A stretch of DNA of 64,000 bases, taken from positions 75,469,565-75,533,564 of the forward strand of contig NC_047118.1 of NCBI RefSeq assembly GCF_902500255.1, in the 5' to 3' direction. Shown piece after piece: positions 1 to 64,000 of this stretch. Position numbers and translations under genes: made by a program. The stretch comes from Thalassophryne amazonica. Lineage: Eukaryota. The notes under the pieces are model-generated. The model searched no databases and was not told the DNA's origin. It saw only the letters and a list, made by a program, of their open reading frames with translations. Positions within the stretch are counted from its first letter, which is position 1. The number at the start of each line of letters is the position of its first letter.

Positions 1-756
1 CTTCTCTGGGCCCGAGCTCATTTGAAATGGCCAGACACAAAGTGGAAAAGTGTGCTGTGGTAATCATGGACGTCATGTCCTCTGGACAAAAGAGGAAAAA
101 GACCATCCAGATTGTTACCAGTGCAAAGTTCAAAAGCCAGCATCTGTGATGGTATGGGGGTGTATTAGTGCCCATGGCATGGGCAACTTACACATCTGTG
201 ATGGCACCATCAATGCTGAAAGGTAAATCCAGGTTTTGGAGCAACACATGCTGCCATCCAAGCAACGTCTTTTTCAGGAACGTCCCTGCTTATTTCAGCA
301 AGACAATGCCAAGACATATTCTGCACGTGTTACAACAGCGTGGCTTCGTAGTAAAAGAGTGCAGATACTAGACCGGCATGCCTGCAGTCCAGACCTGTCG
401 CCCATTGAAAATGTGTGGCGCATTATGAAATGCAAAATACAACAACAGAGACCCCGGACGGTTGAACAACTGAAGCTGTACATCAAGCAAGAATGGGAAA
501 GAATTCCACCTACAAAACTTCAACAATTAGTGTCCTCAGTTCCCAAACGCTTATTGAGTGTTGTTAGAAGGAAAGGTGATGTAACACAGTGATAAACATA
601 CCACTGTCCCAGCTTTTCTGAAACGTGTTGCAGGCATCCATTTCAAAATGAGCAAATAGTTACACAAAAACAATATCAGTTTGAACATTTGCAAATCACT
701 GTATTGTTTTTATTTACATTTTACACAACGTCCCAACTTCATTGGAATTGGGGTTG
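1..756 (+). mobile_element. Tc1/mariner-family DNA transposon, 3' portion (copy 1; the 5' part lies upstream of the window)
   Basis: Frame-disrupted transposase C-terminal half with DDE-region motifs (FQQDNAKTYSARVTTAWL, SPDLSPIENVWRIMK) and stop at 593-595. The 3' terminal inverted repeat ends ggaattggggttg at 756 and is followed by TA. About 90% identical to 43629-44474. Confidence 0.8.
2..595 (+). pseudogene. Tc1-like transposase, C-terminal half, pseudogenised by frameshifts and stops
   Basis: ORFs 168-371 and 236-592 cover the same transposase in shifted frames; there are in-frame stops upstream of 236. Confidence 0.7.
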
Positions 757-1947
757 TATATGTATTAATTTCAAGATTGAACATAAGTACAACCTTTCCA
801 GAGAGGACTTTTATTTTACTAAAATTATTGTTGTGTAAATTATACAGACTAAGATTAGTGCAATCTACCCATTTATACTGTCTACTAAAACAGCTGATGG
901 TAAGTATGCACTCAGAGTATACAACTGCCGTTGTGTTTCTGCAAGCATTTCGGGAGAGGACAGTTTTTGACAGACAGAGAGTTACACCCCAATATTAAAT
1001 ACATTTGAGAGAATTAGATAAACATCCTTTTGTGGCATCACAGACAGTGATTAACTCTTTCAAAGAATTATTATTCACTTAACACTCATGCTTGAGTTTA
1101 AAATGCACTCTATTTCAGGAGAGGACATTTTTGACAGACAAGACATTTTATTTTGATTGTTTCAAGTCGTTTCCCCTAGGCAATGATCCTGGGAGTTATA
1201 CTGTTATACAGTAGACTTTCATAGGGAAATTAGTCAATTTAGTGGTTACCTACGAAATAAATAATAGTTCTAGCAGCCCGTCAAAATTAGACACCATGGA
1301 AATGACACACATATTTTGGTAAAAAGTTGTATAATTTGGAGTTAATGCTGGTAAACAAATGGGAATATCAAACCAAATGACCATTGCTGCTGACAGACCA
1401 GTAGAAGTTATCCATGTATAGCAAACTAAACTTTGCTGGTCAAATCCACCTTGTCATTAAACCAAACTTTAGCTTTAAAATCCACTTCTGTACCCTGATT
1501 GTAAAGCAGGGTCAGGGTGGATCTTCAGTCCCACATTAACGTGGGTCAGTTCTGGTCCAGTGCATGTTAAATCAAGTCCATTTAGACTCTGAACATTTTG
1601 CAGCAGGTCTCATTATCCTCAACTTCCTTTGGGACTGGACAGGTTTTTTTTTTTGGAGAATTTGTACACATCCGGGTTATGCCAGCTATTCGTTAAACAT
1701 TTGGTCCAAATTTTGCAGCAATATCAAGCCTTTGTTCCAGAAATCAACACTTTCACATTGTTTTAACACCAGAACTGATTAGTCTGTTTTGTTGAGCTGA
1801 TTTGAAAACAGCAATCATACTGTGATTATAAAATACACTCAATAGTGTCGTCCTTTAGAAAAAGAGCAAGTTTGACCAACTATGGAGAATGTGGCATTAA
1901 GTAAGTCATATGCATGTATTCGAATGAAGTCGTTTACCTTTCTGAGG

Positions 1948-1969
1948 AGCGGGGGGGGGGGGGGGGGTG
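1948..1969. repeat. poly(G) homopolymer run of about 22 nt
   Basis: Seen directly in the sequence. Confidence 0.95.
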
Positions 1970-2905
1970 AGGAATTCGAGTGGCAAAGCTCACTTACTAC
2001 GGCTAGACTGGAAAAGCTCTGCACATTGTGTACAACTCTTGATGATATTAGTCCTATGGATCTTGGTCCAAAGAACTAAAAATAAGTTCTGGATTAATAA
2101 TATACTGTATTCATGAGCCAGGATGTCCAGAGCGGTCCAGTCAAAATTTTCCCTGAAAAGGGGGGGTAGATACACGAGCGCACGGCTTATTACGTTCTTC
2201 GGAATGACCTCCGTATATTTCAATAAAATGTCTGATTTCATCTCACACATACATATATCATATACAGTGCTGTGAAAATGTTGTTGCCCCCTTGGATTTT
2301 TAAAAGCCAATTTTATAAGAATCAGGCAGGTTTCTATTAGAGGGTCATTCATGACACCTTCAGATTTGTCCCAAAAAAATTTTATGGTTAGATATATGTT
2401 AGAAAGGAACAAAAAGCTATTTTTTTTATGCTTGATAGGGTCCGCTTTTTTTTTTAGGGGGTCCTGGAAATCTGGAGTCAAAATGAGCCAAAATGGCAAA
2501 ATCACAAAATGTATGTTTTTTAATGTTCATTTTTCCGTGTGTCCTGAGTGAGCCAAATTGATTTCCATTTGTGTTAGTATATCAGGTATGGACTTTCCAA
2601 AAACATAAAAATGCTTAAAGGTGATAGAGAGAGGATGAATTGGGCATTAATCCTTGTTCTGTGATGTGATATGTACCCCCCCAAAAAATTGGTTGGGTCT
2701 GTAATGGCTCAGAACCTTCCTAAAAGGCTCTCTGAAACAGCTATGTTACTATGCTGGGTTTAGAATGCCTCGTTTGCCTTTAATGGCGTCGTTTCAGAGC
2801 TTATTTGGCAACCTCATTATGAAATACAAGTAGGTGGCGCTGATCGGTTGCCGTTGTTTGATTGGCTGCCCTTGCTCTCACTGAAAAGAAAGCATTATTT
2901 ATTTT

Positions 2906-3355
2906 CATTGCTTTTATATTTTCTGTTGTGTTTCTATTCAGGTTTTTTTTTTGCCTCTTTCTCTAAAATTGTATATAATAATCATTAGATTATTAATATA
3001 TAAACAAAAATAAATTTAAGAAATATTACAATTTGAAAACAAATGCACCCAAACGTGATGACAGCTGCAATGCTAACTTTTAACATTGAAAATGCCATAG
3101 ACATGCTAACGCGTTAGCATCGCTCCCGTTTTTAAGTTATAAAATACATCTATCAACTGTTTCAGAAGAACATAACACGTCGGTTTAACATAGAAAAGGT
3201 AAATAATACTCACAGACGTATGCTCTTTAGGGTTTTAGCAGGAGAAAATTAAGCAAAAGAAAGAAAGAATAATCGAAGCATTGCTTCAATCTGCGAAGCA
3301 CTGCTTCGATTGGTTCAAGGTTCAAAGCAAAGCCACGCTGCAGAAAAGTTGTTTA
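2906..3355 (+). repeat. Unclassified interspersed repeat (family R), copy 1
   Basis: About 450 bp, ~90% identical to 25150-25615. Contains short internal inverted motifs (gaagcattgcttc / gaagcactgcttcg). Confidence 0.5.
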
Positions 3356-4410
3356 CGGACCCACTGCAGGGTCTGTAATCAATACAAAAATTATCATTTT
3401 CCTGACAAACACCCCCCAAAACAACGGCCACTCTGAAGGACCGATAACATAATCGTTAAGCACAAAGCTTATTGATGTCGGTGGATCGAGTCATTTCTTA
3501 ACGATACCCAAAAGGAACTGGTTCTCGATACACATCCCTAGCTGCTAAGGGTTAGCTCATTCCCTTTAGAGGAACAAACCAGAGCTAACATGCCTTTCTA
3601 ACGTGCCATTCTTACAACAGGAATATGGCGTAACACAAATTTAAAACAAAAGAAAATGTGATACTCACAGGCTGTACTGATTGCTGGGGTTGATTTTGTC
3701 ACAGAGTCAGAACTGACCCTCTACTGAGTATTAAATGCCGACTGAAGCCAGCTCGAAATCGTGCAAGGTTTGTGAAACAGTCCTCCGTGAAATGCGCAGA
3801 GCAAAGAAGTAGTCGGCGTTGTATGTACTGGGGATGTGGTTAAAAATGAATAAAAGCCAGTGATCGCGTACATTGCTTTCCGTGGGAAGATCGTAGTCCG
3901 CTAAAACAGCCTGGGAAAGCACACCTGTAGCTCCCCATTGCTTCTCTTCGAGTGTTACGAATGGGTGGGCACAATCTTATGAATAATTTTTCGAAGGGGC
4001 GTGTGTGAAAGGGGGTGGGTGTGGGTGTGGGGGAGCTATTGGTGAAAAAGTGACGCAAGTTTTCTCTCAAAAACGGATTGGCCTGTTTTCTAGGGGCAAT
4101 TCAAAAAAGGAGAAATACTTGAAACAGAGGTTCTGAAACTTGCTGGCACTTCGTGTGTATTCCCCACAACGGGGAGACTGAACTAACACCAAAAACATGA
4201 AAAAGATGATTTTGATTCTCTATCCCCTTTAAGTGACATGAAAACTCTATTTTTATTTTTTGGAGTTACAATGCGTTGGGGGCGATAACTTTAATTGAAG
4301 GTGGGCGACTGAATTTAGGGTGTGTGTTTAAACAACTTTCATTAAAAAAAAGAGGCTTCTGACATGCGGATACGGTAAATCACTGTGCATTCTGTGAACG
4401 GCAGCCTTAC

Positions 4411-5031
4411 CATCATCAGCCGGAACACCAAACTGCACCTCGTCTTGAGATCGGCTCGTGTTTCGATGACCGTCACGCTGATCTCCACCCGTCTTCTCTG
4501 AATCACTTGCATTTCTGAACCTCGACTCGTCCGGCGTGACACGAGTGTGACCGGGCGCCGCCACAGAGTCCACGTAAGCTTCACTTTCAGTCACTTTGAA
4601 TTCCTCAGGTTCAGTTTTGACTAATGCAGAACTGGGAGGCAGCGGTTCCTCTCCACATAACGGAAGGTCAGGGTGGATGTTCAGACCAGATGGAGCAATC
4701 AGGAGATCATGAGATGGAAGAGGCGAAGTTTTCCCAAATGTCTCCTGCTGAGGCTGATCGCTCGGCTTAACTACTGAATCCCAAGGCTCTGCAGGCTGCT
4801 TCTCGCTTTGTTCTCTTGTTGCCAGGGGGCGCTGTTGTGCAGGTGGCGTCTCACTCTGGACTGAAAGCAACTGAACACGCACAACCTCCTCCTGTTTGTG
4901 CACAGCTGATTTAACTGACGGTTGCCTGAACTGGTTAAGGGTGGAGTCCGGCTCCTGCGGATGGGGCCCGACATCTTGATCCCTGGGCAGCTGCTCAGGA
5001 GCCAAAAAGCCAAGACTGGACCTGGTGGACC
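4411..5031 (-). CDS. Candidate internal coding exon (Ser/Pro/Glu-rich linker) of a minus-strand host gene; in frame with the exon at 7114-7306
   Basis: Open frame through 4328-5047 on the minus strand. Splice acceptor ttgtttcag|G at 5032-5033 and candidate donor G|gtaagg at 4405-4410. The phase (1) matches the phase left by the exon at 7114-7306. Confidence 0.35.
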
Positions 5032-5134
5032 CTGAAACAAGAGCCACAAATCCTAACAGTCAGTGGATTACTTTTTACAGTGTCACTTCATTGTTAAACA
5101 CCTAAAATTTTCACTACAAAAGGGGGTTTCGCAG

Positions 5135-5135
<1 letters not shown>

Positions 5136-5204
<69 letters not shown>
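5136..5204. repeat. (GT)n microsatellite
   Basis: Seen directly. Confidence 0.95.
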
Positions 5205-5207
<3 letters not shown>

Positions 5208-5571
5208 ATTTAATGAAATGTCAAACACCAAAATGTGCAAGGTAACTTCAGAGGAATCATTAGGAAGTCATTTGGAACCACAGGAAAAGTCTCCATATGT
5301 TTATCTGGGTTGAACACAACAGCACATTGGACAGGAAGGACCAGGTCACACCAGAACATGAGTTAAGAAACTTACAATTTTATCATAATCACTGTGATCC
5401 AGTTTTTATTGCTGTTGTCATGTGAGACGCGATTTCACCAGTTTACCTCATATGAAAATCCTTTGTTATTAAGTCCAAAAGAACAACAATCAGAACCTTG
5501 ATTCCAATCACGTTCTGAGTTCAGAACATCATCAATCACTCACTCATCTTCAACCACTTACTCCAGTTAAA

Positions 5572-5865
5572 GGTCACATGGGAACTGGAGCCTATCCCAG
5601 CAGGCATAGGGTGTGAGGAGGGGTACACCCTGGACAGGATGCCAGTCTGTCGTAGGGCCACATAGAGACAAACAAACACATTCACACCCACATGCACACC
5701 TACGGACAATTTCAAGTTTCCAATCCACCTAACTTGCATGGCTTTGGATGTGAGAGGAAGCCGGAGACCCGGAGGGAACCCACGCAAACAAGGAGAACAC
5801 GCAAGCTCCACAGGTGGGATTCGATCCCATAACCTTCTTGCTGTGAGGCAACCATGCTAACCAGC
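5572..5865 (-). mobile_element. tRNA-derived SINE (family A), minus orientation
   Basis: Reverse complement carries a tRNA-like head (ggttagcatggttgcctcacagcaagaaggt..gatcgaatccc), a conserved core, and a tail ctgtccagggtgtacccc..cctatgcctgctgggataggctcc. Same family as 9483-9770 and 37505-37830. Confidence 0.6.
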
Positions 5866-5934
5866 TCAGAACTTCACGTTGATTATTAATGCTTCACACC
5901 AATGAAAACTCTCATTTCTGTAGGCCAGATATAA

Positions 5935-6050
5935 CTTAATTTAATAACTGGATTGGCTGTGGTTGGTAAGGTTAGACCTTACCTGTGTGAAGCGCCTTGA
6001 GGCAGCTTTGTTGTGATTTGGCGCTAGATAAATGAAATAACTTTCAATTG
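5935..6050 (+). mobile_element. L2-type LINE 3' terminal fragment
   Basis: Ends with the motif gcgccttgaggcagctttgttgtgatttggcgctagataaatgaaat, characteristic of fish L2 3' ends. Same motif in reverse complement at 31480-31530. Confidence 0.45.
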
Positions 6051-7113
6051 AATTGAAAAAGTGTAAAAAAACAAACAAACAAAAACAAAAAAACTGGACA
6101 CTACAAGAAGATATGACAAGCCATTTGGTATCAATATTTCAAAAATTAATCTGGGTCTGGACCCTGATCCAGTTAAATTTGGAAAAGTACTGAACTAAAG
6201 CAACAACTCATTTTTTGTATATCAGAGACAAGATATGAAAAATGGCCCCAGTTGATACTTCTTTAAAATAAATACAAATAAATAAATAATACTGCCATGG
6301 TCCGGATCAAACAACCTTTGTGTGTGTGTGTGGGGGGGGGGGAATGTGCTCCTGTCCCTGGAAACTCACGCCACTCTATTCAAAACATCTCTTCTGTAGT
6401 AGCACTCAGCTGGGTCATCCACCAGATAGTTCTGATCCTGGACCCCAGCAACAACACCATCAAAGGGCTAAAAGAATCCAGTGAAACTGCATCATTGTAA
6501 ATTGGTCCATTGGGGAGAAGAAAAAGATCTCTCACTGCTTCGCTTACTCAAACATGAGAAGTGGGGCAGGAGATCAAAGGCAGTATTTGAGGAGAGGAAA
6601 GGTCACCATCTTGAAGAGAGCCCTCGGATACAAAGTCAGTAATGTTAAGGGTGCAGCTTTAGACCCCGGGTCTGGGGCCCACTGCACTCTTGTAGAAGGA
6701 AATTCAAGGCAAATGAAAAAAGAAAAAAAAAAGAGACAAATCTGTCACTTTAGCGTTATCGGATTATATTTTGTATACGTTGGGTATGAGGTGCTTTCTG
6801 AGATAACACAGTACAAAATGTGTTTGTTTCTCTTTAAAAATGTTCATCAGCGGTGTTTCAGCTGGTTCGTAGGTGACCGGTTCGTAAACAAACATTAAAA
6901 GAAATGTTTTTTTTTCTTAAAGCTGATAAAGACACAAAAGAGTTGGTATGATATACGCCTGCCGAACTTACAATTCGCGCGTGGTCATCACGTTAACACT
7001 TTAAAATCTGTGACTTGGCAATAATTTAACGTTTAATTCTTAAGCGGAAGTTAAAATATCTGATTTTCTCAGCACAGTTTGGTTCCCGCTGCGATAGCTA
7101 GCTCGGGCCGTAC

Positions 7114-7306
7114 CCAGCCAGTCGGTGTCGGCCTCCAGCAGCAGGATGTCCCGCAGCTGCCGCCTCAAGCTCTCGTTCTCCCGCCGCGTCCTGGCCGTCT
7201 CCTCCCGGTACTCCGTCACCGTGTCCTCTACCACGTCCAGGATCTCCTTCACCACCGTCGCCAGCCGCTCCGTCAGGTACGCGTTCAGCACCTGCAGCCT
7301 GGTCAT
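7114..7306 (-). CDS. First coding exon of a host gene: N-terminal domain typical of teleost-specific gene families (as at the N-termini of many fish C2H2-ZNF genes)
   Basis: ATG at 7306-7304. Encodes MTRLQVLNAYLTERLATVVKEILDVVEDTVTEYREETARTRRENESLRRQLRDILLLEADTDWL. GC-rich with strong third-position bias inside AT-rich surroundings. Donor G|gtacgg at 7113-7112. Pattern M..LQ.L...L.ERL..A..EI....E.T..EY.EE..R...EN..L recalled from fish ZNF N-termini. Confidence 0.45.
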
Positions 7307-8299
7307 TTTGGAAACAAAACCAACTGCTGATGCTCACACTCCGGATCCGGAGTACTGACACCTTCAAAATAAAAGCATCGTCTCACAATATCTAACTTGA
7401 CTAAATGTCACATTTTTGCACAAGCGGTTAAAATGAGTAGTTGCAGTCATAGTGCTGTGTGATACCTACAAAATATAGAATCATCTGCATCATCTGTTCA
7501 CTGCATATGATGGTCTGAGCTGCATCCACATACGCCATCTGAAGCAGTCTGGTGTAGTTCCAGTTTGTCTTTGTGTAGAATGAGACGTGATAGACAAACA
7601 TAGTCGCCATCTGGCCCAAAATGCACTATGGTGCCATTCACTTTCAGTGAGAATAAAACATATTAGACCTGTGCCATTAACTTGTTAGTGATGCAAAATG
7701 TACATATTCCAATATGAGGCGTACGACAATGTTCCCTCATCAGAAAACGAAAAGCTTGGGCAGCACCAAAAAAGAAGGCCAAGGGGTCAGTGTACTGTGT
7801 CAGAAAGATCATCCTGCAGAAATCTTGTGCCAAATCAATAGGCCGATCCACTGTGGTGTCACCGAGCAAAAGTAGAGAAATCAAAATAAATCAGTTTATT
7901 AGAGAATGAAACGTGTTTGTGTCTTTGTCTTTTTATCACTTTGTGAGTCAAACACTGAGCAAAAGAAGCAGGGGGGGAAAAAGATTTTCAAAAAGTCAAT
8001 TCTGTGCTTTTATTCTGAAGGGAAAAGTGCCGATAAGGCCATATACCCGTCTGCCTGTACCGCCAGGTGGCGGTAGATTCACAATAATGTTCCTCCTGCT
8101 GTAAGCAGGTGTTGCACGCAGACTGTATCCTGATATATTATCATTTAATTTAAACATAATACATTTGACAAACGCTTCAGTTGAAATCATAACTGAGCGC
8201 ATACATTTATTTTTCTGTGTGGATATGGTTCAATCAAATTATTTGTGAAAATGAACCGTTTTGTCGAAACCAGCAGCTATTTCAGCAGGAAGCTGCAAA

Positions 8300-8900
8300 A
8301 ACATCATCCACTACATCCGATTTTCCTTCAAAATAAGAGTCGCTGGGGGCTGAAGGGTTTGAATCCTGTCCCGGGTGGTATTTTCTGCCTGTTTCTCCAC
8401 ATCTTTTTTCCAGTTTGTAGTAAAGACTGTAAAAACAAGTCTCACCAGCAGAGACAACAGCTGGATTAAATGTCTGACTCTCTGGAGGTATTTGGCTATA
8501 GTCAAGCTGTCGCTGTTTTTTGGCAGTTTGACCCCTTCAGTCTTGGTCACATCCCTCTTTTGTACCATTCTCCTGTGCTGGTCCAGCCTCAAGGGTGTCT
8601 CAAAGTCTTCACTTACCAAACCTGTTCAGGTAGATCAGAGAGACAATGCCTTCTTCATTCCAGACATACAGCATCATGTCATCAGTGTAGAGGTGGTGGC
8701 TGATGTTCACATTACTTCTAAACCTGCAACCACACCTACTCTGGACAACGATCTGAATTTGGGGAGAACATAAGCAGAGACAGTACCTGACTTTTGTGGT
8801 ACACTTATGGCCGTTTGCGTATTTACCTTGGCATTGGCCTCCAGTGTTGTTTTTCCACACTGACGTCTCAAGGAGGGTTATCATCCTGTAACTCATTTAT
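8300..8900 (-). mobile_element. Degenerate LINE reverse-transcriptase fragment
   Basis: Minus-strand ORFs contain a YxDD-like motif (HLYTDDMMLY) and LINE-like downstream residues. Weak. Confidence 0.3.
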
Positions 8901-9482
8901 ATAGTTATTAATAACTAATAAAAATCACTACTATAACTAAAAATAATAGTTTATAACTAATAATAAAGAACTAACTGTCTGCCTGGTTGGTTGCGATCCA
9001 GGACCAATGCAGTTCCATAGATGACTGTGGTGATGTACAGCACCAAGCACATGCTTCCAGACTCGACTTCGACCAAAATCTCCAGCAGCTGCTTGTTTTT
9101 CGAGGCTTTCATGCAGGCCATGCTCAGGTTGGTCCTTCTGGACTTAGAGTCTTGGGTGATTGGTCTCTTAACCAGTAGCTGGTGCTTTGACTCCCCTGGT
9201 GTTGGTTTGAATCCCAATCATGTGGACATTCATCTTAGCCATTGCGATGGCTGATGAGCTACTGTCCATTAGTTCTAAGGCTTTGTCTTCCTGATCGCCC
9301 TGTTCGGCCCCATGTGAGCCTGTCAGACCCTGATGTTAACAACTGATGGAAAAGTGCTCATGATGTTGGCCTCTTCAGCTCGTAGGCCTGAATAAGGTCA
9401 AGGTCTATTTCTGTCCAGTTCTGCATTCTGGAGACTCTGTTGGTTGGTTTGTTTGCTTTTTAAAGATACATTACAGTAGAAA

Positions 9483-9770
9483 GGCCGGCACAGTGGATTA
9501 GTGGTTAGCACTGTTGCTTCACAGCAACAAGGTCCTGGGATCACTTCCCGTCTGGTCCTTTCTGTATGGAGTTTGTGCAGGTTCCCTCCAGGTGCTCCGC
9601 CTTCCTCCCACTTTAAAAGACGTGGGTTAGATGAATGGGTGACTCTAAATTGACCATAAGTGTGCGTTTGAGAGTTGTCTGTTTATGTGGCCCTGAGATA
9701 GACTGGCGTCCTGTCCAAGGTGTACCCCGCCTTTCACCCTATGACTGCTGGGATAGTCTTCAGCCCCATG
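9483..9770 (+). mobile_element. tRNA-derived SINE (family A), plus orientation
   Basis: Head ggccggcacagtggattagtggttagcactgttgcttcacagcaacaaggtcctgggatc has tRNA-like A and B boxes. Tail cctgagatagactggcgtcctgtccaaggtgtaccccgcc..ctgctgggatag is shared with other copies. Confidence 0.6.
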
Positions 9771-9987
9771 TAATCCTTTATTTGATTTAAGCCGATTTTT
9801 AAAAAATGAATGAAATATAGTCTTAATCAACACAAATAAAAAGTTTTGTTTGAACCATTTTTTGAGTGCTTTTGGTTCCTGGTTACATTATGGGTACCAG
9901 GCTTGACTGGGAAAGTAACCTGCCTTGGACTGGCATCCCATCCAGGGGGAGGCGTAGACTCCCATCTGCATCCCACTAAAGAATCCG

Positions 9988-10263
9988 GGGATAGGGATGA
10001 TGGTCTAGTGGTTAAACATTGGGCTTGAGACCAGAGGATCCTTGGATCAAACCCCAGCCTGACTGGAAAATCACTAAGGGCCCTTGGGCAAGGTCCTTAA
10101 TCCCCAAGTTGATCACGTTGTGTAGTGAGCGCCTTCCATGGTAGCACCCTGACATCAGTGTGTGAGTGGGTTGGTGCAATTGGGTGAATGTGAGGCATAA
10201 TTTTAAAGCGCTTTGAGTGTCTGATGCAGATGGAAAATCACTATATAAATACAGTCCATTTAT
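9988..10263 (+). mobile_element. tRNA-derived SINE (family B), copy 1
   Basis: Head gatgatggtctagtggttaaacattgggcttgagaccagaggatccttggatcaaacccc. Tail aaagcgctttgagtgtctgatgcagatggaaaatcactatataaatacagtccatt. About 85% identical to 56134-56383. Confidence 0.6.
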
Positions 10264-10525
10264 ACCATAAACACCTGCACCAGGCCTGGATGGGACTTGT
10301 TTCTTTTGTTTCTCAGGATGATCTCCTGGATCAGCAGCAACATCCAGTAGAAATCAAACTGGAACAAAAAAAAGGTTGTAGACTGATTGAGCAGAGACTA
10401 TAACTTTGAAAGTTTTTTTCCTTCAAGTGTGGCTAACTTGACGAACATGAAAGCTGGAGTGGGAGCACCCACTGCACTCACGCACACGTACGTGCACACT
10501 TGGCGAAACCCTCCCTTTACCATTA

Positions 10526-10526
<1 letters not shown>

Positions 10527-10589
<63 letters not shown>

Positions 10590-10610
10590 TGTGTGTGTGT
10601 GTGTTAGTAG
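10527..10610. repeat. (TG)n microsatellite
   Basis: Seen directly. Confidence 0.95.
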
Positions 10611-11504
10611 AGGAGGGGGGAGAGATGCTGATGCTGCAGCAGAGTCTGGATCCTCATAAACCATCGCAGGATCAAAAACTCCTGAGATCTTCGGAGTCTT
10701 GAATGACTGACTGGAGTACTGATCCTTGTTTCATTTTGCTTGATGTTATGAGATCACCCTGCAGTTTGTGCACAGTGAGCATGAACATCATCCTGCAGCA
10801 CCCCATCGACTAGGACCAGGTAGGAGCAGCTTTTATTGCACTTTTTGTCTGACACCTGGAAGCTGCTGCAGGTTCTGCAGGTTGGACGTGTTCTGTGGGT
10901 TCTGCACAGGTTCTGCTGCAGGTGCCGTGGGTGTGTCGTCTGCACTGAATGCACAGCTCTTTCTCTGCGCTTTCCTTGTCTCCTCTGGAGCATCTTCACT
11001 GTGACGTGATTGAGATGTATTTGATGTCACGCATCACTCTTGTCAGCTTTCATTTACAGCCTTAAATATGACATTCTTAGGAGGTATTTAATAAAATTAC
11101 CGCCACTGTCCATTTTATGACAATCACTGTCAGCATATTTAACAAATGAATTGTTGCTTCAATTATTCATACTTCATGTTCACGCCTCACGGTTGCAAAA
11201 ATATTCAAGAGCTTAAATATTTTCAGAAAAATGTCACATTTTGCAACTCCTGTATTATAAAAGAATGTTTTCCCCCAAAAAACACTTTTTAAAAATTATT
11301 CTTACAATTTCATGTTTCTTTTCATAAAGTTACATTTTTGGAGATGAAATTAATTTTATTTTTTTCTTTAATATTGTGACTTTGGAGTTATTTGTTGGTA
11401 ATTTTACAGGGTGGGGGGGATTTTATGTAACAATGTGAGCTTTTCAAAACAGCCATTAAAATTAAAATTTAACCTTGTTGCAGTCTGACTTGAAATTTGT
11501 ACAC

Positions 11505-12605
11505 TGAACAAAAATATAAACACAACACTTGTTTTTGCTCCCATTTTTCTTGAACTGTACTCAAAGATTACATTTTCAATATACACAAAATACCTATTTC
11601 TCTCAAATATTGTTCACAAATCTGTCTAAATCTGTTAGTGAGCACTTCTCCTTTGCTGAGATAATCCATCCCACCTCACAGGTGTGGCATATCAAGATGC
11701 TGATTAGACACCATGATTAGTGCACAGGTGTGCCTTAGGCTGGCCACAATAAAAGGCCACTCTGAAATGTGCAGTTTTGCTTTACTGGGGGGTCTGGGGG
11801 AGTCAGAAAACCAGTCAGTATCTGATGTGATCACCGTTTGACACATACAGAGCAACACGTCTCCTTCACATAGAGTTTATCAGCAGTCAGACGCCATCGA
11901 ATGTGAGCATTTGTCCACTCAAGTCAGTTACAGTGACAAACTGCAGTCAGGTCAAGACCCCGATGAGGACGACGAGCATGCAGATGAGCTTCCCTGAGAT
12001 GGTTTCTGACAGTTTGTGCAGACATTCTTTGGCTCTGCAGACCGATTGTTGCAGCAGCTGTCTGGGTGGCTGGTCTCAGACGATCTTGGAGGTGAACCTA
12101 CTGGATGTGGAGGTCCTGGGCTGGTGTGGTTACAGGTGGTCTGCGGTTGTGAGGCTGGTTGGATGTACTGCCAAATTCTCTGAAACACCTTTGAAGACAG
12201 CTTATGGTAAAGAAATGAACATTCAATTTATGGGCAACAGCTCTGGTGGACATTCCTGCAGTCAGCATGCCAACTGCACGCTCCCTCAAAACTTGTCACA
12301 TCTGTGGCATTGTGCTGTGTGACAAAACTGAACATTTCAGAGTGGCCTTTTGTTGTGGCCAGCTTAAGGCACACCTGTGCAGTAATCATGCTGTCTAATC
12401 AGCATCTTGATATGCCACATCTGTGATGTGGGATGGATTATCTCGGCAAAAAAGAAGTGCTCATTAAAACAGACTTAGACTGATTTGTGAACAACATTTG
12501 AGAAAAAACAGTTTTTTGCATATTTTGAAAATTTTTTAAATCTTTGAGTAAGCTCACGAAAAATAGGATCAAAAACCAAAGTGTTTCATTTATATTTTTA
12601 TTCAG
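11505..12605 (-). mobile_element. Internally deleted Tc1-family element with ~300-bp terminal inverted repeats (copy A)
   Basis: 11505-11790 is the reverse complement of 12330-12605. The interior keeps only the transposase N-terminal HTH region on the minus strand (MRERAVGMLTAGMSTRAVAHKLNVHF..STSNQPHNRRPPVTTPAQDLHIQ). Same family as 28711-29824 but inverted. Confidence 0.75.
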
Positions 12606-14819
12606 TGTATATCACTTTTCTTTTGTTTCTCTTAAGTGAAACAATATGATTTTAAAATCTAAGCAGTCTAAAAAAAATGTAAAAAATTTAACCAAGATCA
12701 TTTTCAAACACCATTTCAAAATGTTGACTATATGAATTTATATGTTTAACAAATTGTGTGTAAATGCGTTGAGATGTTTCATCACAACTACCATGCCAAA
12801 AAATACATTTATTTATCTATATTATAATAGCGAAGTGGCTTCTGTGTGTGTGCATGGGTATGGCTTTGATCACAGCGAAGCCAGGGAGAGTTGACATTTG
12901 CTGTTTGGTATGCTTATGTATTTTGGGTCAAGGATGAACACTGCGAAAACGGAAAGCTGATAGGACAAATATTTTTTGAGAAGTTAGTGATTTTAGTTAA
13001 TCAGTAAACAGTGTATGTTGTGTTGCAGTGCACCATGGGAGTTCTGGGTTTTGAGGTTTTAAATGTTGTTATTGTGGTTCAAGTTAGTTTAACAGTGTTG
13101 TTAGAGTTATTGATTTATTGTGTTTTTGTAGTTCAGTTGGTTTAGTCAGTTTAGTTAAGTGTCATGTTGCTGTTACCATGAGTGAGTTGTCATATTGGTA
13201 ACATAAGTGAAATGTATATTGCTTTTAATGTCTTCCTCCACCGTCTCTGTTTGTGAAATTAAAAGCACTTGCTTACAGCAGACTGCAAAAAACAAAAAGC
13301 TGTGCATGTATGTGTGCAATTTTGATCATGCACAAACTGTGGAGAGCTGACATTTGCCGTTTGGTATGCTTATTTTGGGTCAAGGATGAATGGCGCCAAA
13401 ACAGACACAAAATACGACGGCGTTGGCCCCAGAGGGTTAAAAATAAGTCCTTCAGAGAGCAAAATTAAGAGTTACACAGGTTTTATACAGAACAAAGGAG
13501 GAGTAAATTACCTATATTTCTTTCAGCCTGAGTGTCGTCACATTATATCTCATGAATCAACAGCTCCTGCTTGTTTAAAAACATCACTGAAAAAAAGCGC
13601 ATAATAAGGCACCCAAATTAAGGGACAATGCCGCTTTTAACAGCCTGACCTCATTTCTGGCGTAAAATACGGTCATTTACTCACCAATGTAACTTTGGTG
13701 TCATCTGGTAGTCCTGTTCAAACATTTTTCTCTTCTACTCAGGTGGGTTAGAACATTGCGGGGTACACAGCACGAGCTACTGTACTGGAGGAACCTATCA
13801 GTCAATATTTGTCAGTGATTTCAAATGCAGCTCTTTCAACCAGACGTGCTGTGCTGTGACATATCAATCATCTGTGTCCCAATCAGATTTCAGTGGAGTC
13901 CCGTGCAACCCTGGCCTCCGCTCTAACTCGTCTGTCCAAATCAGGAAGTGTTGATCCAGGAAAGTGTTTGACATTTGACATTTCCTGTTTCACTGTGGAC
14001 TCATATTTGGCACTGTCCTGTTTGGGACTCCCTGTACCATGAGCTAGCTTCGCACTGCTTGCATGTCGCTTCGCTCGGATTAGCTCAACCAATAATTTGC
14101 ACACACATTTTAACAAAATTAGAGCAACTTTAACTTTCGACCCCTGTACAACTGAAATTGACCTTTGTCACCATTTTGCTGTTTTTACCCCATAACTATG
14201 TAACATTCAGTCACAGACAGTCCAAACTATACCTTTTTGGACTTTTTATGCTCAGACAAATAAGCAAATAAATGTGGTATAGTTTTCAATATGATTGGAG
14301 CATTTTTTAATTTGACCCCTGTGTAATTCTTCATTTGACCTCTACCTGGCTGCCTATTGAAAATTCAAATGGCCAATCTAAAGAGTATGCTATTTGTTGC
14401 TTCTGTCACTATTTGCAGGATTGTTTCAGTTATCTACTGCCACTATAAAACTGGTTTTAAAGCATTCAAATGTGGTTTTAACTCCTTCGAAGCCTGTATA
14501 TCCCATTGGATGGGAAATCTCACTTTTTATTATCAGATACTGACAAGCCAAAATGAGGCATGTGCTAAGGGGTTAACTAATTATTAAATGATTTTATTTT
14601 GTACTCTATTTCAAAAATTGCAGTTTTAACAGTGAAATATCTGCTTTTAATCCTACTAAATTAGAGATAATCTGGTTCATTTAATACTTTAAGCCTAATA
14701 CTGTTTTAAACTAGAGCTTGATCCTGGTTTGTTCTATATGACATCAACAGCAGGAAGCTAACTGTCACAAGCAAATAGAAATTATATCAAATAACATTAA
14801 ATTATTGTGTAATATAAAT

Positions 14820-16336
14820 AACTAAAGTGGATGATGACAGTGTATCATCATCCAGACAAGTCTATCTGCCAGACTGGTTCAGGTGTTCTGGTCATTATTA
14901 GGGCCTGTCTTGCTGATTATTATAAATTTATCACTCACCACTGGAAGTGTTCCATCCAGCTTTAAGTGCTGTAATAAACCTTCTGTTAAAGAATCTTACT
15001 TTGGATTGCTGGGTTATTGGAGAATTACAGACCTATTTCAAAATTTATAATTTTTCTCTGAAGTGCTGGGAAAAGGTGGTTGCAAGACAACTTATTGCCT
15101 GTCTGTCCTGAGGGATGATCTTTTTGAGACCTTATATTCAGCTTTTTGGGCTCATCATTCCACTGAGACTGCCCTCACAAAAGTGGTGAATGATCTCTGG
15201 TGGGTCATGGATACAGGTTTGATATGGTTGACCATGGGTATTTTGCTGAAGAGAATGGAAAATTATTTGGTATTTCTGGAAGGGTGCTTGCATGGCTGAG
15301 ATCTTATTTGTCAGCTAGAAAGCAATGTGTTCCTTATGATGCCACAACATTCTATTTCTCAGCTATGAAATATGGGGTACCTCAGGGTTCTGTTTTGGGT
15401 CCTCTGTTGTTCTCTTGTATGTTGCACCTATGGGCCATATTATTCAGAGTCATGAAATCCAATACCACTGTTATGCTGATGTCCTCCAGATGTGTATGCT
15501 GATCTCTGTAAGCAAAGTGTCTCAGACTGCAAAAACTGGAAGTTTGCATGGTTGTGGTAAAATCTGGATGTCTGCAAATTTCCTGCATTTGAATGCAGGG
15601 AAGACTGAGATGATCATAGCTGACCCTGTCAGACGGAGATATCTTTCTGACCAATTAACATTGTCACTTGGTGACTGGGTGAGTCATCAAAGTGAAAAAG
15701 TTAAAGTGTGACTTTTTGATCCATCGTCTTTTGATTTGCACATTAGGGACATCATTAAGACAGCTCATTTTCACTTGTGCAACACGGCAATTGGTCAGAC
15801 CTATCCTGTCTATGGCAGGTGAAGAAATTTTGATTCACACCTTTGTGTCTTCCAGAATTAAGCTAATGTAATGTTTTATTTTCTGGATTGTCATATAAGA
15901 GTATGAGATGTATACAGAGGATACAAAATACTGCTTGCCAGAGTTTTGATGAAAACCAGGATGTTTGATCGCATGACACCTATTCTGGCTTCCCTTGGTG
16001 GCTCCCTGTGCCTCTACAAGCAGGTTTCAAGGTTTTGTTGCTAACATGTAAGGGCCCTAATGGACATGCACCAACCATCTCACTGAACCTGTTAAGACTT
16101 TTGTGCCTCCTCATACACTGTGGTTGTTAGATGTGGACTTGCTCTGTGTCCCAAGGAATTAAAGAAAGTTTAGGCAGCCTTTTCCTGCTGTGCTCCTTCC
16201 TTGTGGAATAGCCTGCCTGTTGGGATTTGAAAAGCAACTTCGAGTGACTCTTTTAACAGAAGTCCGCGACCCGACTCCGGATAAAGCGGAAGAAGATGGA
16301 TGGATGGATGGATGGATGGATGGATGGATGGATGGT
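14820..16336 (+). mobile_element. L2-type LINE fragment (RT domain plus 3' UTR ending in a (GGAT)n tail)
   Basis: Frameshifted RT motifs ([32 protein letters not shown]) are homologous to the intact RT ORF at 32360-33799. The 3' end runs into (GGAT)n at 16296-16336. Confidence 0.6.
16296..16336. repeat. (GGAT)n microsatellite forming the LINE 3' tail
   Basis: Seen directly. Confidence 0.9.
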
Positions 16337-16340
16337 ATTC

Positions 16341-16535
16341 TGTAACATTCTGAAGACACAGCAGCCAATATAAGTGCCAATATAAAAGGTTGTGACTGCA
16401 GCACAGTCAGATGCAGAAGTAAGGTGAGATGAACAATGGAGACCTGTGCTGGTTAAGCTGTGTAATAAAGTTCACTGTGTTCCTGTGCTCACGTCGTCAG
16501 CTTCCTTGGCTCCATATTTGAACATCTGTGACACA
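16341..16535 (+). repeat. 5' LTR of the Gypsy-like element
   Basis: Starts tgtaacattctgaag and ends catctgtgacaca. Homologous to 22826-23038. Confidence 0.65.
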
Positions 16536-17377
16536 ACAGAAAATTGGCGATGAGGATTGGGATACTGCTTTGAAAGTGAGTTTGAGCGTCGAAGCTTGAA
16601 CTCCGTTGAGACGACAGAGCACATGTGAAATGGTGACTGCATTCAGGATCAGAAAGACCTTCGCTTGATGAAACAGAAGAAGAATTTGAAGCCTACCTGG
16701 AAAGGCTAGAATAATTCTTCGTGGCAAACGGACTGAAGTATGGTGATGAAAGTCGAGAGCTGTGTTTTGATGGTCATTAGAAAACGAAACCACACCCTCC
16801 TTATGGATTTCTGTTCACCATTGAAACCATCTGCATGTAAGTTGACTGACTTAATAAGTCTTCTGCGCACCCATTTTGTGCCAAAAAACGAACTTTATCA
16901 CTGAAAGATATAAGTTTAACACTCGACAGCAAAGATAAGATGAATCTATCAGTGAATTCATTGCGAGTCTCAGAAAACTGGCTTCATTGTGCAAATTTAA
17001 ATCATTTTTGGACGATGCTTAAGAAATAGATTAATTGTGTAGTGTTCACAGCCATGAGCTGCAGGACTGAATGTTTGAATGCCGCCCACACAAAAGACTT
17101 AGTGGTTAGCTCGCAGTTTGGTCAAATGCTGCAAACAGCGCGAAACAGTTTCGAATTAGTGCACCACGAAGCATCAGGCAGACGGGCAGGTGTGCACGAT
17201 CCCGGTGCAAGAGTTCATGCACGCGACGGTGTCTTTTGAGCAGAACAGTGCGAGTTGCATTACATCGCATCACTTATGTGGCATAAATAAAAAAAAATAA
17301 AAACCAGCTGGTACCTGTGGGACCACATTGCGCTGCTTATGTGGAATAACTAAAAAAAGAAAGAAAAAACATACCAA

Positions 17378-17462
17378 CCACGGGACTCGAACCCATGGCT
17401 TCCAAAAGCTCTGATTGCCAGTCAGAAACTTTACCACTGAACTACAGAGCTGTCCTTTCAAA
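17378..17462 (-). repeat. tRNA-like sequence (tRNA pseudogene or SINE head) inserted in the gag region
   Basis: Minus-strand sequence has a D-loop-like AGTTCAGTGGTA, an anticodon-arm-like TCTGACTGGCAATCAGA and a T-arm ATGGGTTCGAGTCCCGT, followed by a T-run. The acceptor stem does not pair, so it is probably non-functional. Confidence 0.35.
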
Positions 17463-18304
17463 GCTGCGGGAATCTGCCTCATATCAGGAAGGACATAGAA
17501 GTATTACAAAAAAATTAAAATCACATACCATATAAAAACACCGCATTTATCAAGCGAGGCAATATAATAGGATCCATCTGTTCCTCTGTAGATGACCCAT
17601 GGTCACTGGCATACAATCATGAAATGACATGAATGAGAAGCAGTGGGCTCTGATCGTGTCCACATCTACTGGTGCCAGTGCATCCAGTCGCCCAGTGTGC
17701 ATGTTCTCCCCAACGCACTGCAGTACAGACACCGCATCATGTGGAACAGAGCTCACGTGAGTGACGTGACTGTCAGATCGCCCGCTGTGTGTTCTGATCT
17801 GATGGTCTGTTTCAACCTGTCAGGCTGTCATGTCCGCGTCCATGCGAGCACTCGCTCGCTGCAGCTTGTCCGCCACGGCGTTATAGCGTTTTTATTTATG
17901 TCCACATAATTACAGCAATCAGACACTGTCAGACTTCTGTCGGAAGCCACACCTCCTATCAGTGGAGCGCACACACCTACGTGTCAGTGTGTGTGTTTGC
18001 AAAGTCACACTCATGGGGAACGTCAACAAATTTCACTGTGAGTATGACAGTGGTTGTCTGCAGTCTGTTGTTGTGCCAAGAGTGTGCCTGGCCACACATT
18101 TTCTAAGTGCCATGCGAGCGGTGTTAGCTGTTCATGCGTGTCACCTGGAATTTGGCTGACACCTGCCGTGAGAGGATGCGATGGGTTTGCACAGAGCACA
18201 TTCTGTCTTTCAGCCGCTGGTGTGCACAAATAGTTGCAGCAACAGGTGTATGATGCATTAGCCGCAAGTACGATTCTACAGGTTTTGCATACAATTCCTG
18301 CTTC

Positions 18305-20750
18305 GTGTGCACTTTGACCAAACTTTGCACTATTGTGAAGGGGCCCTTAACAGTGAGGGGAGCTTATGAAATGGGTCTGGCACACAAAGTCGTGAAGCAA
18401 AATGAAAAGCAGTGGTCACAAAAGTCCTTGAAAACCAATGGCATTTTCAAGAGAGCTGTACTCAAGAAAGAGGAAAGTGGAACACCGTGCTACAGGTGGA
18501 AAGGGAGAGGACACATGCCAGATGACTGCCATTTTAAAGAGGTGGCGTGCCATTCCTGCAACAAGAAAGGGCACATCAACAGGTCAAGCTGCTCACGACA
18601 AGAAGAGGTGTGCTGCACATGACCAGAAGAGGCAGATCATTCCCAACCAGAAAACAAAGGTGCCCAACAGCCCGCGTGGACAATCATCTGACAACAGCGA
18701 AACAGAATGGTGATCGCGATCGGGAGTAATCATGAGATTCCACATGCCGAAGTATGAAATACTTAAGGTCACATCCAAGCCAGACCCTGATGTGAAAAAT
18801 AGGGAAGGTAAAAACAAGGTTCTGGAACTGTTTGAAATAGAGACTAGTGGTAAAACCTTATTATTATTAAACCTTATTATGTTTATGTGCAGGTAAATGG
18901 TAAACAAATGAAAATGAAGGTTGATACAAGTGCAGTTGTATCTGTTATATCAGAAGCACTGTATAAACACAGGTTTAAAATGGTTCAATTTGTACAAACC
19001 AGCTGTGATCTGAAAACCTACAGCAGACAAGCACTGGCATAAACTAACCTCATTTGTGGTAAAAGGAGGTGGTCCAGCCTTAGTGGGAAGAGACTGGATT
19101 GAAAGATTAACACTGGATTGGTCTTTTGTAAACCAAGTGGCACCAGCGAGTGTAGAAGAGCTTTGTGGGAGATATCCAGAGGTGTTCCAACCTAACCTGG
19201 GAAAAGTAAAAGGCATCAAAGCTAAACTACATGTTGCACCAGGAGCCATTCCCAAATTCTGTGCCTTATGCACTTAAAGATGCAGTGGAAGCACAGTTAG
19301 CCAAAATAGAAGCAGAAGGTGTTACCACAGCTGTTAGTTATAGTAAGTGTGCTGTACCTACTGTAAACATACCAAAAGTGGATAACTCTGTCAGGATATG
19401 TGGTGACAACAAAGTGTCCATAAACCCTTAGTTGGAGGTAGATCAGTACCACATTCCAAAACCACAAGACTTGTTCACAAATTTGGCAGGAGGTGACAGA
19501 TTTATCAAATTCGATTTGTCACAAGCATGTCAACAAGTAGAACTGGATGAGGATTCAAAACAGTACTTAATCGATACTCACAAAGGTCTGTACAAAGTAA
19601 ACAGATTTCCTTATGCAGTGATCAGTGCACCTGCAACCTTCCAAAAATTGATGGATTAAGTTTTACAGGGTTTAGAGGGAGTAATATGTTATGTGGATGA
19701 CATATTGATCACTGGACAGGACAGAGAACAGCACATAAGAAACTGGGACGAAGTTCTGAAAAGGCTGCAAAACTATATTCTTCATGTAAAAAAAAAGATA
19801 AATGTGCCTTTTTCCGACACAGGATATCTTATTTAGGGCACATGATTGATGCAGAGAGAATCCAACCTATGCAGGAAAAATGTGAGGCTATTGCAAAGGC
19901 CACGATCCCAAGTAAATAACTGAATTAAGGTCTTTCCTCTCTCTTAATAGCACCAATGACTGGGTTGCTATGCAAATATGTGAAGTGGGAGTGGACAGAA
20001 TCATGTCAAAAGGGGAAAGGTAAGAAACAGGTGATTTCAAACAAAGTCTTAGTACATTTCGACCCAGATCTGCCACTCATATGGACCTGTGATGCTTCAC
20101 CAGTAGGTGTTGGTGCAGTGATATCTCATCAAATGCCAGATGGAAGTGAAAAACCAGTTGGTTTGCTTCTAGAATGCTACAAAAGCAGAGAAAAACTACT
20201 CGCAAATTGAAAAAGAAGCATTAGACATAGTTTTTTTTGGAGTAATGAAGTTTACTGAGAACTTGTTTGCACGTAAGTTCACTCTGATCACTGATCACAA
20301 CCATTACTAAAATCTTAGGTCCAAAAACAGGAGTACCACCATTAGCAACAGTTAGAAAGCAGAGATGGTCATTTATTTTAGCAGCATACTCCTACGAGAT
20401 CAGGTACAAACCGTCAGAACAACATGGGAATGAAGATGCATTATGCAGACTGCCAGTCACAAATGAAAATTTTACAAGGTCAAATCCAGTGTTTTGAGTT
20501 TCTTACCCAGACAGTCTGTCTATCACAGCTCAACAGACTGCACGTGAAACTGAGTGAGATCCCACACTGGCAAGAGTGAAACAATATGTTTTGTCAGGTT
20601 GGCCAAAACATGTGTCTGATGAGGCTTTTCAGCCGTATGTGAGACGAAAATTTGATCTGACTGTTGAGGATGATTGTTTACTTTGGGGATTCAGAGTAAT
20701 CTTTCCGGAGAATCTGAGGAACACGTTAATGTCAGAGCTACAGTAGTGTT
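18305..20750 (+). pseudogene. gag-pol of the Gypsy-like element (CCHC zinc knuckles, protease, RT, RNase H), frame-disrupted
   Basis: Zinc knuckles CYRWKGRGHMPDDCHF and CHSCNKKGHI. RT motif VICYVDDILITGQD. Multiple frameshifts across ORFs 18305-18622, 19056-19659 and 19956-20210. Confidence 0.6.
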
Positions 20751-22208
20751 CAGAATAATAATAGTGCTATGTCACTAAAAAGATTAATCCAGGTTTTGAG
20801 TATATTTCTTATTGTTACATGGGAAACAAGGTACCAGTAGATTCAGTAGATTCTCACAAATCCAACAAAACCAAGCATTCATGATATGTACACTCTTAAG
20901 GCTATGAAATTGGGCTATTAGTAAAAAAAAGTAGAAAAGGGGGTGTTCACAATAATAGTAGTGTGGCATTCAGTCAGTGAGTTCATCAATTTTGTGGAAC
21001 AAACAGGTGTGAATCAGGTGTCCCCTATTTAAGGATGAAGCCAGCACCTGTTGAACATGCTTTTCTCTTTGAAAGCCTGAGGAAAATGGGACATTCAAGA
21101 CATTGGTCAGAAGAACAGCGTAGTTTGATTAAACCGTTGATTGGAGAGGGGAAAACCTATACGCAGGTGCAAAAATTTATAGGCTGTTCATCTACAATGA
21201 TCTCCAATGCTGTAAAATGGACAAAAAAAAAGAGATGTGTGGAAGAAAACAGAAAACAACCATCAAAATGGATAGAAGAATAACCAGAATGGCAAAGGCT
21301 CACCCACTGATCAGCTCCAGGATGATCAAAGACAGTCTGGAGTTACCTGTACATGCTGTGACAGTTAGAAGACGCCTGTGTGAAGCTAATTTATTTGCAA
21401 GAATCCCCCGCAAAGTCCCTCTGTTAAATAAAAGACGTGCAGAAGAGGTTACAATTTGCCAAAGAACACATCAACTGGCCTAAAGAGAAATGGAGGAATA
21501 TTTTGTGGACTGATGAGAGTAAAATTGTTCTTTTTTTGGTCCAAGGGCCGCAGACAGTTTGTGAGATGACCCCCAAACCCTGAATTCAAGCCACAGTTCA
21601 CAGTGAAGACAGTGAAGCATGGTGGTGCAAGCATCATGATATGGGCATGTTTCTCCTACTATGGTGTTGAGCCTATATATCGCATACCAGGTATCATGAC
21701 TCAGTTTGGATATGTCAGAAATACTTGAAGAGGTCATGTTGCCTTATGCTGAAGAGGACATGCCCTTGAAATGGGTGTTTCAACAAGACAATGACCCCAA
21801 GCACACTAGTAAATGAGCAAAATCTTGGTTCCAAACCAACAAAATTAATGCCTCGCAGATGTGAAGACATCATGAAAAACTGTGGTTATACAACTAAATA
21901 CTAGTTTAGTGATTCACAGGATTGCTAAAAAAAAAAAGCAGTTTGAACATAATAGTTTTGAGTTTGTAGCATCAACAGCAGATGCTACTATTATTGTGAA
22001 CACCCCCTTTTCTACTTTTTTTTTTTTTACTAATAGCCCAATTTTATAGCCTTAAGAGTGTGCATATCATGAATGCTTGGTCTTGTTGGATTTGTGAGAA
22101 ATCTACTGAATCTACTGGACCAGTTGTTCCCCATGAACAATAAGAAAATATACTCAAAACCTGAATAATCTTTTAGTCACATCGGCACTATTATTCTGAA
22201 CACTACTG
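20751..22208 (+). mobile_element. Tc1-family DNA transposon (second family) inserted into the pol of the Gypsy-like element; TA target-site duplication
   Basis: Inverted termini cagtagtgttcagaataata..tattattctgaacactactg flanked by TA on both sides. Internal transposase pseudogene. Confidence 0.8.
21035..21903 (+). pseudogene. Tc1 transposase with stops, frameshifts and a C-terminal internal deletion
   Basis: MGHSRHWSEEQRSLIKPLIGEGKTYTQVQKFIGCSSTMISNAVKWTKK.. then [20 protein letters not shown].. then VFQQDNDPKHTS. Ends ..KNCGYTTKY-stop. Confidence 0.75.
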
Positions 22209-22600
22209 TATATACAGCCACTGGGGCATGATTAAAACAAAGTCCTTGGCTACGTAGGAGCTTGCTATGGCGGCCTTCATTGGATGAACACATTGGAAGA
22301 AAATCAATGTGAATCTGCAACCTCAGCGTAGGGTTCCGCTACAGCACCAGTACATACTTGGAAATGGCTTCAGGTCCATGGCAGAGAATCACCTTGATTT
22401 TGCAGAGTCTAAGAAGCAAATGTTCCTTGAAGGTGATGGACTCGTAATGCCAGATGGCCTGAAATTATCCACATGTAAAATACTACATGTGTAAAGCACA
22501 TCAAAGTCTTGAGAAACTTGTTTTCAGCTTATGCATTGCTTAAAGAGGTGGTAACTGATCACTGACCTCAGTTTATTGCAAGAAAATTAGGACATTTCTG
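22209..22600 (+). pseudogene. Integrase N-terminal (HHCC) and catalytic-core fragment of the Gypsy-like element
   Basis: HHCC-region residues LGHD.NKVLGYV followed by integrase-core-like residues VVTDH.PQFIARK; interrupted by stops and frameshifts. Confidence 0.45.
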
Positions 22601-22825
22601 AAATTGAATGCTGTTAAACTATCAAAACTCCGCCCTCCCACCCACATAAATCCTGGGGTACACAACATGTGGAGCATCCAAGGAGAAATGTGTATGTTCC
22701 ACAATGTCTGTACTTGTAACAGAGATGTAAATAATAATAATGTATGTTGAAAGAAACTGCACTGTAATTGAGTAAATAGAAAGAAACAGTGCAGTTAAAG
22801 TCCACAGGGGAGGACTGCGGCATTC

Positions 22826-23038
22826 TGCAACATTGTGAAGAGGCAGTAACCATGGTTACCTGCAAGGGCACCAATGTAAACGGTTGTGATGACTGCATTG
22901 CTGTGAAACGCAGAAGAAGGGTGAGTGAGCAGTGGAAACCTGTGCTGGTTAAAGCTATATGTATACTAAAGTTTGCTGTGTGTTCCTGTGCAAACTCGTC
23001 GGCTTCCTTGGAACTATTTCAACAACATCTGTGACACA
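22826..23038 (+). repeat. 3' LTR of the Gypsy-like element
   Basis: Homologous to 16341-16535. Preceded by a polypurine tract. Confidence 0.65.
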
Positions 23039-23257
23039 ATAAGCTTTTTGCTTGTACAAACTGTTTTTATGGTTTGAATTGCTTACTCTGTATGCTTCTA
23101 CCCTGTGTGCTGCTATACAATGCTGCTGGAACCTCAATTTCCCTGCGAGAGTCTTCCCAAGGGATCAATAAAATTCTATCTAATCTAATCTACTCTGGGA
23201 TTTTTAGTTAATGTTGTTCTGGAGTTTGTTCAGCATTTTGTAAATTGATTCATAAAT

Positions 23258-24082
23258 ACGAGGTCTGCGAGAAAAGAAACCGACAGTTTTATTTAAAAAA
23301 AAAAAATATGGATTTGAATCACGTGTGATTACATCAGCCAAGCTTGAACCCTCGTGCGCATGCGTGAGTTTTTTCACGCCTGTCGGTGACGTCATTCGCC
23401 TGTGAGCACGCCTTGTGAAGGAGTGGTCCAGCCCCCTCGTCGGAATTCCTTGTCTGAGAATTGCTGAGAGACTGGCGCTGTGCTTGATCCAAAATTTTTT
23501 CAAAACTGTGAGGCACATCCGAGTGGAGACCATTCGAGAAATTCAGCTGGTTTTCGGTGAAAATTTTAACAGTTGATGAGAGATTTTGGATTGTTTCTAT
23601 CGCTGTAAGGACTTCCCATGGAGCGGGACGTCGCGCAGCGCTCCGAGGCGACGTCGTCATCCTGTTTCAAGCTGAAAACCTCCAAATTTAAGTCTCTGTT
23701 GACCCAGGACGTTGTGAGAGAACAGAGAACTTTCAGAAGAGGTCGAATCAGCAGTTATATCCGGACATTCCACTGTTAAAGGAGATTTTTTTAATGAAAG
23801 ACGTGCGGACGGATTGGCGCGTCGGCTCGCAGCCGGCGCAGCGCGCCCGCCACTGGAAAAACACCTCCGTGTTGATAACCATTTGTAAAATCCAGGTGGC
23901 TTTTGGTGGCTTTCAGTTGAGTGAGTATCTGAGAAAGTGTTTACAGCAGGGCATGTTCCAACTTGTCCTTAAGGCTTCCAACAGAGGTGGTTCAAGCTTG
24001 GCTGATGTAATCACACGTGATTCAAATCCATATGGTTTTTTAAAAAAATAATAAGGTCGGATACTTTTCTCACAGACCTCGT
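23258..24082. mobile_element. Hairpin/foldback element, copy H1 (long terminal inverted repeats acgaggtctg..tatggatttgaatcacgtgtgattacatcag.. ; right arm partly deleted)
   Basis: The left ~530 bp and the right ~200 bp are reverse complements sharing ~90-bp outer terminal inverted repeats. Homologous to 34024-35347 and 50483-51643. Confidence 0.7.
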
Positions 24083-24493
24083 AAATGTATTGATTATTTA
24101 TTTATAATGTCACTCAGTGAAGCTCCGCAACATTAATCAAAAACACACTAACTAGCCAGGTTTGATGGCTTGACAACAAGATAGACTAGTTTGCTTGCTA
24201 AGTACCTTAGTTGATGCCCAAAAATTAAATTACAAATTATTTGAAGTTTGTATTAGTTTGTATTTGCCAGTACAATGTACGTTTGTTTCTGTGAACAGTT
24301 TAGAGTTTATATTGTCAGTCAAATATATATATATATTTGAACACCCTGTGGTTTTGCAAGTTCTCCCACTTAGAAATCATGGAGGAGTCTGAAATTTTCA
24401 TCTTAGGTGCATGTCCACTGTGAGAGACATAATCTAAAAAAAAAAAAAAAAATCCAGAAATCACAATGTATGATTTTATATATATATATATAT

Positions 24494-25626
24494 CAGAGGT
24501 GTCAAAAGTACACACATTTGTTACTTAAGTAGAAGTACAGATACTGCAGTTTAAAAACACTCTGGTAAAAGTTGAAGTATCAACTTGACCTCTTTACTCA
24601 AGTAAAAGTGAAAAAGTATGTGCTGCAAAACCTACTTAAAGTATAAAAGTATAAAGTAACCTTTAAAAAAAAAAAAAAAAAAAAAAAGTAGATGCCACTA
24701 TATGAATTGAAAGCTTAATTTAAAAACTGATTCGTTCTACATGTGGCCCAAGACCCAAAACCCAAAATTACCCCCCAACACCACCTGCATGAAATGTTTC
24801 AATTCTAGAAGCTCTGAAATGCAATCTGGGACTATTCCAGACAATAAACTGCAGTGAGTGCAGCATCCATTTAGTGAGGGAAAAAAAAAAACAACTTTCC
24901 TTATTCAAATTCATTCCAGTAGTATTCTGCTCTTACAAGGACGCAGCAGTTTTCTAGTTTGGCAGATAGTTCTGGAGGAAATAACTAAAGAAATGAACAC
25001 AATGAAAATATGGTTTGACCGAAACAAATTGTCATTAAATAAGACAGGGATGAAGTGGAGGTGTAAAAGTCACTAGGTGTTCACAAGAAACACTTATTTA
25101 TTTATGTATGTATGTATGTATGTATGTATGTATTTATGTATGATCATTAGTTGCTTTTATATTTCCTGTTGTGTTTCTATTCAGGTTCTTTTTGCCTCTT
25201 TCTCTAAAATTGTATATAATAATCATCAGATTATTAATATATAAACAAAAATAAATTTAAGAAATATTACAATTTGAAAACAAATGCACCCGAACGTTAT
25301 GAGAGCTGCAATTGCTTAATGCTAACTTTTAACATTGAAAATGCCATAGACATGCTATCGCGTTAGCGTCGCTCCCGTTTTGAAGTTATAAAATACATCT
25401 ATCAACTGTTTTCAGAAGACCATTTTTAACATAGAAAAGGTAAATAATACTCACAGACGTATGCTCTTTAGGGTTTTAGCGGGGGAAAATTAAGCGAAAG
25501 AAAGAAGGAATAAACGAAGCAATAGGTCGAAGCAGTGCTTCAATCTGCGAACCACTGCTTGGATTGGTTCAAGGTTCAAAGCAAAGCCGTGCTGCAGAAA
25601 AGTTGATTACAGGCGCACATGACGTG

Positions 25627-25670
<44 letters not shown>

Positions 25671-25865
25671 CTGAAGCCAAGAGTAACGAGGCTTTGTTTT
25701 AAAAAATGTAAGGAATAGAAAGTACAGATACTTGTGTGAAAATGTAATAAGTAGAAGTCAGAAGTAGGCAGAAAAATAAGTAAAGGAGTAAAGTATAGAT
25801 ACCTAAAAAGTGTACTTAAGTACAGTAACGAAGTATTTGTACTTCATGTGTTACTAATGTAATCT
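24494..25865 (+). mobile_element. Tol2-like non-autonomous hAT element (3' terminus missing or disrupted)
   Basis: Starts cagaggtgtcaaaagtac. Subterminal tacttaagta / tactcaagta repeats at both ends resemble the Tol2 subterminal repeats. Contains copy 2 of repeat R. Confidence 0.4.
25150..25615 (+). repeat. Unclassified interspersed repeat (family R), copy 2
   Basis: About 90% identical to 2906-3355. Confidence 0.5.
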
Positions 25866-25926
25866 TTGTGACTGTGGTCCCAGCTCTCTTCAGGTCATTG
25901 ACCAGGTCCTCCTGTGTAGTTCTGAG

Positions 25927-28209
25927 CAGTGGTGGGCACAGATAACCAAAAAATTAACTTCAATTACAGATAATCAGATAACTGAAAAGTTATCTTTGAT
26001 AAAGATAAAATGATAAGCCACCCAAAAATGTATCAGAAGTTACAGATAACAGATAAATTCCAGTATTGTCTCTGGTACATTTGCAACTACTAATAAACCA
26101 AATTTGAGTTTTAACACCACAATCGCTTCTGGTAGCATCAAAAGTGACAACAAACCCAAACAATGAGCCCACATTTCTGTTTTTGAGCATCTTGCCCCCT
26201 GCTGGAAACTCTTGTTTACTACATGGCTTCCAGCACAGACGCAAGCTGAGAGCAGCCACAAGCCACATCTCTAACCAATCACAATGCTCCGGTCAGGCGG
26301 AGGTCTTGGAAAATAAAAGCCATGCTGACTTATCTTTTTGATTTATAAATACATTAATACCATAGAAATAACTCCATTAATGTCAATTCTGTCATTTGTA
26401 CAAAGTTAAAATATAACATATATCTTTTAAATGTTGAATAATGCACTGATTCTGAAGTTTTGTAACAAAACACAGACAGATCGCAAAGGATTCTGGGTAA
26501 AATGTGCCTCTGCTAAACACTGATTGGTTCAGTCAATCATTATGTAAACTAACATGTTAATGTGACGTGTCGTATGTTGGTGTTTACAGATAAATGTGCT
26601 TTTGTAAAATATTCCATTTTTTAATTTGTAAAAACAGGCATTTTTACCGAGCCCTGGAAGTGTCATCGCAAAATGTTTTGCATGTGGAGAGAATGTGCGC
26701 ACGTTTTAATATATTGTAAAACGTGCGCACAATATTGTCTTGACAAATAAATGTTGGCTATTTGCCCTATTGACATTTTGAATCCCACAAAACCTCGGAG
26801 AGGTCGCCGCACTGCGAGATCTCAGTAACATTGAGAACTGCATTGAGACATTCTGATCACGCTGCACTTTAGCCACTGCACACAGACAACACCATTAACA
26901 TCGCAACATAAAACTATTTTTATATGGTGCCTAAAGCTCTCATGAATATATTCTCTGGGTTTATAGACGTTATTGTGTTTATTTTATGTAAACATGCGAG
27001 AATCACAGGCTGTCTCTACGTTATTTTCAATGGGAGCTGCTGTGAGCTACAATCGCTTCCTGATCATGTCATTCTGGGGGAAAGTGAAGTTTGCTCTTTA
27101 ACATCTTGATTATTGTTCTTTACAACACTGTTTGACCTCTGAGACTAATACATATAATATGTCTGAAATTCGGTTTGCGTTTATTAAATTCCATGCAGAT
27201 TAAATGTAACAGACATGGATTATTTGTTATAATTGTTTTAGCAAGTTTTCAGGGTATCATGCAGCAGTCTCTTATTAACGTGACGAAAAGCATAAAAAAA
27301 TACATTTTTGTAGTATAATATTAATTTACAACTGTCATCGTGTTGATTCTCTATATGTTGTTGACTGCAGTGACTCTCTGGTGTGCAAGGGATTATGGGA
27401 TACGTCAATAGGGTGAATGAACACTACTGGCCAGTAGATGGCAGTAGAGACCTTGAAAACTTGCCAAAACAAAATTCCAGATAATCCGTGTCTGCTACAT
27501 TTACAATGCATGGAATTTAATAAATGCAGACACAATAACGTCTATAAATCCAGAGAATTTAGGCACGAGAGTTTAATGCTGTTGTCCGTAGAGCCTGATC
27601 AGAGTGTTTCAAATGCATTTCTCATGTCATGAACGTACTGATATTATCCTATCCTATCCGTAATGCACTGCTGGCCACAGCATATATCCACACTAAAACC
27701 TTAGAAATTAGCGCATTACTTTAAAACTAAAACATATATCTGATATTTTATAAAACTTCAGACATGACATTAATTTAAATAACTTGTCCAACATTAGTTT
27801 GGTTAAAAGTTGAACCATAAGTTAAAAATGTATGCCTCTGGATGACTTGGCTGATATTGCCCGCATATCAGTATGGGGTTAAAAGAAATTAGGTTTTTTT
27901 GGGGAGGACCCAGTTCCTCTTTGCTTGCAGAGGATTGAGCGGTTTCTTCTTAAAGCAGCTCTTCTTTGTTTTGTAGATGGTAGAACTACACATCAGCTAC
28001 GAAACATTTAACAGGTAGGTACTCAACTGCTTTTAAGTTTTGTAAATATTTGTAGCTGTTCAGCTTTAAAAATTATTGGACAAAAATTTATAGCAAGATA
28101 ATTAATCAGATAATGGTTTTTAAAGTTATCTAAAAAGATAATCCGATAATGAAAACATTATCTTCGATAATTAGCGGTTATCGGATTATCGGAACTGTGC
28201 CCACCACTG
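25927..28209. mobile_element. Non-autonomous hAT-superfamily DNA transposon with an 8-bp TSD, inserted into a Tc1 transposase fragment
   Basis: TIRs cagtggtgggcacag..ctgtgcccaccactg. Perfect 8-bp direct repeat gttctgag at 25919-25926 and 28210-28217. No transposase ORF; AT-rich with internal inverted duplications. Confidence 0.65.
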
Positions 28210-28217
28210 GTTCTGAG

Positions 28218-28420
28218 CTTTCTCAGAATCATCCTTACCCCACAAAGTGAGATCTTGCATGGAATCCCAGACCGAGGGAGATTGACAGTCATCTTGTGTT
28301 TCTTCCACTTTCTAATAAATAATCATAATAGTTGTTGTCTTCTGCCAAGCTGCTTGCCTGTTGTCCATCCCAGCCTTGTGCAGGTCTACAGTTTTGTCCC
28401 TGGTGTCGTTAGACAGCTCT
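28218..28420 (-). pseudogene. Tc1 transposase N-terminal fragment, split by the hAT insertion (continues at 25850-25918)
   Basis: Minus-strand translation [31 protein letters not shown], with LRTTQEDLVNDLKRAGTTVTKIT across the hAT TSD. Confidence 0.5.
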
Positions 28421-28654
28421 TTGGTCCTGGCTGTGGTGGACAGGTTGGAGTGTGATTGATTGAGTGTGTGAACAGGTGTCTTTTATACAGGTAACAAGTT
28501 CAAACAGGTGCAATTAATACAGGTAAAGAGTGCAGAATAAGAGGGCTTCTTAAAGAAAATTAACAGGTCTGTGAGAGCCAGAATTCTTGCTGGTTGGTAG
28601 GTGTACTTGTTTGCAGCAGTAACATACAAATAGATTATTAAAAAATCACACATT

Positions 28655-28658
<4 letters not shown>

Positions 28659-28710
<52 letters not shown>
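28659..28710. repeat. (TA)n microsatellite
   Basis: Seen directly. Confidence 0.95.
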
Positions 28711-28715
<5 letters not shown>

Positions 28716-29824
28716 CAAAAATATAAACGCAACACTTTTGGTTTTGCTCCCATTTTGTATGAGATGAACTCAAAGATCTAAAACTTTTTCCACATACACA
28801 ATATCACCATTTCCCTCAAATACTGTTCACAAACCAGTCTAAATCTGTGATTAGTGAGCACTTCTCCTTTGCTGAGATAATCCATCCCATCTCACAGGTG
28901 TGCCATACCAAGATGCTGATTAGACACCATGATTAGTGCACAGGTGTGCCTTAGACTGCCCACAATAAAAGGCCACTCTGAAAGGTGCAGTTTTATCACA
29001 CAGCACAATGCCACAGATGTCGCAAGATTTGAGGGAGCGTGCAATTGGCATGCTGACAGCAGGAATGTCAACCAGAGCTGTTGCTCGTGTATTGAATGTT
29101 CATTTCTCTACCATAAGCCGTCTCCAAAGGCGTTTCAGAGAATTTGGCAGTACATCCAACCAGCCTCACAACCGCAGACCACGTGTAACCACACCAGCCC
29201 AGGACCTCCACATCCAGCATGTTCACCTCCAAGATCGTCTGAGACCAGCCACTCGGACAGCTGCTGAAACAATCGGTTTGCATAACCAAAGAATTTCTGC
29301 ACAAACTGTCAGAAACTGTCTTAGGGAAGCTCATCTGCATGCTCGTCATCCTCATTGGGGTCTTGACCTGACTCCAGTTCGTCATCGTAACTGACTTGAG
29401 TGGGCAAATGCTCACATTCGCTGGCGTTTGGCATGTTGGAGAGGTGTTCTCTTCACGAATGATGCGAAGGAGATGTGTTGCACTGCATGAGGCAAATGGT
29501 GGTCACACCAGATACTGACTGGTATCCCCCCCCAATAAAACAAAACTGCACCTTTCAGAGTGGCCTTTTATTGTGGGCAGTCTAAGGCAGACCTGTGCAC
29601 TAATCATGGTGTCTAATCAGCATCTTGGTATGGCACACCTGTGAGGTGGGATGGATTATCTCAGCAAAGGAGAAGTGCTCACTATCACAGATTTAGACTG
29701 GTTTGTGAACAATATTTGAGGGAAATGGTGATATTGTGTATGTGGAAAAAGTTTTAGATCTTTGAGTTCATCTCATACAAAATGGGAGCAAAACCAAAAG
29801 TGTTGCGTTTATATTTTTGTTGAG
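28711..29824 (+). mobile_element. Internally deleted Tc1-family element with ~300-bp terminal inverted repeats (copy B)
   Basis: 28711-29000 is the reverse complement of 29530-29824. Interior encodes only the transposase N-terminus (ORF 29008-29394: MPQMSQDLRERAIGMLTAGMSTRAVARVLNVHFSTISRLQRRFREFGSTSNQPHNRRPRVTTPAQDLHIQ). Confidence 0.75.
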
Positions 29825-30000
29825 TATATATCTATATCTATATTTATATATATATTTATTTATTTATATTTGACATCACTGACTTAAAATCATGGGAAAA
29901 TAGAAACATTACATCAAATACTAATTTTATTGATACTGAACTGTGGCTCATTGTGATCATACAGAATCCTGTTTGTACCAGGTAATCACAGCAAAGTGCT

Positions 30001-30004
30001 ACTA

Positions 30005-30079
<75 letters not shown>

Positions 30080-30137
30080 GTGTTGTGTGTGTGTGTGTGG
30101 TGTGTGGGTGTGTGTGTGTGTGTGTGTGTGTGTTTGA
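30001..30137. repeat. (GT)n microsatellite, about 135 bp and slightly interrupted
   Basis: Seen directly. Confidence 0.95.
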
Positions 30138-31462
30138 CTATAAATGTTAGAGCTGTAGTTTTTGGTGTTTCTGAGATGCTTCTTTCAGGATTTAGTCCAT
30201 TTGAAGAATGTTATCAAAAAGCAACAAAATACAAACAAAAAAAAACATTTATTTCAGAAGAGGGTTTTTTTGTCCAAAAAAGGTGCAAAATATCTAATTA
30301 AAGTAACAGATGTTCTTTAAAGTTTTTGCAGTAATTTTTATTGATGTTCTTTATTTGTTGTGACAAAAATGTTATTTTTCACAAACCAAAGTATCAACAC
30401 AGAATACAAAAGTTGGCAAAAAGCAAAGTTTAAAACAGACGTATAACGTTTGTGGAGAAAAAGTTATTGGTTCATGGTTTGTTTGTTTTTAAATTAGTGC
30501 ATTCATCATTCCTTTTTTAAATTATGTTCCACCTCCTCATGATAAAAACCCCTCTGACCATCTGATGGTGGCGCTGTCAGCAGGGTCAAACACTCTCCAT
30601 CAAACTGATATCAGAAGTTTTTATTCATATTTCAAACTCTGAAATCTTCTGGACGCTGTACTGGACCGTCATGGTGAAGAAGGGGCTGATTTGGAAGGCG
30701 AGGCCCATTAACCAGTCAATTTACGCTCCTGTCCCCACCTGTGGTCATGAGCTTTGGATAATGACTGAAAGCATAAGATCGCAGATACAAGCAGCAAAAA
30801 ATGAAATTCCCACCTCGGGTATCTGGTCTTAAATTCCTGGGCCCATATCCACGAAGCAGCCTAAGGCTAAAAAATAGCTCCTAGTGATGTTATTCTAAGA
30901 AAAATCTTAGAAGTCTTTGAATTCATAGACATTTCTTAGAATTTTCCCAAGATGAGATGAAAGTTGTCCAAGCACCTTAGGCCTTAAGAGAGCTCCTAAA
31001 GTGCCAAACTGGTAAGAAGAGGGAGGAGGACTTTTAGGAAGCCTAGGAGTCTATTAAGCAGAGAAAATGGCAGAAAAGAGAGAGAGGAAGCAGAGATATT
31101 TTCCGTATGTAGGTTGACAGTGAGTCAGTAACATGCTGCCTGCTTGATCTACGTAATTATTTTATGTTAATTTACTGTCTTAATGTATTTCGAAATTGTT
31201 TAGGTTCTTCTCACACACACTGTTTATATTATCACTAATTTATTATTATTATTTTATCATCTGCTTTATTAATATTGTTATTTTCTTTTATTATTACTTC
31301 TATTTTGCCATTTGATTTTAAATGGACCACAATGGAAATAAATCTTGTGTCATGCATGTATTTTTAGCATATTTACAATTATATTATGTACTCAAAATGG
31401 ACATACTAAATAAGCTCACACATGCATACACGCACGCACGCACACTTTTAATACGAGGTCTA

Positions 31463-34020
31463 TTAATCAATCAATCAACTTTTTTTTTATATAGCGCCAA
31501 ATCACAACAAACAGTTGCCCCAAGGCGCTTTATATTGTTAGGCAAGGCCATACAATAATTATGAAAAACCCCAACGGTCAAAACGACCCCCTGTGAGCAA
31601 GCACTTGGCAACAGTGGGAAGGAAAAACTCCCTCTTAACAGGAAGAAACCTCCAGCAGAACCAGGCTCAGGGAGGGGCAGTCTTCTGCTGAGACTGGTTG
31701 GGGCTGAGGGAAAGAACCAGGAAAAGACATGCTGTGGAGGGGGGCAGAGATCGATCACTAATGATTAAATGCGGAGTGATGCATACAGAGCAAAAAGAGA
31801 AAGAAACAGTGCATCATGGGAACCCCCCCACAGTCTACGTCTAAAGCAGCATAACCAAGGGATAGTCCAGGGTCACCCGATCCAGCCCTAACTATAAGCC
31901 TTAGCGAAAAGGAAAGTTTTAAGCCTAATCTTAAAAGTAGAGAGGGTATCTGTCTCCCTGATCTGAATTGGGAGCTGGTTCCACAGGAGAGGAGCCTGAA
32001 AGCTGAAGGCTCTGCCTCCCATTCTACTCTTACAAACCCTAGGAACTACAAGTAAGCCTGCAGTCTGAGAGCGAAGCGCTCTATTAGGGTGATATGGTAC
32101 TACGAGGTCCCTAAGATAAGATGGGACCTGATTATTCAAAACCTTATAAGTAAGAAGAAGAATTTTAAATTCTATTCTAGAATTAACAGGAAGCCAATGA
32201 AGAGAGGCCAACACGGGTGAGATATGCTCTCTCCTGCTAGTCCCCGTCAGTACTCTAGCTGCAGCATTTTGAATTAACTGAAGGCTTTTTAGGGAACTTT
32301 AGGACAACCTGATAATAAAGAATTACAATAGTCCAGCCTAGAGGAAATAAATGCATGAATTAGTTTTTCAGCATCACTCTGAGACAAGACCTTTCTGATT
32401 TTAGAGATATTGCGTAAATGCAAAAAGGCAGTCCTACATATTGTTTAATATGCGCTTTGAATGACATATCCTGATCAAAAATGACTCCAAGATTTCTCAC
32501 AGTATTACTAGAGGTCAGGGAAATGCCATCCAGAGTAAAGATGTGGTTAGACACCATGCTTCTAAGATTTGTGGGGCCAAGTACAATAACTTCAGTTTTA
32601 TCTGAGTTTAAAAGCAGGAAATTAGAGGTCATCCATGTTTTTATGTCTGTAAGACAATCCTGCAGTTTAGCTAATTGGTGTGTGTCCTCTGGCTTCATGG
32701 ATAGATAAAGCTGGGTATCATCTGCGTAACAATGAAAATTCAAGCAATACCGTCTAATAATACTGCCTAAGGGAAGCATGTATAAAGTGAATAAAATTGG
32801 TCCTAGCACAGAACCTTGTGGAACTCCATAATTAACTTTAGTCTGTGAAGAAGATTCCCCATTTACATGAACAAACTGTAATCTATTAGACAAATATGAT
32901 TCAAACCACCGCAGCGCAGTGCCTTTAATACCTATGACATGCTCTAATCTCTGTAATAAAATTTTATGGTCAACAGTATCAAAAGCAGCACTGAGGTCCA
33001 ACAGAACAAGCACAGAGATAAGTCCACTGTCCGAAGCCATAAGAAGATCATTTGTAACCTTCACTAATGCTGTTTCTGTACTATGATGAATTCTAAAACC
33101 TGACTGAAACTCTTCAAATAGACCATTCCTCTGCAGGTGATCAGTTAGCTGTTTTACAACTACCCTCTCAAGAATCTTTGAGAGAAAAGGAAGGTTGGAG
33201 ATTGGCCTATAATTAGCTAAAATAGCTGGGTCAAGTGATGGCTTTTTAAGTAATGGTTTAATTACTGCCACCTTAAAAGCCTGTGGTACATAGCCAACTA
33301 ACAAAGATAAGTTGATCATATTTAAGATTGAAGCATTAAATAATGGTAGGACTTCCTTAAGCAGCCTGGCAGGAATGGGGTCTAATAAACATGTTGATGG
33401 TTTGGATGAAGTAACTAATGAAAATAACTCAGACAGAACAATCGGAGAGAAAGAGTCTAACCAAATACCGGCATCACTGAAAGCAGCCAAAGATAACGAT
33501 ACATCTTTGGGATGGTTATGAGTAATTTTTTCTCTAATAGTCAAAATTTTGTTAGCAAAGAAAGTCATGAAGTCATTACTAGTTAAAGTTAATGGAATAC
33601 TCAGCTCAATAGAGCTCTGACTCTTTGTCAGCCTGGCTACAGTGCTGAAAAGAAACCTGAGGTTGTTCTTATTTTCTTGAATTAGTGATGAGTAGAAAGA
33701 TGTCCTAGCTTTACGGAGGGCTTTTTTATAGAGCAACAAACTCTTTTTCCAGGCTAAGTGAAGATCTTCTAAATTAGTGAGACGCCATTTCCTCTCCAAC
33801 TTACGGGTTATCTGCTTTAAGCTACGAGTTTGTGAGTTATACCACGGAGTCAGACACTTCTGATTTAAAGCTCTCTTTTCAGAGGAGCTACAGCATCCAA
33901 AGTTGTCTTCAATGAGGATGTAAAACTATTGACGAGATACTCTAACTCTCTTACAGAGTTTAGGTAGCTACTCTGCTCTGTGTTGGTATATGACAATAGA
34001 GAACATAAAGAAGGAATCAT
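31463..34020 (-). mobile_element. L2-type LINE (non-LTR retrotransposon), 5'-truncated, with a long RT ORF
   Basis: 479-aa ORF 32360-33799 with RT motifs ([39 protein letters not shown]). C-terminal tail ORF 31888-32214. 3' end has the L2 motif ttgtgatttggcgctatataaa plus a (TTGA)n tail, seen as reverse complement at 31465-31530. Confidence 0.75.
32360..33799 (-). CDS. LINE ORF2 reverse-transcriptase domain (479-aa open frame, the longest TE ORF in the window)
   Basis: RT domains 1-7, see above. The only long uninterrupted ORF in the window apart from L1 ORF2. Confidence 0.7.
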
Positions 34021-34023
34021 TAG

Positions 34024-35347
34024 AAAGTATCCGACCTTATTATTTTTTTCAAAAACCATATGGATTTGAATCACGTGTGATTACATCAGACGTGGGCATG
34101 CGAGAGTTTTTTCACGCCTGTCGGTTACGTCATTCGCCTGTGGGCAGTCTTTGAGTGAGGAGTCGCCCACCCTCTCGTCGATTTTTTCATTGTTTAGGAA
34201 TGGGTCAGAGACTGCTGCTTTGTTTGATCAAAATTTTTTCAAAACTGTAAGGCACAACTGAGTGGACACCATTCAATAAATTCAGCTGGTTTTCAGTAAA
34301 AATTTTAACGGCTGATGAGAGATTTTGGTCTGGTAGTGTCACCGTAAGGATGGCCCATGGCGCCTGACGGCGATCTGAGCTTCGAGGCGGCAGCGTCTCA
34401 CCGTTTCAAGTTGAAAACCTCCACATTTCAGGCTCTGTTGACCCAGTAAGTCGTCAGAGAACAGAGAACTTTCAGAAGAAGTCGGCATGAGGAGTTTATT
34501 CGGACATTCCATTGTTAACGGACATTTTGTAATGAAAGAACGTGCGGGCAGAGTCGCATGTCGGGCCGGACCCGACCGCGGGGGGTCGCGACAGGAAAAA
34601 CACCTCCGTTGGAAACCTTAACGGGCAAGTTGGAACATGCCCAAGCTATTAAACAATTTCTCAGTTACTCACTTGTTGAAAGCCATCAAAAGCCGCCTGA
34701 ATTTTACAAATGGTTTTCAACACGGAGGTGTTTTTCCTGTCGCGGCGCACACAGATTTGCCGAGTCGTCACGGAAACGACTCGGCGAATTTGCGCGCACG
34801 TCTTTCATTACAAAATGTCCTTAAACAGTGGAATGTCCACATAAAGTCCTCATGCCGGCCTCTTCTGAATCTTCTCTGTTCTCTCACGACGTCCTGGGTG
34901 AATTAAGCCTTAAATTAGGATGTTTTCAGGTCGAAACAGGCCGACGACGGCGCCTGGAAGCGCTGCACAACGTCCCACTCCGTGGGAAGTCCTTACACCG
35001 ACAGAAACACCCCATAATCTCTCATCAGCCGTTAAACTTTTCACCGAAAACCAGCTAAATTTCTCAAATAGTGTCCACTCGGATATTCCTCACAGGTCCA
35101 GAAAAAAATTTTGATAAAGCAACGCGCGCCGTCTCGAGCAGCATGTGAAACAAAGGAATTCAGCCGAGAGGGCGGGACCACATCTCACTCAAGGCCTGCC
35201 CACAGGGAAATGACGTCACCGACACGCGTGAAAAAACTCATGCATGCGCACGAGGGTTCAAGCATGATTGGTGTAATCGAACGTCATTCAAATCCATATA
35301 GTTAAAAAAAAAATAAAAGGGTCGGTTTATTATCTAATAGACCACGT
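34024..35347. mobile_element. Hairpin/foldback element, copy H2 (near-complete ~1.3 kb palindrome)
   Basis: Left arm 34024-34640 is the reverse complement of right arm 34700-35347. Same termini family as H1 and H3 (tatggatttgaatcacgtgtgattacatcag). Left outer terminus slightly truncated. Confidence 0.7.
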
Positions 35348-35699
35348 ATATAGATATTCGGCATGTGAATGATGTACGTTCAAACATTTTCAAGCTGTGT
35401 AACAATTCATCTAATTTTGCTGAGTTTCATCATCATAACGTTAAGTTATCCTCGTGATTACACGTCTTCTGGTTATATGATTGGTTGATTTCACTGGCCA
35501 TTCATGCCTAGGAGGGCAGAGCACATTCGTTTTTTATTTCTCCTCCCCTTTCCGTGACAACCAATCACAGCTCTTAGAGGACTGTGTCATAAATAGCAAC
35601 GGGGTCAACCCTGCCTCCTCACAAAGATAGGAGTTTCTGTCCCCTCCTTGCTCAGAGTTGCTCTCAGACACCTCTTGGATCTCTCTTAGGCTAAGATTC

Positions 35700-36010
35700 T
35701 TTGCCAGGAAAGTTTAGGCTAAGTTAGGAGCTCTTTGAGTGGGCTTTGATTTGCTTTGTGGTTACAGGCCCTGGACTCCTGGAGAAGGTCCACTATCCAG
35801 GAGGGACTTGGGGGATGCTCCCTGGTTGTCTGCCTAAGGAGGCCTTACAGGCACGTCCAACAGGGAGAAGGCCCCGGGGAAATCCTAGTACATGCTAGAG
35901 AGATCACATTTCCCAGATGGCTTGGGAACGCCTTGGGATCCCCCTGGAAGAGTTAGAAGACTTGGCCAATGATAGGGAAGTGTGGAATAAGCTGCTTGCT
36001 CTGTTGCCAC
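35700..36010 (+). mobile_element. LINE 3' fragment of the same family as 49150-50135 (shares its 3' tail)
   Basis: Encodes ..TGPGLLEKVHYPGGTWGMLPGCLPKEALQARPTGRRPRGNPST..FPRWLGNALGSPWKS in the correct frame. The DNA matches 49830-50100 and 61850-61990. Confidence 0.45.
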
Positions 36011-36039
36011 TATGACCCAGACCTGGATTGAATTAATTT

Positions 36040-36470
36040 AAAGAATGGGATGAAAACAGGAGAACGTGAACGCCTAACATCAGAACGAAGCAAATGCATG
36101 ACATCAGAATGATGAGAATGGCTGGCATCAAAATAATGTTAACACCTGATATCAGAATGAAGTGAAGGCCTGACATCAGAACAATGTGAACGCCTGACAT
36201 TAGAACAGTGTGTATGCCTGATGTCAGAATAAAGTGAACACCTGATGTCAGAACCAAGTGAATACAAAATGTTAAGACAAAGCCCATGCCTGATGTAAGA
36301 ATGAAGCTAAAGCCTGATCAACACCTAACATGAAAACAAAGTGTTTACTTGACATCAGAACTATGTGAACACCTGAAATCAGAACAAAGCAGATGCCTGA
36401 CGTTGGAACAAAGCAAACACCTGACTTCAGAACAAACCCAATGCCTGATGTCAGAGCAAAGAAATGAATC
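36040..36470. repeat. Minisatellite with a 24-bp unit (cctgacatcagaacaaagtgaacg-like), about 18 copies
   Basis: Visible periodicity. Both-strand ORFs 36033-36570 are periodic translation artefacts. Confidence 0.85.
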
Positions 36471-37504
36471 ATGGATCAGTGACGGTGTTAATGGCTCCTG
36501 CTTCCTGCTTTTAAGTGTCCATGCAGACGCCATGAGTCCGCAGGAAATCCTGCCGGGAGCCAGATGTTGATTAGTGTGGGAGTCAGCTCCTCGCTTTAAT
36601 GGAGTCTCAGCAATCCAATAAAGACCTGATTACACCCAGAAGACAGCAAACCAAAACCAGACTCTGAGAGAAACCAACGTTAGGGTTCCTATCATGAGAA
36701 CTCACATGATTAATATATGTAAACAAAAGGAATCATCACTCAACAATGTTTTTTCCTTTTATTTCCACCTTTGCACATGTACGTTTTATCACAGGCTAGT
36801 TGCTCACGTTTTGCTGATCTGCCTCAAAGCCTTTGATCTTTTTCTTTGTGATTCAACTTTTTAATAATTATAGAATTCCAAAATTATTGTCCAACTTTCT
36901 GTATCGTCTGTGTGTAGCAGAATAAGATTAGGATCTGGATCCAGATTAGTTACAGTGAAATACACATTCACAAGGCGTTCATGTTAATGAAATTAATAAA
37001 TAAAAATTTGCTTTTTTATTACACTAAAAAACTTCTATAGCAGCTGGCAGGGATCAACGTTCACGTCATCACTCCTCTCATGGCTGGAATTCAATGAAAT
37101 TAGCTGGAAAAAAAAAATTTTCTTCTTCTTTTTTTTTTACTGTTTGTTCAGTTGATCTAATGACTTATTGTGAATTAAAAACTCTAATAATATTTGGCCA
37201 TTTTATCCCACAGAGGAAAGGTGAGCTTTATTTTTCACTGAATTATTCTTGTATAACTGATTTTTGCCGGGGTGGTGGCCAAGAGGTTAGTGCACATGGT
37301 TTCAATGCGGAAGGCTACTGGTTCAAACCTCACTCACCACATTTCTCCATGCAGTGTGGTGTTCCATCAGGAAGGGCAGACATTGTAAAACATGCAAGAT
37401 CCACCTGGCATCTGCTGTGAGTGAAAACAAGGGAGAAGCCAAAGGGGCTTTTTATTGTATAAATATTTTAAGGTCATTCATTCATTCATTCATTCATCTT
37501 CTAC

Positions 37505-37830
37505 CGCTTAGTCCAATCAAGGGTCGCGGGGGGCTGGAGCCTATCCCAGCAGCCATTGAGCGCAAGGCGGGGTACACCCAGGACAGGACACCAGTCTGTC
37601 TCATGGCCACAAACAGACAAACAAATACAGACGCACCCACACACACACCTACGGACAATTTAAAGATTCCAGTCCACCTAACCCGCATGTTTTGGATGTG
37701 GGAGGAAACCGGAGCACCCGGAGGAAACCCACGCAAACACGGGGAGAACATGCAAACTCCACACAGAAAGGCCGTGGAAAGTGAACCCACGACCTTCTCG
37801 CTGTGAGGCAGCGGTGCTAACCACTAAGGT
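37505..37830 (-). mobile_element. tRNA-derived SINE (family A), minus orientation; adjacent to a (TTCA)n tract and a second tRNA-like head at 37262-37345
   Basis: Reverse complement has tRNA-like head ggttagcaccgctgcctcacagcgagaaggtcgtgggttc and tail ..ctgtcctgggtgtaccccgccttgcgctcaatggctgctgggataggctccagcc. Confidence 0.6.
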
Positions 37831-38859
37831 CAAACACATTTAATTTGTCCTCCAGCAGCTTTTCTACAGCCAATGCACTGTAGCTCATCTCACATTTTTT
37901 ATGTTAATATTTTGGTTCTGTCTCATCATGAATGCTGTTGTGATTCTCTAACATCAATTTCAGCTTCTTACATAAAGATATTTGCTTTAAAGTTTGTAAA
38001 CACTTAAGGAAGTAAAGCGCAAACAAAAAGTCAAGCTTCATGTTTTTATCTGCACAAACCTTCAGCCTGAGGTGCTGTGTTGGTGTCAAACTGGGGGTCA
38101 GGGGGCCGGAGAAGGCCACTCCTGAATCTACAATCCCAATTCCAATAAAGTTGGAACGTTGTGTAAAATGTTTAAAAAAAAACAAAAAACCAAATACAAT
38201 GATTTGCAAATCCTATCAACCTATATTGAACTGAATACACCACAAAGACAAGATATTTAATGTTCAAACTGATAAACTTTATTGTTTATGTGCAAATTTT
38301 TGCTCATTTTGAAATGGATGCCTGCAACACGATTCAAAAAATCTGTGACATTGGTATGTTTACCACTGTGTTACATCACCTTTCCTTCTAACAACACTCA
38401 ATAAGTGTTTGGGAACTGAGGACACTCATGATTGGGGTATAAAAGGAGCATTCCCAAAAGTCTCAGCCGTTCACAAGCAAAGTTGGGGTCAGGATCATCA
38501 CTGAACAACTGCATGAAAAATAGTCCAACAGTTTAAGACCAATGTTTCTCAGTGTTCAATTGCAAGGAATTTAGGGATTCCATCATCTACAGTCCATAAT
38601 ATAATCAGAAAATTCAGAGAATCTGGAGAACTTTCTACACATAAGCAGCAAGGCCGAAAACCAACATTGAATGTCTGTGACCGGCACTGCATTAAAAACC
38701 GACATCATTGTGTAAAGGATCTTACCGCGTGGGCTCAGGAACACTTCACAGAACCATTGTCAGTTAACACAGTTTGTCACTACATCTACAAGTGCAAGTT
38801 AAAACTCTACCATGCAAAGCGAAAGCCATACATCAACAACATCCAGAAACGCCACCGCC

Positions 38860-41800
38860 GCCTGGGGGGGCGCTGTTTGACACCATGGAGTGAAGACGTG
38901 CCTCATGAGGCTCCGCAATAATTCCCTTTTCTGCCTTATTTCATTTGTTTTTGGTTATTATTATTCTTTGGTAAATTTCCATATGCTTAACTGTGGAAAA
39001 AAAGTACATATATTTTGTTCCTGCTGGACGGAAGCCTGAGTTCTGCTGGGTCACTGGATGAGTGGACGGAGGTACCTAGTGGATAGCAAAAGGGGGTGTG
39101 CGCGCATCTTGTTTGGGAAGATGCTTCAGCCGTTAGGGGTATGTTTGATTGTTCTTCTTTTGTTCGTTGCACTGTTTAGGCACAGGTTTTGTGGTCTTCA
39201 CATGCTTGCAATGGGTCATTCCTCTTTTTTTTTTATTTACTTTACTTTATTTTATTTATTTATTTATTTTGGTGTTTGTTAATAATGTCACAATCCAATA
39301 AGGGTAATGTACTGAAGGGTCAAATTCTCAAGTTTTGTAGCTGGAATTGTAAAGGATTAAATCAACCTATTAAAAGGAGTAAAGTGCTCCATCATTTACA
39401 GTATTTAGGCGTTCAAATAGCTTTCTTACAGGAAACTCACTTGAAAATTTCAGATCATTCTAGACTTCGGGAGGGCTGGGTGGGTCAGTTGTATCATTCA
39501 ACTTTTCAAAGTAAGGCTCGGGGCGCTGCCATTCTGATTCACAAATCTGTGCCATTTGTTTGTTCTAATGTCATTGCTGATCCTAATGGTAGATACATTA
39601 TTGTTAGTGGAAGTATCTTTGATACAAAATTAATTTTGGCTAATGTGTATGCTCCCAATTGGGATGACTGTAATTTTTTTAGTTCCTTTTTCACAAAAAT
39701 TCCAGATTTATCCTCGCATTTTTTGGTTTTGGGTGGTGATCTCAACTGTTGGTTGAGTCAGCTGGATCGATCATCAAATAATTCTATCAGACAATCACAC
39801 TCTTCCAAAGTTGTAAATAATTTTCTCAAGGAATTCTCAGTTGTTGATGCCTGGCGTTCTCTTAATCCTACTCTGAGAGAATACACTTTTTTCTCCCCAG
39901 TTCATCATACATACACACGTATTGATTACTTTCTCCTGGACAGTCGGCTCATACCTCATATCCGTGCCAGTGCTCATAATGCTATTGTCATTTCAGATCA
40001 TGCCCCAGTGACATTGGACTTGGTAGTGGGCAGTGGCACTTTCTCTTTTGTCCCATGGCGCATGAATGCGCGCCTGTTGTCTGATGATAAGTTTGCTGAC
40101 TTTGTGGTGTCAAAAATTGATCTATTTGTTGCCACAAATGATACACCTGGTGTATCGCCTTCCCTTCTGTGGGAGGCATTTAAGGCTTTTATACGGGGAC
40201 ATATTATTTCCTACAGTAGTTTTGATGTGAAGCAAAGAAAGGCAAAGTTATTAGAACTTACAACTCAAATTCATCAGTTGGATGAATTGTATGCCACCTC
40301 TCCTTTACCCGAAGTATATAATGATAGATTGTGTTTGCAGGCAGAATTTGATCGCTTATCGTCAGTCCAGGCTGAGGAGATGTTGTTGAAGGCACAACAC
40401 GCCCAATACGAGCACGGTGACAAGGCCAGTAAACTCCTCTCTCATCAGCTCCGTAGCGTGTTGACAGCACATCTTATTCCACAGATCCAAACCCCTGGTG
40501 GTGTTTCATCTGACCCTCAAATAATTAACGATCAGTTTCGGAACTTCTATTCATCACTTTATATCTCTGAATGTCCTTTTAGTATTCTGTCTTTGGACTC
40601 ATTCTTTGACAACCTTGTCTGTCCTGTATTGGATAGAGCACAGAGTCTTAAGTTGGAGGAGCCTGTTGGTGTCGGGGAGGTTCTTCGGGCTATTAATAGA
40701 ATGCAGGGTTCTAAATGTCCTGGGCAGGATGGATTTCCTGTTGAATTTTATAGAAAGTTTATTCTTAAATTGGCCCCTCTCCTTTTGAAGATGTTTAATC
40801 ACTCATTTGAATCTGGATCTCTTCCTGCTTCTTTATTACAGGCCTCCATATCCCTAATCCTGAAGAAGGATAAGGACCCGCTGTCCTGTGGCTCCTATCG
40901 CCCGATTTCACTTCTAAATGTAGACTATAAAATTCTTGCAAAAATTTTGGCCCTTCATCTGGAAACCATATTACCATCAGTAATCAGTCCTGACCAGACT
41001 GGATTTATTAAAGGTAGATATGCCTTTTCTAACCTTAGACGCTTGTTTAATATACTTTACAGCCCTACAGACTCTGCTGAAGCCGAATTTGCACTTAGTT
41101 TGGACACTGAGAAGGCGTTTGACAGAGTCGAGTGGGGTTACCTCTTCTATGTGCTTGAACGATTCGGATTTGGTCATAAGTTTGTCTCATGGATAAAGCT
41201 TTTATACACTACCCCACTTGCCTGTGTCAAAACAAATTCTATTTACTCAAAAATTTTTTCCTCTTTTTAGAGGCACTAGACAGGGCTGCCCTATGTCTCC
41301 ATTATGTTTTGCAATCGCCATAGAACCATTGGCTATCTCACTTAGATCTAATCCACATATCATTGGAGTCACGAGACTTGGCCTTGAACAAAAGGTTTCC
41401 CTGTACGCTGACGATTTGCTTTTCTACATTTCAAAACCAGCTTCCTCAATTCCCATTGTTCTCTCAATTCTTGACCAGTTTAGCCGTATTTCTGGCTATA
41501 AATTAAACCTAGGTAAAAGTGAAATTTTTCCCTTGAATTCTGCGGCTCGAAGTTATCCATTGGCTTCCCTTCCGTTTCGGGTTGCACTTGAAGGTTTTAC
41601 ATATTTAGGGGTGAAAGTTAAAAGTAAATTTTGTGAACTGTTCAAGTTTAATTTTGAGCCTCTTGTGGATAGGGTTAGGCAGGATTTAGACAGATGGTCC
41701 TTACTTCATCTATCTGTTGCTGGAAGAATTAATACAGTTAAAATGAAAGTGCTTCCGAAGTTTTCTTTTCTCTTCCAATGTCCTTGTTTATATCCCTGTC

Positions 41801-43613
41801 TCTTTCTTTAGTAAACTGGACCAAATTATTACCAGCAACCATCTAGGATCCGTAAATCGGATCTACAGAGACCAAAAAATGTTGGTGGAATGGCATTACC
41901 AAATTATATGTTTTATTACTGAGCCTCTAATATCCGCATTCTTACATACTGGCTTAAGTCAGATGACTTGGACAACACCCCACCTTGACTCAGCTTGGAA
42001 ACCTCATCGTGTGTGCGATCATCCTTATCAGCTCTGGTTTACGCTCCAAAATCGTTACCAGCCACTGAAATCTCTAATAATAAAATCGTAGGCACAACAT
42101 TGAAGGTTTGGTTTCAGTTTCGGCGCTACTTTAAATTTAACTTCTTTTCTTTGCAATCCCCTATTTTTAAAAACCCTTTATTTCGGCCCTCCCTGATTGA
42201 TTCTGCATTTTCCCTCTGGTCTTCTCTTGGTATTAAATCATTCAATGATCTCTACTTTGAGGGTACTTTCGCATCTTTTGATCGGCTTTCTTTGAAATTT
42301 GATCTCCCAAAAAGTCACTTTTTCCGCTATTTACAAGTTCGAAGCTATGTTAAAGAGAAAACTACTTTGTTTCCATCTAAACCTCCCGCCCAGGATTTTG
42401 AGAATCTTCTGTTGCCTCCCCCACCACGAAAGGGTCTTATATCATGCCTATATGAGAGATTGTGTTCTTTACGTGAATCTCATATTTTAACTATCAAAGC
42501 AGCATGGGTGGATGACTTTGCTATCCAGGATGATTTATGGGAAACAATCCTCCATCGGGTACATGGTTCTTCTCTGTGTGCCAGGCATGGTTTAATTCAA
42601 TGTAAGATAGTGCATCACACTCACTGGACTAAGGCTAGACTCTCTAGGGTATATCCTAATGTTAGTCCAGATTGTGACCGTTGCCACCAAACACCCGCAT
42701 CACTAATCCATATGTTCTGGTCATGTTCATCACTTCAACAATATTGGACCAAAATTTTTGCAACATTGTCAGAAGTTGTCCAGCTGACCATTCAACCTGA
42801 TCCGTTAACAGCACTGTTTGTGGTTTTTCCTGACAGAGTCGCCATACCAAAACTTAAAGCTGATCTTGTCGCATTCCTCACTTTGTTGGCAAGACGTAGG
42901 ATTTTGTTGTGTTGGAAATCAGCCACCTCCATCATTTGGAATTTGGATTAATGACTCTTTATATTTCAGCAAACTCGAAAAAATTAAATTTACCTTATGT
43001 GGATCCACCTCAAAATTTATTAAGATCTGGTAACCTTTTTTTGATCATATTCGGACACTGCAGACCCGGAAGGTACCCACGTAACCGTAAAAGAATTTCA
43101 GCTATATTCACATATTTTATGCTTGACCCTTGTATTATTGTATGATTGCCCTTAATATTATCTGGATTAACTCAACTTTAATTATTTGGTCATATTTACT
43201 TACTGGCCCTTTCATCTCAGAACTTTATCTTTTTGTCTTTGCACAATGAAGACCCCATCTTTTTATTTATTTTTTTTTTCCTTTGTCTCTTTATGTGTAT
43301 ATATATATATATATATATTATTATTATTATTATTATTGCTGTTATTTTTTTACGCTGCCTACATTGCACATCTTAATACTTTTGTTAAGATTGGTCTTCT
43401 TTCTTCAGATTGTACCTTTTGGTAGCTGTTTTTTTTTTTTTTCTCAATATTTTATTACTCAGGTATGATTGTGCTGTGCACTGTAGAAGGATGGTTCCAT
43501 TCTGTTCTTCTGTTCTTTAAAAAAAAAAATGCATATATATTTTGTATATCCGTATTCTGTATTATTGGTGTAAAAATCCAATAAAAAAATATATATATAT
43601 ATATAAAAAAAAA
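38860..43613 (+). mobile_element. L1-type LINE (APE endonuclease, RT, Cys-rich C-terminal domain), 5'-truncated or lacking ORF1, inserted in the Tc1 transposase gene; 15-bp TSD and poly-A tail
   Basis: Direct repeat agaaacgccaccgcc at 38845-38859 and 43614-43628. Poly-A 43605-43613 preceded by (TA)n and (TTA)n. ORF2 runs in three frames (39285-41270, 41218-41811, 41995-42951) with EN motifs (CSWNCKGLN, LQETHL), an L1-like RT (FADDLLFY) and a C-terminal CxxC..H..C domain. Confidence 0.8.
39285..42951 (+). pseudogene. L1 ORF2 (endonuclease-RT), interrupted by two frameshifts
   Basis: ORFs 39189-41270, 41218-41811 and 41995-42951 are collinear with L1 ORF2 domain order. Confidence 0.75.
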
Positions 43614-44543
43614 AGAAACGCCACCGCCTTCTCTGGGTCTGAGCTCATTTGAAATGGACAGATGCAAAGTGGAAAAGTGTGCTGTGGTCTGATGAGTCCA
43701 CATTTCAAACTGTTTTTGGAAATCATGGACGTCGTGTCCTCCGGAAAAAAGAGGAAAAACACCATCCAGATTGTTACCTGTGCAAAGTTCAAAAGCCAGC
43801 ATCTGTGATGGTATGGGGGTGTGTTAGTGCCCATGGCATGGACAACTTACACATCTGTGATGGCACCATCAATGCTGAAAGGTACATCCAGGTTTTGGAG
43901 CAACACATGCTGCCATCCAAGCAACGTCTTTTTCAGGGACGTCCCTGGTTATTTCAGTAAGACAATGCCAAGACACATTCTGCACGTGTTACAACAGCAT
44001 GGCTTCGTAGTAAAAGAGTGCAGGTACTAGACTGGCCTGCCTGCAGTCCAGACCTGTCACCCATTGAAAATGTGTGGCGCATTATGAAATGCAAAATACA
44101 ACAACAGAGACCCCGGACTGTTGAACAACTGAAGTCATACATCAAGCAAGAATGGGAAAGAATTCCACCTACAAAGCTTCAACAATTAGTGTCCTCAGTT
44201 CCCAAACGCTTATTGAGTGTTGTTAGAAGGAAAGGTGATGTAACACAGTGATAAACATACAACTGTCCCAGCTTTTTTGAAACATGTTGCAGGCATCCAT
44301 TTCAAAATGAGCAAATATTTGCACAAAACAAGAAAGTGTATCAGTTTGAACATTAAATATCTTGTCTTTGTGGTGTATTCAACTGAATACAGGTTGAAGA
44401 GGATTTGCAAATCATTGTATTATGTTTCTATTTACATTTTACACAAAGTCCCAACTTCACTGGAATTGGGGTTGTAAGTGTGACTTTCCAAAGCTCAATA
44501 AGTGCATTTCAAGATATTTCAACTTCAGAACCAATTCTGGATT

Positions 44544-44545
<2 letters not shown>

Positions 44546-44584
<39 letters not shown>

Positions 44585-44590
44585 ACACAA
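44546..44590. repeat. (CA)n microsatellite
   Basis: Seen directly. Confidence 0.95.
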
Positions 44591-44721
44591 AATCACTATG
44601 TGATGATCTTTAAGGTAAAATCACAGCACAATTAAACTGTCTTTTGATCTTCTTCAGATAAAGCTCCGCCTTCCACCTCCTCTTCATCAGTTAGCCTAAA
44701 ACGCTCCACCTCCAGCTTCTG

Positions 44722-44959
44722 ATGGCTACCAACCCAAGCCCCGTCCACTTACAAAACAGCATGGAGGCAGCACAGCAGCCAGACCAGCCAATCAGCACAC
44801 AGCCAGATGGAGAGACCAATCATTGCACAGTGACTTCTCAACCTGTCAGTGCCGAGCAACAAGCCCTGCCCCAAGCAACAGACACTCCCGAAGCCAAGCA
44901 GACAGATGAGAGCAAACCCATGGAGCACCTGTCAGTGATCAATGAGAACACAGAGACAA
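44722..44959 (+). CDS. Candidate first coding exon, possibly of the downstream dispanin-family gene; its splice phase fits the acceptor at 48639
   Basis: ATG at 44722 in context ttctgATGG. 79-codon open frame MATNPSPVHLQNSMEAAQQPDQ..NENTETS. Donor A|gtaaga at 44960. Phase 1 joins in frame to 48640 (a+gt aac gga ..ggc ATG). Confidence 0.3.
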
Positions 44960-47900
44960 GTAAGAATCAATCACACTGAAGAATTCAAATTTTTTTATTT
45001 AAAATTAAATAAATCAGTTCTTCAGAATCTGTTTGCACATATCACATAGTGAATTGTGTAAAAAGATTATTATTACTATTATCATCGTCGTCGTCAGTGT
45101 ATGCCTCTAGGTCCTCATGTTTGGTGACATATCTTTGCAGGAGAATGAAGGACCAAGTCTTTAGTGTCCAGGGGCCTCATGTACAAAGACTTGCATGGAT
45201 TTCCTACTGAAACATGGCATACGCCAAAACCCAGAAACTGGCGTAAACTCAAAATAATTCAGATGTATCAAAGTGTGCATATGCATGGATCCAAGCACGT
45301 TCCTTTTGTGCATCCCACTGAACTTGGAATTGAGCGCACATGCAGAAGTACCAAACTCCTCACTGTCCACGTCCCTATTTAAATATGCAAATGTATTTAA
45401 ATAAGTCCTGGGACCTGGGGATTCCCCTCTCTGTCCAGAATCACGGTAAGAAAAGGAATTTAACCGAGCGTGGGCTACAGATGAAGTGGAATAAATGAAG
45501 TAATTGAAGTCGATTAATGTGGGGACATTTTTTGTGGTACCCTGTCAACCGGAATAGACATGAAGCGGAAGCAGCACACACACACTGAAGTTAAAGAGAA
45601 TGAGGTGCAGCTGACAGTGTGTGACATCACAGCTATACGCACACATTTACTGACAAATACTGAACACAGGCAGACAATCAGAGACTTATTAAGAAGCTCT
45701 AGTTTCACTTTCGAGAAACAAACAAACAAAAAATAATAATAACAAAAACATATTTGAATGGGCAAATGCCCAAATGTACCCACACTGGTTTCATTTGGGA
45801 CAAATACTTACTCATCGTGTATGTGGCAGACAGGGGCACAAAATGCAGGGTGACACAGGGGAAGGGGGGTCTGGGGGGTTATGGTTATGGTTAGGAGAAG
45901 GGGTTAGGGTTAGAAATAATAAAATAAAAAAAACATGTCACAGAAATATTAATCAATTCGTGACAGGAGCATGAAGAAAAGCATGAGACTGGGCTGCCCC
46001 AACCACGCTGTTAGTAAGGATGAATGAGTCAGACCAGGCCACCTAACCACGATGTTACATTTGCACATCGCATATGATTTGAACACTGATGGAATGAAAA
46101 AAGTTTTTTATTAACAAGACCAAATTCGTCACGTGATGGCGCCTTTATAGCAATATGTGTGCAGTTAATAGCTCAGATTACATTCGGTAAACTGGCTTTT
46201 GCTGCAAATTCCACTTTAATGTTAGAATGTGATGTACACGGATGACATTCAGATGATTCCATCCCACATAGCTGGCATGGCTCGGCTCAAGGTTAACAGG
46301 CACACTCCTGACCAATCCACCAGCTCCCACTGGAATGCCGCTGTTGCCAGGAAGCCCAGCTTGGGCAGCACCTCTGTGGACATAGACAACCCCTGGCTCC
46401 TCGCTGTATTGCGCTATGGGCCGGCAGCAGTTCTGTGCACAACTCCAGTCACAGTGACCTTGGTACACAAAATCGGCTTATGAGCCAATTGTCGTCATTT
46501 GCAAGTAAATCCTTGCATTCCATGAAAACATGCTCATGTTGGATTGTACCATTTGCAAGGTCCTCTAACAATGCTAACGCAGCCACTGTTAGTGCCATTT
46601 TATGCAGCACTTTGTGCGTGCTTTTAGATCCAGCCATATAATTGCAAACACATGGGTGTGTTTCTGATGTGCACATCACTCCACTCCAATGACTTCTTGT
46701 TTCCCAGTATCCCAACATCACCTCTACGTTACCAGTGGACCAGCAGCTGTAAAAAAACATGTGTACGCTAGCCAAAATTTTTGTGTGACACACTGCACAT
46801 TTTCACGGTCATTTCACTTTTGATACATTAACATGGAGACGGACGTACGGCACGGTTTTGTGCGTACGCACATTTTGTACATGAGACCCCTGGTGTTTTA
46901 TGTCCATATAGTTGTGAGACCTGTACTGTACCCAGTGACCTAAGGTGATGACTGGATGTCTTTGGTACCAGATATTTTTGGAGGATCCTTGGGTACCACT
47001 GGAATGACTTTGTGTCAAATGAAGGGTTACTTAGGGAGACTCAGATAGGGATGATCACTGACAATGTGAAGGAACATCAGCCAAGACAGGTGTGTCAGTG
47101 TTGAGGACCCCAGCAGTTGGAGAAGGTAAAGGACACACACACGTTTCACCTGGCTGCAACAGAGCCAAGACAATTCAACGTGTTGGATGAGGCGACACAT
47201 GGCGCTAGCTCTTGCTTCCAGACTTGATTATTTAACTAATCCACAATCATAAATAAAGAGACTCTTAGATGTATTAGTTTCAGAGCACAGATTGCTGGGG
47301 GTTTTCGGTTTGGTTGAGGGGTTTGTAGTGTTCTTTTGATGTGGTTCCTGTCCCTGTGTCCTTTTATGTTTCTAGTCACCTGTCCTGTCCAGTCCCCCCG
47401 TGATCTGTGAGCATGTGCATCTCCTCCTGTTGTCTGTGGGTACATGTGTGAGGGTGTCGCCTCTCTGTCGTGTGTGTGTGTGTGTGTGTGTGTGGTGCAT
47501 GTGGGCATTCCCCCCGTGGTCTGTGTGTGTGTATGTGGGTGTGTGTGAGAGTAGGGGTGTGTTTGCACAAGTGTTCCCCAAGTGTCTCGTCCTCCTGTTC
47601 TACAGCTGTGCGCAGTCGTCTTGGTTACGCCTGGCGGCTGCACGTGTCATCTGTCATCTTCTGTGTCAGTGGGCCCCGCCCCTCCTGTTATGTGTTTTCC
47701 GCCCTCTTATCCGTTATGAGTTTATCTGTGAACGGTGTTGTCTTAGGACTCCTGGATTATGTTTGGTATAATTTATGTTTCAAGGTTATGATGTGTTTTA
47801 CCATTTAGTCCTCGTCTGTGGCTGCCCGTGGTTGTAAGGATGACACCTGGCAGCCAGGTGGGGCGTTTTGACAGCTTTCCCCTCGCGCACTGTTTGGTGT

Positions 47901-48659
47901 CTCTTCTTTGTGTTTCATGTTTTTTATTTTTTCCTTGTGTTTATTGCATTTCTGTTGTTCATCACTGTGTCATTTTGTTGGTTCACTGTTTCATGATTTG
48001 GTTTTATTTTTTCCACTTGGGTTGTCTGGTAATTTTTCTTCCCCCACGTGCCTGTCCTGTTCCGTTCACCCATGTCACACCTGTGGTTCATCAGTTCAGT
48101 TTGTTTTTAAGCTCTCACTTTGTCATTGTTCAGTGCCCGTCCCTTGCTCCTCACCACACTATTCATGTACTGTTAGATCACACATTGTATCGAGCTCATC
48201 CACCTTTTCCCTCGCTCCATTTCTCTGCACCAAGTGTCACCTGGTCGTAAGTGCTCCACGCACTGTCAGTGTTTTTTTGACAGCTGTTTTTTGTTGCCAC
48301 ACCATTTGTTAGCCACTCAGCCTTTTGTAGTTTTATTTATTTATTTATTTATTGGTTCTTATCTGGAGTCACATGTATTTTTACAGCCACGTTTGGGACT
48401 ATTAAACACCTAATCCTTTGTTGTCCAGCTGCCTGCATCCTGGGGTCCAACCTTCATGTTCCGTGGTACCAAACTATTACAACAGATGATCCATTTGAGA
48501 TCAGGACTGAAGTGATTTAAAAAACAAATTATTTTGTGCCAAAACAAACTGGAGAACATGAGCTTTGTAAGAGTTCTCTATAATGAGGAAAAGTCTTTTT
48601 TCATCATTATTTCAGTCATCTCGCTCTGTTCTTGTCCAGGTAACGGAGTTGCTCCAGGC

Positions 48660-48932
48660 ATGGCTAACTCCTCTCCAACAGCGCCCTCTGTGTCACCTAA
48701 GCAGCAACACTCCAAACCTGGAGGCAGCGCCAATGGTCAGCCTCGGATAAGTAGCCGGTCTGCATCTTTGGCAGGAAATTCACCTCGACCTTCACTCACA
48801 CGCCAGGCCAGCACCATCACAGAGGGAGCCATAGATGGTTCCAAGCCCAGGGACTACCTAATGTTGGCCATACTGTCGTGTTTCTGCCCGCTATGGCCCA
48901 TCAACATCGTCGCTCTCACCTTCTCCGTCATG
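48660..48932 (+). CDS. Coding exon of a CD225/dispanin-family gene (PRRT2/TRARG1/TMEM233-like): N-terminal Ser/Pro-rich region and first transmembrane helix
   Basis: [91 protein letters not shown]. The [18 protein letters not shown] motif is the CD225 signature. The exon ends ..SVM|gtacca, the same position as the PRRT2 exon boundary (AVM|SRNSLQQ) as I recall it. Confidence 0.65.
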
Positions 48933-49149
48933 GTACCACTTTATTATAAATTAATTAGTAAGATGGAGCAGGTCCAGTCAGACCAAGAGACATTATATTT
49001 CTTAATACAACTACACCACTACTGGTGGACATGGTGGCCACTAGGGCTAGGGCTACTTCCACACAAACTCCTTTCCACAGGTTTATGATCATGTTTGTTT
49101 TAGAATGTAACTGCAGTTAAACAATAGGAAAGCAAAAGTTGTTTTTCTT

Positions 49150-50135
49150 AATTTCTTTTAGTGGGGGTTGGCCTCCACCAGGGCTGCACCTTGTCACCAA
49201 TCCTGTTTGTGATATTCATAGACAGGATATTGAAATGTAGTCAGGGGGAAGACGGTTTCCACTGGGGTGGGCTCAGGGTCATCGCTGCTTTTTTAGATGA
49301 TGTGATCCTGTTGGCTTTATCAGCCGGTGACCTCCAACACTCACTGGATAGGGTCACAGCCAAGTGTGAAGCGGCTGGGATGAGGATCAGCACCTCTAAA
49401 TCTGAGGCCATGGTTCTCAGCAGGAAACCAATGGATTGTCTACTTTTGGTAGGGAATGAGGTCTTGCCCCAGGTGAAGGAGTTCAAGTACCTTGGGGTCT
49501 TGCTCACAAGTGAGGGGACAATGGGGCATGAGATTGGCCGGAGAATTGGCGCAGCAAGGGCGGTGTTGCATTTGCTCTGCTGTATTGTTGTGATGAAAAT
49601 GGAGCTGAGCTAAAAGGCGAAGCTCTCAATTTTCTGGTCAGTCATTGTTCCTACTCTCACCTATGGTCATGAGGGTTGGGTCATGATCGAAAGAGCTAGA
49701 TCAAGTACCCAAAATGGGCTTCCTCAGGAGGGTGGCTGGTGTCTCCCTTAGAGATAGGGTGAGAAGCTCGGTCATCCATGGGGAGCTCAGAGTAGAGCCA
49801 CTGCTCCTTCGCTTTGTAAGGAGCCAGCTGACGTGGTTCGGGCATCTGGTAAGGATGCCCCCTGGGCGCCTCCCTAGGGAGGTGTTCCAGGAACGTCCAA
49901 CCGGGAGAAGGACCCAGGGAAATCCATCTGGGAGGAAACCCCGGGGAAGACCCAGGACTAGGTTGAGAGATTATATCTGCACACTGGCCTGGGAATGCCT
50001 CGGGATCCCCCAGTAAAGGTGGTTAATGTGGCCTGGGAAAGGGAAGTCTGGGGTCCCCTACTGGAGCTGTTGCCCCCGTGACCCGATCCTAGATAAGCGG
50101 TTGAAGATGAGTGAGTGAGTGAAGTTTATTTCTCT
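49150..50135 (+). mobile_element. LINE fragment (RT domains 4-7 plus characteristic C-terminal tail) lying in the dispanin-gene intron in sense orientation
   Basis: ORFs 49161-49613 (GVGLHQGCTLSPILF, AFLDDVILLA) and 49714-50016 (SLRDRVRSSVIHGELRVEPLLLRFVRSQLTWFGHLVRMPPGRLPREVF..RGRPRTRLRDYI). The 3' tail is shared with 35700-36010 and 61850-61990. Confidence 0.65.
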
Positions 50136-50482
50136 GATTTAATACATTGGTGTTTGTAAATGGTCTGTCTATCACTGACAACCACATCTGCACCTAATTT
50201 TCATCATCAATCCAGCAACCACTAAGCACCCAGCAGGTGGCAGACATGTCTAATACTTGAACAAAAGAAAGTTGCCTATTGAATTAATGTGGTGCATCAA
50301 AATTCACCAGATGTGAAAGGAGTTAATCTAATTATATATCCTTTTAATTCGGTGTGTTGTAAGATAAGAGCATTTACTGTTTTTGATTTATGTTAAGTTG
50401 GAGGAGTTGAACAAATTTATCTGTTGACTCACTCCTTTTACAGGCTACTACATACCTGGGCTGTTCCAAAGCCTAGGAGTAA

Positions 50483-51643
50483 ACGAGGTCTGTTAGAAAA
50501 GTATACAACCTTTTTATTTTTTTCAAAAACTATGTGGATTTGAATCATGCGCTTGCATCAGACGAGCTTGAACCTTCGTGCGCATGCGTGAGTTTTTTCA
50601 CGCCTGTCGGTTGCGTCCTTTGCCTGTGGGCAGGCTTTGAGTGAGCACTAGTCCACCCCCCTCGTTGGATTTTTATTGTCAGGGAAATGGCTGAGAGGCT
50701 GCCGCTTTGCTCCATGAAATTTTTTCAGAAACTGTTAGAGACAGCCAGTTGGAAACCATTCGAAGGTTCAGATGGATGTCGGTGAAGATTCTGTCAGCGT
50801 CACACGGATTAAGGACCATTAAAACTGGATTAAAAACGGCCCATGGCGTGCCCCGAGCGGCCATTGACAGGCTGGAACGAGCAGATCACTTCCAAATTTA
50901 AGGCTCTGTTGATGCAGGACGTCGTGTGACTAGCAGAGAAGTTTCATAAGAGGTCGGGATCAGCACATTCCAATGTTAAAGGAGATTTTGTTATGAAAGA
51001 CGTGTGGACGGATTCGCGCGTCGAGACGCAGCCGCTCATGGCGCGGGACAAACAACACCTCCGTGTTGGAAGTCTCCCAGGACATCCTCCGCACGTCTTT
51101 GATTACAAAATCTCCTGTAACAGTGGAATGTGCCACAAAAGTGCTATGTCCAGCTCTGTTGCCATTTCTGTGGTAGTCACACGATGTCCCAGATCAACAC
51201 AGCATTCAATTTAGAAATGATCTGCTCGTTCCAGCCTGTCGTTGGCCGCTCGGTGCGCCGCGTGCCCTCCGCTGCTGTGGGCCGTCTTTAAAAAGGTTTT
51301 AACACTCCTTAATCCGTGTGACCCCGACAGAATCTTCACCGAAATCCATCTGAATCTTTCGAATGGTTTCCAACTGGCTGTCTCTAACAGTTTCTGAAAA
51401 AAATTTCATGGAGCGAAGCGGCAGCCTCTCAGCCATTTCACTGACAATAAAAATCAGACGAGGGGGGTGGGCCAGTGCTCACTCAAAGCCTGCCCACAGG
51501 CGAATGACGCAACTGACAGGCGTGAAAAAACTCACGCATGCGCACGAAGGTTCAAGCTTGTCTGATGCAAGCGCACATGATTCAAATCCATATAGTTTTT
51601 GAAAAAAAATAAAAAGGTCGGATAGTTTTCTAACAGACCTCGT
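50483..51643. mobile_element. Hairpin/foldback element, copy H3 (~1.16 kb near-perfect palindrome) inside the dispanin-gene intron
   Basis: Left arm 50483-51040 is the reverse complement of right arm 51090-51643. Outer termini are nearly identical for >300 bp. Confidence 0.7.
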
Positions 51644-52153
51644 ATATCCTGGTAATGGAGCCATGGTACAGTGTTCATAAAATCTATGATGGCTCCTCAG
51701 GGTTCAGTTTTGGGCCTGTCCCATTTGTTCTTCAGGTGTTGCCACAGGTGGAAATCATACAAACCAACACAGTTTGTTGCCTTAAATGTGTAGACAACAA
51801 AAAAAATTAAGCCACATCAAGAACCCACATGTGAATATTTATTAATTTAGATATCCCCCAAATATCTCCAAATAGAGATAAAAACCAACATTTTTATAAA
51901 GTGTCAGAGTATTAAAAAAATGACAATTCTTTTTTTTTTAAAAATCACAACAAATCATTAGTATCAGCAGGTAATGAATGTAAAACTCACTAAAAGATTA
52001 TGAATGTGGTGAAAATAAAGCCAGCAATTTATTTCAGCTGCTGTTTGCTTCATGTGTTATAAATAACTCATAAAAACCAGCTGTTAACACAGTTATCAGT
52101 ATCACGTCTTCTGTAAAATTCTGCAAATGCTGTCCTCTTTTGCTCTCTTTCAG

Positions 52154-52286
52154 TCCCGAAACAGTCTACAGCAAGGCAACGTGGATGGAGCTCGACGTTT
52201 GGGCCGTAACGCCATGGTGTTGTCCATCGTCTCTATTTTGGGTGGGATCGCCATCATCGTCACGGCCATCGTCCTCAACAAGGGAT
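52154..52286 (+). CDS. Next coding exon of the dispanin-family gene (cytoplasmic loop and second transmembrane helix)
   Basis: Acceptor tctctttcag| at 52152-52153. Encodes [44 protein letters not shown], close to the human PRRT2/TRARG1 segment SRNSLQQG(D/N)VDGA(Q/R)RLGR as I recall it. Consensus donor T|gtaagt at 52287. Confidence 0.65.
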
Positions 52287-54029
52287 GTAAGTCTGATCTC
52301 CCCCTCAAGAAGCTTTTTGCAAATTATGGTAGAAATATTTTCACCGATACGTTTACATCTCCTGGACTTCATGATGTTTAGCCACTATGACAAAACATCA
52401 TAAAAGCAAACACGAACTCTCTGATCTGTATGACTGAGAATCTTTATCAACAGAAATATTTTTGAAAATTTTCTGTCCATTAATATGAGATTGATCTGAT
52501 GAGATTTAAACAGTGGAAATCGGGTCTGTGTCTGTTTGTCTCCTCAGTTATCTTAAAGTCCTGATATGGTTCCTCGCCTGGTGACACAAACTTCACGCAG
52601 TCTGACCGACACGACACCGTTCTCTCCTGAAGCACTGTCATCTTCAAGCGCCTGCACCAGATGAAAAAAAAAAAGTAAAAATCTGATCCTGTTCTTTGCT
52701 GTTGATCCTTGTTGCACGAGCATGGTCCACCCTCAACTTCTGACAAGACACGCCCACTTCTGTCACAGACGCCTGATTTGGATATCAAAGGAGAAATGGG
52801 TGGAGTATCGACCTTCACACAGACACAAACCAATGTAGGAACCACTTTGCTTGGAACTTTATGGCTCCTGGTTGCATTTGCACCAAATTTCAACCTTCAT
52901 ATGACAATTCACCAATCAGCACTGCTGTGATATATTTTTTTTTATCATTATTACTTCTCAGCACCACTTTGTGTTGTGCAACATTCCAACAAAATCTTTC
53001 AAGTTTCATTTTTCCTTTTTTCCACCCCATTCTTGATCTCTTCTGCAAAAACTGAAGGGCTTGCACCTCACTGGTCTTCAGGCTTGTTTGCATTTTCTAT
53101 GACAGATTTTGTTCCTGGTTGTGGATCTCCGCCTAGGGAAGGTTCTTCCTCGTACCACTGAAGACTACCTTCCCATGAGTGGGCACTAGGAACTCAAGTG
53201 GTTCCTGGTTCTTTAGTGGAGAAAACAACAGTCCTGAAAATGTTCCTTGCTGTTGAAGCAGTTCCTAAAGCAATCCTTGCTTCAAAGTTGCTGTTGTCAT
53301 GGAAACCAACATCTGGGATGATGAGTCAAATATCTCCAAGCCACTGAAGCAGTAACAGGAGCAGAAGAATGATGCTGAAAACAGCAACTCCACATTCAAA
53401 AGCCAAACCTGAAGAACCAACAAACAACAAAGACTTTACACTGAATGCAGGACAGCAAACATAAAGAGTGACGTGTTGATTTTTCATTATTCATGTGTTT
53501 CCGGGTGATAACACACAGTAAGGTGGCCCATTGGTGCAACTCAACTACCCTTCTGAAAATTCAGCAGCAAAACTGTAAACATAACATTTCACATAACAAC
53601 GGTTGAAGAAGGATTTTTTTAAAAACATTCAAAACACACACACACAAAAAGATATGTAAAAAAAAAAAAAAAAAAAAGGGATGTAAAATTTCCGAATACA
53701 CGAATATATTTTGGAAAACAACAACAAACAGATGTTTCACTCCAGCTACAGATGAAAAATGTTGAGATGAAATGCTCAAAATATGAATTGACATTATTAA
53801 TATAAAAAAACTCTTTCATACATTTTGCTCATATTCTCCATTTCTGTTTTGTTTTCTGAAATCCTGCTGTGGTTTTGTGTTTTGCACCTCAGGGCTGCCA
53901 AACCCTGCTGCACTGCAGTCAGAAGAGAAAGGAGATATGATAGAGATGAACAAAGATAGAGAGTCGCACGTGTCTGTGGGCATCACGTGGTTCTTCGCAG
54001 TTGTCTGAATGTCTAAGTGCAGCTTTTTG

Positions 54030-54725
54030 TACCACAGTTCGTCTGTTTGTAACATATTTCATTACCGTCAGGTGCAGCATTTTCCACTTAATGGGCCGCT
54101 TTAATGTTGGGGGGGGTTTTTTACTTTTCATTTTGTTTTTGTGATTATGTTTACCACAAACCTTTGTTCACCATGAAGATTCAAAATTGGCTTAATTCAT
54201 TCAGTGTCAAATTTAGTTACTGACTAGTCGACTAATGATTTTCATTAGTTGTCCCAACCCTAGTACATATTATTTTCATGGATTAAAGCAAGAGAAAATC
54301 TTCTCACTGAACTCCAAATCATAAGCTCATCCAAGGATTTAAGGAAAAACAAAGTGGAGACAGCTAAGAAAACAATCACAATCAACATACATTTTTTAAA
54401 ATAAAAAAGATTTGATACAAGCTGTGTTTCTTTTTCCTGGTCAAAAAAGGATGAGCAGAATATTTAAAAAATGGTTTGATATCTTCATATTTAGAATAGG
54501 CTAATAAAAAAATAAAATCACAGGCAAACAGAAAAAAATTAAAATGACCTGTTTTCTCTTATTCCTGACATCTAAAAAAACAGAGTTTGTCTGTTTCTAA
54601 CATGTTTAATTACCGTCTTCACCCACAGCAGGTGCGTCATTTTCCACTTAATGGGCTGCTTTAATGTTGTTGGGTTTTTTTTTACTTTTCATTTTGTTTT
54701 GTGATTATGTTTACCACAAACCTTC
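54030..54725 (+). repeat. Local direct duplication: ~140-bp units at 54030-54170 and 54585-54725
   Basis: Shared string ..ttaccgtc..gcattttccacttaatgggc.gctttaatgttg..ttttacttttcattttgtttt.gtgattatgtttaccacaaacc. Confidence 0.6.
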
Positions 54726-56133
54726 ACTGACACAAAAATGGCAAATGCATGCATCAAAAGACTCTTCCAGTTTAGGATTGTGATCTGGATTGTAAGCGTG
54801 TTACAATACATTAGCTCCACGATATGACACGTATCACGATACACCAATCACAATTTGTTACATATCACAATATACAATTACATCACTGTTCCCTAACCAG
54901 TTATGTAGAAAGTAATCTATGGTGAATGTTTTAACTATAAAGAAACAAATTATTCTAAAGTATAAATTGTAACCTTTGATGTTATCTGTTTCCTATTTGT
55001 ATATTTTATAAGTCATTCATGATTCTTCTGCAAAAAGTCATTATTTGTTCTGACTTTTCATATTGTCACAATACTGATTTAAAAAAAAAAAGATTTGATG
55101 CAGGCTTCACGACACAGTTATCAATTCACAATGCATCGACACACCACTTGTTTTGTGGGATCTCCTGTCGGGGGGGTCCACAGCGTGCCAAACACGAGAA
55201 CTTCCACCTCACATCTGTTCATATGGTAAAAATACATGCACACTATATTTTATAGATGATATAAAATATATGTGTTTGTGGTCATGTGGGTTTGGTGAAC
55301 TTTGACCTGCTTTTCTGCTCCATGGACAATGTGTAACCCATGCATGTTTAGAGTATTTATTACAGTTACGCTTTTACATTTGAATGTACAAACATCATTT
55401 TGTAAATAGATATATACGATAAACTGTGTGTTCAGTGAAAACGCCTCTTTTTCCTCACCAAGTTGCCATGGCAACAAACGCACAATGAACTTGTTGTCAA
55501 AGATGCACACGTGTCACCTGTGAACTCTGCTGTGCACCAATCAGATGGCGCCTATGGGAGGTACGGTGAAGTCGAGCCAAGGTGGAGGGGAGGTTCTTAA
55601 AAGGTCGCCTCCGCCCACTCAGGCCTTCACTCCGCCCACTCCTGTATGTAGCATGCCTGTTTATTTATGACATTATGCAAAAATGGTCCCAGCTTGATGT
55701 CAGAGTTTATCCTAGCTTTTCAGATCTTGCTCTGATTGTTTATTTGTACACTGTTTTGTACAGGAAGTGTTTGCGCTACCTCTTGGAGTTGCCTGGAGTG
55801 TTTTTGCAAATGCACATCTATGGGATTAGATTTCTGTCCAACATATTGAACTAAATTCTTTAGACTCATTGAAACAATAAAATTTAATGAGTCAAATAAA
55901 TTAGAAATAGTGATAACATTTACAGCAAGGGCGGAGCACTCGATAAATTAAAAGGCAAAAACCGCTCCTTCTCACAAATAAAAAAAAACTGATGAGATGT
56001 TCTGACTTCGCCCCTTTTCTCAGATCTTTGCCCAGATGTGATCATTTCTCTTACAACTTTGACCTTAAATGTTCAATGTGATTTGTGATCGTTAGTTCAT
56101 CACTAACAGACACTTGGGACAACTAATCATGAA

Positions 56134-56383
56134 GGGAAGGTGATGATCTAGTGGTTAAACATCGGGCTTGAGACCAGAGGATCCTTGGTTCAAATCCCAG
56201 CCTGAACGGAAAATCACTAAGGGCTCTTGGGCAAGGTCCTTAATCCCCCAGTTGCTCTCGGTGTGTAGTGTGCGCCTTGTATGGCAGCAGCCTGACATTG
56301 GGGTGAATGTGAGGCATTGATGTGTAAAGCGCTTTAAGCATCTGATGCAGAAGGAAAAGCGCTTTATAAATACAGTCCATTGA
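56134..56383 (+). mobile_element. tRNA-derived SINE (family B), copy 2
   Basis: See 9988-10263. Confidence 0.6.
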
Positions 56384-56780
56384 TGAAGTTTGGAAAAACA
56401 TAGCAAAAAAAAGTTTACTTCAACATTTAGAAAGCAAAATTAAAAACAAATTTATATGGTATTTGTTCTGACAAACCCACTCATTTGAACAGCCAGTGAT
56501 TAAAAACAGTTTTGACATTTCAATCACCGAGATATCGCCGCTCGAACTGTTAATATGCCCCAAGGACTGGGTTTGTGTTTTTCTTCAACTTCATAACATG
56601 GGCATGCAGTGCATTATGGGAGGCTCACTTTCAGCAGATGTGATTTCAAAAATGATTCCGTGGCTGAGCCTTCGGGTAGAATCAAAGAATTAGTGTCCCA
56701 TTAGTGTCTCCCTTCTTACAGGCAAATGCCCAAATTACAACTTTACCCTGACCTATCAGGCCTATCACAGACCAGACAAT

Positions 56781-57834
56781 ACACGGTAAAGTTTGCAGAG
56801 TAAAACTGACTCTGCTGGGATAACATTTGATCCAAGTCCAAATAGAGTTAAATATACTCTATCACGGTGCAAAATCAACTCTATCACAGTGCAAAATCAA
56901 CTCTATCACAATGCAAAATCAACTGTATCACAGTGCAGAATCAACTCTATCACAGTGTAAAATCAACTCTATTACAGTGTAAAATCTACTCTGTTACAGT
57001 GCAAAATCAACTCTATCACAGTGCAAAATCAACTCTATCACAGTGCAGAATCAACTCTATCACAGTGCAGAATCAACTCTATCACAGTGTAAAATCAACT
57101 CTATCACAGTGCAAAATCATCTCTATCACAGTGCAGAATCAGCTCTATCACAGTGTAACAGCAAGTCTATCACAGTGCAAAATCAACCCTATCACAGTGC
57201 AAAATCAACTCTATCACAGTGCAGAATCAACTCTATCACAGTGCAAAATCAACTCTATCACAGTGTAACATCAACTCTATCACAGTGCAGAATCAACTCT
57301 ATCACAGTGTAAAATCAACTCTATCACAGTGCAAAATCATCTCTATCACAGTGCAAAATCATCTCTATCACAGTGCAGAATCAGCTCTATCACAGTGTAA
57401 CAGCAAGTCTATCACAGTGCAAAATCAACCCTATCACAGTGCAGAATCAACTCTATCACAGTGTAAAATCAACTCTATCACAGTGCAAAATCATCTCTAT
57501 CACAGTGCAGAATCAACTCTATCACAGTGCAAAATCAGCTCTATCACAGTGTAACAGCAAGTCTATCACAGTGCAAAATCAACCCTATCACAGTGCAAAA
57601 TCAACTCTATCACAGCGTAAAATCAACTCTATCACAGTGCAAAATCACCTCTATCACAGTGCAAAATCAACTCTGTTACAGTGTAAAATCAACTCTTATT
57701 GGTGTAGAAGCACTTGATTTGACCAGACTATAGAGCTGATTTCACTCTATAATAGAGTGTATTTTACTCTATTTAGTCTGGGACCAAATATTATCCCGGC
57801 AGAGTCAATTTTACTCAGCAAAATTTACTGTGTA
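56781..57834. mobile_element. MITE-like element with ~100-bp terminal inverted repeats enclosing a 22-bp minisatellite
   Basis: Left end acacggtaaagtttgcagagtaaaactgactctgctgggataacatttgatccaagtccaaatagagttaaatatactctat matches the reverse complement of the right end 57745-57834. Confidence 0.65.
56867..57697. repeat. Minisatellite with a 22-bp unit (ctctatcacagtgcaaaatcaa), about 38 copies
   Basis: Visible periodicity. Overlapping ORFs 56867-57733 with 22-aa periodic translations are artefacts. Confidence 0.9.
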
Positions 57835-58774
57835 GCTCCGTCCCCCTGCAGTGGTGATTATCAGTTAACACCCGTAGTGACATTTGTTCTGACAAGGTGT
57901 CGATGATTGACACCTTTAAATATGAATGTGCTGTAGGGAAACCACCTTACATTTACTTTAAGCTCTTTGGCACAAATCTAACTCCATATTTGCTACTTAT
58001 TTTTCACCTTTGGTGATTTGACTGTTAGACTCTCTGTGTTATTGATTGCATTTTGGTTCTGTTGTGGTTCTGAGCTTTAGGACGTCCTGTCATCAAATCA
58101 GTTTTCTCTGGAGTTTGCTTCCTTTGTCATGTCAAAGCTCATTTTAAAACACTTTTTTGGATTCAACTAACTGCTATAAAATCTGTCTCCTTCATGGTAT
58201 TTTTCTTCTCGATCACTTGTGTATCACCTGATGAGCAGTTCCTGTATTGTTCTATTTCCATTTTTATTCTCTTTTCTATAACCCCAAATCAGAAAAACAT
58301 GAGAAAGAAGAAAAAACAGCAACAAAACAGCAGTGAGTCTTACATTTACTTTGCCTCCTATTTTATTCCTGTATGACATCAATATATTTCAAGTTTTCTG
58401 TGGTCAGCTTCATTTCCTTTGTTAATATACATCCATTCCTGCATTTCAAGCCATTTAAAAAAAAAAGTTGGGACATGACAGCACTTATCACTTTGTAATG
58501 GTACCACTCCATCTCACAACACTTAAAAGACATTTTGGTACTGAGGATACCAAAAAAATAAAATAAATTAAAATAAAATAAAGTGTTTCAGATGCTTTTG
58601 ATCGATAGGTTACGTTTTTGTTTGTTTGTCCCCATTCTTCCTGCAAACAGATCTTTGTCATCTTTACATTTTTTTGTGTTTGAAAATTCCCCGCACATTC
58701 TCTATTGGGGACATGTCAGGACTGCAGACAGGCCAATCCAGTACCCAGACCCTCTTCTTCAGTATTTTTAATGT

Positions 58775-58806
<32 letters not shown>
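58775..58806. repeat. (CT)n microsatellite
   Basis: Seen directly. Confidence 0.95.
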
Positions 58807-58809
<3 letters not shown>

Positions 58810-58870
58810 ACCTTGCAGAGGTTAAGCGATCATGAAACTCCAGAGATTTCTGTCCTTTATCATTTTTGGC

Positions 58871-59050
58871 AGTACAGTGGTTAAGTGGTTAGCACTGTTG
58901 CCTCACAGCAAGAAAGTCATGGCTTCGATTCCTATCTGTGGCTTTTCTGTGTGGAGTTTGCATGTTCTCCCCATGTTTGCGTGGGTTTCCTCTGGGTGCT
59001 CTGGTTTCCTCCCACATTTAAAGACATGCAGGTTAGGTGATTTGTAAACT
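58871..59050 (+). mobile_element. tRNA-derived SINE (family A), 3'-truncated
   Basis: Head cagtggttaagtggttagcactgttgcctcacagcaagaaagtcatggcttcgattcc plus the conserved core ..tgtggagtttgcatgttctccccatgtttgcgtgggtttcctctgggtgctc. Confidence 0.55.
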
Positions 59051-59059
59051 TTATAGTTG

Positions 59060-59760
59060 TCCAGGTCTCCCTTGCAAAAGAGGCTATGATCTCAATGGGA
59101 CTAACCTGGTTAAATTTAATTTTTACTACACCGATATCTCTTGCATCCATCTTCAGTTTCCTTGCCAGATGTTCTTCCTTCCATTTCCTGAGGCGTGTGA
59201 CATTTTTCAGCCTTTGTCTTTCTCGGCACTGTTCCACTTCAATGCATCTCCTCAGTATTTGCTCCTCCAGGCTTTACTTTTTGATCACGCTTATTAGAAA
59301 TAAGCGTGATCAAAACAGATCTGTCATCTCCTTATTGTACAACCAGTGTCCGGTTTGTTCCCAATCTTTTCAGCACCTCTGCATGATGCACACAATCAGT
59401 CCATGATATTCTCAGCATTCTTCTGTAGAGTTGCATTTCAGCAGCAACCAGAGATTCTGTCTTCTTATAGTTGATGGTAACCCTGTCTTCCTACTCTCTT
59501 CTACCATTGTCAAGTACAACTTGGAGATCTTCCTGAGACTCATCCATGAACATTGTCAACTGCATACCATGATGATATTCCAGCCCCCAGAAATGAATCC
59601 CTTAGTACAGGCCTTGACAAACGCCTCTCTATTTTGATGAAGTTGCCCATTTCCTTGTCAATCCGTATACATGTTGTTGGATCCCAGTACAGGTTACAGA
59701 TGATGTGGATGTCCTTTCCTTATAGACCTGAATTCACACGTATCCTGTAATGTGTTCAGA
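59060..59760 (-). mobile_element. Degenerate LINE ORF2 C-terminal fragment
   Basis: Minus-strand translation contains VVLDNGRREEDRVTINYKKTESLVAAEMQLYRRMLRISW, the conserved LINE tail pattern (K.INY.KT., LRRMLRISW). Confidence 0.4.
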
Positions 59761-61035
59761 ATGTGGTTTGCATCATGTTGTTGAAAAATGGATGGACATT
59801 ACTGGAAAAGATATTATCTTTAAGGCAGCATATGTTTCTCTAAAATCTCAATGCACTTTCCTGCATTAATGCTGCCATCACAGAAGTGTAGGTTACCTTT
59901 GCCAAGGGCACTGACTCCCATACCATGACAGATCCTGACTGAGACATCAACACTGCTTCTGGGCTAAGGCTTCTTTTTTCCATGGTAAGGCTTCTTTTTT
60001 CCATGGTAAACATTTAAGTGGTATTTGTGAATTGTAGTGCTCGGCAAAGTGTTCCCAAAATAATCCCTTGCCAACGTGGTTATATCAGCTATTGATGAAT
60101 GACTGTACTTGATGCAGTGCCATCTGAGGAATCAGAAATCATGGGTGTTCAGCTTTGGCTTGCTCCCTTGTCCCTTACACAATGCAGTTCCTCCAGATTC
60201 CTTTCATCATTGATATTATGTACTGTAGAGGGACAAATACACAAACCCCTTCCAATATTTCTTTCAGGAACATTGTTTTTAATCATTTAAATAATTTTCT
60301 CCTACATTCTCTGCTCATATTGGCTTCTCAAAGACTCAGCCTTTTGTGGATGCCGCTTTTGCACCAAATCATTATTACAATCATCTGTTGATGTATTATT
60401 AGTTAATGATTTTTTTTTTTTTATCTCATTGCTAGCCCTACCTTGCTCCCATCACAACTTTTTTAGAATGTGTTTCAGGCCTTAATTGCAGGAATGGGTG
60501 TATGTTAACAAATGAAATTACGTTGACCGAACAAAACATGATTTATCATTGGTTCATACTGTCTGCAATGAAATGGAATTCAAAATAACTGTTAGAATCT
60601 TTGTTTTTTTTGTTTTTTTTGTTTTTGTTTTTCCTTCTTTTTTTATTTTCCATATGTCCAACATTTTCTGATTTGGAGTTGTAGTTGCAGTGATCTGTTT
60701 GAAATGCTCTCTGTATGATGCTTGCTTTGTTTTTAAACCAGTCAGCAGGTGGTGCTGTAAGCATGAATCCACAGACTGTCAGATGACGTCATTATATGGT
60801 TGAGTTATTAATATTATCTTCTGACACTGGACTTGTTTTGTGCCTGTGCATGCCTTAAACCAACTGCTTTATGAAGCCTTTGGTGTCAACACAAATCATG
60901 TACTAGAGACACTGCTGATGTTGACTATTTGATCCTGTTTGAAAGGAATAAATCTCAGTTATAAAATCCCTGATCCGCTTTACAGCCTCATCAATACATA
61001 TCAGGTGACGTCACACTGATTGTTCAGAAGTCCAA

Positions 61036-61225
61036 CCCTTTTTGTGTGGAGTTTGAAAGTTCTCCCAGTGTTTGCATGGGTTCCCTCTGGGTAGTCCGGC
61101 TTCTTCTCGCTTCCAAAGACACGCAGATTTGGTGAATTGGTGACTGTAAATTGATCGTAGGTGTGAATGATCCTGTTGATACTGAATATTGTTGTTCCTG
61201 TGATAGACTGGCTGTCTTGGGTCAC
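61036..61225 (+). mobile_element. tRNA-derived SINE (family A), 5'-truncated
   Basis: Core gtggagtttg.a.gttctcccagtgtttgcatgggttccctctgggtagtccggcttc and tail cctgtgatagactggctgtcttgggtcacgggtgtag. Confidence 0.45.
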
Positions 61226-62235
61226 GGGTGTAGTGTTTTATTCTGGTCTGTTTGATTTTGTGAGATTCCTATGTACTTGGTTCTCTTCATGGTCTCTTTC
61301 CCACGACATCCCTTCTGTGTTCTCCTCGTTGCAGGTTCAGGGGTCTCTGCACTTCCGTGTATAACTGTTTACTGGCTTTTATAATTGCAGTCAGAGCGTT
61401 TCCTTGTTGCCAGTTGACTGTCTGGTGTTTTGCATTATTTCCTGCTATTGGCCTTCATGTTTTTGGCCCACACTGGCTCTACATGTTTGCCGATGATTTC
61501 TACCTGCCATTCTTGGTTTTCGTAGACTGTTATGCTTGCCAACTATGTTCTGAACCTCTGTTTGTGTTTTTTGAGTAATCTTCTACTGCTCCCTCTCAGA
61601 ACACTGTCAACGATTGACAGTGGTTATGACTGTCGCCGGTCTACGTGACCAAGATTACTGTGTACAGTATCGTAGACTACTGAACTCTTTGTTGGGGCTG
61701 TGATGCTATTAACTGCTGCAATAAAGTCAGCTTTTACTCACCTAATTGGTGATTCTCTGCGCTGGGGTCCTCTGTCAGAGTTTTTACAGTACAAGCTGTC
61801 ATGAACTATGTTATGTCTTGTTATCTGTCATGTTTAGTTTAGGTCTTCGTAACGCCCAGGGATCCCCCAGTCAGAGGTGGTCAATGGGGCACGGGAAAGG
61901 GAAGTCTGGGATCCCCTGTTGGAGCTGTTGTCCCCGCACCCCGAGCCCAGAGAAGCGGTTGAATATGAGTGATGAGTGAGTGTTTACTTAGTTTAGATTT
62001 TGGATTATATTGTCTATGTGACTTCTCTGGCTGGGTGTTTCCTGCTTGGGCTTTATCTGTCCCTGTTTTCTCTTGTCTGCCTCTCTTGGAACTTGGTGGG
62101 GGGCATGACACTCTGTTTGGGCCACACCCTGTTCTGGATGTTTCTCCGGAGAATCTTGAAGGCAGCATATGTGTCTCCGGAGAATCCGTAGATGCAAAGC
62201 CTTTCCTCACACAGTGTGACCTTCACTTTTAGTAA

Positions 62236-64000
62236 ATGTCAGCAATATTTCCATCCGATAGGATGAAGATAGCATTCATTATAACTCACCTGACCGGCCG
62301 GCAGCAGCGTGGGCTTCGGCAGAGTGGAGCAGGCAGTCCCCAGCATGTGACTCTCTCCAGGCATTCAAGACCGCACTCCTCCAAGTTTTCCAGCATACAT
62401 CACTGGGCCATGAGGCACCCTGTTCCCTGATGTGGCTTCGACAAGGAAGTGAAGGAAGATTATGCCATCGACTTCCACATCCTGGCGGCTAAGAGCGGGT
62501 GGAACCCGGCAGCACTCCATGATGTGTTTTTCCAAGGCCTTTTGACGCAGATTCAGGATCACCTTATCGCAATCAATCTCCCGGGGCAGCTGGATGAGCC
62601 CATAGCACTAGCTATCTGCACTGACCACCAGCTGGCGGACTGGCCTCGATGAGATGTGCGCCTCCCAGCCCAGCACTCAGAGACGCCTCCTGCTCATCAC
62701 ACTGGTTCCTCCTCCTCCAGCTCTGGCTCTTCTCATCCGTCTGCAGAGGAACCATGCAGCTGTGTCGAACCTGGCTGACCTCCAAGGAGTAGCAGCACTG
62801 AAAAGACCAGAGTCTGTGCTTCTATTGTGGACAAACTGGGCATGTGGTGCCAAGCCAGGGGTGCCTCCATGTGATCACAACAGGTACGACGGGTGAGTCC
62901 AAATTCCATTTCTTCAGTTATTCCCCAAAATGTGATCACGGCCAGCTTTATCGCTGATCATTTGACATTCTACGTGATTTCCTGAATAAGTTCATGTTTG
63001 TGTACTTAGACGACATTCTGATCTTTTCCCCAGATGAAGGTACTCACTCCTGACATGTGTATCTAGTACTCAAGACTTTATTGCACAACTGTTTATTTGT
63101 CAAAGCAGAGAAATGTGAATTTCATAAATCCACTGTATCATTTTTGGGATTCGTTATTGCACCAGGAACAATCCAGATGGACGCAGAGAAGGTTGCTGCA
63201 GTGCGTGATTGGGCAACCCCAAAAGACCGCAGGGAGGTCCAAAGGTTCCTGGGCTTTGCCAACTTTTACCGTAAGTTCATTCGAAATTTCAGTTCTGTGG
63301 CAGCTCCTCTGCATAATGTTACCTCATCCCTCCAGACCTTTCACTGGAGTGTGATGAGGCATTTCGGGTCCTAAAGAAATGCTTCACAGCGGCCCCCGTA
63401 CTACTCCTCCCTGACCCCGCCCAACAGTTCGAGGTCAAAATGAATGCTTCCAACGTGGAGGTCGGAGCTGTTTTGTCCCAAATTAATCCTGTTGATAAGA
63501 AGTTACATCCCTGTGGTTTTTTTGTCCAAAAAATTAACTCCAGCGGAACATAATTACCACATCAGCGACCGAGAACTGTTGGCGGTCAAAGTGGCCTTGG
63601 AGGATTGGTGCCACTAGCTGGAAGGGGCACAAGTACCATTTTTAGTGTGGACCGATCATAAGAATCTCAAATACCTGCGCTCAGCTAAACGACTCAATTC
63701 CAGGTAAGCTTAGTGGTCAATTTTTTTTAGTTGTTTTAACTTTGTATTATCATACTGGCCTAGTTCTAAAAACAGCAAACCCGATGCCCTCTCCCAACGG
63801 GAAGACCAGTCGGAAGAACAGTCAGCACCTGCTACCATCTTGCCCGCATCCTGCTTCCTCTCCGCATTCACATGGGATATTGAGACCAGAGTCCAGTCCA
63901 CGGTGCGCAACGTTCCCGTACCTCAGGGTTGCCCTCCAGGGAAGCTGTTTGTGCCAGATGCACTACGCGGGGAGGTAATTTGTTGGGCTCATAACAGTCA
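62236..64000 (+). pseudogene. Ty3/Gypsy-type LTR-retrotransposon gag-pol fragment (gag, RT, RNase H), degenerate with protease deleted; runs off the window end
   Basis: Gag fragment ..FHILAAKSGWNPAALHDVFFQGLLTQIQDHL. RT motif [10 protein letters not shown], then ..[37 protein letters not shown]. RNase H region ..[25 protein letters not shown], i.e. the frame-disrupted version of ..[19 protein letters not shown]. Ends ..KPDALSQ. Confidence 0.6.

What the first reader, a model, noticed from the sequence alone, without database searches (positions are those of the whole stretch)
23258..51643. Three copies of a 0.8-1.3 kb near-perfect palindromic (hairpin) element within 28 kb
H1 (23258-24082), H2 (34024-35347) and H3 (50483-51643) share termini acgaggtctg..aaaagt..tatggatttgaatcacgtgtgattacatcag..cttgaacc..gcgcatgcgtgagttttttcacgcctgtcgg. 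In H2 and H3 the left and right halves are reverse complements over ~550 bp, with only a short central spacer, so each copy is one long inverted repeat rather than a MITE with a unique core. No transposase or other coding capacity is present; the small ORFs in the arms mirror each other. If transcribed, these loci would fold into ~0.5-kb perfect dsRNA stems, a natural substrate for siRNA or piRNA production. H3 lies inside the intron of the dispanin-family gene. H2 directly abuts the truncated 5' end of the L2 LINE at 34020. The same structure three times in one window is much denser than expected. I could not identify a TSD, so the superfamily is undetermined.
Basis: seen in the sequence. Interest (0 to 1): 0.6.

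Follow-up and report, generated by a model that had tools for sequence, protein, structure and literature searches.

The report
Decayed palindromic mariner transposon relics
The three "hairpin elements" are old, mutated copies of a non-autonomous mariner transposon in a toadfish genome, each built from two inverted copies of the transposon's 5' end; this is an ordinary kind of fish repeat, and the evidence here does not point to a dedicated small-RNA locus.

Summary
The repeat family is real, but it is less perfect than described and it can be classified. The window comes from the toadfish Thalassophryne amazonica. H2 and H3 are long inverted repeats. Their arms are only about 74% (H2) and 82-85% (H3) identical, and the copies are 68-80% identical to each other. 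H1 keeps one arm, the centre and only 92 bp of the other arm.

The ends are TA|CGAGGTCTG...CAGACCTCG|TA, so the target duplication is TA at 5 of 6 ends. This points to the mariner family of the Tc1/mariner superfamily.

Each arm is collinear with the 5' end of intact mariners: terminal repeat, about 200 bp of leader, the ATG and roughly 120 decayed codons of the Mos1-type HTH domain. A lineage HMM scores 58.7 bits (E 2e-17), and DNA identity to a metagenome mariner 5' end is 68-70%. The natural 3' end of related elements looks different. Each element is therefore a head-to-head 5'/5' duplication.

The LINE next to H2 is inserted inside H2, whose real left tip is at 31454-31465. H3 lies in an intron of TRARG1.

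Small-RNA production, genome-wide copy number and the autonomous partner could not be tested. The element is ordinary: a new member of a known kind.

The parts
23257..23258 (.). TA target-site duplication, left of H1
   Evidence: TACGAGGTCTG read directly
23259..23880 (+). H1 long arm: mariner 5' terminal repeat, about 200-bp leader, and decayed transposase N-terminal codons (start codon mutated to ATT at 23460)
   Evidence: Aligned with the other arms and with mariner 5' ends L004 and L005. Lineage HMM hit at 23346-23624, 21 bits, E 6e-6. tblastn E 5e-5.
23881..23972 (+). H1 unique centre (loop), same sequence as the H2 centre in reverse orientation
   Evidence: H1 1-735 aligns with H2 35347-34598 at 79.7%; alignment. 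Origin unresolved.
23973..23989 (-). 17-nt stub of the inner end of H1's second arm
   Evidence: GGCTTCCAACAGAGGTG is the reverse complement of the inner end of the long arm. It shows H1 descends from a full palindrome by deletion of roughly 500 bp.
23990..24081 (-). Last 92 nt of H1's second arm (terminal repeat and start of the leader)
   Evidence: 87% complementary to 23258-23350
24082..24083 (.). TA target-site duplication, right of H1
31452..31453 (.). TA target-site duplication, left of H2
   Evidence: AATACGAGGTCTATTA
31454..31465 (+). True left tip of H2 (CGAGGTCTATTA), split from the rest by a LINE insertion
31466..34018 (-). 5'-truncated LINE nested in H2. Its 3' tail (TGAT repeats) is at 31466-31478. 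An ATTA duplication flanks it at 31462-31465 and 34019-34022.
   Evidence: Sequence read. RT ORF at 32360-33799, RVT_1 E 2.6e-37.
34019..34617 (+). H2 left arm (rest of the terminal repeat, leader, decayed N-terminal codons from ATG 34200)
   Evidence: Weak collinear HMM and tblastn hits.
34618..34711 (+). H2 unique centre, 94 nt
34712..35346 (-). H2 right arm, the inverted copy of the same 5' segment
   Evidence: 71.5-74% identical to the left arm
35347..35348 (.). TA target-site duplication, right of H2
   Evidence: GACCACGTATA
50482..50483 (.). Left flank of H3: AA where TA is expected (degenerate TSD)
50484..51008 (+). H3 left arm: terminal repeat, leader, ATG at 50687, decayed N-terminal codons
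   Evidence: 70.4% identical to mariner 5' end L004 over 362 nt. Nt 1-163 are 76-78% identical to metagenome mariner 5' ends. HMM and tblastn hits.
51009..51087 (+). H3 asymmetric centre (79 nt), which continues the left-arm sequence
   Evidence: Homologous to the inner arm part of H1 and H2. LEVSQDIL resembles VEVSQDML of relatives, a weak match.
51088..51642 (-). H3 right arm. It is the best-preserved transposase remnant: ATG at 51434-51436, ORF MAERLPLRSMKFFSETVRDSQLETIRKIQMDFGEDSVGVTRIKEC.
   Evidence: Lineage HMM hit at 51278-51550, 58.7 bits, E 1.9e-17. phmmer hits 52-60% identical to mariner N-termini. tblastn E 4e-14.
51643..51644 (.). TA target-site duplication, right of H3

Best explanation
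H1, H2 and H3 are three independent, old insertions of one non-autonomous mariner-derived family in the toadfish Thalassophryne amazonica.

Structure. The ancestral element was a palindrome of about 1.3 kb made of two inverted copies of the 5' end of a mariner. Each copy holds a terminal inverted repeat of about 30 bp, a 5' leader of about 200 bp, and roughly the first 120 codons of the transposase (the Mos1-type HTH DNA-binding region). A unique centre of about 80-95 bp joins the two copies. The element has lost the catalytic domain and the natural 3' end.

Mobility (inferred). Both ends carry the same transposase-binding terminal repeat. A related autonomous mariner could therefore cut and paste the element in trans, duplicating a TA at each insertion.

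Origin (inferred). The palindrome most likely arose by fold-back or template switching while the gap left by an excised element was being repaired. The resulting 5'/5' element then amplified and split into at least two subfamilies, A (H1, H2) and B (H3). In each subfamily both arms carried the same changes at the time of insertion.

Later history (shown). After insertion the arms decayed independently. H1 lost most of one arm and H2 received a LINE insertion.

Present effect (inferred). The copies are most likely neutral relics. H3 sits in a TRARG1 intron and would be transcribed as an imperfect long hairpin. In a vertebrate such a hairpin is more likely an ADAR editing substrate than an siRNA source.
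For: Host. The TRARG1 exons are 100% identical to the T. amazonica protein.

Family and palindrome.

TA TSD and mariner-type tip. The tip reads TA|CGAGGTCTGTTAGAAAAGTATCCGACC. Its 21-nt core is identical to the ends of at least 120 metagenome contigs. These include 5' ends followed by an intact mariner N-terminal ORF (L004, L031, L045) and 3' ends preceded by a transposase C-terminus...PYSPDMAPCDFWLF...NYFEGD* (L026, L096). Rhodnius mariner ends also begin TACGAGG (PMC4678618).

The arms are a 5' end.
- A profile of the five conceptual arm translations hits proteins carrying PF17906 (HTH_48) at E 1e-6 against 5.8e9 sequences.
- A lineage HMM built from 120 such proteins hits raw reading frames of the arms: 58.7 bits (E 2e-17) for the H3 right arm and 21 bits for H1, with collinear weaker hits in the other arms.
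- phmmer of the H3 ORF finds 52-60% identical mariner N-termini. tblastn gives a collinear series of matches through both HTH motifs.
- The DNA alignment is collinear from the terminal repeat through the ATG into the coding sequence. H3 arms are 68.5% identical to L004.

The natural element has short terminal repeats and a different 3' end. The 5' and 3' ends of relatives share only about 24-28 nt.

H1 derives from a full palindrome. It keeps a 17-nt stub of the second arm.

Subfamilies with concerted arms. At 43 of 518 sites both H3 arms differ from all three A arms. Outgroup L004 agrees with H3 at 28 of the 40 such sites it covers. The A arms also share in-frame TGATGA stops.

Independent insertions. 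The flanks are not shared.

Nested LINE with ATTA duplication.
Against: - Pfam itself does not recognise the conceptual arm translations. The homology rests on a lineage-specific HMM, phmmer and DNA alignment.
- No autonomous partner, no other copy and no genome-wide count could be obtained from the fish. Mobility in trans and the family's size are therefore inferred.
- The nearest intact relatives come from metagenome contigs that are probably insect (termite) host DNA, not from a fish.
- The origin of the unique centre is unresolved.
- Three copies cannot distinguish concerted evolution of the arms from two separate palindrome-forming events. The inner boundary of H3 differs from that of H1 and H2.
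- Transversions outnumber transitions in arm comparisons, which is odd for neutral vertebrate decay and may reflect alignment noise.
Confidence: 0.85

Rival explanations
1. The elements are, or were, functional hairpin-RNA loci. Transcription from the leader promoters or from the host gene yields a long hairpin covering the transposase leader and N-terminus. The hairpin is processed into siRNAs or piRNAs that silence the autonomous mariner. This would be a mobile analogue of maize Mu killer.
For: - The architecture is the same as Mu killer: two copies of one terminal repeat plus an inverted duplication of the 5' part of the transposase gene (PMC3440606).
- Predicted hairpins are strong, with helices up to 70 bp in H3.
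- The leader keeps conserved GC-rich motifs in all arms (GCGCATGCG, TGACGTCA, CACGTG), so each arm could carry an inward-facing promoter. This last point is inference.
Against: - The arms have decayed to 74-85% identity with no sign of compensatory maintenance after insertion. Private changes per arm number 15-43 of 518 sites.
- H1 lost an arm and H2 is broken by a LINE.
- There is no Rfam match.
- In fish, transcribed palindromic repeats are documented mainly as ADAR editing substrates (PMC8096273).
- No small-RNA data were available.
Confidence: 0.1
2. The arms are the natural long terminal inverted repeats of a fish mariner (as in long-ITR elements such as Mcmar1 or Tc3). The copies are then simple internal-deletion derivatives rather than 5'/5' duplications.
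For: - Long-ITR Tc1/mariner elements exist (Mcmar1, cited in papers listed; also own knowledge).
- A related 891-bp element, L005, has inverted repeats of 160-190 bp.
Against: - The arms contain the start codon and about 120 transposase codons in both orientations. A natural 3' end cannot hold these and also encode the C-terminus.
- In relatives with the same terminal repeat, the 3' end carries the transposase C-terminus up to about 80 nt from the tip and shares only about 24-28 nt with the 5' end.
- L005 itself lacks the C-terminal 100 codons and so looks like another derivative.
Confidence: 0.04
3. The structures are local rearrangements. They could be segmental duplications, or chance head-to-head insertions of separate 5' fragments, rather than a mobile palindromic family.
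For: All three copies lie within 28 kb and no other copy could be examined.
Against: - The same arm-centre-arm layout is seen three times with different flanks and individual TA flanks.
- The copies are 68-80% identical and fall into two subfamilies.
- The H1 and H2 centres are homologous.
Confidence: 0.02

Closest known systems
Mariner-like elements (Tc1/mariner superfamily) and their internally deleted non-autonomous derivatives, for example the 800-900-bp shortened Rpmar lineages of Rhodnius (PMC4678618)
   Same: TA duplication, a TACGAGG-type tip, Mos1-type HTH_48 N-terminal remnant, loss of the catalytic domain, and a size of about 0.8-1.3 kb.
   Different: The 3' end is not the natural one. 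It is replaced by an inverted copy of the 5' 600 bp, so the whole element is one palindrome.
Maize Mu killer (PMC3440606)
   Same: Two copies of the same terminal repeat plus an inverted duplication of the 5' part of the transposase gene. It is predicted to give a long hairpin RNA that matches the autonomous element's mRNA.
   Different: Mu killer is a single locus of the Mutator superfamily in a plant, with demonstrated siRNA silencing. Here a multi-copy family with TA flanks is seen in a fish, it belongs to mariner, and no silencing has been shown.
Palindromic fish repeats such as zebrafish ANGEL (PMC8096273), and human MADE1, the source of mir-548 (PMC1784062)
   Same: Non-autonomous DNA-transposon derivatives that fold back on themselves when transcribed. 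MADE1 is also mariner-derived.
   Different: Those are short (80-350 bp) and lack coding remnants. These are 1.2-1.3 kb and each arm holds the leader plus about 120 transposase codons.
Foldback elements (Drosophila FB, Galileo)
   Same: Very long inverted terminal arms with a short centre.
   Different: FB and Galileo arms are built of internal tandem subrepeats, make 7-9-bp duplications and belong to other superfamilies (own knowledge, not tested here). Here there are no tandem subrepeats and the TSD is TA.

Membership tests
mariner family, Tc1/mariner superfamily (as a non-autonomous derivative) | TA target-site duplication | tested here: met
   TA at both ends of H1 and H2 and at the right end of H3. 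The left end of H3 has AA.
mariner family, Tc1/mariner superfamily (as a non-autonomous derivative) | Mariner-type terminal inverted repeat shared with elements that encode a mariner transposase | tested here: met
   The 21-nt core CTGTKAGAAAAGTATCCGACC is identical in L004, L026, L096 and at least 120 metagenome contigs that hold mariner N- or C-terminal ORFs next to it. Rhodnius mariner ends also begin TACGAGG.
mariner family, Tc1/mariner superfamily (as a non-autonomous derivative) | Transposase with Mos1-type N-terminal HTH (Pfam HTH_48) | tested here: met
   Only a decayed remnant is present. Lineage HMM 58.7 bits, E 2e-17. The profile hits PF17906 proteins. phmmer gives 52-60% identity. 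Caveat: a direct Pfam scan of the arm translations was negative.
mariner family, Tc1/mariner superfamily (as a non-autonomous derivative) | DD34D catalytic domain | tested here: not met
   No catalytic-domain remnant is detectable in H1-H3. The HMM and tblastn hits stop near codon 120-140 and Pfam is negative on the centre. The element is therefore non-autonomous. Relatives L026 and L096 carry the PYSPDMAP...NYFEGD C-terminus.
MITE | Small size (under about 800 bp), no coding remnant, short terminal repeats | tested here: not met
   Length is 1.16-1.34 kb (H1 is 0.82 kb after a deletion). The arms carry transposase codons and the whole element is an inverted repeat.
MITE | High copy number with homogeneous copies | not testable with these tools
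   No fish genome could be searched. The three copies here are 68-80% identical.
Foldback (FB/Galileo-type) elements | Long arms composed of internal tandem subrepeats | tested here: not met
   Tandem Repeats Finder finds only trivial arrays of 15-28 bp.
Mu killer-like silencing hairpin | Inverted duplication of one terminal repeat plus the 5' part of the transposase gene | tested here: met
   definition from PMC3440606
Mu killer-like silencing hairpin | Transcribed hairpin processed into small RNAs that silence the autonomous element | not testable with these tools
   No expression or small-RNA data. Only a fold prediction is available.
Known structured RNA or miRNA family | Match to an Rfam covariance model | tested here: not met
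   No match at gathering thresholds anywhere in the window.

The most novel reading that the evidence does not exclude
This may be a mobile 'transposon killer'. The palindromic 5'/5' mariner derivative would spread using the autonomous element's transposase. Every transcribed copy would yield a hairpin covering the transposase leader and N-terminus, feeding siRNA or piRNA silencing of its own helper. The same 5'-end inverted duplication may have arisen more than once: in fish subfamilies A and B, and in the termite-type element L005. That would suggest this mariner lineage is prone to making such self-limiting derivatives.
Probability: 0.08. Interest if true: 0.6.

Novelty: new member of a known kind. 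Interest (0 to 1): 0.25.

Why it matters
The practical value is in annotation.
- An element listed as unclassifiable can be assigned to mariner.
- Its true boundaries are now known. H2 extends to 31454 and contains a nested LINE.
- Its 'small mirrored ORFs' are explained as transposase relics.

The work also gives a clean example of a 5'/5' head-to-head mariner derivative. Both arms carried the same subfamily-specific changes at insertion. Transposon biologists could use this to study how palindromic non-autonomous elements arise and stay symmetric, for example by fold-back repair or arm-to-arm conversion.

If the family is abundant in toadfish introns, it would be a sizeable source of long intramolecular dsRNA. 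Such RNA could be an ADAR or innate-immunity substrate. None of this is unexpected for a fish genome rich in Tc1/mariner.

Tried and rejected
- Direct Pfam scans of the stitched or raw arm translations and of the centre gave nothing relevant. The only hit was a chance GLF match at E 0.2.
- Rfam at gathering thresholds found no match in the window.
- A metagenome scan for the conserved leader motif ATGCRWGAGTTTTTTCACGCSTGTCRGT gave 0 hits.
- L001-L003, the first relatives fetched, show no palindrome of this kind.
- L007 carries the terminal-repeat core but no mariner ORF of 60 aa or more and no matching inverted repeat.
- I considered 'flip-flop' inversion of the centre between H1 and H2 and rejected it. 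H1 simply lies in the opposite orientation and aligns end to end with the reverse complement of H2's right arm plus centre.
- The origin of the unique centre remains unresolved. There are three weak leads. One is a 47-nt similarity to arm positions 257-302, where 0 to 3 of 200 shuffles reached the observed score in several comparisons. The second is a short LEVSQDIL/VEVSQDML match in H3. The third is a visual PKLL/PEF resemblance to downstream transposase codons. None is decisive.
- A literature search for T. amazonica transposons found only hAT-6_XT horizontal transfer and general repeat statistics, nothing on this family.
- The ORF-based routes to other fish copies returned no other toadfish sequences, so copy number could not be estimated.

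Full report
**Observation.**
Repeat finding, self-alignment and BLASTN confirm three related elements at about 23.26-24.08 kb, 34.02-35.35 kb and 50.48-51.64 kb. No other copy is in the 64-kb window. The quoted terminal and subterminal sequence is shared and is far beyond chance: the 31-nt motif has 3 matches against 0 in shuffles, and the 22-nt tip has 4 against 0.

H2 and H3 are long inverted repeats, but not near-perfect ones. Left and right arms are 71.5-74% identical in H2 and 81.6-85% in H3. H1 matches itself over only 94 bp.

As RNA, the elements would fold as follows (mononucleotide shuffles give -241, -372 and -348 kcal/mol for H1, H2 and H3):

| Element | MFE (kcal/mol) | Pairs in fold-back register | Longest uninterrupted helices (bp) |
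|---|---|---|---|
| H3 | -874 | 509 | 70, 42, 39 |
| H2 | -696 | 444 | 25, 21, 20 |
| H1 | -344 | 124 | 45 |

These are strong but imperfect hairpins.

**Host and context.**
The exon pair at 48657-48932 and 52154-52279 encodes a peptide 100% identical to 'trafficking regulator of GLUT4 1' of Thalassophryne amazonica, a member of the CD225/dispanin family PF04505. Toadfish genomes are 2.15-2.45 Gb, and Tc1/mariner makes up 9.9% of the Opsanus beta genome (PMC11409776).

**Ends and target duplication.**
All intact ends read TA|CGAGGTCTG...CAGACCTCG|TA. H1 has TA on both sides. H3 has TA on the right and AA on the left.

These are found 2.55 kb upstream at 31452-31465 (TA CGAGGTCTATTA). They are followed directly by the (TGAT)n-type 3' tail of a minus-strand LINE, whose RT ORF lies at 32360-33799 (RVT_1, E 2.6e-37). 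The LINE's truncated 5' end meets the rest of H2 at 34019. The tetranucleotide ATTA is present on both sides, at 31462-31465 and 34019-34022. The LINE is therefore nested in H2 and H2 is complete, with TA on both sides. A TA duplication points to Tc1/mariner. Published Rhodnius mariner ends also begin TACGAGG (PMC4678618).

**What the arms are made of.**
About 205 bp in from each tip there is an ATG (ATT in H1). It is followed by a frame-shifted, stop-ridden reading frame that mirrors in the other arm. Pfam does not recognise the conceptual translations. Four other lines of evidence do:
- A profile of the five arm translations finds two proteins carrying PF17906 (HTH_48, the Mos1 transposase HTH) at E 1e-6 and 1e-5 against 5.8 billion sequences.
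- Their relatives number 388 proteins, named 'Mos1 transposase HTH domain-containing', 'GVQW3-like' and 'FLJ37770' in termites, ticks, crustaceans and a horseshoe crab. An HMM built from the best 120 hits the raw reading frames of the window only inside H1-H3. The H3 right arm (51278-51550) scores 58.7 bits, E 1.9e-17. H1 (23346-23624) scores 21 bits, E 6e-6. Weaker collinear hits fall in H2 and the H3 left arm.
- phmmer of the intact 45-codon ORF in the H3 right arm, run against 1.8 billion representatives, returns 7 hits. Six of them are mariner N-termini that are 52-60% identical, of the type MTERLEQRYCIKFCQKLGDSQVETIRKIQ...; the seventh is an unrelated repeat protein.
- tblastn gives a collinear chain through both HTH motifs, up to the ...MRRV(S/A)AK region near codon 120.

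**DNA-level proof that each arm is a mariner 5' end.**
Contig L004 carries an intact N-terminal ORF of this type. It is 70% identical to the H3 arms over 350-450 nt. In the multiple alignment the H3 arms are 68.5% identical to L004 and the H1 and H2 arms 53-55%. The alignment runs without rearrangement from the terminal repeat (CTGTTAGAAAAGTATCCGACC) through the leader and the ATG into the coding sequence.

A metagenome scan for that 21-nt core returned at least 120 contigs, mostly contig ends, which is typical of a high-copy host repeat. Nucleotides 1-163 of H3 are 76-78% identical to these 5' ends. The samples are probably termite gut metagenomes with host DNA. This is my inference from the Cryptotermes proteins and was not verified.

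Two contigs, L026 and L096, show the natural 3' end. The transposase C-terminus (...PYSPDMAPCDFWLF...NYFEGD*) stops about 80 nt from a tip reading TA CGTGGTCTGTTAGAAAAGTATCCGACC. The 5' and 3' ends share only about 24-28 nt. The natural element therefore has short terminal repeats, whereas the fish elements carry the 5' end on both sides. Each is a head-to-head inverted duplication of about 590 bp of 5' sequence around a unique centre of 80-95 nt, with the catalytic domain and natural 3' end missing.

**History of the three copies.**
H1 aligns end to end with the reverse complement of H2's right arm plus centre, at 79.7% over 755 nt. It still has a 17-nt stub of the inner end of the second arm (23973-23989) before jumping to that arm's last 92 nt. 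H1 is therefore a deletion derivative of a full palindrome.

Site patterns were counted over 518 columns that are ungapped in all five arms:
- Both H3 arms differ together from H1 and both H2 arms at 43 sites.
- Both H2 arms differ together from the rest at only 7 sites.
- Private changes per arm number 15-43.

With L004 as outgroup, it agrees with H3 at 28 of 40 informative split sites and with H1/H2 at 5. The three A arms also share the same in-frame TGATGA stops. So there are two subfamilies, A (H1, H2) and B (H3), and in each the two arms were alike at insertion.

Two readings fit this, and three copies cannot separate them, because the inner boundary of H3 differs from that of H1 and H2:
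- The arms of the master copies were kept alike, by arm-to-arm conversion or by fold-back regeneration during repair.
- Palindromes formed separately in two sublineages.

A related 891-bp element in L005 has its 3' end replaced by an inverted copy of the 5' 160-190 bp. This hints that the rearrangement recurs in this mariner lineage.

Arm-to-arm K2P distances are 0.166 for H3 and 0.327 for H2, and 0.33-0.45 between subfamilies. These indicate old insertions, and none of the copies can be active now. I estimate tens of millions of years, but this is a rough inference and no calibration was done.

**Mechanism.**
- Shown: the structure, the TA flanks, the homology to mariner 5' ends, the nested LINE, the deletion in H1, and the subfamily pattern.
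- Inferred: mobilisation in trans by an autonomous mariner that recognises the shared terminal repeat.
- Inferred: origin by fold-back or template switching during gap repair after excision. Abortive gap repair is the accepted route to deleted DNA-transposon derivatives (own knowledge).
- Inferred: no present function.

The architecture equals that of maize Mu killer, which has two copies of one terminal repeat plus an inverted duplication of the 5' part of the transposase gene and gives a hairpin that is a source of silencing siRNA (PMC3440606). Against it, the arms have decayed without any sign of maintenance, one copy lost an arm, another is interrupted, and Rfam finds nothing. In zebrafish, transcribed palindromic repeats such as ANGEL are documented as heavily A-to-I edited dsRNA. 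That paper also notes that many fish repeats are approximate palindromes (PMC8096273).

**Comparison and novelty.**
The elements meet the mariner criteria that a non-autonomous derivative can meet: TA duplication, the terminal repeat and an HTH_48 remnant. As expected, they lack the DD34D domain. They are not MITEs, because they are too long and carry coding remnants. They are not Foldback or Galileo-type elements either, because they have no tandem subrepeats and the TSD is TA. They work like other palindromic non-autonomous DNA transposons, such as ANGEL, MADE1 (PMC1784062) and Mu killer in layout.

I found no paper describing this particular family. Repbase, Dfam and FishTEDB could not be queried. 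I rate it a new member of a known kind, with low to moderate interest.

**Not testable here.**
Genome-wide copy number could not be measured, so I cannot say whether three copies in 28 kb is unusual. The existence of an autonomous partner in toadfish, transcription, small RNAs and editing also could not be tested.

Noticed in passing
window 28666-29869: A young 1.2-kb Tc1-like element. Its 329-bp inverted arms (28666-28994 and 29542-29869) are 96-99% complementary. They flank a 128-aa ORF (29008-29394) with Tc1/Sleeping Beauty-type HTH domains and no catalytic domain. It is another N-terminus-only non-autonomous derivative and is much younger than H1-H3.
   Followed up: partly
window 11903-12322 (+) and 29068-29415 (-): Two near-identical ORFs (MSICPLKSVT...) lie antisense to the Tc1-type N-terminal ORF. 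This suggests a second copy of that Tc1-like family near 12 kb.
   Followed up: no
window 38216-38434 and 44180-44397: An inverted-repeat pair about 220 bp long (two contiguous pieces, 91-92% complementary) brackets a LINE with endonuclease and RT ORFs at 39189-42951. It may be a long-TIR DNA transposon interrupted by a LINE.
   Followed up: no
window 36045-36485: A minisatellite with a 24-bp period.
   Followed up: no
window 56867-57717: A tandem repeat of about 66 bp produces repeated ORFs (QNQLYHSAKSTLSQCKINSITV...).
   Followed up: no
L005 321-1211: An 891-bp mariner derivative from a metagenome contig, probably insect host DNA. It has the 5' repeat, leader and about 130 N-terminal codons, then a C-terminal fragment (PYSPDMAPCEY...), then an inverted copy of the 5' 160-190 bp in place of the natural 3' end. 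This is the same kind of 5'-end inverted duplication as in the fish family, on a smaller scale.
   Followed up: partly
L006-L125 (JGI metagenome contigs): The 21-nt terminal-repeat core of the fish family is identical in at least 120 metagenome contigs, mostly at contig ends. The first 163 nt of H3, which are non-coding, are 76-78% identical to them. Non-coding similarity this high between a fish and probable insect DNA suggests the lineage has moved horizontally.
   Followed up: partly
proteins P0002-P0120: All of the 120 best relatives of the mariner N-terminal region are shorter than 200 aa. They are annotated GVQW3-like or FLJ37770 in ticks, crustaceans, a horseshoe crab and termites. N-terminus-only ORFs of this mariner lineage therefore seem very common.
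   Followed up: no
arms of H1-H3 (alignment A1): Transversions outnumber transitions in every arm-to-arm comparison, for example 46 against 31 between the H3 arms. This is unexpected for neutral decay in a vertebrate. It may be alignment noise and remains unexplained.
   Followed up: no
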